In this document: piece by piece, positions 1-64,000 of the stretch
How positions within the stretch are numbered: the stretch's first letter is position 1
How the letters are laid out: every line of letters begins with the position of its first letter
NCBI GenBank assembly: GCA_051362555.1
Contig: CM120647.1
Span: forward strand, 19,754,651-19,818,650
Reading direction: 5' to 3'
Length of the DNA stretch: 64,000 nucleotides
DNA from: Lingula anatina
Lineage: Eukaryota; Animalia; Brachiopoda
Notes under the pieces: generated by a model
Told to the model about the DNA's origin: nothing
Seen by the model: only the letters and a program-made list of their open reading frames with translations
Databases searched by the model: none
Made by a program: the position numbers and the translations under genes

Positions 1-590
1 GCCAGTCGAGTAACCCCAGTTTATGGATCTAACAACAAAATTGCCGAGCTGTGACCAGAATACCTTGAAGAATTCGACAGTGAACCCATCCGAGCCTGGA
101 CTCTTATTACTTTTCATTTTTTTCAGAATTTGGGAGGCTTCATTTAGACTAATTATACCCTCTAGTTCACTTGACTCAACGTCTGTGAGCCTCAATGGAT
201 AATTGTGCGGTAAAATTGTGCTTAAGTCAACATCAATCACTTCATTAGACTCTGCAAATAACTGTTCGTAGTAGCATTTAATTTCTTTTAAAATTAATGT
301 TTGGGTAGTAATTTCTTCTCCGTTATCTTTAACTATCTTGGGTATTATTTTTGAAGTGAAATTTCGGTTTTCTAGGTTTAAAAAATATTCAGTGGGTTTT
401 TCACCCTCTTCCAGCCACTTTGTCCTGGATCTTATCATACTACCCCTTATTTTATTTTCCCTGATGTATTTTAGTTCCTCTTGTAATCTCTCTATATTAT
501 TTGCGTTTAGATTGTAATTTCTCTCCAAATTACTTATTTCTGTTATCAATTTTTTTTCTCTGTCATCAACTAGTTTTTTCTTATAAGATG
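1..590 (-). mobile_element. Tx1/L1-clade non-LTR retrotransposon ORF2 fragment, running off the left edge
   Basis: Manual minus-strand translation gives IRGSMIRSRTKWLEEGEKPTEYFLNLE...LKKMKSNKSPGSDGFTVEFFKVFW. These are the W.EEGEKP.EYF and KSPG.DG...EFFK.FW motifs found upstream of the RT domain in L1/Tx1 ORF2. Confidence 0.9.
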
Positions 591-1102
591 AAACGGAAAT
601 GGTTTTGCCCCTGATATGCCTTACTGTTTATACAAGTGCAACAAAGTGATTTAGTTTGGTGATGCTTTAAAACGTAAGGATAGGGGATTAAAATGAGATA
701 CCGCATATTGACATTGTTTGTTTCTATGGCAAAGAAACGATTTTTTTTTCTACGGGCTACGAATCCCACCCTATTTGAACACCTCCTTCTATGTTTGTCA
801 ATATCTTCATCTTCATCGATGGATTTGGAGGAAAGTAGAGTTAGAAATAATGACAAACTATAGCGAGTGCGGTGCAACAACCAATAAAATATATCCATGG
901 ATATTCTTATGATTATTTTTCTCTTAATTGTTGTCTTTTGTCCAACAGTGCGCACTCACCATGTTAACTTTTATATTATTGTCTGGGTTGACATTTCCGT
1001 TACACGCATTCTCGCCCGTTTTAAGCTATCTCGAATGATATCCATCGGACTATGATCCTATCATATTAGGACCGTTGCTGAATGCTATATTCTTATTTGT
1101 AG

Positions 1103-1364
1103 TGCCTTCACCGGCGTGGTGCTCCGTGGTGCTCTCAGAGCCCTAAGGTCAAGGCCGGCGCGGGCCGTGTTGCGCAAACTGGCCCAATACTACGGGAAGA
1201 GAAGCAACGTGTACGAGATCATTGAGGTTATAGAAGAAGTGGCCAGAATAGTTGGAAGATATGATAGGGCGTTCTCCAGTCATTTCATGGACGCGGCTGT
1301 GCGGCTCGGTTTTAGCCGTGACTTTGGCCTGGCGGTATACAACCTTGTCTATTGGCTGATATAG
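1103..1364 (+). CDS. Terminal coding exon of an unknown small amphipathic helical protein, paralog 1
   Basis: Acceptor ttcttatttgtAG ends at 1102 (phase 2). The GC-rich open frame reads AFTGVVLRGALRALRSRPARAVLRKLAQYYGKR...RDFGLAVYNLVYWLI*. It aligns without gaps to the paralog at 3914-4175. The upstream exon was not identified. Confidence 0.75.
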
Positions 1365-2519
1365 ATAGAGTTGGCTGCAGTACTGTAGTCCTGCGATATA
1401 TTCAACCGACAGGCACCTATCTGTTCAATTGAACCATTAAACTCGCTTACTTGTAGTTAAAATTATGTTCTAGTTACATGTACTTGTACAAGTCGACTTG
1501 AATATTAGAATAAAACTTCTAGCATGCAAAATGATGAAAATGTGCATGATAATTTCTGCAAAAATACAGTAGGTATCGAGGAAAGTTGGTCTAAATTTTT
1601 AGTCTGTTTTGAGCAAAGTTAAATCAGTACTACATGTAGTCAACTGAAATGGAATGCCTGTACTATAAATAGAGAGATGACTGACCAAAAAGTCACTTGA
1701 ATATATAGACTATTTCCGTTTTTTACCAAAATTATGATTTAAAAGTTACGACCAAATTCAGTGTTATTTATTTATTTATTAGTTATTGAAAACGATACCA
1801 GCATATATACTAGACCAATAACACGTTGTTCTGCTCTTTTCGAATTAGTTCTTATATCATAACGTAAATTCTAATGGCCAATTTACGAAATCATCCGCTG
1901 TTTGATAACTATCAGAGTTTTTCGTCTTTTGTAGTTTTCTCACAATCAAATAATCTCACTTACCTCATTTAGTTTATTAAACTGTCAATTAGAAAATGTC
2001 ACTTTATCATTTGATGTCAGGAGAAGAAAGATATTTAAATAGGTTTGCCTGATATAATGCATCATTAGATTAATTAACTGCAAAACCCGAGTACATGAAA
2101 TTCCAAATTATTGACTAAATTTTAAAAAATCGTGTGATCACAAGGGGGTCTATGACGTAACTGAGAAGTTGGTATGGGACTGGGATAAATAATGTTCGCC
2201 TTGAAACAGTAGACGAGGATAATTGTACTAATACATGTACGAACGCTATATATAAATATGTAAGAAACAGATATGAAAAATGTGTTTGGTTCTGTCTTGT
2301 TGGCTTCGTTATATTGCGTTTCTATAGCTAGTTGTTGTTGTTGATGATGATGTTGTTCACATTGGTGATGGTGATATTGCTATTGTTGTTGTTGATGATG
2401 CGTTGTTGTTTTTGTTGTTGATGATAATGATGTTGTTATTGTTGATATTGTTGTTACTAGCGGTTGATGTCGTTGTTAATGATGTTGTTATTATTGACAT
2501 TGTCTGACACTGTCTGTCG

Positions 2520-2700
2520 GGATATGCTATTGCAACTAAACAAAAACCACCCAGTCCGTTCAGAATGAGGGGTAAATTGCCACCAAAACGCATTTTTCAA
2601 GGCCCTTAGCGAACACCAAACTGGTTTTAGCTGGTTAGAATACCAGACGACTTCAGGGGAACCCACTGTAAACAGCAAAACATCGTTGTATGTTTCTCTA
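2520..2700. repeat. Interspersed repeat, second copy at about 13963-14140
   Basis: Both sites share aaaaccacccagtccgtt...tagcgaacaccaaa...ccactgtaaacagcaaaaca. Family unknown. Confidence 0.7.
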
Positions 2701-3913
2701 ATGAATTGGGGACCCTGATCGTTTCTGAGTTGAACACTGAAACCTCGTGACTTTCTTTATTGAGGTCAGCTTTCACCTGTACCGCTCAACCAGTCAAAAC
2801 AGAGTTTACAGACATCCAGAAGAGGCCAACGACTAAGCGTGTGCCGCGTCTAAAGTGACTAAGGTCATTAACAGCGTCAGTAATTGGAGTGGATACCACA
2901 CTGGTGCCAAAACACCAATGATGGTCACCCACGAAAACCTGAACCAGATCAAATAAAGGAATAATCTGAGAACCACTTAACTATCATTTGATAGGGGGCA
3001 CCTTAGGAACAATTTTAGGTTGCACGGTGGAATTCCCGGTACACACATAGCACTTTTAATAGCAGATTACTTACAAAACCAAGGGAATGAGCAGCTACCT
3101 TGGTAATCAAAATCGCCATATTTGAACCACATAGACAATATGTGGGTAGGCCATTACTCGCCGAATCAATGGTCACATGTCCTACAACAAAACTGGACTA
3201 AATTGGACAGATTTTGACCGATGCCTGGAATGTTATTCCAGATTGAACTCTAAAAACCTAACCCAAGGAATGCCTTGCCACTTGAGAGCGCTGCTAGCAA
3301 ACAGAAGAGGTCAAGCGTAACAGCGACCGTTACTGTGACTAGACACTGACATGGGGGTTCTTTGTGAGGCGTGTATCTCTTTTACAGAAAATAATTTGGA
3401 AAATATGGAGATCCAAAATATCTCTTTTAATTGTTGTCGTCTGACATAGAATAGGCAATGTGTTTCTGTTTGCTTCTCTGGCGAATTCCATTAATGAACT
3501 GATGTCACAATGATATCAAAGAGATAATTAAAAGTTATTAAAACACGATTTTAATCTTTATTTTCATTTATCAGTCAGAAAAATAGAAAAAAATTGATGA
3601 AAAATGATTTGGAAAAAAATATTCCATATTAAATGTCAAGTCTGTAGTACAGGAGACTCGAAGCGTTAGAAAATTTATTTTTGAGAGCCACTGTCTTTGT
3701 TCAAGTTAATCCTTTAGAAGAAATAAAGAGAAATTATTAATCATAACAACTTTAAGTTGTGTTTGTATGTTTAATGTGTAATTATCTCAAGCATTTAACT
3801 ATATTAATTTATTTTGAATAAAGATATCTTTCAGCCTTATACTAACACAAAATATAAATATAACACACGGAACATCTAAACTGCCATTATACCTCATTAT
3901 ATTTTTTCTCCAG

Positions 3914-4175
3914 CGCATTCGCCGCTGCAACCCTGAGGGCTGCTCTACGGGGGCTGAGGTCCAAACCAGCGCAGACTGTGCTCAGAAAATTAGCCGAATA
4001 CTACGGTAAAAAGTCCAGCATCAGCAGAGTTGCCGACGTGATTGAAGAAGTCCTTTCTGTAATGGGAAAGTACGATACAGCATTCAGCTCTTACTTCGTG
4101 GATGCCGCTGTGCGTCTGGGACTGGGCCGCGATTTTGGGCTCGCAGTGTACAATTTGATTTGGTTTTTGGTTTAA
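3914..4175 (+). CDS. Terminal coding exon of an unknown small amphipathic helical protein, paralog 2
   Basis: Acceptor ttttttctccAG ends at 3913 (phase 2). The frame reads AFAAATLRAALRGLRSKPAQTVLRKLAEYYGKK...RDFGLAVYNLIWFLV*. It has the same 262-nt length and phase as paralog 1, with many synonymous differences. Confidence 0.75.
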
Positions 4176-4303
4176 TTTTGTTGAATTCTGTTTGTTTGGA
4201 AAGGCTTCATATGGAGTGATATTAAATGAGTGTTTCAGTCTAACTCGTTTTTTATTATCATTTTAAATCCAGGTCCTACTAAAGAAGTTACTTTCGAATT
4301 TTT

Positions 4304-4304
<1 letters not shown>

Positions 4305-4359
<55 letters not shown>

Positions 4360-4365
4360 AGTTGA

Positions 4366-4413
<48 letters not shown>

Positions 4414-4422
4414 AGAGAGAGA
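4305..4422. repeat. Compound (GT)n/(CA)n/(GA)n microsatellite
   Basis: Directly visible in the sequence. Confidence 0.95.
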
Positions 4423-5088
4423 GTGTGTCAGAGTCACGACCCATCAGTATCAAACATGTAAAATATCCAGATTAATTTTACTCAGGGTGGATTCGCGCGT
4501 TTCATTATGATTTCTAATGTGAAATATTATCTTTGTTCATTCAACAGTTCATTGATCTACCAGTACTTCCATTATCTTCATTTTACATCCTAAACCATGA
4601 AAAGACAATCACTTGATTATGTGGATCACTTATGAAACCCTTTAATAACTTGTTGAATCATTCTATTAATGTTAAACACAGAAATGTACAAACACAGAAT
4701 ACGTGTCATTTATTGAGTAAAAAGTACTAGTCCATTTCATAACGACCCTGAACATAACTTTTGTTCGAAAAGATAACCATTAATTGTCAACTGCAATGAA
4801 GATTTGACATTATAACTGAAAAAAAATTAAAGGGAGGTCTCGTTGCCTTTTTGACGCATGTGTATAACTGCAAGTTCTGTAAATCAAAGCAGAGTACTGG
4901 CCCTAGAGTCAACAACATGGTGAGAAAAACACCCGTTTCAAGCAAAATTCTAGATGGGCTGTTCTGTCTCAGCATTCTTAATTTCACATACACTAATACA
5001 TGTACCTCATTATTCACGTCAGACTTTCAGTAATAATAATAATAATAATAATAATGACGAATAGAGAAAAAATCCAAACAGTTCATTT

Positions 5089-6798
5089 CTAAGCTCTCTC
5101 CAGCTTAAACTGCTGGTTCGCACCTCCGTGTCTGTCCCACAGTTTCACCTCTGCCCCCTGGTGGGTGGCGTTATTCATGACGTCAAGGGCATAGTTGCCA
5201 AGTTGCGTGACGATGGTACCGTCCGCGTTTGGTATCCAACGCTGATTTGCTCCGTCATTGAAGTCCCATAAGATGACGTCACATCCGGGATAAGCGTGAC
5301 CATCTTTGACGTCAAGCACCTTACCTAGAACATAGAGTAACTTGTTCATGATTGAGATATGATATGTTTTTCTTTTTCTTTCTTTCCAATTTTTTTTTCC
5401 TTTTTTTTCTACCACACGGAATAATGACCAAAATCTTATAAAACTATATACAGTGTATGTATCCCAATACAAAGTAAATGCATGCAGGCACCAACTAACG
5501 GTTTTGATTACATATTGTTGTCAGCGTAACATGGATAGGGCCTCTCTTTGGGATCTACTAGTACATGTCAAATTGTAGTTAGTGCTTAAGGATCTAAAAC
5601 TATTTTTACAATTTTATTAGAGTAACCATTGCAAAGTGCTGTTAAACATCTGTAATGTACAAACAGACACCGTATCAGAGCCTTTGCACCACTAGCCTTC
5701 TTTGAACTTCAATATAAACACAAGTGGCCGGTGGCGATAACATATACCAATCCTCTAGAGTTCAAGGATCAAGACAGGAATAATGCAGATTTATCAAATA
5801 ATTCAGGTCAACTGACATTCATCAAATCTACCTTCGGACTGGACAGGTTCCCCCTCCCCCTGATTGTCCTTAATATCTATTTATCAAAATAAATTAGTCT
5901 GTCATAGGTCCAAGATAAAGGCTAGGGGGTGTCTTGTTGTGACCATCAAATAGGGGATCTAATTATATGCATAAGTAATCAATAGAATAATAAACACAAG
6001 ATTAATACAAGATTAATAAATTAAAAGATGCTCAAGAAATACTAGTGCTCATTAAATCAAGGAATGAATGTATAAAAACGGTTAAGCCGACTAAAATGAC
6101 ATTGAACAAACCTTAATTAAACAAATAAATTTATGAATGAATATCATAAATAAATAAATAAATAACTCACCGTGCATTTTACTTTTAATCACGCCGTCAT
6201 GGTATGTCCAGAGCTGGTTGTCCCCCCCGTTCTGCGGCCACAGGCAGATGGTGGCCCCGTTATGGCGGGCACAGTCCCTGATGTCTAGCACCATCCCCGT
6301 TGGTTTGTGTTTTACTATATAATATGCACCGTGATGGTGGCTGGCATGATGACTGTGGTCTGCGCCCTGGAGGATAATCAAGGATTAAATGAATAAACTC
6401 AAAGATGAGGAGATGAGGTTAATCAATTTTTTTAGAATAAGATGAATTAAAGCAATGATAAAATGAAGTGATATTTAAAAAAATACAAATAAAAAAAACG
6501 TTTTTGTCTAGATAGTTTATAATAGGTTCGAAAGCTACTTTACTGCGTTGGCTTTGTATGGGAAATTGGAAGGGAAATTTCAAACACAGTTTTTGCAACT
6601 GTTTCGAGCACTATTTTTACCATGTTTAGACTAATACATGTACTAATACAAACGCGCGCCGCATGCACTTTTTTCTGCTTATTACAAACAAATTTTGCTT
6701 TAAAACAACAAAAAAATGTGCGCAAGAGTGAAACAATATTCAGTAATTAAGCTGAACTAAAAATGAGTCAAACTGAATATAAAAGTAGCACTCACCAT
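5089..6798 (-). CDS. Ricin B-type (R-type) lectin 1, 3 exons, no signal peptide
   Basis: Exons: ATG only at 6798-6796 (followed by gtgagt), 6366-6171 and 5324-5089, all GT-AG and in phase. Protein MGADHSHHASHHHGAYYIVKHKPTGMVLDI...NQLW...GKVLDV...NQRW...ALDV...NQQF has three QxW/F beta-trefoil repeats. Confidence 0.9.
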
Positions 6799-7314
6799 TG
6801 TTCTGTGTATATTCAGTTAGAAATCCACAACTCAGAGCACCTGTTTGCAGTCGTAGTGTTTGCAGCAGAGTAGGGGGCGTGTGCCTTTAATATAAGTGGA
6901 CAGCATACATTGTTACTTCATATCGAGGTCTGTTTATACGAGATCCTTTCTGGACCGAAAACCGGGTCTAAGATGCGTCTTTAGACGATTTGGGACCGAT
7001 TTGATGAAATCACCGTCGAAGTACAGTAAAAAGCTTGGTTAGCTTATTTTTTTCTCTTCGTCGCATTTTTTATTGCAGAAAATATAATGAAAAAGTATAA
7101 AATAATAAATTAACTGATAAAATAATTAACCTGTATGTAAACACTATTAGTGATACCAGTGGCGAGAAAATAATTTTATTGAGAGAAACAGAAAATAATA
7201 ATAATGAGAAAATAATAATAATGAAAATTATAAAAAAGTATTCATTGAAAAAACAACGACACATAGCTAAGTAATGAATAACTTCACGACTAATGAGAAT
7301 AAAGTCAGAAAGAA

Positions 7315-7580
7315 ACTAGAAAAGCACTTCGAGAGCCGGACCTCCGCCAAGGCAGCCATTTTTATTATTATTATTATTGATTATTGATTGATAATTGATC
7401 CAGATCACCACCAAAAACTAATTATCTGTTCCTTCGCCCACTTCTGACACTTCCTGAAAATTTCATCAAAATCGGTCCATAACTTTTTGAGTTATATTGA
7501 TGACAGACAGACAAACAGAAAGACAGACAGACAGACAAACAAACAGGGGTGAAAACATAACCTCCTTGGCGGAGTTAATA
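7315..7580 (-). mobile_element. Non-autonomous Helitron/Helentron-like (HINE-type) element
   Basis: Subterminal inverted repeat CTCCGCCAAGG / CCTTGGCGGAG, internal (GACA)n tract, and a CTAG end with adjacent hairpin-like sequence on the minus strand. Second copy at 40530-40810. Confidence 0.7.
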
Positions 7581-8757
7581 ACCAAAAAGATAAAAAGAGA
7601 AAATATAGTTCGCTTATTCTTGGCCATGCTTATTTCACTTGAAATGAATATTTAAGGAAGTCAGTTACGATGACGACGGTCTGAGCAAGGCGTCCTCCCC
7701 CAGTTTAATCAAAACGGACTTCCATTTTAATATACAGTAAGGTTTCTGTGTAATCAGGTGTTTGTTAATGACGCAAGTTGGTCCTAATTTCGGTGTAAAT
7801 GAACAGCCCCCGTCTGATGCTACCCCTATCAATGAACGATCAGAGCGCTATCTGTTTGCAGGAAGTGATAACGACGTCAGACTCATGTGATTTAGGATTG
7901 TGAGCAGCAATTCAGAGTCGTGTGATTTAAACGGGGTGAGGAAGAAGTGGGCGATATTTGAGTCATTTTAAGCATCATGCATTTAGTGATTTTTTTCTTT
8001 TGTTTAGACGTGACAGATTACAAGGAAGTCTGCGGTTTCAAAATGTCGAATAGATTTTTTGAAAATCTGACAATATCCATGGTCCATGTAGTCTTATTTT
8101 ATATTGCTATACTTTATTTTATTTTGATGACGCAGTGCAAATTGATGGAGAGAAAATAAGTTCTGAACATAGTTGAAAAGTATATATAAAATGCTAATAA
8201 CATGGTTGATTTTCAAAGTTGATCAAAGTGACCCAAATCGATCATATATAATTCGAACAAATTATACATCACAAATATATGATAACAGGAATATATTAAT
8301 TAGCCTCACCTGATAGAATATATCAATATCAAAGTGTATTATATCGTGTAAACTGAAACAAGTTTTTTTTTTCTCAGTAAAGACGGAGGGGGGCAGTTAT
8401 AAACACTATCTACAAAGTTAAAAGTGGCAACCTAAACTTCTCCCCCCCCCCCCCCCCAACCCCCCTCTTACCCCCTCTCCTTAACAGTCGCATTACACAA
8501 GACGCTACGTATCAAGTAGACACGCTATTCGGGTCACGTAAATCTGGTAAATATAGGCCTACCTACTTTAACATGTACCCGTGGCCTTGATGATGGCACG
8601 CTGACCGAGATACGCAGACCACGTGACTGTGATACAGCACCTAGTTGCACTGGGAACGGCTACACACCCCCTGACTGTTGAGGAAGAGATTTAAAGGAGG
8701 CTGGATCCAAGTTGAACCATCCACTAGCGTCTGGGAGTATTTCGATCTTAACCCAAA

Positions 8758-10103
8758 ATGGTAAGGGGCAGAAATAGTTTGAAAACTGGTCGTTGTTTTC
8801 GTATTTAATAGTAAACAACTCAGTGAAAGACGTAAATAAAAAAAATAGAAAATCGATAGTTATACGTTAAAGACTGTAGGTTAAGTATACAAAGTATATC
8901 GCTGTGATCGTCGCAATATTAAGCGTTGTTGTCACCCTTACTCCATTACAATGTACATGTACCGACATAGCCTGTATGACGTACGTGACAGACGCTTTGC
9001 TTCATCTTAGCAATGGTAAAAATACACACGTTTATGTTTTGTCTGCTGAGGTGGGTCTTAGGGTCGGGTTGACATGGGGGTGGGGTGGGGGGGGGGGGGA
9101 GAGGGACCATGTCTGCTCTAGAGATGCCCTGCTCAAAAAGCTTAAGATTGACCCACCCGAATTGTCATTGTAACGCAAGCCAGCTGAGGTTATAAAGGGT
9201 TTATTGACATACGCACACATAATAATACAATAATACGGGGCACACAGCCGTAGAATGGTATGGCAACGTAACATGGTGCAGTGTAGGCCTACGTAGCGGA
9301 ATGTACATAACGGAGTACTGTAAAAGAGTGGAACGCAACAAGTTCATTTTCGAGCCATATGTACCCATCCCACTGCCACCTTACCCCCGCAACATTAATT
9401 TCACGAAGCGATATTAGGCTGGTTATTTGTTCTACGGCTAAGAACCTGTTATCAGTGTAATGACTGAGAAAGTGAAAGCGGAAGTATTAGTAGGACTCAT
9501 TAAAGGCTTTCAAAAGAGTTGTACTTTATTGCGTTAAACATTCCTCGTTGTGACAATTTATCAGATCTTAATCAGTGCTACTTATACGTCGATATGAAAA
9601 AGAATATGAGTTGTAATACAATTGGTATAAAATCTCAATTAAGGGTTTACCCCTCTGTGTCTCCGTGAAAAGTATTAATTCGCTAAGTCAAATAGTTGTT
9701 GTTGACATAGTAAGCTTTTCTGTTGTTAGGAAGCTATTTCGTGTGTAGCAGCAAAATATGTGTTGAGGGCAGCTTCTGCGTGTAAAATATTTAAAAAATT
9801 TTCTCACTTGACATCAAATCTCTATAGAAGAAGAGGGGGGGGGGGGGCAATGGATCATGCCCCTCCCCCCTTCATTAGATTCAGAGGCGCCATTCCCCCT
9901 CCCTCCCCCTTACCAACGTTATAATTGATAAGGACATGAAAGTTTAAAATGGAAAGAGAAACTGGAAGGGGAACTCTATCTAATAATGACAGCAAATAAA
10001 CACGGAAACTTCATTATTTGCTATTTGAATATTTATTTATTCTAATTCATTTACATTATTTACTTATCTGTTTATTCAGTTATTGATTTATTCGATGATA
10101 TAC

Positions 10104-10148
<45 letters not shown>

Positions 10149-11136
10149 GGGGAGAGCTTGTTTTTATATCTTTCTAACAGAGAGAGAGATTCCCTTCAAC
10201 AATAGCAAACGCCCATTTTTTTCTGTTACAGTGGGGAAATCGCGGACATCACGGACATCACGGACATCACGGCTTCCCAGGTCCTTATCCTGGTCAATAC
10301 CCTCCCCCTGAGACATATTACTACATACGTCACAGACAGACGGGAATGGTGATAGACATCCGGGACTGTGCCCGCCATAGCGGGGCCACCATCTGCCTGT
10401 GGCCGCAGAACGGGGGAGACAACCAGCTCTGGACATACCATGACGGAGTGTTAAGGAGCAAGATGCATGGTGAGAACAGGCTATCAGTGTTATTTATTTA
10501 TTTGATTTTAGAAGGTTTGTGAAGGTTATGAACTTACAGTTATTTTTTTATCTGTCTGTATGCCTTCATAATGCTGGGTTTTTGTGAAGAGATGTTGAGA
10601 TTGGTTGGGAGACGCTAAGCTTAAACAAAAAATGGGGCATCCGCCAGAACCTTTCTACCTGGATTCATATTTGTCTTATTTTATTCTTAAAACAGAAGTG
10701 CGAATTAAAAAGCCACGCGGCATTTAGTACCGCATTTGTAATAGCTAATAATTCACACAATATTTAATCCCCTGTATCTTATCACTATGTTGGTGAACTG
10801 AAGGTCAGTGGGCCCTATTGTACCTATGATAAAAGGATGTGTCTTTTGAAATATGTGCTGATACGGCGTGTTAGGACACATTTGGTACAATGTGCAGAAT
10901 GTCATTGGTAAACAAGCATGCACCACGCGTGGGTGGGATGGGGCGTTGGGTGCTACTTCAGTGAGATTGGGGGGGGGGGGGGGGGGGGCACTGTGCGAGA
11001 GTCCCAGTACATGTAGTTGATGCCATTTTTAAATTGCTGTAAAATAAGGTTTATTTTACAGCAATTGAATTTTAATTTTGTAGTATTTGTCTAATATTTT
11101 CTTGTGGTTATGTAGAAATTAGGTGGTGTTGGGTTG

Positions 11137-11185
<49 letters not shown>

Positions 11186-11461
11186 CATGTAATAAAGCGC
11201 AACATGTAATTCGTCATTTTAGGGAAAGTCCTGGATGTGAAAGACAACAGGCCGCACCCTGGGAATGATGTCATTTTGTGGGACTACAACGGCGGCAATA
11301 ACCAGCGTTGGCGCGTGGAGTACGACGGCACCATCGTCAGTTACCTTGGCAACGTGGCCCTTGATGTCATGAACAACGCCACTCACCAGGGGGCAGAGGT
11401 GAAGCTGTGGAACAGACACGGGGCGCCCAACCAGCAGTTTGTGCTTGATCGGGCGTATTAA
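8758..11461 (+). CDS. Ricin B-type (R-type) lectin 2, 3 exons, GHH/Pro-rich N-terminus
   Basis: Exons: candidate ATG-only exon 8758-8760 (ATG|gtaagg, inferred by analogy with lectin 1), 10232-10469 and 11223-11461. Protein (M)WGNRGHHGHHGHHGFPGPYPGQYPPPETYYYIRHRQTGMVIDI...NQLW...NQRW...NQQF. Intron positions and phases match lectin 1. Confidence 0.88.
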
Positions 11462-12181
11462 GCTTAAAGGACGTTCTAACTTCTTTATACAGTGTCATAA
11501 AGTGTTAGAAAGACTGCTATTTTATTGTTGATTCTGGATTGAAAGGACATTGACAAACTTCACGTAGAATCCAGATATGGATAGATGTTTAAAAGTATTT
11601 TTATAATTTGACACCGAGGTTTGAAGGTTAAATGATAAATAACTGTAAAAGAGAATAGTAATAAATCCTTTTATAACAAATTTGATTTCACCATTTTATT
11701 ACATTAGATTTTATTTTAAAAAAAGGAATACAAGCACTACACTGGGATAACTGTAGGAAGCAAATCTCTTCTTATCTATGATTATTTTTTGAAATTCTTA
11801 ATTTGCTTTGATAAATAATTTCACTTATTTCTCACAAAATATTTCTCTCATATGGGGATAAGGATAGAAGATCGCTGATAATCATAAATATGAATATATG
11901 TAATACATGAACTGCATCATTCTAACAAATGAAGGTTTAAATCAGTAATCTGAAGCCTACTAGTAATCTCAAGGCTCCCCTTCGATGAATTGGGACTAAT
12001 GATATATTGTATGAACCCTGACGCACAATCTTTACCATTTTCAACTTTCTTTCAATACGATATAAGAATTTCTAGTGACTCTGAAGACTGGGTTCACGGG
12101 GTCTATTGTCACGGGGTTTGTCTTCAACATAGTGGCTCTGCGTTTTCATCACCAACGTTACAAGACAGTTGGGCATTGTTT

Positions 12182-15100
12182 TTAATTTGCGTTTAGGATG
12201 CCTTCCATTTCTTCATACCTGTGGTTTTCCCTTTTCAGGCACACACATCCTTTTGTTAAGAATACTTTATTAGGCATGCACAGCCTAAGTTTTTCCCCGA
12301 ATTTTTCTAGATCTTGTTCTATTTCATTTTTTTCTTTATTTTCTTCTGCGGGCCACTTAAGTATTATACCAGGTCTACAAAACGTACCGTCCATTAATTT
12401 GAGGATCAATTCATTAGTTTCATCTCTTTCAAGTTCATCTCGCTGGATCTCTTGGAGAATGATTGCAATGATTTTCAATTTTCCTGCGTTCACCTGATGT
12501 TGTGCAACTCCCAAAATGTCTTTGTGTTTCGGTGTAAAATACTTCTCGGAGACGAGCATGATGAACAGTCGACTTTGCATTATTTTTTTATGAAAATTGT
12601 CTTCAAGTACTGAAGCGAGAAAAAAAGTTATGGTGATTCAGTGCATGTTTACTCATTAATAACGATGTAGAGGGGATCAGTTATCTATATGTTCATAATA
12701 TTTTAAGTAGGACTCTATAAAATCATAAAATCTTTTATTTAACTCTGAATGAATACACGCACGGATTCTTGTGCTTAGTGATATGTGTAGAAATCAGAAA
12801 ATAATATTGTGTGAACAAACATACGTTATTATACGAAATAATGGGAAATTTTGTGTTAAGTCGGGAGTGTTTAAAGACGAAAAATGAATTAGAAAGGTAA
12901 ATTACCTTCCGATTAAAATGGACTGTTATTATTATAATCAAAACATTTTTATTAACCGAGAATTAAGTATAAGTATGTATTATATCCACTTACTCCCGAA
13001 GACTTCTTCCCGCAGTACTATTTTGTAATCACCTCGATCTCTTAGGCGTTTAAGCTCGTTTAAGCACTTATTTAGCTTGTTCTTTTCATGCGCATTCCCT
13101 ATTTCTTCTTCTGGCTCTTCTCCATCACCATTCCCTATATCTTCTTCTTGTTGCTCTTCATCTTCTTTGTGGTCATAATAGGAGACAATCGCGTCATACC
13201 TATATGAACCTGTAAAGAACAAACAACCCTGCGTGATGCACTTAGTGCAACCCACACCCCCATAGTCAATCATAGATACTGCCTCTGACTGTGAGTGGTT
13301 CATTCACACAGAAGACATTACAGAGATATGGTGCAAAAGAGAACACACAATTGTGAGTTCAATGTTTTGCTTATATATTCGGAGGTGGTATTTGGTTTTT
13401 TGGATATATACATATTAATATGGAATTAACATGGAATATTTCAGTTCTAAAGGTATACCTAGGTAAAAATGCATTCTTTTCTTAAAAAAAATTCAGATCT
13501 CACATAAGATATCTGACTGGAGAAGTATGAAGTCAGGTGTCTGGCTACCATTTAATTGACTACCAAGTCTGTTGCACTGCTGCATTGTGTAATTTGCAGT
13601 GGTTGAATTGGCTAGTGCTCCTTTGGGCTGGTCAAAGGTTGGCTTTGATGAAGCACGGTTCTGTCATAAAAGTATCCATATGTCGGCAACTACCGTAGGC
13701 CTATCGACGAATTTGACATTTTGCATGCAAACGGTCGGTTTTGTAGTGCTTAAAATGAGTTAAGCAGTGTTTTATAAAAATGTTAAGCTCTGTCAGAATG
13801 ACGCTAAAAAGACAGAAAGTGTCAGACGGATTATTGTGTTAAACGGAATTAATGTTCTGTACAGTTTTATAGAGTAATACCCAGACTGATGTACCTACAC
13901 AGAAACCACGCCCAATGTATCGACATCTTACCACCAGGACACAGGACTCACTCTCCTTCAGGATATGCTGCTGCAATTAAACCAAAACCACCCAGTCCGT
14001 TTTGAATGAGGCACAAATTGTCACCTAAACGCGTTTTTCAAGGCTTTTAGCGAACACCAAAATGGTTTCAGCAGGTTAGAATATCAGGTGACCTCCGAGG
14101 AAGCCACTGTAAACAGCAAAACAGCGTAGTCTGTTTCTCTAATCCCAATCTAGTCCAATTACTAACTGGCCTAGACCACATCCCAATTGCATCGTTAATA
14201 ACATAATGAGCATGTTAATTGACCAAGTAATTAATTGGTGAACTGCCAGTTTGTTTGATTGGCATGTGTAATTAAAAAGGGGATGACATAGATCAAGGCA
14301 TACATTTTGAAACCTACCGGTGAAACAGAAGAAATATAGTTGTATTCATTATAAGTGGTTTGTAAAGTACATCCGAGGACGATACTTTTAAAAATAATTG
14401 CATAAATGTTTAAAGAAAAAGCAGATTGATTTAGTACTTAATATAGGATTTTTAAATTAAAGTTAAGACACCATTTGTTTGTGTGTTATTTATTTAGTTT
14501 TTGTACAGATTATAGGAAAAAGTCTGTTTATTCATGTTTTGTTCAGCTTTTTTTTTTTTTTTTTTTTTGAAAATATTTTTTATCTTTAGGATTAATTACA
14601 AAAAAGAGTAAATTAATAGCTAAACCTCGTTATTTTGCAGGCTAATCTATTTGGTAATTTTTTTCAGGTGAAACAGATTATCATTCTTAAAGGAGGTTTT
14701 GATTAGCTTGATCACAGCCACGGCAACTTGTTGTCCATTTGAATTTTTCACAGCTGATTAATTAAAATTTAATAGATTAATTAATGCCACAAGATTAACC
14801 GACCTGAAATGTGTGACAAACCTTATCAAAGTCACTGTACTGTGATTAAAAGCTGCCTGAAAACGACTGTGAAATGAACAACAGTAGGTTGAAACGTTTG
14901 TATTTGGTATTATTTTTAACATGAAAATAGTTCTTGAATAATATTGCATTAGCATGATACCAATGGATTCCTGATCCTTATTTTCAAAATAAGCCTTCTT
15001 ATCACTGTTTAATAATGTCATAGGTTAACATGTATATTTTTTCACTTGGATAAAATCCACGTTTTTGTTATTTAAATACCGGTTTACTCTTCATAAAATT

Positions 15101-17328
15101 TATACAAATATAAAACTGCTAGCTTTCCCTGCTATGCCCTTGATTAAACATCCTTTACGAGATATTTTAATTAATCTGTATTTTGATATGTCTTTTACAT
15201 TGTATAAGATTTTAAAATTAAAATGTTTTCCCTTTAAATATTTATGCAATAATCTTTAAACATTAACGTCTCATGAATTCAACATTTTATACCTCGATCT
15301 ATGACATCCCCTATTTCACTACACCTTTCATGCAAACAAACTGGCAGCGCACCTGTAAATTAATTGGACAATTTATATGGTCATTTTGCTTTTAACAATG
15401 CAAAGACCATATTGTGATGTGGTCTAGGCTGATTAAGTAGTAAACTTGATTGGGATCTGGCCTGTGACATGTCTACATATATATAATGTGCTCTAAGCCC
15501 GAAAGGTGTTTTTGCCAGTTATGTAAGCATACTTTGTCTTTTTATTACAGATTTGTCTTCTTATTACTTACAGCAACACGGTGAACAGCAAGCCAGTGAA
15601 CAAAGGCAACAGATATCCTTCTTTGTAACACACAAAGCATCATCCCTCACAGGACCTGTCGGAATGAATAAAGAAAATATTAGCAACAATTAGGAATGTG
15701 TTTTCTCTTCAACTTATTTTGACAGTATGTTTTCATAAATAAACTTTCTTATTTCCTGAATGTATTTCTGAAAAGGTTTCCTACTTCCAGTGAAAGTGAA
15801 ACAAACAAGTATTTCGATTTTTAACTATACCAACATAAACTTAAATAAATGCGCGAAGAGTAAAGTAATACGTTGTGTACACGAACATCACATGTCACTA
15901 TTGCAATATTTGGGTAATGAGGCAAATTGCTATAAAATAATATAACAAACAGCATTGCCAGTTGGTGAAAAACATGTAGTTCCACTTCAGAACATAGAGG
16001 TTGTTAGGATGCTTCAGACACCACACTCGAAGACCGGTTGCAATCAGGATAACTAGTGTCAAGGCTATAACCCTCGCTATGATGGCCCATGGCAGGTAAG
16101 AGTTGACAATAGCTGCAATGATAGATGAAATAAAACGAATAATAAATGATGACAAACGTAACATGATGTGCTTTGATATCGAATGATTGAAAACAACAAA
16201 TAATACAATTGATTTATCAATTATGATACCAATAAGTCGTTATAAAATAAGTCTACATTTTATTATTACAGTCTAAGAAATACGTAATGCATCAGTGATA
16301 CATTCAGTTCGATATTTAAAACAAAAAAAAAACAAAAAAACATCTAGTAGTCGACATTTGAACAATGAAAACTGCACGCCATGTTACATCGAATCTGTTT
16401 TTCAAGAACAGTTATATTTGCTCAAACAATACAAATACATTTACATTCACCATTTTTTCACTTATCCGTGAATTACCATTGCCTCATCCTCTGTGCGTGT
16501 GTGTGTGTGTGTTTGTGTGTGTGTCACCACCTACCAGTCGGCAACGGGTTAACATTCTTCACTTCAGCATTACATCGGTCTTCATCACTACAGTAGCATT
16601 CAACACCTTCAAAATCTTCAAACTTTCCCGTTCTGAAGTAACTAAAAAACCTCTCGAATCCTATCATTCTCAAATCCGTTGAGCCTTTTCGCGCGTAATC
16701 CCCAGTCATGTAACGACATCCGTCTCCCTCGGGGCGCTTTGCGGCACAATACCGTAAGCTATAGGCTACCGTATGGTTCTGTGAACATACAAATGATAAA
16801 ATTTGCATAATAATAATAATAAGAAGAACAATAATAATAAAAACGATTTATTTATCTAAATTTGTTCTTGTAGACTTTACAAGAATGCAACGTGAATAAA
16901 AAATATAAAAAGGCTTGTAAACGAAATGTAGCAAAGAGCTACATAATATTTATCACTTTTTGAGATTTTACCATTCTACAAGTACAGTTAAGTTTTTTAC
17001 ATTCAAAAAAAAAAAAAGAATAATAAATAAATAAATAAATAAATGTTAACGCCCCAAAACCCACCCCACCCACCCCTTTGATTACATCATTTCCTACGAC
17101 ATTTTTTGTTTAACTCACCTCCTGTTTATTTATATGTCGAAAAGAAAATCCCATCTGTACACAGCCTTCACTGCACTCGGCGGTCGTGTTCACGGTCGTG
17201 TGGCTGCTATTACAGCGCACGTCTCCTAGTGGACCCAACACACTAACGCCATCTATCTCAAGGTATTTGCAGTCGATGCACAGAATGCCAAGAACTGAAA
17301 TTTAACACTGTGTTGATATCAAATTTAG

Positions 17329-17390
<62 letters not shown>

Positions 17391-17697
17391 CCCCCCTACC
17401 CCATCCGCGGAGTATAAATCTGGATCCGGGCGGTAACTAATTTTGATATGTGGCTCACTGCTTTGTCTGCTCGTTAGCAAGGATAAATAGCATGGGATTT
17501 TTGTTGATATGTTTTTGTCCCAGAAAGAATGGCGTTTGTACACATAAAAGTATCTTTGCTACAATTTCACATGTTTTAGACATGATCAGATGTTAACGAG
17601 ACGTGACTGTTTTATTTGTGACCACGTTAGAGATTACCTTACCTCTGCGGTTGAATGTGACGAGAAGAAACACTGCAGCCGTACACAGCTGTCGCAT
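12182..17697 (-). CDS. Gene A1: signal peptide + Ly6/three-finger domain + TM + Cys-rich linker + TIR domain (about 454 aa)
   Basis: Exons 17697-17643, 17294-17119, 16778-16535, 16112-15951 (weak gtttgt donor, least certain junction), 15655-15572, 13209-12994 and 12609-12182 sum to 1365 nt in frame. The ectodomain has 10 Cys (ILCIDC...ECYCSDEDRCN). TM is WAIIARVIALTLVILIATGL. TIR motifs are YDAIVSY, SRLFIMLVSEKY and LKWP...KLRLCMP. Confidence 0.8.
14142..15457. mobile_element. Non-autonomous DNA transposon (MITE-like) in an A1 intron
   Basis: Long imperfect terminal inverted repeats: atcccaatc...cctagaccacatc...ctgccagtttgtttg...ggggatgacatagatc on the left, and gatctatgacatcccc...caaacaaactggcag...gatgtggtctagg...gattgggat on the right. 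No ORF. Confidence 0.7.
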
Positions 17698-18310
17698 GCT
17701 GGGTGTTAAATGCATTAAGCCACAGAGCAAAGAAAGTGCATGTAGTACACGTTTTTACTTCGAATCAATGCGCCTATAATACCAGCCATTGAATAAGACA
17801 TTGATTTACTATACAAATAAATTGAAGTGTCTTTTAAAACGCTCCCCCCGGTTGCAGTAATTGTGTTTTTTAGCGAAATAATTAGAACCAGTTAATCTAC
17901 TTTATTGATTTTTGGTTTTTTACTATTAATACTTGACGAGGCGTATTTACATAAGATAACGACATTTTCTACCGGTTATTGAACATTTCAACCACAGTAG
18001 GTCGGTTTTCATGTCATTACCTATACGCTGTAGACAGCTGGTTGAGAACAATGGGTTCGATTTTTTTAACAATCATACTTAAGAGTCGGGGAAAATAAAC
18101 ACAAAGCTTCACACAATGTTTCGCCATACCATATGATGTTTATTCATTCAAAATTATTTCAATAACGTGCAAATAAAAAGTATAGTTGTAACATAAGTGG
18201 TATATGTCATTGGCAGGGAAATAAGAACTTTTCTCAACGATTCTGTGCAACCGATTTTCAGTTCCACATACAGCCTGTTTGATGCAAACATAGACAAAGA
18301 TATATCAATA

Positions 18311-19155
18311 TCACTCGCCCCCGTTGCCATTAATCTCAACATCTAATTCAATTTGTTCTTGGTGCAGTCCGTCTCTATCAGCTCTTTCAGCTTGGTTTTC
18401 AAGCATTGGCATGAAGTCCACGATGTCATTAAAAAACTTATCCATAGCGTCTTCATTGGGTTTTTCAAAACGCGGCTGTTTCATTAGTTCTCTTACAGAC
18501 GCATATTGTTTATTTTGTTTCAGTTTGCGGTCGAAATCTTCCAAAATTATTGGAATTATTCTTATTTTGTCGTCGTTTAGCTTTTTCCTTGCTCTTCCAC
18601 ATTGGTCATTCACGCCTTCCATTTCAAAATACCGCGGTGAGACGATCATGATGAACCGACTGCTGGCTTCAATGCCAATGTCTTCCTTTTCTGGAAATAC
18701 ACAAAATGTACAAATTTGAATGATTTACTCTGATAATAAACACACACACATACAGCGTGTATTGTTTGAGAACAATGGTCGAGGGTTACTACCCTGTGCT
18801 TCAAACTCCTCTTTCAAACCCAAAAATAATGGAAAACTTTCAACATTAAAAAAGCAGCTTACGTATGGACTTCAATCTTATGGCTGCAAATAAACACATT
18901 TGTTAACTACACGAGTTGAGCATTTGTATCTTTCATTAATATGAAATTCCGCTTACGTCTTGCAATATCCCCGACCCTTTCGTCGGGTTTATATATTCTA
19001 AAACCACGGCGTTCCAACTCTGGTATTAGCCTCCCTTTCACAAACGCTTTGTCCTCTTTTGCGTACTCATTGTACGAAATAAAGGCATGATAGTAGAATC
19101 CTAGAAAATAGAGACGCTTGATATTAGAGCATGACAGAGTTAAATCATGGAGTTG

Positions 19156-19250
<95 letters not shown>

Positions 19251-22200
19251 GTAAGAATTAAGTTCAAATCTATAAATTAAAAGATAATAACAGGGTATCA
19301 ACCAAAAAGAATTTAACCATTTTCTCACAATCAACAGACTGAAAGATTTTAATATTAAGATTTAATTTTAATATAAAGTTTTAATTCTTCATCCAACAAA
19401 CAGTATTCAGGGTAAACCCTGCAGGCGCAAATGGTCTGTAAGCATTTCACCTTCTTAACTAACCCCTTTTTAGTTTTAACAACAATATTTAAACTCTCAT
19501 AAATGTTCGACGTTACCAAGATGAAACAACATACGAATATTGTATATTAATCCATTTTTTCATTGAGAAACTCAACACGTTTTGACAGCACATATTACCA
19601 CAACGTTTAACGTTCTGCAGAATGCTTCCTGGTGACTGACTCTCAATTAAAGAATTGCTTTAATTTACCGTCATAGATGTCGAATATTACCTTTTATTTC
19701 ACCGGTTTCTCTCCACTCATCTGAAAGAGTTATGGCAGAGAGCGTTAACATAAATATGAATCATTAGAAATCTGAACATGGATATTGAAGGACAATTTTT
19801 GTATTAAATACGTTGTTATAGATACGAAACATTTGACGATGGCGGGAGTTTCAGACAGGGTTTAAGTCATACAGCATGCTGTTTAAAAACAGAAACATAA
19901 TCTAAAAACAGTTGTCCGTCTTATTGAGTTTCCTTCAGTCTTAACTTTAATATCTGGTCTTAAACCACTATGAAATAAGAAATTAAAATAAAACAGAATC
20001 CATGTCTGTTTTTCTCTACCTTTTTCTCTACCAACGCGTTTGGACAACATTTGTCAGTATACAAAATGCAAATCACTATTGTCTTATAACGCTAAGGGTT
20101 ATCGTTAACGGCAGCTATTTTTTACCTTCGGCGTCTCCTTCTTTCAAATCATCTGGAACAATTCAAGCAACGATTACATAATAACAATAATAATAATAAT
20201 TTTCCATTAAATGTTATAAAATTAAATTTGTTAAAATATTAGTTAAAATTATTTACAAAACTGATGACAAACACTGGGCGAATTAAAAGTTTTAGTCTTG
20301 CAACCTGAAACCTTCTAGAAAGCATTTTAGATACAGATGGTGGAAATGACAATGAGGCCTTCGAGCTGTTTTCTTGAAAATGAAATCATGAAAAATATAC
20401 GCATGCACAATTAGAAAACAAAATAGCGAACAGCAATTGTCAAACGCCAAGATCTTATTCACGTTGAAATCAAAGTTGCAAATCTTGTAGTGCCTGACCA
20501 CGGCGTGAGAAAATAAACTTACTATCGCCTTCAAAATTTCTCGTTCTTGCAGTCAACTTTACTCTAAGAATTATGCCTTTCCGTAGTGCCCAGATAAAAA
20601 CTATTGGTGCTGAAACTATGATAACGATGCCCACGGAAGCACAAGGAATGATGATATTCAACGCAGGTCTCACACTGGGGATGGCTGCAATTAATGTAAA
20701 ATAAATATAAACTAAGTTTAAAAACTGAATTCATACATATACACAATCCGTATTATTGCGATGTGTAATTATGTAGGACAGTATGTTGAATCGAATATTT
20801 TGCAAAGGAAAAACATTTGTTACATACTGCACCGGTATTGTTAGGCTACAGAGGTGTAAATGCCGACGATTTTCTTATACTTAAAAATTATATTGCATTT
20901 CATAAGGACAGTAGTTGACTTAAAATTATTTGAAGGCAGTTAAAGATTATTTCAACACCACCTCCTCACGTGGCACCATAGGGTTCCTTTGACAAAGATA
21001 TCGAACAAACTTGTGGTGTTGCAGTTTTTGTTTCATCCTTTAGTTCATTTCTAAAAATCATCACCGGTACTTGAACGCAAGGGTCGACTATTGGAATTAT
21101 AGAGACACTATAGCCGATAATACAATGTAACTGTCAGCTGTAATCAAAGCAAAATCAAAAGAAAAGAGCCGCTTAGGAAAAACACACAATGCCTACCCGT
21201 TGGGAGTGGGCCCAAATTAATGATATCTTTATTACACATATCACCGTCATTGCAGAAGCATTCTTTTCCCTGGATGTCCACGATAGTGAAATACTGAAAT
21301 ATAGGTAGCAGTTGATGTACGTCCGAAACAGCTTTGTGACTCAGTTCCTGAAACAATGGACTCTGCGCATCATTCGACATATCCCGACATCCGGGGGTCA
21401 CCAGGAGCTCCACTGCGCAGGACCGGAAGTAAATTGTCATGTTCACAGCTTTGTTTACCTAAAGAAAAAAATGACAATTTATAACAATTTACTCTTGATT
21501 TCTTTTTTCTCTTTATTCTCTTCGCGAGTAGGTGTTTCTTTAAAAATCGGTATGCCATTAATTACATGTATGTTGCAACCACTTCATATTACATGTAAAT
21601 ATGTATAGGGCTTACATGCACTTGTGGTAATGAAAACGCTTACTAAAATGTGAGCCAACTTTCATAATAAATAGAGCCAGCCAGACTTTGTCACCTCTAA
21701 TCTTTTATCTTAGCAGGCCCAAATATATGAAAGACACATATTTACCGATTCGTACACGGTTACCATGCTAACTTGGAACTGGATACATGCTTCGCTGCAA
21801 TTTCTGGTGACATTTATAGCGGTCGGGCTGTCCATGCAGCGGGGGTCAGCTTGTAAAGCTCGGTTCATAAGGGCTATGGCACTCGTCTCATTACCCTCCA
21901 GATACATACAATCTACGCACTGTAGTGCTCCTTGAAAAAAATAACACGATGATAAGACGTTAATATAAAGACCAGCTATAGTTCTATGTTAGATAAGAAG
22001 TGCCTTCTTCAGGACTTCTCCGTGGATTATTCTGAATTTTTAGCAGGCACACTTGTACAAGCAGGCACACAAGCAGAAAACTTTAACAGATGTGGCAGCA
22101 ACACCAGTCTAACAGAACCAGTTTGGTTGCTTGTGCATAGCATTAAAATCGGTCGTTTTATACAATTTGTTTTAAGCCATATTCGCCCAAGGTTCTAATG

Positions 22201-23160
22201 AAATGAAAACGAATATATCAAAATAGCCGTAATTAATAATTGCGGCAGAGATGTGGTTTCTCGGGAGAATTATGAGATTATCTTGGACAGAGAGAATAAC
22301 AAATCAGGAAGTTTTGGAGAGAGCAAGAACAAAGCGTTTCCTTCTAAAAAGCATACGAAAGAGACAGTTGGAATTTTTAGGACACGTAATGCGGAAGGAA
22401 GAGCTGGAACATCTTAGTGTGACAGGCAAGATCAATGGAAAGCGAAGCAGGGGCGAAGCAGGGGCAGGCAAAGATTAACCTGGGAAAACATGTCCTATGG
22501 ACGTGCATTCCCTGGAATGTACTGTCCTACCCGGACCTAGATTCCCAGCTGTATCTTTACGCAGCTAGGACATGTATTCCTGTCGGACATAATTTCCTTT
22601 CACAGTCTAGCTGGGAAAATACGTCCGACTAGGACATCGATACCTGTCTGCAGGACTTAGAATACTAAGTAATGGGTGTCCCCTGGACGTTAGATCCCAG
22701 GAAATTATGTCCTAAGACATGCGTTCCGAGGAATGGAAGAGCCAGGACATGCATTCATAGGACTTTGTGTCCGCAGGACATTCATTCCTAGGAATACATG
22801 TCCTACGGACATGCATTACGGCGGACATCCATTCCCTTCACACCGGCGGCACATGTAGCATTCATAGAACACATTCAGAACAGCGGACTATTGAAAAGCT
22901 TGCCGCTTAATTCTCGATTAGACACTGAATAGATTCCCAGCGGGGATTACGCAATAAGCATTCAAGTGGGGCGGCCATATTTGATCGGCCATATTTGATT
23001 CGGTTAGTCCGCTGTTCTGAATGCGGTCATACATGTACTAACAAACATGCAACTTTTGTTATCTTTTAGTTTCGTAAAAAGCCTCACGTTTTTACTGGTA
23101 CTTACCAACATTCGGAATAACTATAAAATATAAAAGACAAAAAGCCTGCCATAAGTTCAT
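18311..23160 (-). CDS. Gene B1: signal peptide + Ly6/three-finger domain + TM + TIR domain (414 aa)
   Basis: Exons 23160-23106, 21930-21746, 21458-21197, 20684-20523, 20152-20126, 19720-19691, 19100-18957 and 18690-18311 are all GT-AG and give a 1245-nt open frame. The ectodomain has 10 Cys (LQCVDC...ECFCNDGDMCN). TM is IIIPCASVGIVIIVSAPIVFIWAL. TIR reads YHAFISYNEYAKEDKAFVKGRLIPELERRGFRIY...SSRFIMIVSPRY...IIPIILE...KFFNDIVDFMP. Confidence 0.9.
22240..22460 (+). mobile_element. RTE-clade LINE 3' fragment in B1 intron 1
   Basis: AAEMWFLGRIMRLSWTERITNQEVLERA...IRKRQLEFLGHVMRKEELE...GKINGKRSRG is typical of the RTE ORF C-terminus. Confidence 0.85.
22478..22845. repeat. Degenerate tandem array of self-complementary GGACATGCATTCC/TAGGAAT-like units, probably a MITE interior
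   Basis: The ggac(a/g)tgcattcc, tgtcct and aggaca motifs recur throughout. The array is absent from the paralogous B3 intron. Confidence 0.6.
22873..23023. mobile_element. Small MITE-like element
   Basis: Perfect inverted repeat CATTCAGAACAGCGGACTA / TAGTCCGCTGTTCTGAATG about 150 bp apart. Confidence 0.65.
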
Positions 23161-24923
23161 TACGGATTCTTAGTTCTCACACTTCAAGAACTGACACTGC
23201 AGCAAATTTATTCTTGTACATGTACTAGTATGCGTGCGCATATTGCAATGTAAATATCGACTAATACCAATCGAAAAAAACTGAGCGCGGTTTGAAAAAC
23301 GAACTTCATTCAGATCGACCCGAGAGGTTTACAATTGCGCAATCAATAAAATGATTGCGGGCCAAATTGGTCCGCTTTCACATTGAAATCTACGTAAACA
23401 TATACATGTCAGGGACCATTCCCAGACCCTATCGTACTAACTGTGGATCTATCTATCTCCAAGGGGATTCTCGCTAAATTGCAATCAACTTAGGCGGAAC
23501 AGATGTCTGGCACGCCTACTGGAGGTGCTAGGGGGTTATTAATTATCGTATAGCAGCTTCAGTACACTTGCCAGACATCTAAGCCGCTTAAGCAGAAAGT
23601 AATTTAGCGAGAAAAGCCTAGGAAATGGATCGATACTGTTAGATCGATCTAGGTGTGCGAGCCAAGTCTAATTCTTAACAATGTTTACGAAAGAACTAAA
23701 ACGTCTGAATTAAGTCTTTCAGTTTGATGATCGATTTGCCTCCCCACTGTGCAGGGTTGTATTTGATCGTTAAAATTCCACTATCAATGACAGAACGACC
23801 TTCGGGTCATGTTATCTTATACGTTCAGAGCGCTGAAGGTTTTATTTCGGTTTTTGTTTCATTCGCAGACAATTGACAAATAACTTGATTTTCGGTTGAA
23901 TTACTCCTCGCATTAAGTCCGACAATTTCCATTGTGCACATTTGTTATTCAAAACCACATTATAAATATGGTTGGAGACTTTCACGAGTTGTCTACGGGA
24001 TTTAATATGTAAGATTCAGATTCTGATCTTAAATCTAATATGTAAGATCCTGAAAATATCTATCCATTCTTTCACCCATTTATCTAATCTAATCGGTGGA
24101 TCCCAGATTTACAGGTATACCGGTATTCAACAAAGTATTTCTTAAATTATGATAGTGTTTTTATTACTTCACTCAATCTAAATCAACACTGTTTTAAGCT
24201 CATTCAACAACAACACAAAACGCCATGAGACGGAATAGAGACAATTATAATCACATTTGTTAGGTTAAGAACCACCCCAGCATTAGCTACATGTGCATTT
24301 ACAGTGTATGTTGCACAATCTACACGCATCCTGTCCTATACGATATTGAAATATTTGAATGCAAATAATTTGGCTGTCGTTAAAAAAGGATATAATTGTA
24401 GCGGAGAACGTATTGACACGGAATGCTAACAAATAAACACTCCCAACTAAAGCATCGGTCATGCAGTTTCAAACAAAAAACTTCCAGTGACTGACATCTT
24501 TGTTTCAGTACTCTCATGGACACATGCACACATATTACCCTATCAGTATTATTTATTAATTAACCAAATGATGGATTGAAACCAGAATATGAAGCCCATT
24601 TCTCGCATATATATATATATATATAAACAAATGATGGATTGAAATAAGAATAAGTAGCCCATTTCTCCCCTATTCATTTACAGAATTTGGAGTTCACTCA
24701 GTGATTAACAGAAACATGACATAGTCAGAAAATTAACGAACGTAGATATTTCTAAATCTTCAAGATGCATGTATATATAGAATATATTATCTTTGTTATA
24801 AGTGCTACGGGATGAAGTATTTTCTGATGCAACAGTATGGTCCAAAAGAGATAGGCAGTGCATAAAAGTCACATATACAGGTAAGTGCACATGAATAAAC
24901 TATACTTGAAACTAATCGTCATC

Positions 24924-26246
24924 TTAATACAAACACCATAACATGCAGTACGTGGCAGCCATTAGGGTGGTTAGCAACAGTTCCAGACTGCACACGCCGC
25001 TGCAGCTTGAAGTTTGAGGCTTGTGTGTAGCAGTAACAGCACTTGAACTGGTCTCTTTAATTCCTTTGGTAGATTTCGAAGACAAAGTCGTCGTGGGATG
25101 TGTGGGTTTTGTAGACTTAGCTGTGATCCTAGTTGTAGATGACTTTGTGGGCGTGGTCGGGGTCACAGATGATTTTGTGGGCGTGGTCGTGGACGTAGAT
25201 GCACTGGAAAGTGTTGTCATCGGTCTGGTACATCCATTTTGGTTACATGTGCAGACTTCGGCTGATGTGGTGTGACTTTGTAGGCCGGTGCCAGTCAAGG
25301 CATCCAATGAAAACAACCCAGTCATGGCTGCGTCACTGTCTGTCAATCGTGAACATCTGTCAGCAGATTTACTCGCAGAGCATAACCGCTCCGTCAGCTT
25401 CATAGTGACGGTCACCAATGACTTAATTAAAGAAAGAAAATATAGTGAAAATAAAAAAAGCCACTTTAGAACCAACATGACAATCACTTTTTGTTAGTTG
25501 GTTTGTTTGTATTCTGTAGGAGAACAAAAAGAATCAATATAGACTTTGATTGGTGGCATGAAATTTAATTGACATTTTTTCTCGTTTACATTACTGTATT
25601 CCACTTAACGTGCTTCTGAAAATTTATGTTGCTTCACCTGCCAACATTTCACATATTCTATTTCATAATGGTTTCAGGCAATGGAATACAAAGCAAAACA
25701 TATCTATTTATAAATGTGCTTGAACTTTCTTGTTTGTTTGTTTGTTGGCTCGTTATTTTTTTAGTTTGTTTGTTTGTATGTATTTTTTTTTTGAATAATT
25801 TATTTTCTTACCGCAGAAATCGTCCCTTCGCCCACAGAGCTCAGACATGACCCACGGCAGCTGACAGTCTTTGTCTGAGATGGATTCGACACACACTTTT
25901 GGTCCATTTCCCCCAGAAACCAGTTCCCAATAAGTCCTAGGAGTAACTGTACCATGAAGTCGCTGGAGGTATACTCCATGTACTCACATTTGGGGCATTG
26001 CACTGCTGGAACTTTTGCATAAATGATGGATGAATACCAGTAAATAAATAAATGAAATAATTGATTTAAAAAGAAACAAGTAATCATCATTTTTACAAAC
26101 TAATGAAAATGAACATTATGCATTCAAATAAAACTTCCGTAAATATTACTTGTAAATCATACTAATGGAAGAGACCTATAACAGTATGACAAAAAAAGTT
26201 CTAAAAATGTCGATGATGATACATGTATTAGAATAATAATAACTAT

Positions 26247-26277
<31 letters not shown>

Positions 26278-29200
26278 CTTTATTGGAGAAATCGCAACCC
26301 GAAGGTTGAAGTTATACAATTACATATATGAATATTTAAGTCAAGGAATCCTGGTCATTTTTGCACTGGTGCACTCCGTAGGCGGTCTCACCTCCCTGGG
26401 GAGCATACATCATTAATATTGCAATCCCTACCTTGTGGTAATGTCGCAAGACTCGTGGTATCCACATTACATCGGTCTGAGTTACACACACACAGGCGTC
26501 CCTCCATGGCGGTCACAGTGGATACACTGTTTGGGAGGATGTTCTGAATGTCCTCCAGATTAGCCAAGGTCAGATTCATACACCCTTCTTCGACACTGGT
26601 CGTTGCTAAGCAACCGCGTACCCAGTCACGTGAGTTAAGAGCGGCGTTGGTGTCCTAGAGAGATAGATATTGGGGATAGGATTTAGGCCATCTTCTGAGT
26701 CTTCCAGAAGACGGTCAGATTTTCAAGTTTACATTGACGGGTATCTGTCTTTTTCTGTCGGAAGACGGTCAAAAATGGGGGATGGATCCACAAATATAAT
26801 TTGGAAAACTGTCAGAAAATATCTCTGGATCCGCCCCTGCAGGTACACTGTACCGTATAGCCAATAAAAAACAAGACTACTGGTACGCGTTTAATCGATA
26901 ACTGATTTAATACTCGTCAGATTACCATCCGCCCCCTTCCTTATGAATAGGTATTACTTTATTAATACAATGCAACCGACGTGTAGCCGCATGTTAGAAG
27001 ACAATGTGTGTTACGCACAGCAGTAGGAGGCCGCTAGCCCTTCCCAGCAAGGAGTCAACTAAGCCGCAAGTTAGAAGACAATGCGTGATTACTAACAGCA
27101 GTAGGAGGCCGCTACCGCTCCCCAGCAAGGAGTCAACACAGCAGTGCGTAACCCGGGCTTAATTAGGGGTTATTAGTTGTCCACTTATGATCGGTATTGT
27201 TCGTCTTGATTGCAGCACACTTCCTACTCACTATTGGTTCGCCCGCCTCTTCTTTAAATGCTCTCTCAAACCATTCCTCAGTCAGCCGAGAATGGAAACA
27301 CGTTTATCTGCCGATAAACTTCGTCGTTGATGTATTATTTGGCATCATTCTACAGTGGGTCATAAGGCTCTATCTATGATTTTTTTTCGTCTGGCATTTT
27401 ACCAGATTAAGCTGACGCTTGAAAACTGAATTTAATGAATAATTTTCTCACGTGCACGTATCCAGCTAATTTTACGACAATAACTTCCAGGGCACCTCCG
27501 CCATTTGCAATTGTAGACGAACCACGTGTTTCCAACTGATAGGTCAATACAACTATACCAGACCCATTGCACGATAAAAAACAGTTTATATTTAATGAAT
27601 TAAAAAAAACATTTGAGGATCGCGATTTTCTATTGATAAACTATCGATGGTATCCCTGTATTAAATCATCCACTGCTACCCCCTCTGTTGTAGTGTAGCA
27701 TGACTCGTATCACAAGATGGTCTTAGAAATGAAGTAATTAAGACAGGCCTACACTCTGATAGTTTTAAGTCTATTATTAACCCTAATGTCGTTTAATTTC
27801 TTGTCATTCTTTCTAGAACTCCCTGAGCCATCGCAAAGTTATTTGCCAGGACATTAAAAGGCTACTTCTTAACGGATTTTTATTTTATTTTCACCGAGTC
27901 CAAAAATGTTCGAGGACGTCTCTGTCGTTATCGCCGTTTCTCGGACGTCATTTAAACGGCGTTGAACGGCAGTCCCAGACAAAGGATCGGCAGTTTCTAA
28001 ATAAAAGAACTTGTAAATGCTGCATCTAGCCAGTTATTGTTCCTAAGTAAAGAGAGGCGATAATGATCTGTTCTTTCTTCTAGCTTAGTTTGTCGACTAA
28101 AATGAACAATTTTAGGCCTACAATGCAACCACCAATTATTACGACCATTAGGGCCTAATGAGGTTCTGTTCTTTGCTACACTCCCTTTCTTCATGATCGC
28201 CAAACCTGTGGGGTGCTGTGTTTTAAATATATAAAAGGGGTCTCGCGAGGTAAAGCTATAACAATGAACTAAAATCCTATGAATAGGCCTATCTAATAAA
28301 CCATGAAGCACGTAGCCTAGGCCTCTTTGACCGACATCAAATTTTTACATTCTTTGTTATAATAAGGGGGCGAACGTAGTCTAATTTGTCTTTTCGTGGT
28401 GATTTTGCTCGAAATAGCGGAGTCAAGTAAATCGGTGATTTACCGTTGGTAAAATCATCGCTCCTGCGTCCTCACAGATTACTTTCTAATCCCCCGTAAT
28501 TAACGCAGTCAGGAATAAGCGCTGAAATAGGGGATTTTGTATCAGGGAAAAAATTAGTATTTATCTTTTGTTATCACGTATCTGTATTATGTAATCCTGT
28601 AACTCATTTTCCCAAGGCAACCACCAATTATGACGACCATTAATGAAGTTCTCTGCTACACTCTCTCCTCATGATCACTTGCTCGATCGTGAAACCCTGG
28701 AGGTGTTGGGTATATATTTGGGGTAGTTTACTATAGCATGCTACACTCTCCTCATGATCACTTGCTCGATCGTGAAATCTGGAGTGAAACCCTTTGTTTG
28801 TCTAACAATGGTTTAAATAAATAAAAAGGGTGTTACGGAGGTGAGGTTGCTTAAGTCATAAGAATAATGAACGAAAAAATACGATGAACATTTAATACAC
28901 CACGAGGCACGTATGTTTTGACCGCCATCGCCTTTTTTACATAAGATGTTTCATCAAGAGGGCAGATGTAGTCCAATATGTCTTTTGTTGGTTATTCTGC
29001 TTCAGGTGGCTGAGATTAGTTGATCGATGATGTACTGTTGGTAAGAGTAGCTATCATCACATCCGCGTCCTAACGGATTACTTTCCAACCCCCCATAATT
29101 AACGCAGCCAGGAATAGGCGCTGAAATAGGGGGTATTATATCTGAAATTAATTTTTGTAATTATCTATCCGTAAAATAAGAATCGTTACATTATCACGTA

Positions 29201-29606
29201 TTTTTCCAGATTGAAAATATATTATAATATGCACACTGATCAAATTATAAAGAAAATCTCCAGATGTAAACAAAGGACAGTCAAGTATCACTCATCCCAG
29301 GCTGCAGGGCAGATAAAGAGAATTGAATGGAGCGCGAGTGATCTGGCAACCCTACAATTTCGTCATAATGATTCATGGGCAAACAATAGAAGCATGAAAT
29401 TAACACCTTTTACAGTGTGAAGGACGACACCTAATGAGGCTTTTGTTTTCCCCCTGGATGGTTATTACAAAGTAAGAATGTTGACGTAAGTGTTATCTGC
29501 TTCCTGGTGAAGACTTTTGCGTGTTCAAAGGAACAATGGAAATGTCATTTCAAAACAAAGAGCCACATTTCCCTACTTAGGTGGCCAAAATTTTGTCAAT
29601 GAAACG

Positions 29607-29637
<31 letters not shown>

Positions 29638-32151
29638 ACAAAATCACCAGCTGTTACTGACTGAGTCTAACTCAAATGCAAAAAGGTACGCACAGCGACA
29701 AAGCGCTATTGTAAACAGTGACCCGACGATGAGATCAATAGATGTATAAATGACTTATTGTACTATAAAATTGTACCCCTGCCCCTACTTGTATATTATT
29801 ACACACATAAGGCCATCCTATACCAGAGTTGCAGATTGATTTTCCATTATGCAGTCTCTTGCACTGAAGAAAAATACTCATATATAATTTGCGGTCCTAG
29901 TAGAGGGTCGGTCCTCACTCAAATCAAAATAAACTAGCAAACATGAAAATTGACAAGCTGTATTAGGATGTAAAGTGTTGAGAACCCTTTAAACACGGTG
30001 TATGGTAATATGCACGTTTAGACAAATTTTAATTTTAATTTCAATTTAATTTAATTTTATTTTTAATTAAAATTAATATTACCGAAATGAGGAAATGTCG
30101 TTTGCGTCATGTATCAATATTTGTGCGCATAATAGTACCTACGTTATAAACATTCAGCAAAGATCTTTGGAAGGCCGATATTTCGTCGTTTATATCAAAT
30201 GAAAACTATCTGATACCCATCGTATCAATCATTATACATGATGAGCGATTAGCATACTAATTTATGTCCCCAGTCATAATAACTTTAACAATTACAACAA
30301 TCCTCCCTACTCTGCTTTTCGTTGCAAAAACAATTAGCCACAACTGTTTTAACATTAAAAGATATCAATAATAATGATAATTCCAAAATTTCAAAAGTAC
30401 CTTTGGGGTACGAACTCCCGTCGGGTAGGTTACAACGTTTGCAACGACGTTAACCGTTATTCCACCAGTGCTATTACACTTTCACACCGATATCGACAGA
30501 TCTGTATTGCCGCGCATGCCGAAGCTTTGCGGAAATTGCCGAAGGCTAGGAAAATTCTTCAAAATATATAATTTTATTACTTTTAATCAACTCTCTCACT
30601 GCCCTGAGGTATAATGGCTAAAACCTTTCAGTTGTCACCAGACTTTGTAATTTGGGAGAAAAAAGTGAAACAGGAACTTCTGGTGATGAATAATAGATTA
30701 TAGTGCTGCAAGGTCTTGTTTTCTATCCCTGATGTACGAGTAGCTTTTTTACAGTTTCTATAATTCTCTTAACGTATGAAAATATGCAGGTTTTCTGATA
30801 CAATAAGACTTTGATAAAATCAAAACCAATTTTACTTTTCAAGTCGGGAGTCGGGATAAATATCGGCAAGGTGGAGATATTTCTCGCCGGCGCTTCCGCA
30901 ACAGCAAGACTGAAGGACGCAAGTTACAAAGCGAAACATATTTAGTCAAGTTAAAGACTTAATTACCGGCCTAACAGCGGCGATAGTGACTCCCGCTGTG
31001 AGCGACTTGCGCTGTCTATCGTAATCCCCCTATCATTAACACTGTCGGGGGCACACGCACGTTCGCCGTGCGTGTGCTATTAAAGTGACCGGGGACTAAA
31101 TAGCTACACGGTACATCGAAATAATTACACATCCTCATATCCTCTTTTGTATATTTGTATCAGTATATATTAACAAATATTATTCATTTATGGGTTGCCA
31201 CAATAAATTTACGTGAGCTAAGTCAAGGTCGCATACATTTTTTGTAATATTTGCAGTTTTGACTTTTCCCATTATCCCCGAAGTATAAATATTTTCACTG
31301 TTGACGTCCATAGTATCCATCAATGTGAATAGAAATCAAATATGTTTTGAATGTTCTATAAATCATCAGTGCAAATATTTCACAAAATACGGGGGTCACA
31401 GACATGACCAAAATGTTCATTTTTTTCTGAAATGGCACTTATCTGGTATTTTATTATTTTGAATATCGGGATAAGCTTTGGGGAAGAGAGAGAAAAACAA
31501 ATAAATAGATTGGCGCCCTTCTTACTGCTCTACCCCTGATACCTGCACTACCAGACTTGAGACACCGTGGATACTTACTGTCTTTGTTAAGGACTGGGAA
31601 ACCCTCAGATAATAGCAGGACCCACTGCACTCTCCAAAGCTTGTCGCCGCAGAGGGGTTATCCTCACACCGCCGGTCGTAATTCCGGTAAAGGGTTTGTG
31701 AGAGAGGGTCCAAGTTGTAACCAAATGACTGGCAGATAAGGCATTGAATGGCTGTTCCTAGTTTTGACAAATATATAAATTCAAAAGAAATAACAAGTCC
31801 CTTGCTCTCACGGGTCTTCCTCAAGTTTATAAGTTTTTAAAGGGGATTAAATAAACCCAACTCTTCTCCATACACCCTTTATATTTACATACGACTGGTT
31901 ATTTGTGCAATAAAATAAGATAAAATAAGATTAAATAATATTAAATTGAATTCAATAAAATAAATAAAATTTAAAAATAATTTAGATCAGTCGCACTTCT
32001 CTCCCTCCCCTATTTTTTACTGTATTTGTACTATCTAAAGGCAAAACTATTTGGTCTATGTACATGTAGCATGAAAGTGCACAAATACATGTAATTTACC
32101 TGACTCCACAAAACACAGGAGGAACACCAAGCTTTGGCCAATAGAAGCCAT
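24924..32151 (-). CDS. Gene C1: signal peptide + two Ly6/three-finger domains + Thr/Ser mucin-like stalk + GPI-anchor-type C-terminus (383 aa)
   Basis: Exons 32151-32100, 31757-31579, 26654-26432, 26011-25812 and 25421-24924 give 1152 nt in frame. There are two 10-Cys domains (IQCLIC...LCVCNSDRCN and VQCPKC...VCTCNQNGCT). The tail SSCSGVCSLELLLTTLMAATYCMLWCLY* has no cytoplasmic region. Confidence 0.88.
26670..31420. other. About 4.7 kb of copy-specific inserted DNA in C1 intron 2, probably nested transposon remnants
   Basis: The same intron is only about 230-270 bp in C3 and C2. The insert contains a roughly 75-bp tandem duplication (26985-27140) and two diverged roughly 500-bp copies (28125-28600 and 28617-29200). 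No convincing ORF. Confidence 0.65.
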
Positions 32152-32419
32152 GTTGAGACGACTGCACTTTCTGCAGTTAGTCAATCAACATATAATGCAC
32201 ACGGTGTTGTTTTACTTGCTCGTTTTTGAAAACAGGAAAAAAAAACGCATGCGCATTTTTGACACTTCCAAGAAGTGCAATAACAGGACCTTCAATGCGG
32301 TGCCTCATTCAACAGAAGTATTTTTTGATCAATTTGTTCGTGCAGTGACAAAACAGTTTTTATTGATTTCTGTTAAAACTTCTACAGTGTGGCTTCATTG
32401 ATAGTACCTGTAGACTACT

Positions 32420-33290
32420 AAAACAGCTAGTTTACACAATCAGAGACAAAATGTCAATCAATTAATATTAGAGGAACTCATGTCAGTTAAGTATCCCAGT
32501 TCAAACTGTTGGGTGTTTTTATCATTAACAATCTTAAATGGTCTGAACATGTTGATTTAACTATAAAAAAGCATGCATACGATTATTTTTTCTGCGCCAG
32601 CTTAAACGTGCTAAACTGTCCTCATCTGATCTTGTTCAGGTATATCAGAGTTTAATTCGGACTGTGGTTGAATATGCTTGTCCTGTGTGGCACCCTGGAT
32701 TAACTGGAGAACAATGTAAAATAATAGAATCCATCCAGTCAAGGGCACTTAGGATCATTTTCCCTGAATTAACTTATGTTGATGCTCTAGACAAAGCAAA
32801 ACTTATTACATTAAAAGAGCGCAGAGTTGAACTCTGCAAATCATTCTTTGCAAAAATACAAAATGACACAGACAAGCTGAACTACCTTTTCACCTGCAAT
32901 CCACACAGGAGACTAAGAAATAGCCTGTCAAATTTTAACATACCAAAAATTAGAACTGAACGTTTTAAAAACACTTTTATTCCTTTCTCTTTGTTAAACC
33001 ATTAGTGGGCTAATTTTTTTCTTTTAAAAAATTATTTTGGCCTTTGTTGTATTTAATTATCATAACTCCATCCTCTTTTACACTAACTTTCAGATGCCTG
33101 TGCAAAAATTTACTTTGTTCATTTATTTTAATGTGTCCCTTTTTTATCTCATTAAGTTTTATTTGCATATCCTATATTATACCTGTATATTATTATTTTA
33201 ATTTGTAAATTTTATTCTCACTCCATTTTATGTATAACTTCAACCTTTTGGTTGCCATGTCTTAATAAACTTATTTACATATTTACATTT
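32420..33290 (+). mobile_element. 5'-truncated CR1/L2-group LINE
   Basis: RLFFLRQLKRA...IRTVVEYACPVWHPGLT...IESIQSRALRII...RTERFKNTFIP is followed by a 3' UTR ending AATAAA plus a short tandem repeat. It is absent at the paralogous sites near 40170 and 62180. Confidence 0.88.
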
Positions 33291-34087
33291 AATAACTGAT
33301 TTATAATCACTTTAAAAATAAGACTAGATTTTCATGCAACGATACAGATTAGAACCGACGGGTCGAAAATCACACAGCAAAGCGGGTAAATTCAGAATAT
33401 ATATATACCAACCAGCAAATGATAATACAGGTGATGATAAAACACAGAGGCAATATAACAACACAAATAACATTCTAGAGAGCTTTCAGTTTCTTACAAA
33501 GAGAAAAGAACAGAGAAAAGAGCGATTTATTTTGAGTAAGTCCTTATATACAAGTTCGGTTAGTACATGTTCGCCAACCAAATTAAATTATACAATGATC
33601 AGTTTTACCTATAAGAGAGTAGTATAGATTACGCAACGTTACAGGAAGAGATTCAAACTTGCACACCGGACTGTACTTTACTTAAAGAGACGTCTACCGG
33701 TAACAATACAAAACAATATCAACTAACACAGTACAGGTACTGTACCTATGATAGGCACACTTAGAAAGCTTTTTATTCTGAGAAATTAGAGATGGTACCA
33801 TTCTACCGGTACCTTCCACCTTTCACCATCATATCCATCTTCCGCGGTACATCGACACTCTTTCTCATTGCATCCCTCTACACAGAACTTATTGTTGTTG
33901 TGACCGTAACCCCGGTGACCCATTACTATTGTGCTACACGTAACTTTACATGTAGGTCTACTGTATATAGTCTGTATGATGTACGTGACAGAAGCTTAGC
34001 TTCATCTTAGCAATGGAAGAAATACACATTTTGTTTGCTGAGATGGGTTTAAGGGTTGGGTTGACATGGGGGGGGGGGGGGGGGGGG

Positions 34088-34220
34088 ACCATGACGGCAC
34101 CATCGTTACTCACCTTGCGTAACTTACTCGCAATGCCACCCAACAGGGGGGCAGAGGTGAAGCTGTGGAACAGACACGGGGGGGGGACCAGCAGTTTATG
34201 CTTGATCGGACGTAGTTATA
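34088..34220 (+). pseudogene. Ricin-B lectin exon-3 relic
   Basis: gacggcaccatcgttactcaccttg...ggggcagaggtgaagctgtggaacagacacgggggg...accagcagtttatgcttgatcgg matches 11323-11460 with indels. It is joined directly to a copy of lectin-2 intron 1 at a poly-G tract. Confidence 0.85.
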
Positions 34221-34221
34221 C

Positions 34222-34683
34222 CCCCGTCACACTAGAGGCAGAATGAACAAGAATGCCGTCTGAAAGACAATTCTTTGTGCATTCCTGGATATTCAAGGAG
34301 CATTCTAAAAATTCTGAGTGCATTTCAAATAGTTTACCCATGTTTGTGGTCGGCCTGAATGTTAAAAACTTTCGAAGCGCATTCCAAGTGGAAAGTTATC
34401 GAATGGCATTTGAATAGTATTCTAACAGCAATGTGACTGCATTCTTAATATTTTCACGGCATTCCGACAACATTGAAAACATTCTGATCACATTCGAGGG
34501 ATATTCGAACTGGCACGCGACTTGAGGGCCCCGTCGCACTTATTCCGAACCAGCAGAAATCAAGATAGAACCAGCCAGAATGAATAAATTGAAAAATTCC
34601 TGCCTTTATCGGGAGGGAATTTCAAATTGCAGTCAGAATATTCCGAATGAAATTCAAATGCCGTACGAGTGTGGTTTGACTGC
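34222..34683. mobile_element. Probable non-autonomous DNA transposon remnant rich in GAAT/ATTC motifs
   Basis: Copy-specific sequence absent from the other units. The ccccgtc(a/g)cact motif occurs twice and gaatg/cattc motifs are dense. Confidence 0.4.
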
Positions 34684-35261
34684 TTATTATAATTTGATAC
34701 TGAGGTATGAAGGTTAAATGATAAATGACTGTAAAAGAGAATAGTAATAAATCCTTTTATAACAAATTTGGTTTCACCATTTTATTACATCATATTTTAT
34801 TTTAAAAAAAGCAATACAATCACTACACTGGGATAAATGTATTGCAGCAAGCCAATCAAATTTATTTATCATTATTTTTTTTTCTAAATTTGCTTTGATA
34901 AATAATTTCACTTAATTCTCACAAAATATTTCTCTCATATGGTGATAAGGATAGACGATAGCTGATAATCATAAATGACAATAGGAATTTAACTGCATTT
35001 TTCTAACATTGAAGGTTTAAATCAGTAATATGGTGTCTTCGGTAAACTGGGACTAATGACATATGATCCATGACGCACAGTCTTTTTTTTTCAACTTTCT
35101 TTCAACACGATATTAGAATTCCTAGTACTTGTGACTCGGGAGTTTCTGGGCTCACGAGGTTTATTTTGTTTCATAAGTTTATGAAACGCACATTGTGTTT
35201 AGCACTGTGGCTCAGCATTTTTCATCACCAACGTTTCAATCCTGTTGGGCATTGTTTTTGT

Positions 35262-38090
35262 TTAAATTGCGTCTTGAATTTCCACCCTTTCTTCATACCT
35301 ATGGTACCTTGCCTCGTGGTTTCTCCTTTTCAGGCAAAAACATTTTATATCTAAGATATCCTTATTAGGCATACACAGCCGAAGTTTTTCCCGGAATTTT
35401 TCTAGATCTCGCTCTACTTCATTTTCTTCTCCGTTCTCTTCTGCCGGCCACCTAAGTTGTATAGTAGGTCTGCAAAACGTACCGTCTATTAAGTTGAGGA
35501 TCAGTTTATTTGTTTCATCTGTTTCAAGTTTATCTCGGTCAATATCCTGGAGGATGATTGCAATGATTTTCAACTTGTCAGCGTTTACCTGGGCTTGTGC
35601 CACTGCCAAAATGTCTTTGTGTTTTGGTGTAAAACACTTTTCGGAGACGAGCATGATGAACAGTCGACTTTGTCTTATTATTACTTCTAAATGGTCTGGA
35701 ACTAAATCTGAAATGAGAAAAGAAGTCATTATAATTTAATACATGCTTATTCCTTAACACCGATGCAGAGGGGGGTCACTGTGCATCCAGTTGTGACTAA
35801 GGTTTTATACAAATAAGGAATCTATAAAATCAAAGCATCATCGAAATAAGTTCAATAGTTGTGTTTACAAGGGAGTGTTTACAGTGTATTTACGATGGCA
35901 ACGACATAAGTACAATATAGTGCACAAGCAAATTACTTTCCGATCACAATGAACTCTTTAAACATTTTTTATTGTAATCAAACCTTTTCTATTAATCGGA
36001 GATATGAATATAATCTATGTCATGTACCTACCCCCGGGGACATCATCCTGGAATTTCACGTTGTAATCACCCCTTAGGCGATTAAGCTCGTGTAAGCATT
36101 TCTTTATTCTTTCCTTTTCATTCTTATTCCCTATTTCTTCTTCTGGCTCTTCGTCTTCATCATCGGTGTCATAAAAAGAAACAACTGCGTCATACTTGTA
36201 CGTATCTGAACCTGTCAGAATGAATAAGGAAAACAACAGAAACTGATAAGAATTATTTTACACTAATTCAACTCATTTTAAGATTTTTTTTCAAAAATAA
36301 ACCTTCTTATTTAATGAATATATTTGTGAAAAGGTTTCTTTGTTCAGAAAAAAGTGAAACAAACGTGTATGTCCTTTTTTTTAACATTAACATTTAACAT
36401 TTTTATTTGCATTTAAATTAACTTAAATAAGTATGTGAATAGTAAGAGTCATGCACGTTGATGCAAATGAAGTATACTAGAACATCACATGTCACTATTG
36501 CAGTTTTTTGGGTAAAGAGGCAAACTGCAATATAAAATAATATAGCAAACAACATTGGCTTTTGTTGTAAGCTTTGGAGAAATGGTTCCACTTCAGAACA
36601 TAGAAGTTGTTAGGGTGCTTCAGACACAACACTCCTAGACTGAAGACACAGAAAACATTACAGAAATATGAAGTTAGAAATATGAAGATTTAGTGGTGCA
36701 AAAGAAGACATAAATTGTAAGTTCATTGTTATGCTCATATATTGGGAGGTGTTATTTGTTTTTGTGCTTATATATACATATATATCTTCGGCATAGAATG
36801 ACCGTTCACAGACAACAAATAAGACAACCTAAATATCAGTGCATGTCTGTGAGTGGGCACATTAGGAATGCTCTATGAACTAAAACCAAGGACTTTGCGG
36901 TATTCCCATTTTATAAATTCACTAGGGAAACAACCCAAACAGAAAGGGAAATGAAAGAAAATCTATTCATTAATGTGTATAAACCTACACTGAATATATA
37001 AAAGCACTGGTAAAAGCAACAATTAAACACCCATTGTTACAGACGTCACATTTTAGCCTTCATGACATCACCTAGTAACAAATAAACAAAAACCCCTGAA
37101 GAAAGAATAAAACCGGTATATATATGATGTGCTCAAAACTTCAAAGGGTTTTTGTCAGTTATGTAAGCATATTTTTGTCTTTTTTACGTACAGTTACACT
37201 TGTGTAAACAGCAAGCCACTGAACAAAGCATATGAGTGCAGATAGCCTTCTTTGTATCACTCGAAGCGTCATCCGTCACAGGACCTGTCAGAATGAATAA
37301 AGGAAACAATAGCGACAGATAGGAATTATTTTCAATTAATTTTGACAATATTTTTCCGGAACAAACCCTTATTTTCTGAATATATTTTTGAAAAGGTTTC
37401 CTACTTAAAGTGAAAGTGAAACAAACAATTATTTCGATTTTTAAGTATGCCAACACTAACTTAAATAAATCCGTGAATAGCCAAAGTAATACATGTTGTT
37501 TACACGAACATCATATGTCATTATTGCAATGTTTGGGTAAAGAGGCAAATTGCTATAAAATAATATAACAAACAGCATTGCCAGTTGGTGAAAAACATGT
37601 AGTTCCACTTCAGAACATAGAGGTTGTTAGGGTGCTTCAGACACAACACTCGAAGACCGGTTGCAATCAGGATAACCAGCGTCAAGGTTATTACTGGTGC
37701 TATGATGGTCCATGGGAGGTAATATTTGACAATTTCTACAATGACATAAAACTAATAATAAATTATGACAAACGTAAAATAATGTATTTTATCCAATGGA
37801 AACAATAAATTATACAATTGTGTCAATGACATGTATTATACCAATAAATCGTTATAAAATATAAGTCTACACTTTATTAATATAGTCTAACAAATACGTA
37901 ATGCATCAGTGATATGTTCAGTTCGATATTTAAAACATAAAACAACCAGTCGACATTTGAACAATGGAAACTGCACATTATGTTACATTCAATTTGTTTT
38001 TCAAAACATTTGTTGTCACTCAAATTTTACAATTGCATTTTTATACAGGAAGTGACTTGTGACAGTCAGTATCTGTAAGAAAGTAATGTA

Positions 38091-38162
<72 letters not shown>

Positions 38163-39892
38163 AGACGCCAAGTCTCAGGAGTAATTGTAACATAAAGTCG
38201 CTGGACGTATACTCCATGTACTCACATTTGGGACATATTACACTGCTCGAATTGTAAGGATTTACATAAATAATGGATGAATACCAGTGTTTATACTAAT
38301 GCAATATTTGATTAAAAAAAACAATTATCATTTATGCAAATTAATGGAAATGAACACTGTGTATGCAGTTATTAACTTTGGCTGAAATTTCCCCGTGGCT
38401 TTCTTCAACCCCAAGCAGAAATAATTGACCGACAACGAAGGATTTGATAAATGTTCAAACATACACTGTATTTTTTAGATTTTATAACTTATAAAAACAA
38501 AAGTGATAAATTTGGTGTTGTATCTAGATCATGGAGATTCAATGACATGAGGTCCATTAACTAAAATTGATTGCCCTCACGTGACTGCCTCTCGGCCAAT
38601 CGGGAAGCTTCAAAATTCATGATCATGCAACACTACTTGAAGCTTGATTGGATCTTAGGGACATGAAATTATCATTTACAGTTGATGAGGGGTCCACTTC
38701 ATTGCATTAATGCGTGAATGAGAAGACGTGAAAGAATATAAAACCTCCGTATATATTACTTGTAAATTATACTTATGGGAGAGACCTATAACTGTATGAT
38801 AAAAAAAAATTCCAAAAAATGTCGATGATGATATTAAAATGATTATAATTATTATTAATATTGTAATCCCTACCTTGCGGTAATGTCACAAGACTCGTGG
38901 TATCGACATTACATCGGTCTGAGTTACACACACACAGGCGTCCCTCCATGGCGGTCACATTGGACACGCTGTTCGGGAGGATGTTCCGAATGTCCTCCAG
39001 ATTAGCCAAGGTCAGATTCATACACCCTTCCTCGACATTGATCGTTGCTAAGCAACCGCGTACCCAGTCACGTGAGTTGACAGCGGAGTTAGTGTCCTAG
39101 AGTGATACTTTTTTTAATATTTATTTATCTATTATTATTTTTAACAACAAGTGAGATCCACAAGGGGGTTCATAGGTAGGTATATAAGGTGCAAAACTAA
39201 GAGTAAATACAAATGACCCTTATATATTACTGTTTTAAATATTACTGTTTTGGATATATAGCACAACTAAGCTAAGGAAAAATGAGTGAACAAAACCAAA
39301 ATAGCCTGACCCCACCTCCTCAGTTCTTCTCAAGAAACCCACTACCACACCAGAGACTTACTGTCTTTGTTAAGGACCGGGAAACCCTCAGAAAATAGCA
39401 GGACCCACTGCACTCTCCAAAGCTTGTCGCCGCAGAAGGGTTATCCTCACACCGCCGGTCGTAATTCCGGTATAGGTTTTGTGAAATGGAGTCCAAATTG
39501 TAACCAAATGACTGGCAGATAAGGCACTGAATGGCTGTTCCTAGTTTTGAAAAATTAATAAAGTTAAACTCCTAACAAGTTCCTTGCTTTCACGGTTCGC
39601 AATCAAGTTTAAATTTGAAAAAGGGGATTAAGTAAATCCAAAACTTCTCCAAGCACTCTTGAAATGTAAACTTGGTTGTGTAAAACATACATGGAACAGT
39701 CGCGCCTCTCCTCCCCTCCCCTATCTTTCTATCATATGTGTACTGTTTATAGGCAAAACTATTAGGCCTATATATATATATATACTGGTATGTACCCCCT
39801 GTACCTGTAGCATGAATGTACATAAATACACGTAATTTACCTGGCTGTACAAAACACAGGAGGACAACCAAGCTTTGACCAATAGAAGCCAT
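35262..39892 (-). CDS. Chimeric gene C2/A2: C-type signal peptide and three-finger domain 1 joined to A-type TM, Cys-rich linker and TIR (about 444 aa)
   Basis: Exons 39892-39841, 39540-39362 and 39096-38874 are C-type. Exons 37735-37574, 37284-37192, 36211-36032 and 35707-35262 are A-type. Together they give 1335 nt in frame with a phase-1 to phase-1 join. Expression is unverified. Confidence 0.7.
38162..38252 (-). pseudogene. Decayed, truncated C-type exon 4 at the deletion junction
   Basis: Homologous to the 5' part of exon 26011-25812. The acceptor AG is mutated (ttacaa) and the start of the exon is disrupted. Homology ends at the (TC)n(TG)n microsatellite at 38094-38158. Confidence 0.8.
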
Positions 39893-40529
39893 GTTGAAAC
39901 GACTGTACTTTCTGCAGTTAGTCGATCAATATAGACCCTGCGTTAATATATTTGTCTCGTTTTTGAAAACAGGAAAAACGCATGCGCATTTTTGCCACTT
40001 CCAAGAAGTGCAATAACAGTGGTACCCTCAATGCAGTGTCTCATTCAAGACGGGGTTTTCAACAGAATAATTGCTGATCAATCTGTTCATTACAGTGACA
40101 AAATCGTTTTTATTGATCTCAATTAAAACGCCTGCAGCGCGACTTTGTTGATAAAACGTGTAGACTGCTGATAAGATAATAACAACCGATGTATAATTAC
40201 TTTAAAACAAGACTAGATTGTCATGCAACTATACAGTTTAGAACCGACGGTTCAAATCTTAGACAGTGAAGCGGGTAAATAATAATACTAATGATGATAA
40301 TATAAAACCGAGAAAATATAATAATTCAAAGAACTTACTAGACAGTTTTAAGCTTCTTACAAAGAGGGAAGAGCAGAGAAGAGAGATATTTATTTTGAGT
40401 AGGCCCCTACAATGAACAGTTTTACCAATAAGAGAGTAGTGTAGATCACGCAACGTTACAGGAAGAGGTTCCAACTTGCACACCGGACGGTGCTTTACTT
40501 CTTGAGAAATCTGCTGCTAACAATATAAA

Positions 40530-40810
40530 ACTAGTAAAGCACTCCTAGAGCGCAGACCTCCGCCAAGGCAGCAAAGTCTCCACCCAATGCAGTTGCACCC
40601 CTAATTTTTTTTTATTATTATTGATTGATTATTGATTGATTATAGGTCCGGATCACCACCAAAAACTAATAACTTCTAAGTTAACCCATTTCTGACCTAC
40701 CCTGAAAAATTCCATCGAAATTCATCCATAACTTTTTGAGTTCTGTTGATTATAAACAGACAGACAGAAAGACAAACAGGAGTGAAACATAACCTCCTTG
40801 GCGGAGGTAA
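40530..40810 (-). mobile_element. Non-autonomous Helitron/Helentron-like (HINE-type) element, second copy
   Basis: Same structure as 7315-7580. It is inserted in an A-run and absent from the paralogous sites near 33710 and 62975. Confidence 0.75.
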
Positions 40811-41667
40811 CAATCTCAACTAGCGCAGTACAGGTACTGTGCCTATGATAGTCACACTTAGATACTTTTTTATTCTAAGGCCTGGGAGATGGTACTGGTG
40901 CCATTCTTCCTTGCTATTTTGGCAATCACAACCTATTTATCTACACCGACCCTCTTTGTCATTGCATCCTTCTACACAGAACTTATTGTTGTTGTTACCC
41001 TAACCCCAGTGTCCCATTACTATTGTGCTTCACGTAACTTGGCATGTACTGTATATAGCCTGTATGACGTACGCAACAGTACGCTTAGCTTCATCTTAGC
41101 AATAGAAGAAATACACATGGTTATGTTTACATGTAGTTTTGTTTGTTGAGGTGGGTCTAAGGATTGGGTTGACATGGAGGTGGGGGAGTGGAGGTCATAT
41201 CTGACCTTGAGATGCCATGCTCAAAAGCTTAAAGGACCGATACAGACGGTTATATTGCATAATAATGGATTTTTCTCTGAAACTTTGCCTATTTTCTCCT
41301 GAACCCAAAGGCATACTAACTACCTCACACAAAACAGTTGAGAAAATAACGATCAAATGATAGGTTTTTAAGATTACTTAAGGAAAAAAAAAGCGCAGCA
41401 TTTTTTGTCTCCACTTCTGAAAAATTTTACGTAAAATACAGAAATAAATAAATGTTTAGAAATATATTTTTTAATTTGATACCGAGGCATGAAGATTAAT
41501 TGATAAATTACTGTAATAAATAAAATAAGATAATAGTAATGAATAATTTTATAACAAATTTGGTACCACCGTTTTATTACATGAGATTTTATAAAAAAAT
41601 AAGCAATACAGACACTACACTGGGATACTTCAGGAAGTCAACCTCTTATTTATTTATTTATTTATTC

Positions 41668-41717
<50 letters not shown>

Positions 41718-42107
41718 TGTAATTCTAAATTGACTTTCATAAATAATTTCACATAATATTAAAAAAAATATTGCTCTCCTATTGAGAAAAGAAACTGATA
41801 GTCATAAATATCAATAGGAATTACATGAACTGCATCATTCTAACAATGAAGGTTAAGATCAGTAATATGAGGTCTAATTTCAAAACTCCCCTTCGATGAT
41901 GTGTGGGGACTAATGATATATGAACCATAACGTACAATCTTTACTTTATTCAACTTTAACACGATTTAAAAAATTCTAGTGACTCTGGGCGCACGAGGTC
42001 GATTTTGTTTCACTTGTTTGTGAAACAAATATGTGAAACTCATATTGTCTCTAGCACTGTGGCTCTGCATTTTCAGCACCGACTTTTCAGTCTTGATGGG
42101 CATTGTT

Positions 42108-43789
42108 TTATAGAAATCCCACCCTCTCTTCATTCTGATGGTAGTTTTCCCTATTCACTTTAGGCAAGCACAACCTAATTTTTTCCAGGAGTTTTTTTAG
42201 ACTTTTTTCCCTTTTATTTTGTTCAAGTGCGTTCCTTTCTGCGGGCCACCTGAGTTTTACAGTAGGCTTACAAAACGTGCCGTCCATTAAGTCAAGGATC
42301 AATTTATTTGTTTCATCCTTTTTAAGTTTATCTCGGTCAATCTCCTGGAGGAAGATTGCAATGATTTTCATTTTTCCAGCGTTTACCTGGGTTTGTGCCA
42401 CTGCCAAAATGTCTTTGTGTTTCGGTGTAAAATAATTCTCGGAGACGAGCATGATGAACAGTCTACTTTGCCTTATCATTTCATCTAAGGCTTCTGAAAT
42501 TTGACCTGAAGTGAGAAAAAAGAAATTATGGTAATTAAGTGATGTTTACTCATTAACACCGATTAAAGTGGTTGGAGGTCTGCACATTTTCATCCATGTA
42601 AGTAGGACTGTATAAAAAGGTTTAACAACTGTGTTATGTACGGAGTGTTTACAGTGCGTTTACGATGGCAATGACATTATACCAATGTAGTACACCAGGA
42701 AATTAACTTCCGATCAAAAAATATTTTTTCTTAGTATAATCAAACTTTTTAATAGGGGATATTAATATAATGTATTACATCTACTTACGCCCGGGTTTAC
42801 CAGTCTGGAGCATCACTTTGTAATCAACTTCTAGGCGTTTGACAAGCTCCTGTACGCATTCTTTTGCATCTTCCTCTGGCTTTTCTTCGTCGGTCTCACA
42901 AAAAGAAATGGCCACGTCATACATATATGAATCTGTCGGAATGAATAAGTAAAACAATAGTAACAAATAATCATCATTTTCCATTTATCTAATTTTGAGA
43001 TTTTGTTTCAAAAATAAACCTAATTTTCTAAATATATATTGTAGAAAAGGGTCCTTCTCCAAGTAAAAGTGAAAAAAGTATTCGATTCTTTACTATACCA
43101 ATATTAACTTTAATAAATGCGTAATACATGTAGTATACACGAACATCACATGTCACTATTGCAATTTTTGGGCAAAGAGGCAAATTGCAATATGAAACAA
43201 TATAACAAACAGCATTGCCTTCTGCTGCTGCAGCTTCGGTGCAATGGTTCCACTTCAGAACATAGAGGTTGTTAGGAAGCTTCAGACACAACACTCGAAG
43301 ACCGGTTGCAATCAGGATAACCAGCGTCAAGGCTATAACAGGTGCTATGATGACCCATGGGAGGTACAACTTGACAATAGCTGCAGTGGTAGATGACATT
43401 AAACGAATGATAAATGATGACAAACGTATCATAATGTGCTTTATCCAATGACTGAAAAAGAAATAATAGAACTGATTCATCAATTAAAATACAATAGATT
43501 GTTATAACATATAATACCACATATTACAATTATAGTCTAACAATTATAAAAAACATCAGTGATATATTCAGTCCGATACTGAAGGTACATGTACGTAGGC
43601 CTACTTATGCATAAAACAGCTAGTAGTCGACATTTGTATATGGGAACCATGCGACATTGAATCTGTTTTGCCGAACACTTATAATATATATTATTTGCTC
43701 GAACAATTGCATTTGCATTCAGCGTTTTGGCAGTTAGTATACATAAGTAGATCACTTTGTTTATTTCTCTTATCAGTGAAAAGCAGGTG

Positions 43790-43863
<74 letters not shown>

Positions 43864-44178
43864 CGTGCGCGTGTCACCACCTACCAGTTGGCAACGGGTT
43901 AACATTCTTCACTTCAGCATTACACCGGTCTTCATCACTACAGTAGCATTCAACACCTTGAAAATCTTCAAACTTTCCCGTTCTGAAGTAACTAAAAAAC
44001 CTCTCGAATCCTATCATTCTCAAATCCGTCGAGCCTTTTCGCGCGTGGTCCCCAGTCATGTAACGACATCCGTCCCCCTCGGGACGCTTTGCGGCACAGA
44101 ACCGTAAGCTATAGGCTACCGTATGGCTCTGTAAACATACGAATGATAAATTTTACATAATAATAGAAAGAAGAACAA

Positions 44179-44233
<55 letters not shown>

Positions 44234-45398
44234 TATATTGAGTCTAAAACCAAAATTTGTTCCCGAAGATGACCAATGCAAATGCAACGTGATATATACA
44301 TAATAAAAAGGCTAGTAAAAGAAATATAGGGTATACCTACGTGATATTTGTCACGTTTTGAGATTGTGTCATTCAACATGTCCAGTTATGTTTTTTACAT
44401 ACAAAAAGGACAAAATGTCAAAACCCCTAACCCTACCCTTGTTTACGGTATTTCTTAAGAGAAAGTAATTTGAATATCTCGTGATTAACCCACCTCCTGT
44501 TTATTTATATGTCGAAAAGAAAATCCCATCTGTACACAGCCTTCACTGCACTCGGCGGTCGTGTTCACGGTCGTGTGGCTTCCATTACAGCGCACGTCTC
44601 CTAGTGGGCCCAACACACTAACGCCATCTATCTCAAGGTATTTGCAGTCGATGCACAGAATGCCGAGAACTAAAATAAAACGCTGTGTTGATATGTAATC
44701 TTCAAAGAGTTTGTGGTCTTGGTTTGTTTATAATTCTTCTTTTTTCTCTCTGCCTGTCTGTCTGTCTGCATAATAATTAAGTTCGTGCCTTATCCGTAGC
44801 AACTAAAAAAATAGCAATTAATTCACTCATTTTCAAAACCAAAAAACAATATGATAATACAAAATAAATAAATAAAAAGGAAAAAGGGACGATATAGAAC
44901 CAAATGTGTTGGTTCAGTCTATCTGTCCTCTTTATGGGACAAAAAAAATATATAGGACTTCTTTGTTTTTAAAGAATTACAAAATGTGCAGAAGACCAGG
45001 ACAATCACCAGGACAATATACATATATGTGTGTGTGTGTGTGTGTTTGTGTGCGTGTGCATTGTATGCCCCATTTCCAAACCTCACAGCATAAATTTAGC
45101 TCCTGGCCCGTATTTTTTTGGTAGCTTAAAATCTAACATTTTATTTGTGTTTCACTCCGTCGTCTACTTGTTACTAAAAGACAAAAATAATGGACTTTAT
45201 ATCGATAAATTTTTGTTCCAGATAGACTGAATTTTTTGTACACATAAAGGTATCTTTGCTAAAATTTCACATGTTAAAGACACGGATCAGATGTTTACTA
45301 AACGTGACCGTTTTGTTTGTGACCACGTTAGAGATTACCTTACCTCTGCGGTTGAATGTGACGAGAAGAAACACTGCAACCGTACACAGCTGACACAT
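42108..45398 (-). CDS. Gene A3: signal peptide + Ly6/three-finger domain + TM + TIR domain (392 aa)
   Basis: Exons 45398-45344, 44669-44494, 44128-43885, 43380-43219 (requires a GC donor, AG|gcaatg), 42932-42789 and 42505-42108 give 1179 nt in frame. The TM and first TIR exon lengths (162 and 144 nt) equal those of gene B. Confidence 0.8.
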
Positions 45399-45980
45399 GC
45401 TGGATATTTTGAAAGACCTAAAACTCATTTAGCCGCAGACCGACTTACCTGAGACTCATTTTTAAAATGGAATCAATGCGCCTATAAGACCCGCTATTGA
45501 ATAAGACATTGCTTTACTGGGTAAATAAACTTAAGGGTAAGGGTCTTTCAAACACTACCCCATGTGCGGTAATTGTGTTTTTTTAGCGAAATGAAAAGAA
45601 CCAGTGTGTCTCCTTTGTTGTTTTTAAGCTACTGTTTATGGTTGACCAGGTGTATTTATTTTAGCTACATGCTAATATATAACTTTCCAGCTGGGTTGTT
45701 TATCATGCTAATGCTTAAGACGCTGGTTATGTACAATGATTTGATTTGTCAAACAATGTTCACACTTAAAAGTAGGGAAATATACACAAAGCTCCACTCA
45801 ATGTATCATGTTACGTTTATTCATTCGAACACGCACAAATAAAAGGTTCACTTCAAACGTTAGTGCTATATGTTAATGGCAGGGGTAAAGGAAATACATT
45901 TTATTCAAAGTTTTATGCAACCTCTTTTTTAAGTTTCACATACAGCCTTTTTAATGCAAACATAAACAAAGATATGTTAA

Positions 45981-46172
45981 CATCTCTCGCCACCATTAAT
46001 CTCAACATCTAATTCAATTTGTATCAAAGAGTTGTCAATATCTCTCGTACACGCTGCCATTAATCTCAACATCTAATTTAATTTGTATCAAAGAAGTATC
46101 AATATCTCTCGTACACATTGCTATCATTCTCAACGTCTAATTCAATTTGTATCAAAGAAGTATCAGTATCTC
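45981..46172. repeat. 64-bp tandem repeat (3 copies here, 2 more at 48121-48235) derived from the gene B C-terminal coding end
   Basis: ctcaac(a/g)tctaatt recurs at 46001, 46065 and 46129. B1 has a single copy at about 18330-18355, encoding IELDVEING. Confidence 0.85.
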
Positions 46173-48120
46173 AAGGTAAAAAAAAAACAGTTGTATACAT
46201 GCTTTGTGGATTTAAGTAAGGCCTTCGGGTGTGTCTGGAGGAAAGGCCTGCTTTTCAAACTGCTTAATCTAGATGTAGGCGGAAAATTCTACAATAACGT
46301 AAGATCAATACATAATACCGCATGTGTCAAAACCACCCATGGACTGACAAATTCTTTTCGCACATTTAGAGGAGTTAAGCAAGGAGAAACACTGAGCCCC
46401 TTCCTTTTAAATATATACATAGATGACATACTTAGACTTATAGATGAATCACAAAGCCAAGCCCCATCACTTGATGAGAAACCTGTTACTGGTCTTTTTA
46501 TGCTGATGATTTAGTTTTGTTTTCGGCAAGTGCCTCAGGTCTTCAGTTTTGTTTAAAGTGCTTGGAAGAATTTTGTGACAGACGGAGGCTATCTGTTAAC
46601 TTAAAAAAGACAAAGGTTGTTATTTTTAATAGTTAAGGAAAAATGCATGGTCACACCAGTGGCAACAGAGAAAATTTTTATTTTCATAACCAGTTGGTAC
46701 CAGTAGCAGCAAGCTACCTATACCTAGGTCTCCTTTTCACAAGATCGGGCTCACTAGTCCCAGCACAACAAAATTTACACGATAGAGCACAAAAGGCCTT
46801 TTTTCAGTCTCAAACGCAATGTTCCTCTAGCTAGTACCATTCCCACCTCATTCAAAGAAAAGCTTTATGACACATTGATTTTCTCAGTTGCAGCATATGG
46901 AGCAGAAACATGGGGTTTCACTCCATTTAATGATAAATCACCAATAGAAAAATACATATCCAATTTTGCAAGCAGCTCTTAGGGGTGCATTCCAAGCCCT
47001 GTAATTATGCTGTCCGGGGAGAACTTGGGCGCCTACCAAGCTACACAAAGATCCAAATACAAGTAATTAAATACTGGGTCAAAATTTTACACTTAGACGA
47101 TGATGTTTTACTAAAACGAGCATACATAGATGAACTAAAACACTTTGATCTTCTGTCAAACACTAACCTTCAAACCCCAAGCCACAGTATTTCATGGAGT
47201 GAAGGAGTAAAGAAAGCTCTTGTAGAAAATGTGTTTGGAGATGTATGGCTTAAACAGAAAGTAGACAAAAACTTCATGAAAATTTTTAGTGTTAGAGTTA
47301 GAGACAGTAGTGTACAACATTGGCAAAGCAGGATATCACAAGAAAATCTCAAGTTGAGAACGTATACAACTTCCAAGCTCCATTTTGAGAAAGAAAATAT
47401 CTTGATATAATTCAAGATAAAGAAAAATGTAAAACCCTCAACAAATTTTAGAATCAGCAGCCACAACTTGCAAATTGAAACAGGTCGCCATGTCAAGGGT
47501 AAACCATCACCAGCAGAAGAAAGAAAATGCCAAATCTGCCACTCTGGAATTATAGAGGATGAAGAGCACTTTTTAATCACCTACACTCTGTATACAGAAT
47601 GTAGAAAAGAACTCTTTCGAACAGTACAAAGCGCCCATACATGCTTTACACATTTAAACAACAAAGATAAATTCTCCTTCATAATGAACAACCCAAATGA
47701 GCCAGTGATAATATATTTGGCCAAATTCCTTAACCTCGCTTTTGACAAAAGAAACTGTGCTATATCTTCCACTTGTGATGTATAATTAATTACCATAAAT
47801 ATGTAGGTTTGTCTCACATAGCAGAAAACAGGCTCGTGCATAATTAATATCTAAATCTTAGTCATGTGTACAATACTTGAAGTGTGATGCTAGCGTATGA
47901 TCAGTGCTGTGAGCAGTTGACTAGGCATTAAGACCGCACCTAGCTTATGATTATGAAATACTGGATATGTATGTATAATAATGGTACATTTCTATGTATG
48001 TAATTTTGGTGCTATTCATCTATGTATTTTATTATTATTATCATCATTATTATTGTTGCTATTATATCTCTGTACATTTTCACCAGCTCAGTCTGGTGCA
48101 GAAAGTATGAATAAAGCAAA
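46173..48120 (+). mobile_element. 5'-truncated, frameshifted CR1/L2-group LINE with target-site duplication
   Basis: RT motifs LYTCFVDLSKAF, GVKQGETLSPFL.NIYIDD and (Y)ADDLVL are followed by C-terminal IETGRH...RKCQIC...EDEEHFL and a 3' AATAAA. AGTATCTC is duplicated at 46165-46172 and 48121-48128. Confidence 0.9.
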
Positions 48121-48271
48121 AGTATCTCTCGTGCACGTTGCCATCATTCACAACGTCTAATTCAATTTGTATCAATGAAGTATCAGTATCTCTTGTGCAC
48201 GTTGCCATCATTCTCAACATCTAATTCAATTCGTTCTTGGTCCAGACCCTCTCCATCAGCTTTGTTTTTAA

Positions 48272-48622
48272 TAGTCCAAGAAATTGGTGCAGAAAAAAGG
48301 GTGAATTGTGCGTTTTTTACCTACAAGCATGAAATTTGCCACAGTTGTAGATAATGGAATTCTAAGCTTTTTTGGATATATGGGCATGTCTGAAAATTCC
48401 AGTATGGCCGCCAAATCCAATATGGCCGCCACAAATACTCTTTTAAATTAAAACATCTAATATATAGTCCTAAAATGGTTTAGAATATCATTTTATAGCT
48501 GGAAAATATCATGCTATGAATGAATTATCAATATCCGCTTCTACAGGTGTATAGAATTCCAAAATGGCCTCCAAAAGTAAAATAAGCAGTTTACTTACGC
48601 AAAATATGCAGCAGTTTTGTAA

Positions 48623-48653
<31 letters not shown>

Positions 48654-51600
48654 TTTATTTATAGTCTAAAATCCAACATGTGTTCAGTAGACTTTACAAA
48701 AATTATAAAATTCAAATTAAAAGAAAAATATTGCTAATGGTTATAAGATGAAAGGATATATAAAATGGATAAAAAAAAGGGGAAATTTAAAACTATGACT
48801 AAGAACAGTTTTTCTTAAGAAGTTTTTTTTTTTTCTTTTAAAGAATTTAAAGATAATATTGTTTAAAAAGGTGGGTTTTTAGTTCCTTTTTAAAATGTCC
48901 AGGGTCCACAATTTGTCTAAGACTGATGGGTAAAATATTCCATTCTTTTGGTGCTGCAAATTTAAAAGCTTTATCACCGTATGATACTAATCTTGCCTTA
49001 TAAACCTTAAGAAGAAGGTGATCACCTGATCTGAGATTTCTTGATGGCACGTAGTGTGAAACAAGCTCATTTAAATAAGAAGGTGCAAGTTTATAAAATG
49101 CTGCATGTGCAAATGTTAAAAGTTTGAATAAAATGCGTGCTCGGACAGGGAGCCAGTGCAACATCATTAAAACAGGAGTAATGTGGTTGTCTTTTGGAGT
49201 GCGGGTCAGTAGGCGAGCAGATATATTCTGTACACGCTGTAGCCGTTTGATTTGTTCCTCTGAAGATCCATAAAGAAGGGAGTTGCAGAAATCAAGTCTC
49301 GATGTAACCAGGGCATGTATAACTGTTGCTGTAGAAGAGTCGGTTAAATGTTTTCGTAAGGAACCAATGTTTCTAATATTGAACATACATGTTTTGGATA
49401 CGTTGGAAATTTGCCTGTTCATGGACAATGTACTGTCAAAATAAACTCCCAGATTTTTGGCGTGAGATGAGACTTGTACCACGCTGGCACCTATTGACAT
49501 GCTAAGACTGCGGGCAATGTTCTTATTGTGTGGTTGAGATATTACTAGGAATTCAGTTTTCTCGTCGTTGATCTTGAGTTTGTTTCTGATCATCCACCCC
49601 CTTATATCAGAAATACAGTTGGCTATTTTAGTAATTGATGATTCAGGTTTTCTAATATTGCAGGATGTGTAAAGCTGAGTGTCATCAGCATAAATGTGAT
49701 AACCAATCTCATGAAAACGAAGGATTGCACCAAGCGGTAAAGTATAAATACAAAATATGAGTGGTCCTAACACACTGCCTTGTGGAACACCAAAGACAAG
49801 TTGAGCTAATCATCAAGCACTTACAATTACAAGCATAAAAATTGGCACAGTTATGTAGAACATGATTCTAAGCAACGTTGGATATAGGGGCATGTCTGAA
49901 AATTCCAATATGGCAGCCAATTTCAATATTGCCCCCAAAATACCCTTTCAAGGTGAAAGTTATTTGTATAGTATTTTATAAAAATATCATTTAATGGTTA
50001 GAAAATACCATTGTATGTATGAAGTATCAGTATCTGCCAGTTAAGGTTTTAAAATTCCAAAATGGCCTCCAAAAGTCAGCAGACCACAACTATTGAATTG
50101 TAATCACTCGGGAATAGGCAAGTGGGCTTTGCAAAATACCTGTACAATCAGCATATTCCTACCTGTGCAGGAGCTATTCTACAGAGTTTTTAAAAAACCA
50201 TCAAGCATGATACATTTATTATGTACTGAAAAAAGTCCTTCTTTTGATAAACCAACATAAGTAGTTTGACTTTTTGCTCTGGATTCTCATTTAGATCAAT
50301 TCCCAGTTAGCAATCTTCTTATATGGCACTCATGAGTGACTCCCCCTTTCTAAGAAAAAAAGTATCGTGCAAAATCCATAAAATGTGAAAGAAACACCAG
50401 AATAACTTAGCCTTAAAGAGGCAAATATAAAAAAAACTTGGGGTGTACCAATTTTGTCTCTTGGTTATGATTCTTCAGCTAGATCAGTGCATGGCGCTTC
50501 ATCAAATGCTCATAAATATAACAAAAATGACAGCTAATCAAACATACAGGTCTCAACAATTTGGTGTTTTTCATTGGTAAAGTACTAAAAGCAGCGCACA
50601 TTTGCACTCGATAATGTTATGATGTTATCTTGTGCTTCAAAAATAAATTAGAAAAGCTTCTTATTTAAAAAATTGGCTTTAGTACATTCGCAGTAATGGC
50701 TACCGAGAATTTAGTGAAAATTTATGAGCAAAGAAATACCTGTACCCCAAACAGAGGGCAGGTGTTGATACGTGCTGTATCCAAGAGTTGCATTGCAGAC
50801 TTCACACTTCGTGCACAAAAAAAGAAGCACTGATCTATAGGCGCCAAACTTTGGTTTTCATTTGATCATTTGGCAACTTGTTTAGTTACAAACTTATACT
50901 TTCAAAAAACTGAACATGAAAATAAAAGAATTAAAATCCTCCAGACAGTTAATACATACAAAACTTCAAAAAACGATGTATTCTGAGGATTACACCAAGA
51001 AATTAGTGCAATATGGACTTTGAAAGGTAAAAATTCATGAGATTTCCGGCATCATTGTCTCTGTGGGACAATCCAGAATGAAGCCACGAGGAGTATTCAC
51101 TTACCCAGCTTACAAAATCTACCAGGTAGCTCCTACCACATCTGTTTGTAGTTATGTGTGCAGTTGCTAACTGTGGTGAGGGGAGTCAGAAGCATTGGAA
51201 GACTGGTGCTATAAGGGTTCACACTAGTAACCTACATCTACTAATATGCCCTTCCACACTTTCATGTTCCTATGGACCGTCATGCATGTAAACTGAGTCA
51301 GAAGCATTGGAAGACTGGTCCTATAAGGGTTCACACTAGTAACCTACATCTACTACTATGCCCTACCACACTTTCATATTCCTATTGACCCTCATGCATG
51401 TAAACTGATGCTTTCTGGTGTTAAAAAAGACCAATGCCTCTTGGTATTTTGTTGGGGAAAGTGGATTACATGTAGAAGCTTTAGCTTTAAGGAAATACTG
51501 GGAAAGCTGAGGGAAACACAACTACTAGTAAAGCTAGGCACACATTAATGAATGAAAATTATTTAACCAAATAAGTAGAAATTTCGGTGTAGCTAGCTGT

Positions 51601-52966
51601 TATCCTCTGTTCAGATATTGTCCATTTACTAAAGTAAAAGGTTGACCGCCCATAAAATGTGCAACACTTACTTGATAAAATAACTTTCGTTAATTTGAAA
51701 CTTACTTGTGAAAATACCTTGACATTTTCATATCCTTGACATTTATAGAATTGCTGCATGTGGTGTCACAACTAGACCAAAAGGAGTCCTGTTCCATTTT
51801 TTATGGTCATTTGGGTCTAAATGTAACTAAAGGAGCGAAAAACCAAAAAAGAGTAAAGACTGTTGTCAGTCAGATTATATAGTAGTCTTTTTTTACTTTA
51901 AAGGGGTTTTAGTGGCCATATTAGAATATTCAGACATGTCCCTATATAACAAATTGCTTAGAATCCTGTTCTGTACAATTGAGCCAATTTTCATGCTTGT
52001 AGTTTTAAGTGCATGATGAATTCACCATACTGCTGCTGTGAGTGGCCTGTTTTTCTTATTTTTGGAGGCCATTTTGGATTTCTATACACTTAAAGAATCA
52101 AATATTGATACTTCATGCACACCATAGTCTTGTCTAACCATAAAATGTTATCTTAAGTTATTAAATGATTATATATACTTGAAGTTTTAATTTGAACGGG
52201 TATTTGTGTCGGCTATATTGGATTTGGGGGCCATATATTGAAATTTTTAGACATGCTCATACATCCAAAAGTACTTGGAATCCTGTTTTACAACTGTACC
52301 AAATGCCATGTTTGTAGTTTTTGATGAATTAACCACTCTGCTGGATATCTTGGATTAGTAGAGTGCTTTTTACTATTGGCGGCCATTTTGGATTTAATAC
52401 ACCTAAAAAAGCAAATATTGATTCTGAATTCATACTGTGGTGTTTTTTAACCTTTGTATGATATTTACGCCCTTAAAAGACTATATACTTGAAGTTTTAA
52501 TTAGAAGCCGTATTTTTGGAGGCCATCTTGGATTTGAAGGCCATTTTTAAAATTTTGGATATGCCCATACATCCAAACTTGCTCAGAATTTCATTTTCCA
52601 CAAACCTGCCAAATTTTATGCTTGTAGTTTTAAGTGCTTGATGAATTCCCCATTCAAATGGATATCTTGAATAAATGGTCTGTTTTTTTTACTTTTGGCG
52701 GCCATTTTGGATTTAATACACCTGAAGGATTCATACCATGGTGTCTTCTAACCTTTATATGATATTTTAAGTCATTAGAAGACTATGTACTTGAGGTTTT
52801 AATTTGAAAAGGTATTTTGGTGGCCATATTGGATTTGACGGCCATTTTGGAATTTTCAGACATGCCCATATATCCAAATTTGCTTAGAATTTTATTGTCC
52901 ATAAGTGTGCCAAATTTCATGCTTGTAGGTAAAAAATGCACAATTTTTCACCAATTTCCTGGACTA
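48272..52966. mobile_element. Academ-like DNA transposon (degenerate/non-autonomous) inserted in the last exon of gene B3
   Basis: Termini are TAGTCCAAGAAATTGGTG...CACCAATTTCCTGGACTA, with long imperfect TIRs and repeated (A)ATATGGCCGCC-type subrepeats. The 3-bp TSD TAA lies at 48269-48271 and 52967-52969. TAG...CTA ends with a 3-bp TSD fit Academ, but the superfamily call is an inference. Confidence 0.8.
48625..49810 (-). mobile_element. L2-clade LINE 3' fragment nested in the DNA transposon
   Basis: ORF 48847-49773 reads (FGVPQGSV)LGPLIFCIY...[10 protein letters not shown]...LKINDEKTE...[12 protein letters not shown]...[10 protein letters not shown]...[10 protein letters not shown]. The element ends in an (ATT)n tail. 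Confidence 0.92.
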
Positions 52967-55192
52967 TAAGCTTTGGCATGTAGTCTACGATGTCGTCAAA
53001 AAACTTGTCCATTGCGTCTTCATTTGGTTTCTTCAAACGTGGCTGTTCCAAAAGTTTTCTTACAGATGTATAGTCTGTGCCGTCATTCCTTTGCAAAAGG
53101 TAGTGATCGAAATCGAAATTTTCCATGATTATTGGAATTATTCTCAATTTGTTGTCCTTTAACCGATTCCTTACTCTGCCACATAGGTCATTCACGCCAT
53201 CCATATCAAGGTACTGTGAGGAGACGATCATGATGAACCGACTGCTGGCATTAATTCCAATGTTTTCTGGTCCTGAAAACGCAAAATATAGCTTAAACCC
53301 GTGAACAATAGGCACTGATTCATGCAGTAACGATAACAATATTTAACTATGTAAATTTTTAACTCACATATACAGTGTATATTGTTAGTGGTCGATGTAC
53401 TTAACTCTGTGTTTCAAACTCTCTAATTCAACCGCAATAAATAATAACTATTACAAGACAGTCTATGTTTGGATTCGAATTTCATGACTGCATAGAAAAA
53501 TTGTCAACTTATCTAATTGAGCATTTGTATCTGAGCTTATACTATATGAAGTATTTTGATTATGAACTGTCACATACGTTTTACAACTTTTCCAGTCCTT
53601 TCGTCAGGTTTATATATTTTATAACCGCGCCGTTCCAACTCTGGTATAAGGTGTCCTTTCACAAACGCTTTGTCCTCTTTTGCGGACTCATTGTACGAAA
53701 TAAAGGCATGATAGTAGAATTCTGGAAAAAAGAGGAGTTTGACACCAGAGCCACAAAGTTGTTAATATATACACTCTAGAATTAAGATAAAATCTATAAC
53801 TTTAAAGATAATGACAGGCTATTAACAGGAAGGATACTAACCATTTCCTTACAATGAACAGACTCAAAGATTAAGACGAACTTTATACAACAAACAGCAT
53901 TAAGAGTAATTCACATGAAAATAGTAGATGAGTCCATTTCTTCATTGAGAAATGTTGCGGGTTGCACATATATAACCACAATGTTTTACATATTGTATGC
54001 TTGAGGCTGTCACAACAAATTGCTGTTATAGCTGTCAATCCTTACCTTTTATTTCTAAGGTTGCTCCGAGCTCATCTGAAAGAGTTGAGGCAACAAGCAT
54101 AAATGCGTGCATGTGCATGATTTAGAATTGTAAACATGGGCCTTAAACGACATTTTTTTAAAGAAAATCCGTTATAGGTACGAAATATTTGACTATGGCG
54201 GGTGTGTCAGTTAGAGTTTCAGTCTGACATTAATTTAAGCTGTTTTGTTGAAATACAGAAAAATAAAGAAATAATCTGAAAACATCTTAGTGATTAATTT
54301 TCATTCAGTTTTAACTTCAATATCTGGACTTAACGATTTCGAATGGTAAAATTAAATAGAAGAAAACAATAAAGAACGTCTATTTTTCTCTTATGCCTTA
54401 TTAACCCAGAGCGTTGGGACAACATTTGTTACAATACAAAATGCAAGTCACGGTGGTCTTAGGGTTTACTGATAATGGAAGCTATATCTTACCTTCGGGG
54501 TCTCCTTCATTCAAAACGTCTGGAACAAATTACACAATAATAAGAATACAGAAAAGCCATATTACTATAAAATATAAACAGCCTTACAAGTTTTTTTAAA
54601 TAAATACACAGGTAGAGAATATTAAGCAATAATACTCAAACGCCAATATATATATATGTATTTCTTACGTTGAAATCAAAGAGAAGGTTGCAAATCTTGC
54701 AGTTTGCCTAAACCTCGGCGAGAGAAAATTGTAACAAACTTACTGTCACCATCAATATGTCTCGACCATGCGTTCAAATCTGCTCTTAGAATTTTGCCTT
54801 TCCGTAGTGCCCAGAAGAAAACTATTGCTGCTGAAACTATGATTACGATTCCCACAATAACACAAGGAATGATGATATTCCACGGAGGTCGCTCCCTGGG
54901 AATGGCTGCAATTAATGTAAAATAAATATAAACTAAGTTTTAAAACTGAATTCATAGGCATACACACATGATTACAATCCGTATCATTGTGATATGTGTT
55001 ATTATGTAGGATATTTTGTTGAACCTAATATTTTTCAAAGGAAAACATTTGTCACTGCAACAACATACTTACAGGTGCCAACAACATTCTGTTACTTATT
55101 AATTGTATAACATTTCACTAGCTGATACCCGTCACATCAATCATTGCACCTTGATTAGAGATTAGCCTTCAGGTGCAAAAAGAATCATCAAC

Positions 55193-55256
<64 letters not shown>

Positions 55257-57419
55257 CAAAACATTAAAGAAAAAAGAAAACGAGACTACGTGAAAATCGA
55301 AACCGTGACCAGTGGTTATCCTGCTACCAGTATCTGATTGGTGTTATTAACAATATATGACACCTACCACACATGCCGAAGCTTTCCGTAATTGCCGAAG
55401 GATAGAAAATGCCTTCAAACTATAATTTTAATAGTCATGATCAAATTAAAACTACGACCACTATCTTTCCACTCCCTTTAGGTATTGCTAACACCTGCTA
55501 GTGGTGAACAGATAGTTGTAGTTTGGAAGAAAAACGTGCTAAAGAGACTTCGGCTTGATTTAAAATTAATTTAACGCAGTGAATGGTTATTTCAACACCA
55601 CTTCCATAAGTGGTACCGTAAGGATCCTTTGTCAAAGATATCGAACGAATAGAACTTGTGTGGTGTTGCAGTTTTTGTCTCATCCATTATTTCGTTTCTT
55701 AAGTCATCAACGGTGGTTGCACGTGTGGGTCAATTTTTGAAATTATACGACAACTACAGCCGATACGACAATTAACTGTGATAAAAGTAAAACCAAAAGA
55801 AAAAAAGGGCTCTGGAAAAACACACAATGCCTACCCGTTGGGAGTGGGCCCAAATTGCTGATATCTTTATTGCACATATCACCGTCATTGCAGAAGCATT
55901 CTTTTCCCTTGATGTCAACAACAGTGAAAAACTGAAATACAGGCAGCAGTTGATGTACGTCCGAAACAGCTTTGTGACTCAGTTCCTGAAACAACGGACT
56001 CTGCGCATCATTCGACATATCCCGGCATCCTGGGGTCACCAGGAGCTCAACTGCGCAGGACCGGAAGTGAATTGTCAAGTTCACAGCTTTGTTTACCTAA
56101 AGAAAAAATGACAATTTATACAATTTGATGTTTTTTTTTCTTTTCTCTCCTAACTCCCCTCGCTAAAATTCGGTAAGTGTCTCTTCAAATATTAGTATAC
56201 CATAAATTATGCTGCAAGCACTTCTTGTAAAGAGACTGCTCTAATAAGTACTCTTAGTACATACAGTAGGCTCCTACAGGTGGTGATCAAAACACACAGT
56301 TAAAGGCCAACTCCATGGGATTTACTCGCCAAGATGGATTTTCCCGGGAAATAAGTAATTTTCTTGTACTTACGAAACATTTATCTATTCCACGCTGCAC
56401 TTGGATTCGACCTTTAATTAAATGTAATTAATAAAGGATTATTTAGTTTAAAATGTCTGGCCAGTCATTGTAACCAGCGACCCTATTCTTAAGGTCTGAT
56501 AGAATTACCAGTGTTAACATCTGGTAAGCCTACGCTCCAGAAAAAATAAAATTATCCAACGGGCTTAATCTTTCAGTAGGTGAATGTTAGGTCTTAAAAG
56601 AAGCGACGGATGGAAAAAAATAAGCATTACGGGTATTTTCAAACCCATGGAGTGAACCTTGAAAATCTGAAAATGCTTCCAAGAGAGCCGACTTCCAGTT
56701 CCTATAAGCTTTGCTTTACACAAGTCGACACAAAAGAAACATATTTACCGATTCGTATACAGTTACCATGGAAACATGGAACTGTATGCATGCTTCGCTG
56801 CAATTTCTGGTGACATTTATAGCGGTCGGGCTGTCCATGCAGCGGGGGTCAGCTTTTAAAGCTTGGTTCATAATGGCTATGGCACTGGTCTCATTACCCT
56901 CCAGATACATACAATCTACGCATTGTAGTGCTCCTTGAAAAACACGATGATAAATTAATATTTTAAATTATTAATTGAATGACAAAATCAGTATTATGCA
57001 TTATTATGCTTGTGAATAATCTAACAAATCTTACACGTGTAGGATTTAACAGTAGTGTCAGCAAAAGTATTTCTATCAGTAATAATGGAAACTCGTTTTT
57101 GTGACATTAACAGCCGTTGTTTAAACAATTTGTTTTATTCACCCAAGGTACTAATGAAATCAACACGAACACAAAAGTACGTAGCCCATCTTCTAGTAGT
57201 TAGTAAGCAGTGTATCTATTGCATGAGTGAGCATAACAAACACGACTGTGTTTCAGATAATGTACTGATAGCACACATACATGTACATGTACAAAAATAT
57301 CAAACCTGCAACTTTTCCATAAAAGAAGTTTCGTAAAGAACCCCCGTTTTTAAACAGTACTTACCAGTATTCGGAATAACACCGAAAGATAAAAAACATA
57401 AGACCTGCCAAAATTCCAT
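52917..57419 (-). CDS. Gene B3: signal peptide + Ly6/three-finger domain + TM + TIR domain, C-terminal tail replaced by transposon sequence
   Basis: Exons 57419-57365, 56933-56749, 56096-55835, 54905-54744, 54519-54493, 54075-54046, 53721-53578 and 53272-52917. The first seven exon lengths equal those of B1. The original tail (KNKADGEGLDQERIELDVEN...) is stranded at about 48183-48270. Confidence 0.85.
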
Positions 57420-57459
57420 TGCTGATTCTTAGTTCTTACACTTAGAGTGCTGTCACTAC

Positions 57460-58537
57460 AGCAGATTACTTCTTGTACATGTGTGCTCACGCATGCGCAC
57501 ATTGCATTATTGGCTTATATAAATGGAATGAGCACAGTTTAAAAAAGACTTTTCTCATTGAAACTTAATCGGGGGGTTTGCAATTGTGTAGTCAATTGAA
57601 TATAAAGGCCGTGGGGCAAAGCAGGTCCGCTTTTTCGTTGGCACCAACGTAAACAAATGTCGGTACATACAATCGTTAACGCTGTTTACGAAAGAACTAG
57701 AATGTCTGCAGGCAAAATGCATTCTCGTTTCGACAAGAGATGATTATTACTTTTTATTATGCGTGTTGCATTGGAACGTTCAGAAAATTACTATACAGTA
57801 CGACCCATGGATCATGATACCTTATACGTTCAGAGTGCTGAAAGTTTGATATCAGCTTTAATACTATTCACAGACAGACGGCTTTAACATGTAGGGTTGC
57901 TTTTCGGTTGAATTATTCTTCATATCACAAACGATAGCGACACTTTCCAGCATGCAAGATGTAAAACCGCATTATAAATATGCCTGGGGACTCTAGTGAG
58001 TTATCCAAGAGATTTTTTTATGTGAGCACTAAAGATCCTGAAATAAATCTATCCATTCAGTTTAAAAAGGCTTATTTCATTCAAATTTCTTCAGATTTCT
58101 TCCAGTACATGTGTGCTCATGCATGCGCATATTGCACTATTGGCTTATATACGAAACAAAAGAGCACGGTTTAAAAAAGACTTTTTTCATTCAAACTGAA
58201 GTGGGAGGTCTGGAGTTGTGCAATCATTGGAATAAAAAGACCATTAGGCAAAGCTGGGGCGCTTTCACGTTAGAACATATGTAAACATGTACCGGTTGGT
58301 GCAATTGTTAACAGTGTTTACCCAGGACGAAAGAACTGCAGTCGAAATGTGTTTTCTTTTCGACAAAAGTTGATTTGTTACTTTCCATCGTGCGGGTTGT
58401 ATTGAAATTCAGATCACAATTACAGTATGACCCATAGGCCATATTAGATTTTTGACGTTCAAAGCGCTGAAGGTTTAATATCAGTTTTAATTCCATTCGC
58501 AGACAGACGGAAAACAGTACGGTTTGCTTTTCGGTTG

Positions 58538-58613
<76 letters not shown>

Positions 58614-58620
58614 AATTATA

Positions 58621-58657
<37 letters not shown>

Positions 58658-58800
58658 CATCAAAACCGACAATTTCCAGTGTGCACTTTTGAAATTCAGA
58701 ACCACATTATAAATATGCCTGGAGACTCTCGCGAATTATCCAAGAAATATATTATGTAAGATCCAGATCCTGATCCTAGATGTCACATGTAAGATCCTGA
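57460..58800. repeat. Diverged tandem duplication (about 620 bp) of the gene B3 upstream region
   Basis: 57460-58060 and 58090-58810 both match the single-copy B1 upstream region at about 23210-24060 (gtacatgtgtgctca(c/t)gcatgcgca...). The second copy contains a (TA)n expansion. Confidence 0.8.
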
Positions 58801-59422
58801 GATGAATCTATCCATTCGTCTACCCGTTTATCTAATCTAATTGGTGGATCCCAGATTTTATCTATTGGTATTCAACAAAACATTTATTTAATCATGACCG
58901 TGTTTTTTATCACTTAAAATGGTACATCCATTGTTTCATCCAAATCAATTCAGCTTTAAGCTAATTCAACAACACCACAAAACGCCATGAGACGGAAAAG
59001 AGACAATTAAAACATTTACATTTGATAAGGTAAGACCAGCTACATGTACATACAGGATTGCTTCTGAAGCTTTTTTGTAAGACACTGACTGTTGGAATGC
59101 AAATAACTTAAGTAAGCTGTCGTGTGAAAAACAATTGTAACAACGGACTTATATTATACACAGAATGCTGGTACCATTCTCACACAAACACAAACACACA
59201 CACACACAAACTGAAATAGTCGGAGAATTAACGAACGTGGTTATTTCCATTCACGATACACAGTATATACAATGTATTCTCTTGTCTAGATGCTATAGGG
59301 TGTAAATGTGATGTAATAGAATGGTTAGAAAGGGGTGGGTCACACTCTTAGGCAGTAATGACCATGTACAGTGTATAACATATATATATATATATATGCT
59401 ATAATTGAAACCGATTGCCATC

Positions 59423-61895
59423 TTAATACAAACACCATAACATGCAGTACGTGGCAGCCATTAGGGTGGTTAGCAACAGTTCCAGATTGAACACGCCGCG
59501 GCTGCTTGAAGTTTGAGGCTTGTGTGTAGCAGTAACGGCACTTGAACCGGCATCTTTAATTAGCGTGGTAGACCTCGAAGAATGAGTTGTCGTGGAATGT
59601 GTGGGTTTTCTGGACTTAGCTGTGGCTGGTGAGCTTTCATAGTGCTCAGGCTTATTGGTAGAATGGGGCGTGGTCGTCTTGGTAGACACATGGTTGTCAG
59701 GTGTCACTCTTGTTGGTGTGATACTAAAGGGCGTGGTTTTTGTGGGCGTGGTCGTGGTCGTAGATGAACCAGAAACTGTTGTCATTGGTCTGGTACATCC
59801 ATCCTGGTTACATGTGCAGACCTCGGCTGATGTGGTATGACTCTGCAGGCCGAAGTCAGTTAAGGAATCTAATGTAAACAACCCAGTCATGGCTGCGTCA
59901 CTGTCTGTCAGTCTTGAACATCCGTCAGCTGATTTACTAGCAGAGCATAACCGCTCCGTTAGCTTCATAGTGACGGTCACCAATGTCTTAGTTAAAAAAG
60001 AGAATAAAGCATAAGTAATAATCCACATGAGAACAAACAAGCGTCAGTTATTTTTGTTTGCATTCTGTAGGAGAATAAAAAATAATCAATATGGACTTTG
60101 ATCGGTGACAGTACAGTTTTTCCTTTACATTACTGTATGCCATTTTATGTACTTCTGAATTTTTTTGTTATTGTACCTGTCAACATTTTCAAAAATACTA
60201 TACTACAAGTGTTTCATGCAACGGAATACAAAGCTAAACATATATTTTTCTTAAAATGCTTTAAATTTTTCGTTTGTTCGTTAGTTTTTTATTTAGTTTT
60301 TATTTTTTCTTACCACAGACATCGTCACATCGCCCACAGAGCTCAGACAGGACCCGCGGCAGCTGACAGTCTTTGTCTGAGATGGATTCGACACACACTT
60401 TTGGTCCGTTTCCCCCAGAAACCAGTTCCCAAGAAGTCCTAGGAATAATTGTACCATGAAGTCACTGGAGGTATATTCCATGTGCTCACATTTGGGGCAT
60501 TGCACTGCTGGAACTGTAAGGATATGCATATATAATGGATTAATACCAGTAAATAAATAAATGAAATAATCAAACGGATATAACTCTTCGTAAAGATCTA
60601 TGTTTCACAATAAAAACATTGTGAACAACTCACAGAAATATAGTATATTCTGTTTTACCACAAAAACGGCAGTCATAGCTATTATTCTGATATCCGAGCT
60701 TGTCTTTGACCACGGGACCTCTATTGATGGCTATACTCTGTTATAATCTATTAAGAAATACGTGAACGAAAAGATGTAAAAAAAAAAACACAAACATTAC
60801 TCCGTAAACATTACTTTAAAGTTATACTAACGGGAGAGACCTAAAATAGTATGATACAAATTCCTAAAAAATTAAGATGGTGTTAAGAAAAAAAAATAAC
60901 CCCTACCTTGTGGTAATGTCACAAGACTCGTGGTATCCACATTACATCGGTCTGAGTTACACACACACAGGCGTCCCTCCATGGCGGTCACAGTGGATAC
61001 ACTGTTCGGGAGGATGTTCTGAATGTCCTCCAGATTAGCCAAGGTCAGATTCATACACCCTTCCTCGACACTGGTCGTTGCTAAGCAACCGCGAACCCAG
61101 TCACGTGAGTTAACAGTGGAGTCGCTGTCCTGGAGAGATACATATTTTTTTCTATTTTTCATTTATTATTACTTCATTATTATTTTTTTTTTCTGAAATG
61201 ACCATTATCTATTATTATTTTGAATAATTGGAATAATACATGTACAGCACAACTCCTAGCTGCGGAGAAGAGAGAGAGGGAGAGAGCGAAACCAAAACAG
61301 ATTGAACCCACCTCGTCGGCTCTACCCCAGAAACCCACTCTACCACACCAGATACTTACCGTCTTTGTTAAAGACTGGGTGACCCTCAGATAGTAACAGG
61401 ACCCACTGCACTCTCCAAAGCTTGTCGCCGCAGAAGGGTTGTCTTCACATCGCCGGTCGTAATTCCGGTAAAGGTTTTGTGAAATGGAGTCCAAGTTGTA
61501 ACCAGGTGACTGGCAGAGAAGACACTGAATGGCTGTTCCTAGTTTCAAAAATTAATAAAGTTAAACTCCTAACAAGTCCCTTGCTCTCACGGTTCGCCAT
61601 CAAGTTTAATTTTGAAAAGGGGATTAAATAAATCCACAATAAATCCAAAACTTCTCCATGGACTCTTCAAATGTAAATACAACTTGGTTTTGCAAAACAT
61701 TCATGGAACAGTCGCACCTCTCTCTCCTCCCTCATCTTTCTATCACATATGTACTATTTATAGGCAAAACTATTAGGCCTATACATACTGGTACGTACTC
61801 CCTGTACCTATAGACTGAAAGTGCATATATACACGTAATTTACCTGACTGTACAAAAAACAGGAGGACAACCAAGCTTTGACAAATAGAAGCCAT
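59423..61895 (-). CDS. Gene C3: signal peptide + two Ly6/three-finger domains + Thr/Ser stalk + GPI-anchor-type C-terminus (405 aa)
   Basis: Exons 61895-61844, 61538-61360, 61129-60907, 60513-60314 and 59986-59423 give 1218 nt in frame, all GT-AG. It is a paralog of C1 with a longer stalk. Confidence 0.9.
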
Positions 61896-63049
61896 GTTGA
61901 GACGACTGCGCTCTCTTCAGTTAGTCGATCAACATAGAATAATACACCCTGTGTTGTTTTATTTGTCTCGTATTTGAAAACAGGAAAAACGCATGCGCAT
62001 TTTATCACTTCCAAGAAGTGCAATAACAGTGCCCTTAATACAGTGCCTCATTCAAGACGGGGTTTTCAAAAGAAGAATTGTTGACCAATTTGTTCATTAC
62101 AGTGACAAAATCGTTTTTATTTATCTCAATAAAAACGCCTGCAGTGCGATCTCTGTGATAATTAAAGCATGTAGACTACTGATGCACTTATTACAACCGC
62201 TTTTTAATCACTTTAAAAATAAGACTAGATTTTCATACAAAGATACAGTTTAGAACCGCCGATTCAAAAATTACACGGCAAAGCAGGTAAATCCAGAATA
62301 TAATGACAATAATAATAATTTATTGATCATAACAAGCTCTCTAAACTACAGTTTTACATGTACATAAGTTCGCACATAAGCTTAAATAAGTATAACTTCT
62401 TTAGATCATTATAACATCAAAATGCATATAAGCTAACTACGTGAGACATATATCTCACAATAGTTAGGCACAATCTTATAATACTGGATATAGTATTATT
62501 TGCAATATGCATTTGTTACTTTGACATAACTGACAGACTGTAGGCCCTATAAACTTGGTCACTACTGATGCACTTGCATGACACGAGAATTTGTATTATT
62601 TTGCTATCATCACCAGTGCCTGATAGTCCAGAGAATCCTGACAGGGAATATATACACCACCCAGCAAACGATAATACTGATGATAATAATAATGCACTGA
62701 GACATTATAATAACACAAAGAACTTAGGCCTACTAGAGAGCTTTCAGCTTCTTACAAAGACAGAAGAGGAGAGAAGAGAGCGATTTTTTTTAGTATAAGC
62801 CCTTTTATACCGGTACAAGTTTGGCTAGTAGGCCTACACGTTCGCCAATCAAAGTAAATTATACAATGAACCGTCCTACCTGTAAGAGAGTGGTATCACG
62901 CAACGTTACAGGAAGAGGTTCCAACTAGCACACCGGACTGTACTTTACTTACAGAGGCATCTGCCGGTAACAATACAAAACAATCTCAACTAACACAACA
63001 CAGGTACTGTATAGGTGCACTTAGAAAGCTTTTTATTCTGAGTCAGGAG

Positions 63050-64000
63050 AGATGGTACTGGCCCCATTCTTCCTTGCAATTTTCGCCATCACACCCTATC
63101 TATCTACACGGACCCTCTTTGTCATTGCATCCTCTACACAGAAATTATTGTTGTTGTCACCCTTACCCTGGTGTCCCATTACTATTGTGCTTCACGTAAC
63201 TTTACATGTACTGTATATGGCCTGTATGACGTATGTGACAGACACTTAACTTTGTCTTAGCAATGGAACAAATACACATGTTAATCAGAAATGTTTTCGT
63301 GTAGTTTTGTTTGTTGCGGTGGGTCTAAAGATCGCATTGGCATGGAGGTGGGGGACTGGAGGCCATATCTGACCTTCAGATGACCTGCTCAAAAGTTTAA
63401 AGGACCGATACAGATGGCTATATTGCATAACGTTAAATGGATTTTCTCTGAAACTTTGCCTATTTTCTCCTGAACCCCAAGGCAAAGTAAGTACCTCACA
63501 CAAAACAGTGGAGAAAATAACGATCAAATGATAAGTTTTTAAAATCACTTAAGGAAAAAAAGCGCAGCATTTTTTTGTCTCAACTTTTGACAAATTTTAC
63601 GTAAAATACAGAAATAAATAGATATTTAAAAGTATTTTTTTTAAATTTGATACCGAGGTATGAAGGTTAAATGATTATTTACTGTAATAAAAAAGATAAT
63701 AGTTATAAATGCTTTTATATCAAATTTGGTTTCACCATTTCATTACATGAGGTTTTATAAAAAATAAGCAATACAGACACTACTCTGGGATACTTTACGC
63801 ATTACAGGAAGTCAACCTCTTATTTATTTATTATTTATTTATTTATTTATTTATTTATATTTTGTAATTCTAAATTGACTCTGATTAATAATTTCACTTT
63901 ATTCTCACAAAATAGTGCTCTCCTATGTAGATAAGAATAGGAGATAAACTGATAATCATAAATATTAATAGGAATTACATGAACTGCATCATTCTAACAA
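63050..64000. repeat. Start of a fourth tandem unit (lectin-intron relic plus gene A 3' flank/UTR)
   Basis: Colinear with 40889-41850, which lies immediately downstream of gene A3. Confidence 0.85.

Follow-up and report, generated by a model that had tools for sequence, protein, structure and literature searches.

TIR domains on animal transmembrane (TM) receptors are classically paired with LRR (Toll/TLR) or Ig (IL-1R) ectodomains, and Ly6/uPAR/Quiver proteins are normally secreted or GPI-anchored. The original prediction for the locus described here was framed by these two generalizations, and both need widening: a molluscan EGF-TIR class has been named (in the available text of PMC4346834 and PMC9334734), and three-finger ectodomains are joined to an intracellular output in TGF-beta/activin receptor kinases, BAMBI and LU-GPCRs (in the available text of PMC13719153).

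The brachiopod Lingula anatina carries genes of three types, A, B and C, which resemble each of these systems in part. Like the IL-1 receptor family and Toll-like receptors, the A- and B-type products have an ectodomain, a single TM and a cytoplasmic TIR domain, but ten conserved cysteines stand outside instead of Ig or LRR (Pfam gave no LRR family on the 11 proteins scanned and no Ig family), and an intron interrupts the TIR coding region at the BB loop. The closest outside TIRs found belong to molluscan EGF-TM-TIR proteins (E 6.5e-5 to 6.7e-4; e.g. XP_067678317.1, GFS18128.1 and RUS73076.1). These share the single TM, a basic juxtamembrane stretch and the motifs SRRxIxIxS and ...F...L.MP, and can be aligned from TM to TIR, but they have EGF repeats outside and keep the alphaC Glu. 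Pfam placed an EGF family on three molluscan matches and on no Lingula protein, and the Lingula ectodomain profile did not match one molluscan EGF-TIR (probability 0.09). With Quiver/Sleepless-type and Ly6/uPAR proteins (QVR, UPAR_LY6; TEX101, CD177) the Lingula proteins share a ten-cysteine pattern ending in CxC-x4/5-CN, and the C genes also have the usual Ly6/uPAR layout of two LU domains, a stalk and a predicted GPI-type end. The A and B ectodomains differ in being longer, with predicted helical inserts, and their proteins continue into TM and cytoplasmic TIR; the secreted, GPI or C-terminal-TM-only layout is found in C1 and C3, not in A and B. As proposed here, the arrangement would parallel that of TGF-beta/activin receptors, BAMBI and LU-GPCRs, a three-finger domain outside and a signalling output inside, with TIR in place of the kinase or 7TM (no kinase family by Pfam). 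The structure matches, all weak, include AMHR2-ECD and the TGFBR2 ectodomain near the top.

The array lies on the minus strand of a 64,000-nucleotide window (the whole stretch of DNA analysed), in tandem C-B-A order (Table 1). The predicted bounds, 12182 to 57419, are exact: they fall on the last base of the A1 stop codon and the ATG of B3. Seven minus-strand models (B3, A3, C2/A2, B1, A1, C1 and C3) are open after splicing, with zero internal stops. Introns are GT-AG in 38 of 39 cases, the remaining one having a GC donor in A3; every leader/LU/TM/TIR boundary is in phase 1, and all five TIR genes have an in-frame TM exon of 162 nt. These five (A1, B1, C2/A2, A3 and B3) had been spliced by hand into open frames with a leader, a ten-cysteine domain, a TM and a TIR, and this holds; RefSeq models match (387/388 residues of B1 to XP_013409484.1, 367/373 of B3 to XP_013418756.1 and 452/454 of A1 to XP_013409468.1). 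Each has a single strong TM peak (Kyte-Doolittle 2.4-3.2). The signal peptides stand as hydrophobic N-termini, hydrophobicity being the one criterion, and the B3 leader falls below the threshold of 1.6. As an observation, the architecture of leader, ten-cysteine domain, TM and TIR is confirmed. Two ricin-type lectin genes adjoin the array.

Table 1. Features of the array, in coordinates of the window
Feature	Coordinates	Strand	Basis
A-gene 3'-flank-like sequence	63587..64000	-	76% over 417 nt to 11550-11928
Gene C3, two-LU, predicted GPI-type, 405 aa	59423..61895	-	399/405 to XP_013418755.1
Gene B3, LU-TM-TIR, 8 exons, 406 aa	52917..57419	-	Spliced model, RefSeq XP_013418756.1
B3 exons 1-4 (4, TM)	57419-57365, 56933-56749, 56096-55835, 54905-54744	-	
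B3 exons 5-8 (7, TIR1; 8, TIR2)	54519-54493, 54075-54046, 53721-53578, 53272-52917	-	
Element of ~4.7 kb, terminal inverted repeats, nested RT fragment	48271..52967	not assigned	Inserted behind B3 TIR
Gene A3, LU-TM-TIR, 6 exons, 392 aa	42108..45398	-	Spliced model, RNA depth
A3 exons 1-6 (4, TM, GC donor)	45398-45344, 44669-44494, 44128-43885, 43380-43219, 42932-42789, 42505-42108	-	
Chimaeric gene C2/A2, 444 aa	35262..39892	-	Spliced model
C2/A2, C-type part (leader + LU1)	39892-39841, 39540-39362, 39096-38874	-	
C2/A2, chimaera junction	38095..38260	-	C exon 4 remnant
C2/A2, A-type part (TM; Cys-rich; TIR, two exons)	37735-37574; 37284-37192; 36211-36032 + 35707-35262	-	
Gene C1, two LU, no TIR, 383 aa	24924..32151	-	Spliced model, hydrophobicity
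Gene B1, LU-TM-TIR, 8 exons, 414 aa	18311..23160	-	Spliced model, XP_013409484.1, RNA joints
B1 exons 1-4 (4, TM)	23160-23106, 21930-21746, 21458-21197, 20684-20523	-	
B1 exons 5-8	20152-20126, 19720-19691, 19100-18957, 18690-18311	-	
Gene A1, LU-TM-Cys-rich linker-TIR, 7 exons, 454 aa	12182..17697	-	Spliced model, XP_013409468.1, RNA joint
A1 exons 1-4 (4, TM, weak GTTTGT donor)	17697-17643, 17294-17119, 16778-16535, 16112-15951	-	
A1 exons 5-7	15655-15572, 13209-12994, 12609-12182	-	

Each TIR gene encodes one ten-cysteine domain, with spacings of 2, 18-23, 12, 3, 24-26, 9, 29-42, 1 and 4-5 residues and then CN across the five. Ten cysteines, an N-terminal CxxC and a C-terminal C-N motif are as in the Ly6/uPAR/Quiver domain, whose disulfides pair 1-5, 2-3, 4-6, 7-8 and 9-10. 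The motif CxC-x4/5-C[NT] occurs 11 times in the six frames (nine within models, two across stops); 30 shuffles gave 0.6 on average and 3 at most. The ectodomains are ~125-135 residues long, and those of the B-types have four N-glycan-type sites. The A3 leader holds two further cysteines. Pfam QVR covers positions 1-86 of its 86 on C-type LU1 (E 1.8e-4 and 0.009), spanning the entire model yet staying under the cut-off (best score 22.9 bits, on a C-type protein, versus 27.3). C-type LU1 shares 91% identity with the C2/A2 ectodomain and ~27-30% with B-type ectodomains, with the ten cysteines aligned. No A- or B-type ectodomain gave a convincing match to the three-finger Pfam families; the B-type had none at all, and elsewhere Activin_recp reached E 4.2 at best.

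Structure comparisons used weak AlphaFold models of the ectodomains (pLDDT 64 and 41), for which Foldseek, one of the checks originally suggested, returned nothing at E<=0.001. Three-finger families made up seven of ten Atlas structure matches for B and seven of ten for A, all below the Atlas naming bar. Among 48,161 chains, the best four for the A1 model were AMHR2-ECD, CD177 (two entries) and TEX101, with alignments that run from one end to the other (Z 3.4-4.0, rmsd 3.4-4.2, 79-85 residues). For the B model TEX101 came first in a second structure search (Z 3.7); in a wide search it ranked ninth (Z 3.7), behind CheX/GGDEF folds (Z 3.7-4.7), which we dismissed as cytoplasmic bacterial folds with Z at background. 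A PDB sequence search with the LU profile gave no match, and a predicted complex of A and B ectodomains scored 0.00, which we counted neither way. Because the cysteine pattern and the sub-threshold Pfam, Atlas and structure matches converge, the ectodomain is likely a three-finger domain of Ly6/Quiver type, as had been proposed: the fold-level tests weakly favoured a divergent member, and none reached the naming threshold.

The C genes show what may be the source of this domain. C1 has a leader, two LU domains, a Ser/Thr stalk, a hydrophobic C-terminus and no TIR; judged by hydrophobicity alone, C1 and C3 are predicted to be GPI-type two-LU proteins. C2/A2 joins a C-type ectodomain to an A-type TM and TIR at a (CA)n repeat. 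Its junction holds a remnant of C exon 4, with the acceptor changed from AG to AA and a 2-nt insertion, which terminates in a (CA)n(GA)n repeat that the A genes have in intron 3.

Assignment of the TIR domain was firm for the B-types (Pfam TIR_2, 37-51 bits versus a cut-off of 28; both TIR_2 and TIR above cut-off on the B3 match XP_013418756.1) and for the last exon of A3 (Pfam TIR, 31 versus 21.3). Those of A1 and A2 fell below cut-off (E 0.0045-0.057); the A1 and A2 cores are 72-81% identical to one another and to A3. The closest solved structures to the B1 TIR are the TIRs of TLR6/1/2 (E 2e-5 to 4e-4), and a PDB sequence search with A1 gave no match. The box 3 described as WP...F..KLR is present in the A-types, but the B-types have QP..KP..MDKFF. 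The Glu of W/FCxxE, the alphaC catalytic residue of SARM1-like TIR NADases, is replaced in all six Lingula TIRs (by Q, L, L, I, I and I), the A-types carrying Asp one place earlier. BB-loop Pro-Gly is kept only in A2 and A3, being missing in A1 and all three B-types, and A-type TIRs have an acidic insertion. According to the available text of PMC11745336, a missing Glu accompanies missing NADase activity and a BB-loop Pro accompanies TIR assembly. The best reading is that the Lingula TIR would be a non-enzymatic scaffold.

Both LU and TIR are under purifying selection: dN/dS was below 1 in 14 of 14 comparisons (LU 0.16-0.26, TIR 0.28-0.66). The difference in constraint between LU and TIR had p=0.007 (whole) and 0.04 (core) for A1/A3, and p=0.12 for B1/B3. 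Since dS is lower in LU (0.11-0.17) than in TIR (0.35-0.45), part of the ectodomain conservation reflects exchange between copies.

We hypothesized that the A and B proteins are single-pass LU-TM-TIR scaffold receptors for a conserved extracellular protein ligand, working through MyD88-type adaptors, a reading to which we give an even chance. The ten-cysteine, likely three-finger, outer domain would bind the ligand; the receptors would cluster, and the non-enzymatic TIR scaffold would recruit the adaptor. The A-types (with Pro-Gly in A2 and A3) may dock the adaptor, the B-types, without the BB-loop Pro, may serve as co-receptors or dampers, and the C-types may present or buffer the ligand. Such receptors could owe their origin to the adjoining GPI-type Ly6 family, an LU module of which would have been fused, at phase-1 introns, with a TM-TIR module like those of molluscan EGF-TIR and IL-1R-like receptors. 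The same swap is seen once more in the C2/A2 chimaera. A more specific version is tentative: a new class beside LRR, Ig and EGF, in which paired A and B with GPI-type C would bind a TGF-beta-like or other cytokine-type ligand as type I and type II receptors do, signal by TIR assembly and still be recombining their ectodomains.

Four alternatives bear on this reading. In the first, which we consider unlikely but worth weighing, the proteins are inhibitory or decoy receptors that capture ligand and use a degenerate TIR to jam TLR/IL-1R-type assemblies, as SIGIRR or BAMBI might, and the LU-TM-only and LU-only isoforms act as additional decoys. The BB-loop Pro absent from four of six TIRs, the A-type acidic insertion, the relaxed TIR constraint, the weak A-type donors, the TIR-less RefSeq models and the hydrophobic GPI-like tail given by read-through of the B LU donor are all consistent with it. 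However, A2 and A3 retain Pro-Gly, purifying selection persists on the TIRs, and each unit retains two divergent TIR types side by side.

The second alternative, which we rate as rather unlikely, is that only the B-types are true LU-TIR receptors and that the A-types make LU-TM proteins whose tails are short or Cys-rich, their TIR exons being separate or rarely joined; as regards the B-types it is compatible with the scaffold-receptor reading. RNA evidence came from six of nine listed raw-read runs, with joints listed from four. Six reads span B exons 2-3 (the two LU exons), four run from the B TM exon via an exon-5 variant into TIR1, and three span A-type TIR1-TIR2. Most reads are just 90-95% alike to the window, so they derive from other alleles or paralogues. 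The RNA check bore out the TM-to-TIR and LU exon-exon joints of B; among the joints listed from four runs there was none from LU exon 3 to TM, nor any A-type TM-to-TIR joint. The TM-exon donors of A1, A2 and A3 are the weakest three of 39 (-1.7, -1.7 and 0.8, versus 4.8-12.3 for the other 36). RefSeq includes LU-TM-only A models, and two A models end early: XP_013418759.1 (A3) reads past the GC donor and ends without TIR, and the A1-like XP_013385846.1 lacks TIR too. Against this, the TM exon is in frame in all five genes, XP_013409468.1 makes the identical A1 join, and the A-type TIR exons have acceptors, lack a leader of their own, are transcribed and are conserved; over A3, RNA depth covers the exon bins and is zero in two intron bins. 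B-type genes are solid, then, and the A-types, which depend on weak TM-exon donors, are probable, so that two of the five predicted copies (B1 and B3, by TM-to-TIR splicing) are firm and three probable.

Third, the three-finger domain could bind microbial molecules in place of LRRs. Tandem expansion, chimaera formation, the N-glycan-type sites of the B ectodomains and the two neighbouring lectin genes would suit such pattern-recognition receptors, but we think them improbable. The ectodomain is the most conserved part of these proteins (93-96% identity, dN/dS about 0.2), and diversifying pathogen sensors are usually not most conserved there, the reverse of the Lingula pattern. Finally, it is very improbable that prediction merged an adjoining GPI-type Ly6 gene with a TM-TIR gene: the lack of an LU-to-TM joint among those listed, the GPI-like read-through tails of B1 and B3, one TM-TIR-only B model in RefSeq and older fused mis-models at the locus (P0009, P0013) could be so explained, but the LU-to-TM gap is short (422-1138 nt) with strong donors (9.1-10.7) and canonical in-phase acceptors in all five genes, no leader precedes the TM exon, LU is joined to TM in four RefSeq models, and RNA depth is nil in the bin just beyond the B1 read-through tail (20702-21075).

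Within the proteins searched, LU-TIR was found only in Lingula. The LU profile matched seven longer proteins, all from Lingula, and none among proteins of 72-259 aa. The TIR profile had ten matches among 1.84 billion representatives: one Lingula protein, five animal-type TIR proteins (four named molluscan), two multi-TIR proteins and two (saposin, ankyrin) that appear chance-like. The ten-cysteine pattern occurred in none of the nine matches other than the Lingula protein. A word-based search with the A3 TIR exon found none among 187 candidates; how blind this search is can be seen from its missing a 454-aa A-type protein present as a cluster member in the same collection. The suggestion that the class may be undescribed stands: no description of LU with TIR was found in the literature searched, outside which lie Gerdol 2017 and 2018, which might list such genes. 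No LU-TIR is among the available entries of a survey of LU proteins in invertebrates from 2026, though its supplement may add to them; uPAR/Ly6 terms are absent from the available text of PMC2575513 and PMC8662601 (term search), and the lone Ly6 mention in that of PMC8260672 relates to C-type lectins.

If the scaffold-receptor reading is right, a three-finger ectodomain joins the short list of TIR-wired sensors (LRR, Ig, EGF), TIR joins the kinase and 7TM among outputs wired to LU domains, and animals gain another route to Toll-type signalling. In standard annotation these proteins appear as "uncharacterized" or TIR-only, since their ectodomain lies below Pfam thresholds, and similar domains may hide in other invertebrate "orphan" TM-TIR proteins. 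LU-TIR is so far known from one species and predicted from genes, which limits its interest; with a likely donor family (the C genes, of GPI type) and a recent chimaera in one locus, receptor birth by exon shuffling may be directly studied.

The array is also marked at its edges and by insertion. C3 heads a C3-B3-A3 unit and lies beyond 12182..57419, and the A-gene flank-like sequence at the end of the window suggests that the array probably extends past it. Downstream of its TIR domain the B3 tail is interrupted by the transposon; the original tail, which agrees with the RefSeq C-terminus, picks up at about 48270.

Seven exon models built from sequence (B3, A3, C2/A2, B1, A1, C1 and C3) were all open frames; 38 of their 39 introns were GT-AG, with phase 1 at all module boundaries. 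Five had a hydrophobic N-terminus, one ten-cysteine, probably Ly6/Quiver-type domain (LU; two exons), a 162-nt membrane-helix (TM) exon and a TIR (two exons). This agrees with the five spliced leader-10-Cys-TM-TIR genes of the original prediction, the leader being judged as a hydrophobic N-terminus, and its span holds as well. C1 and C3, predicted GPI-type genes, each had two ten-cysteine domains plus a Ser/Thr stalk and ended in a hydrophobic stretch. Self-comparison of the window revealed a tandem array with a repeating three-gene unit, C-B-A, and hints of another A gene past position 64000. The A-type TM donors were the three lowest-scoring of 39, yet each yields a 162-nt TM exon as in B; this donor is the weak point of A-type genes.

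Features of the locus, in window coordinates
Feature	Position	Strand	Remarks
Five LU-TM-TIR genes	12182..57419	-	limits are B3 start and A1 stop
Array units		-	C3-B3-A3; collapsed C2/A2; C1-B1-A1
LU-donor read-through, B1	21197-21145	-	hydrophobic tail resembling GPI signal
LU-donor read-through, B3	55835-55746	-	hydrophobic tail resembling GPI signal
Additional Cys-rich cytoplasmic exon, A1	15572-15655	-
Additional Cys-rich cytoplasmic exon, A2	37192-37284	-
Degenerate second A-type TM exon	36480-36645	-	between Cys-rich exon and TIR1 of C2/A2
Terminal-inverted-repeat element	48271-52967		about 315-bp internal repeats
Nested RT fragment	48850-49809		Pfam RVT_1
B3 tail coding stretch	45967-46172, 48105-48261	-	repeated several times, flanking LINE-like fragment
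LINE-like fragment	46637-47782
LINE-like open frame	1-627	-	window start; no Pfam match at E 0.001
Ricin-type beta-trefoil lectin gene	5092-6384	-	Pfam above cut-off
Ricin-type beta-trefoil lectin gene	10178-11458	+	Pfam above cut-off
Lectin-gene remnant	about 34131-34214

We mapped six of nine listed RNA runs (X1, X2, X4 and X7-X9), with four runs on 12100-23300 at 90% likeness and four on 35200-45500 at 82%. Among the joints listed on 12100-23300 were B exon 2-3 (six reads, X7 and X9) and A TIR1-TIR2 (three reads). Four reads carried the joint of the B TM exon to TIR1, in which 25 intervening letters match exon 5 and exon 6 is skipped in frame. X1 and X4 had no gene joints listed there, and at depths of about 0.2-2 no LU-to-TM joint was among those listed. 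Of the splicing predicted from LU to TIR, the listed joints cover the two LU exons and TM to TIR in B and the two TIR exons in A. On 35200-45500, A3 and A2 exon bins had read depth, two A3 intron bins were zero in all four runs, and the only gene joint among the rows listed, which a repeat otherwise filled and beyond which the table had 34 more, was C-type exon 1-2 (17 reads). The family is expressed at a low level. Most reads in the six runs were 82-95% alike to the window, exons included, and are therefore evidence on the family, not on the window's alleles; this divergence points to strong polymorphism, to extra paralogues or to a separate Lingula lineage that goes by this name.

Three of the LU-TM-TIR genes closely matched RefSeq proteins: B1 (XP_013409484.1, 387/388 residues), B3 (XP_013418756.1, 367/373) and A1 (XP_013409468.1, 452/454); XP_013418738.1 is an additional B-type protein, leader included. 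LU, TM and TIR are therefore joined in four RefSeq models, all annotated 'uncharacterized'. Against these count the A3 model and one A1-like model, both ending ahead of the TIR, and one B-like model starting at the TM exon. That A-types mostly go without TIR, a matter judged separately from the readings below, would fit the A3 and A1-like models but is unlikely beside the A1 match and the A TIR1-TIR2 reads. C2/A2, a chimaera of C ectodomain and A TM/TIR, had no counterpart among the RefSeq proteins returned. The MetaClust entries P0009 and P0013 are older fused mis-models, with A-TIR, C and B parts run together; they show, in another assembly, a TIR exon close to A2's plus a further A-type TIR. 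Of 1849 candidates, seven proteins matched a profile built from LU exon 2, every one named Lingula anatina.

Matches bearing on the claimed three-finger fold converge but stay below thresholds. The ten cysteines are alignable over A, B and C types, and the closing cysteine motif is far commoner than chance. Pfam QVR was covered whole by the first LU of C genes (LU1), with a score below cut-off, and gave nothing useful on A- and B-type ectodomains. Among Atlas models, three-finger families made up 7/10 structure rows for B and 7/10 for A, all below the Atlas bars; the TGFBR2 ectodomain came first by Atlas features (0.80-0.81, below bar). Our ectodomain models were weak (pLDDT 64 and 41). Against 48,161 chains, the best four matches of A1 were three-finger proteins (Z 4.0 and lower), a fold well established for them, and such proteins filled 8 of the best 50 rows listed. 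For B, unrelated bacterial folds outranked TEX101 and CD177 in a wide search, TEX101 came first in a second comparison, and Foldseek gave no significant match. With all tests together, none decisive alone, the modelled A/B ectodomain is probably a divergent Quiver-like three-finger domain. LU-donor read-through in A1 and A3 meets a stop three residues on; together with that in B1 and B3 it may give anchored or secreted decoy isoforms, for which no RNA support was seen.

Pfam upheld the claimed TIR domain in all three B-type proteins (TIR_2) and the A3 last exon (TIR), but A1 and A2 fell below cut-off. Among solved structures, B1 best matched TLR6, TLR1 and TLR2/15 TIRs, and A1 alone had no match. 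Built from the five last exons, a second profile had 10 matches among 1.84 billion representatives; its non-Lingula animal matches were molluscan EGF-TM-TIR proteins or similar, with weak E-values, and their alignment to Lingula spans TM, juxtamembrane part and then TIR. A and B TIRs, only 25-34% identical, form separate, supported clades. The alphaC Glu is missing in all six aligned Lingula TIRs, and the BB-loop Pro-Gly is retained only in A2 and A3; according to PMC11745336, TIRs that act as NADases are marked by this Glu, whereas the Pro lies in the head-to-tail assembly interface. The Cys-rich exon of A1 and A2, which A3 lacks, has an acceptor region resembling that of the first TIR exon (self-comparison) and is a possible palmitoylation or metal site.

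The accessible part of a 2026 survey of LU proteins in 387 invertebrate genomes (PMC13719153) counts 101 in Lingula, has 'LU, RK' as its sole brachiopod entry and never mentions TIR. As far as their accessible parts go, PMC9334734 and PMC4346834 list ARM-, EGF-, Ig-, TPR- and orphan TIR classes without LU-TIR; nor was LU-TIR found in the parts covered of PMC8662601, PMC2575513, PMC6321704 and PMC8260672. No LU+TIR description was found in the searched literature; Gerdol 2017/2018, outside it, may include these genes among orphan TIR proteins. The claim of an undescribed class is narrowed: LU-TM-TIR, so far Lingula only, is a real variant of TM-TIR receptors and apparently an undescribed one.

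In paralogue comparisons the genes bear the mark of purifying selection, with dN/dS <1 in 14/14 (LU 0.16-0.26, TIR 0.28-0.66). LU is lower in dS too, which points to exchange between copies.

TGF-beta receptor and Ly6 three-finger domains bind protein ligands. By analogy, we give an even chance to ligand-clustered, adaptor-recruiting receptors with a division of labour: the conserved ectodomain would bind a conserved protein ligand, and clustering would align the TIRs and recruit a MyD88-type adaptor, with A-types providing the canonical BB loop, B-types assisting or damping and C-types presenting ligand. Ligand binding by these two kinds of domain is drawn in part from PMC13719153. Decoy or inhibitor receptors, which would suit the TIRs lacking Pro-Gly better than A2 and A3, are rather unlikely. 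Less probable again is direct sensing of microbes, to which so conserved an ectodomain is less suited. That the LU-TM-TIR join is an artefact, as the unlisted LU-to-TM joint might suggest, is very improbable beside four joined RefSeq models.

In C2/A2 the ectodomain groups with C-type LU1 domains, TM and TIR are A-type, and the junction falls at the (CA)n repeat found in A-gene intron 3. The stranded C exon 4 of C2/A2 has lost the acceptor, so that direct LU1-to-TM splicing is possible. The inverted-repeat element sits behind the B3 TIR, with the tail seen in RefSeq displaced; it is missing from the RefSeq B3 model and therefore probably polymorphic. The two lectin genes, divergently oriented and with His-rich N-termini, adjoin the array.

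Follow-up and report, generated by a model that had tools for sequence, protein, structure and literature searches.

The stretch analyzed here (the window) spans 64,000 nt of the Lingula anatina genome (GCA_051362555.1, contig CM120647.1, 19,754,651-19,818,650, forward strand) and holds an array of clustered genes of three types, C, B, and A. The A and B genes code for LU-TM-TIR proteins. The C3 product comprises, in order, a signal peptide, two LU-like domains, a Ser/Thr stalk, and a hydrophobic tail (residues 386-404, KD 1.64), from which gene C is predicted to encode a GPI-anchored protein lacking a cytoplasmic part. The intact genes are:

59423..61895, minus strand: gene C3, parent type (exon model; XP_013418755.1, 98.5%)
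52917..57419, minus strand: gene B3, LU-TM-TIR (exon model; XP_013418756.1, 98.4%)
42108..45398, minus strand: gene A3, LU-TM-TIR (exon model; last exon above the Pfam TIR cut-off)
24924..32151, minus strand: gene C1, parent type (exon model)
18311..23160, minus strand: gene B1, LU-TM-TIR (XP_013409484.1, 99.7%)
12182..17697, minus strand: gene A1, LU-TM-Cys-TIR (exon model; XP_013409468.1, 99.6%)

The A3 frame is open only via a putative GC donor at 43219. Public L. anatina models represent the parent genes at 98-99.7% identity under the names 'uncharacterized' or 'A-agglutinin anchorage subunit'; those of the A and B types bear no LU annotation, and XP_013418756.1 scores above the Pfam cut-offs for both TIR and TIR_2. 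Additional C, A, and B copies are present among the public models (e.g., the B-type XP_013418738.1), but no C-A fusion occurs among the 7 + 3 public protein matches or their listed cluster members. The near-identical public proteins are from L. anatina. Homologs were recovered neither with the last exon of the fusion described below (0 of 253 candidates among longer proteins) nor with that of A3 (0 matches among representative proteins), in searches that also missed the public A-type proteins.

In the second unit, exons 1-3 of a C gene, coding for the signal peptide and a 10-Cys LU/three-finger-like domain, are followed by four exons of an A gene, viz., the TM exon, a Cys-rich exon, and two TIR exons:

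39841..39892, minus strand: fusion exon 1 (C type), carrying the start codon (ATG) and the signal peptide (hydrophobic residues 7-27), ending in phase 1 (exon model)
39362..39540, minus strand: fusion exon 2 (C type), opening half of the LU-like domain with its Cys 1-5 (exon model)
38874..39096, minus strand: fusion exon 3 (C type), closing half of the LU-like domain, CxCxxxxCN through to the LPQ end (exon model; QVR E 0.078)
38170..38251, minus strand: remains of C exon 4, decayed and by now part of the intron (acceptor AG>AA, 2-nt insertion, 8/78 private substitutions)
38159..38169: breakpoint zone at the C/A homology boundary, 11 nt not clearly assignable (self-BLAST and alignment)
38095..38158: (TC)17.5(TG)15 microsatellite, derived from intron 3 of gene A (TRF, self-BLAST)
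37574..37735, minus strand: fusion exon 4 (A type), membrane-spanning helix with the juxtamembrane region (spliced joints; hydropathy at residues 156-185)
37192..37284, minus strand: fusion exon 5 (A1 type), coding for a Cys-rich linker on the cytoplasmic side that A3 lacks (spliced joint 37192/36211)
36212..36640, minus strand: second copy of the TM-exon tail plus intron, within intron 5 (self-BLAST; skipped by joint 37192/36211)
36032..36211, minus strand: fusion exon 6, part of the TIR with YKYDAVVSFY as box 1, an acidic insertion, and QDDVPG resembling a BB loop (exon model)
35262..35707, minus strand: fusion exon 7, remaining TIR, tail, and stop (exon model; TIR_2 E 0.057)
34092..34214: lectin-like exon fragment, corresponding to the exon after A1 at 11457-11330 (self-BLAST)

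All seven exons are intact, as the initial annotation had held, with a frame of 444 amino acids open across them, and its phase-1 match between C exon 3 (donor CAAG/gtaggg at 38874) and the A TM exon (acceptor tgtag/AA at 37735) likewise stands. Its exon layout holds with two details added by spliced RNA: a weak GTTTGT donor of the TM exon at 37574, used also in the public model P0013 of A1, the nearest relative of the TM part of the fusion, and the Cys-rich exon at 37284-37192 between the TM and TIR exons.

The LU-like and TIR domains

The LU domain is defined, in the pertinent section of PMC6600238, by ten Cys with an Asn after the tenth, phase-1-flanked exons, and clustered genes. Ten Cys followed by Asn are seen in the fusion, the first LU domain of C3, A1, A3, and B3 (Thr follows in the second LU domain of C3), and a signal exon with two LU exons in intron phases 1-0-1 is common to the C, A, and B genes. 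The first-to-last Cys span is 117 residues in the fusion and 123-133 in A and B, versus 60-90 in the LU definition; the domain stands nearer the longer quiver/Ly-6-related type and is therefore classed here as LU-like. The QVR profile is matched over its whole length (1-86/86) with E-values of 0.009 (P0001) and 1.8e-4 (P0002) at 17-23 bits, below the 27.3 cut-off, and no LU match is obtained for A or B at E<=1. With the Atlas model of C3 (residues 19-150), all ten matches fall at TM 0.50-0.62, below the Atlas naming bar, and nine are named or annotated as of Ly6/quiver/uPAR/activin-receptor type. A de novo model of C3 is poor (pLDDT 35; 50-59 in the domain); CD177, TEX101, and GPIHBP1 come up with it at Z 3.5-3.9, level with unrelated chains, and Foldseek returns nothing for this pLDDT 35 model at E<=0.001. 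Searching PDB sequences with the LU alignment yields a single, unrelated match. The C-type and A-type LU ectodomains are 25% identical.

The last exon of A3 reaches 31 bits against Pfam TIR (cut-off 21.3) and that of the fusion, 72% identical to its A1 counterpart, 14.4 bits on its own against a cut-off of 28. The B proteins lie above the TIR and TIR_2 cut-offs, and a profile of the A/B TIR domains matches TLR TIRs (TLR1/2/6/10/15) at E-values of 2e-6 to 1e-5. With the box 1 and BB-loop (box 2) motifs as given in the motif description of PMC7075850 for reference, the fusion TIR has YKYDAVVSFY and QDDVPG together with an acidic insertion, and the RD of box 2 is missing, where A1 and A3 differ. 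A single-exon TIR model (pLDDT 53) finds nothing in Foldseek at E<=0.001. TIR domains with NADase activity are characterized by a WxxxE motif. This catalytic Glu motif is not seen in the fusion TIR when aligned with TLR15 and TLR6, for which reason a scaffold role may be proposed for it from its sequence. Pfam detects neither LRR nor Ig domains in any exon or parent protein, and the cysteine pattern is LU-like.

The breakpoint and the transcribed joint

By self-BLAST, homology to C in unit 2 runs from about 41190 down to 38170 and homology to A from 38158 down, with no 3' half of C exon 4, C exon 5, B, or A exons 1-3 between them, in agreement with the loss of the C 3' half, the entire B, and the A 5' half originally claimed; the breakpoint is resolved to 38170-38159. 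Tracts matching the microsatellite, (TC)15.5(TG)19.5 at 43794-43862 and (TG)16.5 at 16492-16524 (TRF), sit about 25 nt beyond the A exon-3 donor. The tract does lie at the junction as described, but it fills 14% of A3 intron 3, so its location there is suggestive only, and the causal role read into a deletion ending at a microsatellite does not follow. Of the remnant, the acceptor AG is indeed lost (38253-38252) and decay is evident, but AGs are not altogether absent: two remain 6 and 9 nt further on, each leading into an immediate stop. Use of these spare AGs, which would make C2 a secreted single-LU gene, was considered and set aside, as no such joint with reference letters is found; the joint 38874/38236 in X4 bears the letters of an intact exon 4.

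Sequence of both unit 1 and unit 3 type makes up unit 2, a mosaic in which the A2 TM region sides with A1; a single deletion is therefore the simplest history rather than a proven one, and the single clean event originally envisaged is too strong. The lectin-exon fragment behind A2 indicates that the 3' flank of unit 2 was copied from that of unit 1. A simple tandem duplication joining the A3 3' half to the C 5' half was rejected as the source of the junction, since it leaves this fragment, and the siding of the A2 TM region with A1, unexplained. The likely course is that a duplicated C-B-A unit lost its middle, giving the chimera: the break would have brought C exon 3 next to the A TM exon with splicing repairing the frame, as it would any such break, because phase-1 introns bound the LU exon sets as well as the TM exon. 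The broken exon 4 would then have turned intronic and decayed, while the used exons remained open.

The C-to-A joint was sought in runs X12, X13, X4, and X5 (studies P4, P1, and P3); none of the runs listed as containing the locus is recorded as RNA, and X4 and X5 are labelled 'DNA?' but behave as spliced, exon-high material. The joint 38874/37735 called for by the initial annotation is found in all four runs across three studies: as four reads from two starts in X12 (shorter side 56), one read in X13 (74), one contig in X4 (57), and one contig in X5 (26) with the exact reference junction. The raw-read total is a thin five reads from two runs. The other five introns also have spliced support, namely 39540/39841 (X5; possibly from a C paralog), 39096/39362 (X4 and X5, with paralog-like letters), 37574/37284 (X4, depth 28.8), 37192/36211 (X11 and X13; also X12 and X5), and 36032/35707 (X13, X4, and X5), and exon 3 has stranded RNA depth in X12 and X13. 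With all six introns spliced, the C-to-A one included, the locus is a transcribed gene and not only an assembly pattern. At 95% likeness no C-to-A joint is listed for X11, X13, X14, and X17, depth on the fusion exons is almost nil in X14 and X17, and no single read or contig in the runs examined covers exon 1 through the TIR.

That the junction reflects an assembly error at the microsatellite, the missing C-B-A middle being present in the animal, could be entertained as no record bridges 38085-38168, the repeat being skipped in read mapping. We give this hardly any credence: a join error is not expected to leave a decayed exon-4 piece, spliced RNA links the two sides, and the flanking intron halves, represented in X4 by near-identical contigs on either side of the repeat (38207-38903 and 37658-38084), have similarly low depths of 6.9 and 13.5.

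In three of the four joint-bearing runs the base at 37735 is a variant one and further differences occur, so that their joint sequences derive from another allele or a close paralog. Splicing from an intact C into an intact A with B skipped, or another fused copy, would leave the locus a bystander; other C, A, and B copies do exist in public models, and the variant reads match A3 at TM-exon bases 37695 and 37692 and have at least eight other differences. However, at the second position of the TM exon (37734), where A1 and A3 differ, they retain the base specific to A2, the X5 contig is exactly the reference over 26 nt where A3 and A1 each differ at five, and A3 depth is zero in X13, as in X11, at 95% likeness, making such an origin very improbable.

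The weak TM-exon donor also raises the case of a TIR-less LU-TM decoy as the main product, the TIR form being minor: reading on past GTTTGT meets a stop after 17 codons, contig depth is high over 37436-37609 in X4 and X5, and TIR-less public models of A-type genes exist (P0007, P0012). Contig depth is a poor measure, however, the X5 intron contig has six differences and may be paralogous, and X4 carries the 37574/37284 joint at the depth given above; we hold this predominance to be rather improbable.

Taken together, unit 2 is a transcribed in-frame chimera. It probably encodes a surface receptor that crosses the membrane once and joins a C-type LU-like ectodomain to an A-type TM-TIR, and it likely arose from loss of the C-B-A middle.

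Decay, constraint, and variation

Private changes number 8/78 in the remnant versus 15/454 in the kept C2 exons (Fisher p=0.011), bearing out the claimed asymmetric decay, and the same test is null in C3 (p=0.76) and C1 (p=0.49). The proposed comparison of the C2 and A2 exons with their paralogs gives pairwise dN/dS below 1 (0.25 for C exons 1-3, p~1e-4; 0.52-0.64 for TM-TIR); the A2-private ratio is 0.27 (p=0.001) and the C2-private ratio 0.35, not significant (p=0.08). In 3000 neutral simulations, the share of runs that kept both frame and splice sites intact was 0.9% at a divergence of 7% and 0.03% at one of 10%. The decay of the stranded exon 4 beside open used exons thus points to selection across most of the history of the gene, though gene conversion from intact paralogs could keep exons open without it. 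Differences between haplotypes look near neutral: of 18 classified exonic read variants, a subset of the whole, 13 are non-synonymous and 5 synonymous, a neutral ratio not being rejected (p=0.57). Hence the earlier hint at selection to keep the fusion is upheld as far as the asymmetric decay and the dN/dS below 1 measured here go, but present-day selection finds no backing in the 13:5 variants.

The chimera might accordingly be transcribed and spliced as a decaying or neutral passenger, with an inherited promoter, matching phases, and paralog conversion keeping its exons open. The 13:5 ratio, the mosaic ancestry of unit 2, the low read depth, and the old public model P0010, whose A2-like TIR differs by 15.5% over 116 amino acids with a 4-residue deletion, are in its favor. 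Against these stand the lack of a stop in 17 classified codons, the in-frame nature of the listed exonic deletion (12 nt at 35412), the A2-private dN/dS, and the splicing of the joint by two divergent sequence types. Diversifying selection on receptors produces high amino-acid diversity, and that seen here is equally expected from it. We regard the passenger reading as unlikely, if less so than the alternatives above, and retain that of a chimeric receptor.

Relationship to known receptor systems

The fusion shares a type I layout and a C-terminal TIR with the Toll-like (LRR-TM-TIR) and IL-1-receptor-like (Ig-TM-TIR) proteins, whose combinations are argued in the part of PMC2858798 on their ancestry to have more than one origin, but its ectodomain is one LU-like domain in place of LRR or Ig domains, and the A type is further set apart by an acidic insertion in the TIR and a linker rich in Cys. 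With Ly6/uPAR and quiver/sleepless it has in common the signal exon and two phase-1-flanked LU exons, the ten Cys with Asn after the tenth, the clustering, and the weak whole-profile QVR match; it differs in the domain length (117-133 residues in this array), CxC instead of CC, and the junction to TM-TIR. TGF-beta/activin receptor kinases and starfish LU-GPCRs likewise use LU as the ligand-binding ectodomain of a signaling receptor (relevant sections of PMC13719153 and PMC6600238), here coupled to TIR rather than to a kinase or 7TM. The LU partners given in the corresponding part of PMC13719153 are LU-only, LU-kinase, LU-7TM, and about ten rarer ones, TIR being absent, and LU-TM-TIR is unlisted in this part of that 2026 survey of 387 invertebrate genomes including the Lingula proteome, probably because the domains score below Pfam cut-offs. 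Our literature search, with the Gerdol 2017 TIR survey and Gerdol 2018 on Lingula immunity outside its scope, found no LU-TIR receptor. TIR domain shuffling in amphioxus has yielded new combinations, some expressed, according to the portion of Zhang et al., 2008 (PMC2575513) devoted to it, the main text of which has no occurrence of Ly6 or uPAR; in contrast, in Lingula the two parent genes, the breakpoint, and what is left of the decayed exon remain visible side by side.

The initial annotation saw a GPI-type ectodomain turned into a signaling receptor; a spliced C/A-TM-TIR chimera is indeed present, but LU-TIR was no novelty of the fusion, since A and B are already LU-TM-TIR, and the event was thus a swap of one LU ectodomain for another. 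The LU-TM-TIR design itself is the more novel point. The fusion would presumably be driven by the C promoter, and it would couple the ligand of the C ectodomain to adaptor recruitment via TIR-TIR contacts, most likely in innate immunity. We tentatively suggest, at somewhat short of even confidence, that brachiopods possess a third class of membrane TIR receptors, three-finger-TIR, beside the LRR (TLR) and Ig (IL-1R) types, arrayed with GPI-type genes and open to phase-1 swaps, with the unit-2 gene working and selected and its divergent alleles reflecting ligand pressure.

The locus offers a rare readable case of exon shuffling, with both parents, the breakpoint, a leftover decayed exon, and spliced RNA, and it bears on the view of LU, expressed in the relevant passage of PMC6600238, as a 'proto-module' that is not truly mobile. 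Gene C, predicted to lack a cytoplasmic part, gene A, and the chimera make up a ready-made test of whether an ectodomain swap redirects TIR signaling.

Array layout and domain identity

Self-comparison and exon modelling delineate a minus-strand tandem array in the window, comprising genes of types C, B and A (digits denote the unit):

61895-59423, minus strand, C3
57419-52917, minus strand, B3
45398-42108, minus strand, A3
39892-35262, minus strand, unit 2 (C2/A2 fusion)
32151-24924, minus strand, C1
23160-18311, minus strand, B1
17697-12182, minus strand, A1, followed by lectin-like exons

The predicted C product carries a signal peptide and a pair of 10-Cys domains, then a Ser/Thr stalk that leads into a hydrophobic tail; in both A and B, a signal peptide precedes a single 10-Cys domain, a transmembrane (TM) helix and a TIR domain. 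The public proteins nearly identical to these (98-99.7% identity) belong to Lingula anatina. Public models include more array copies, on three scaffolds; the 3' flank of an additional A copy (A4) lies at the end of the window (63587-64000), and P0004, an old model fusing A-type pieces with C3, is consistent with an array extending beyond the window. Insertions have lengthened intron 2 of C1 (31579-26654) to ~4.9 kb versus ~0.25 kb in C2 and C3. A ~4.7-kb repeat insertion (52960-48262), presumably containing a reverse-transcriptase-like fragment (~49800-48850), interrupts the last exon of B3; the tail of the public model P0006 (…DQERIELDVENDGNVH) sits past it, at ~48250, and thus the C-terminus is altered in this haplotype with the TIR whole. 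We take 47500-46200 (between B3 and A3), 32950-32480 (upstream of C1) and 1-500 (window start) to be probable LINE-type retroelement fragments. A small lectin-like gene, presumably ricin-B-like, adjoins the array in two copies that face each other (11480-11230, 10474-10331, 6309-6166, 5330-5090).

The A3 TM exon (43380-43219) exceeds that of A1 by 8 nt, ahead of the common donor region, and its sole frame-keeping donor toward the TIR exons is a GC donor (AAG/gcaatg); P0007, the public model of an A3-like gene, lacks the TIR. A3 may be a decoy or a user of a GC-AG intron. A Cys-rich cytoplasmic exon, confined to A1 (15655-15572) and A2 (37284-37192), seems to have arisen from the stretch behind a duplicated acceptor and is a candidate palmitoylation or metal-binding patch.

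The Ly6/uPAR three-finger-like (LU) domain is characterized in PMC6600238 by gene structure, 10 Cys plus Asn, and 60-90 residues; the fusion ectodomain fits the first two and exceeds this length. The Pfam quiver profile (QVR) matches over its full length with scores below cut-off, and the ten nearest rows for an Atlas model of C3 (TM-score 0.50-0.62) are mostly Ly6/quiver/uPAR clusters; our own fold was too poor to weigh in. The C, A and B ectodomains are distant homologues (fusion 25% identical to A, 29% to B). The fusion's own last exon scores below the Pfam TIR cut-off, and the TIR assignment rests on the A3 and B TIRs, which exceed the cut-offs, and on matches to TLR TIRs.

Junction and origin of unit 2

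The initial annotation had described unit 2 as an in-frame ectodomain-swap chimera created by a deletion ending at a (TC)n(TG)n microsatellite. Homology indeed switches there, being C-like as far as 38170 and A-like starting with the tract (38158-38095; (TC)17.5(TG)15), and both the end of C exon 3 and the start of the TM exon are in phase 1; the seven exons form a stop-free frame of 444 aa. The intervening C exon-4 remnant has, as proposed, lost its acceptor (AG>AA) and decayed, with a 2-nt insertion and private substitutions at 8/78, but keeps two spare AGs just inside, each followed immediately by a stop. The overall picture holds, except that LU-TM-TIR predates the fusion in A and B; the event is therefore an exchange of ectodomains, not a new LU-TM-TIR design.

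A piece of the lectin-like exon trailing A1 also lies behind A2, followed by C-upstream-like sequence, so that unit 2 looks like a copied C-B-A unit with its middle lost; given another C-upstream-like piece at ~9140-8950, this marker may be a dispersed repeat. By three-way counts unit 2 is a mosaic of units 1 and 3, closer to unit 3 from upstream to exon 2 (e.g., 32:10:8), closer to unit 1 from intron 3 up to and including the TM region (e.g., 47:10:21), and of mixed affinity in the TIR region. The proposed single deletion is the simplest account, but an identical pattern would result from template switching or from unequal crossover combined with conversion. As the microsatellite fills 14% of A3 intron 3, its position at the junction is not strong evidence of a causal role.

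Transcription and splicing of unit 2

Four raw RNA runs (X11, X13, X14, X17) were mapped at 95% likeness, and X12, X13, X4 and X5 at 86%. At 95%, X11 and X13 show stranded depth over the TIR and Cys exons (X13 over exon 3 as well) and the joint 37192/36211, X14 and X17 have next to no depth on unit 2, and the C-to-A joint is absent from the joints listed for these four runs. At 86%, that joint (38874/37735), whose spliced transcript the initial annotation had predicted, occurs in 4/4 runs (X12, 4 reads/2 starts; X13, 1 read; X4 and X5, 1 contig each), i.e., in 4/7 distinct runs across both mappings; the sources are three studies, of which P1, also having the best DNA match, may not be independent. 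Each of the remaining five introns has spliced support, though C paralogues may be the source of those between exons 1 and 2 and exons 2 and 3; the weak GTTTGT donor, predicted beforehand and used by the public A1 model, is among the sites seen spliced.

The X5 junction equals the reference exactly; in X12, X13 and X4 the first base is a variant and there are further differences. The old public model P0010, itself mis-joined, places an A2-like TIR that lacks 4 residues, resembling a 12-nt deletion in X4, immediately before C1- and B1-like sequence, so the variant probably represents the other haplotype; the reads could possibly come from a close paralogue instead. The mapping skips the microsatellite, so no record crosses the tract, and no single read or contig of the mapped runs covers the whole transcript. 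X4 depth drops to about 1 above 39872, which points to transcription from the C promoter. Upstream of C2 lies a short dispersed repeat (40528-40810, also 7359-7581), with both-strand reads in 4/4 runs (X11, X13, X14, X17).

Selection and the putative receptor

The suggestion that selection keeps the fusion finds partial support. The remnant has an excess of private changes over the kept exons (p=0.011; the same test is null in C3 and C1), pairwise dN/dS against paralogs is 0.25 (LU) and 0.52-0.64 (TM-TIR), the A2-private ratio is 0.27 (p=0.001; private counts being limited to codons identical in the other two copies), and neutral survival of the open frame is 0.9% at 7% divergence. Against this stand the C2-private ratio of 0.35 (p=0.08), the neutral-like split of classified read variants (13 N:5 S; n=18, a subset of those found), and gene conversion, which could imitate constraint on the unit 2 exons.

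The spliced chimeric mRNA joint and the open frame are direct observations. The product, presumably expressed from C's promoter, would be a type I membrane protein coupling C-type binding to TIR scaffolding, possibly with an immune role. A survey of 387 invertebrate genomes, Lingula included, lists in its available text only LU and LU-kinase as brachiopod forms, with 0 occurrences of 'TIR domain' (PMC13719153), and the available portions of PMC2858798 and PMC2575513 contain 0 mentions of Ly6 or uPAR. Literature searches turned up no paper on an LU-TIR receptor; Gerdol 2017/2018, outside that scope, could cover the parents. Gene chimerism and novel TIR combinations both have precedents.
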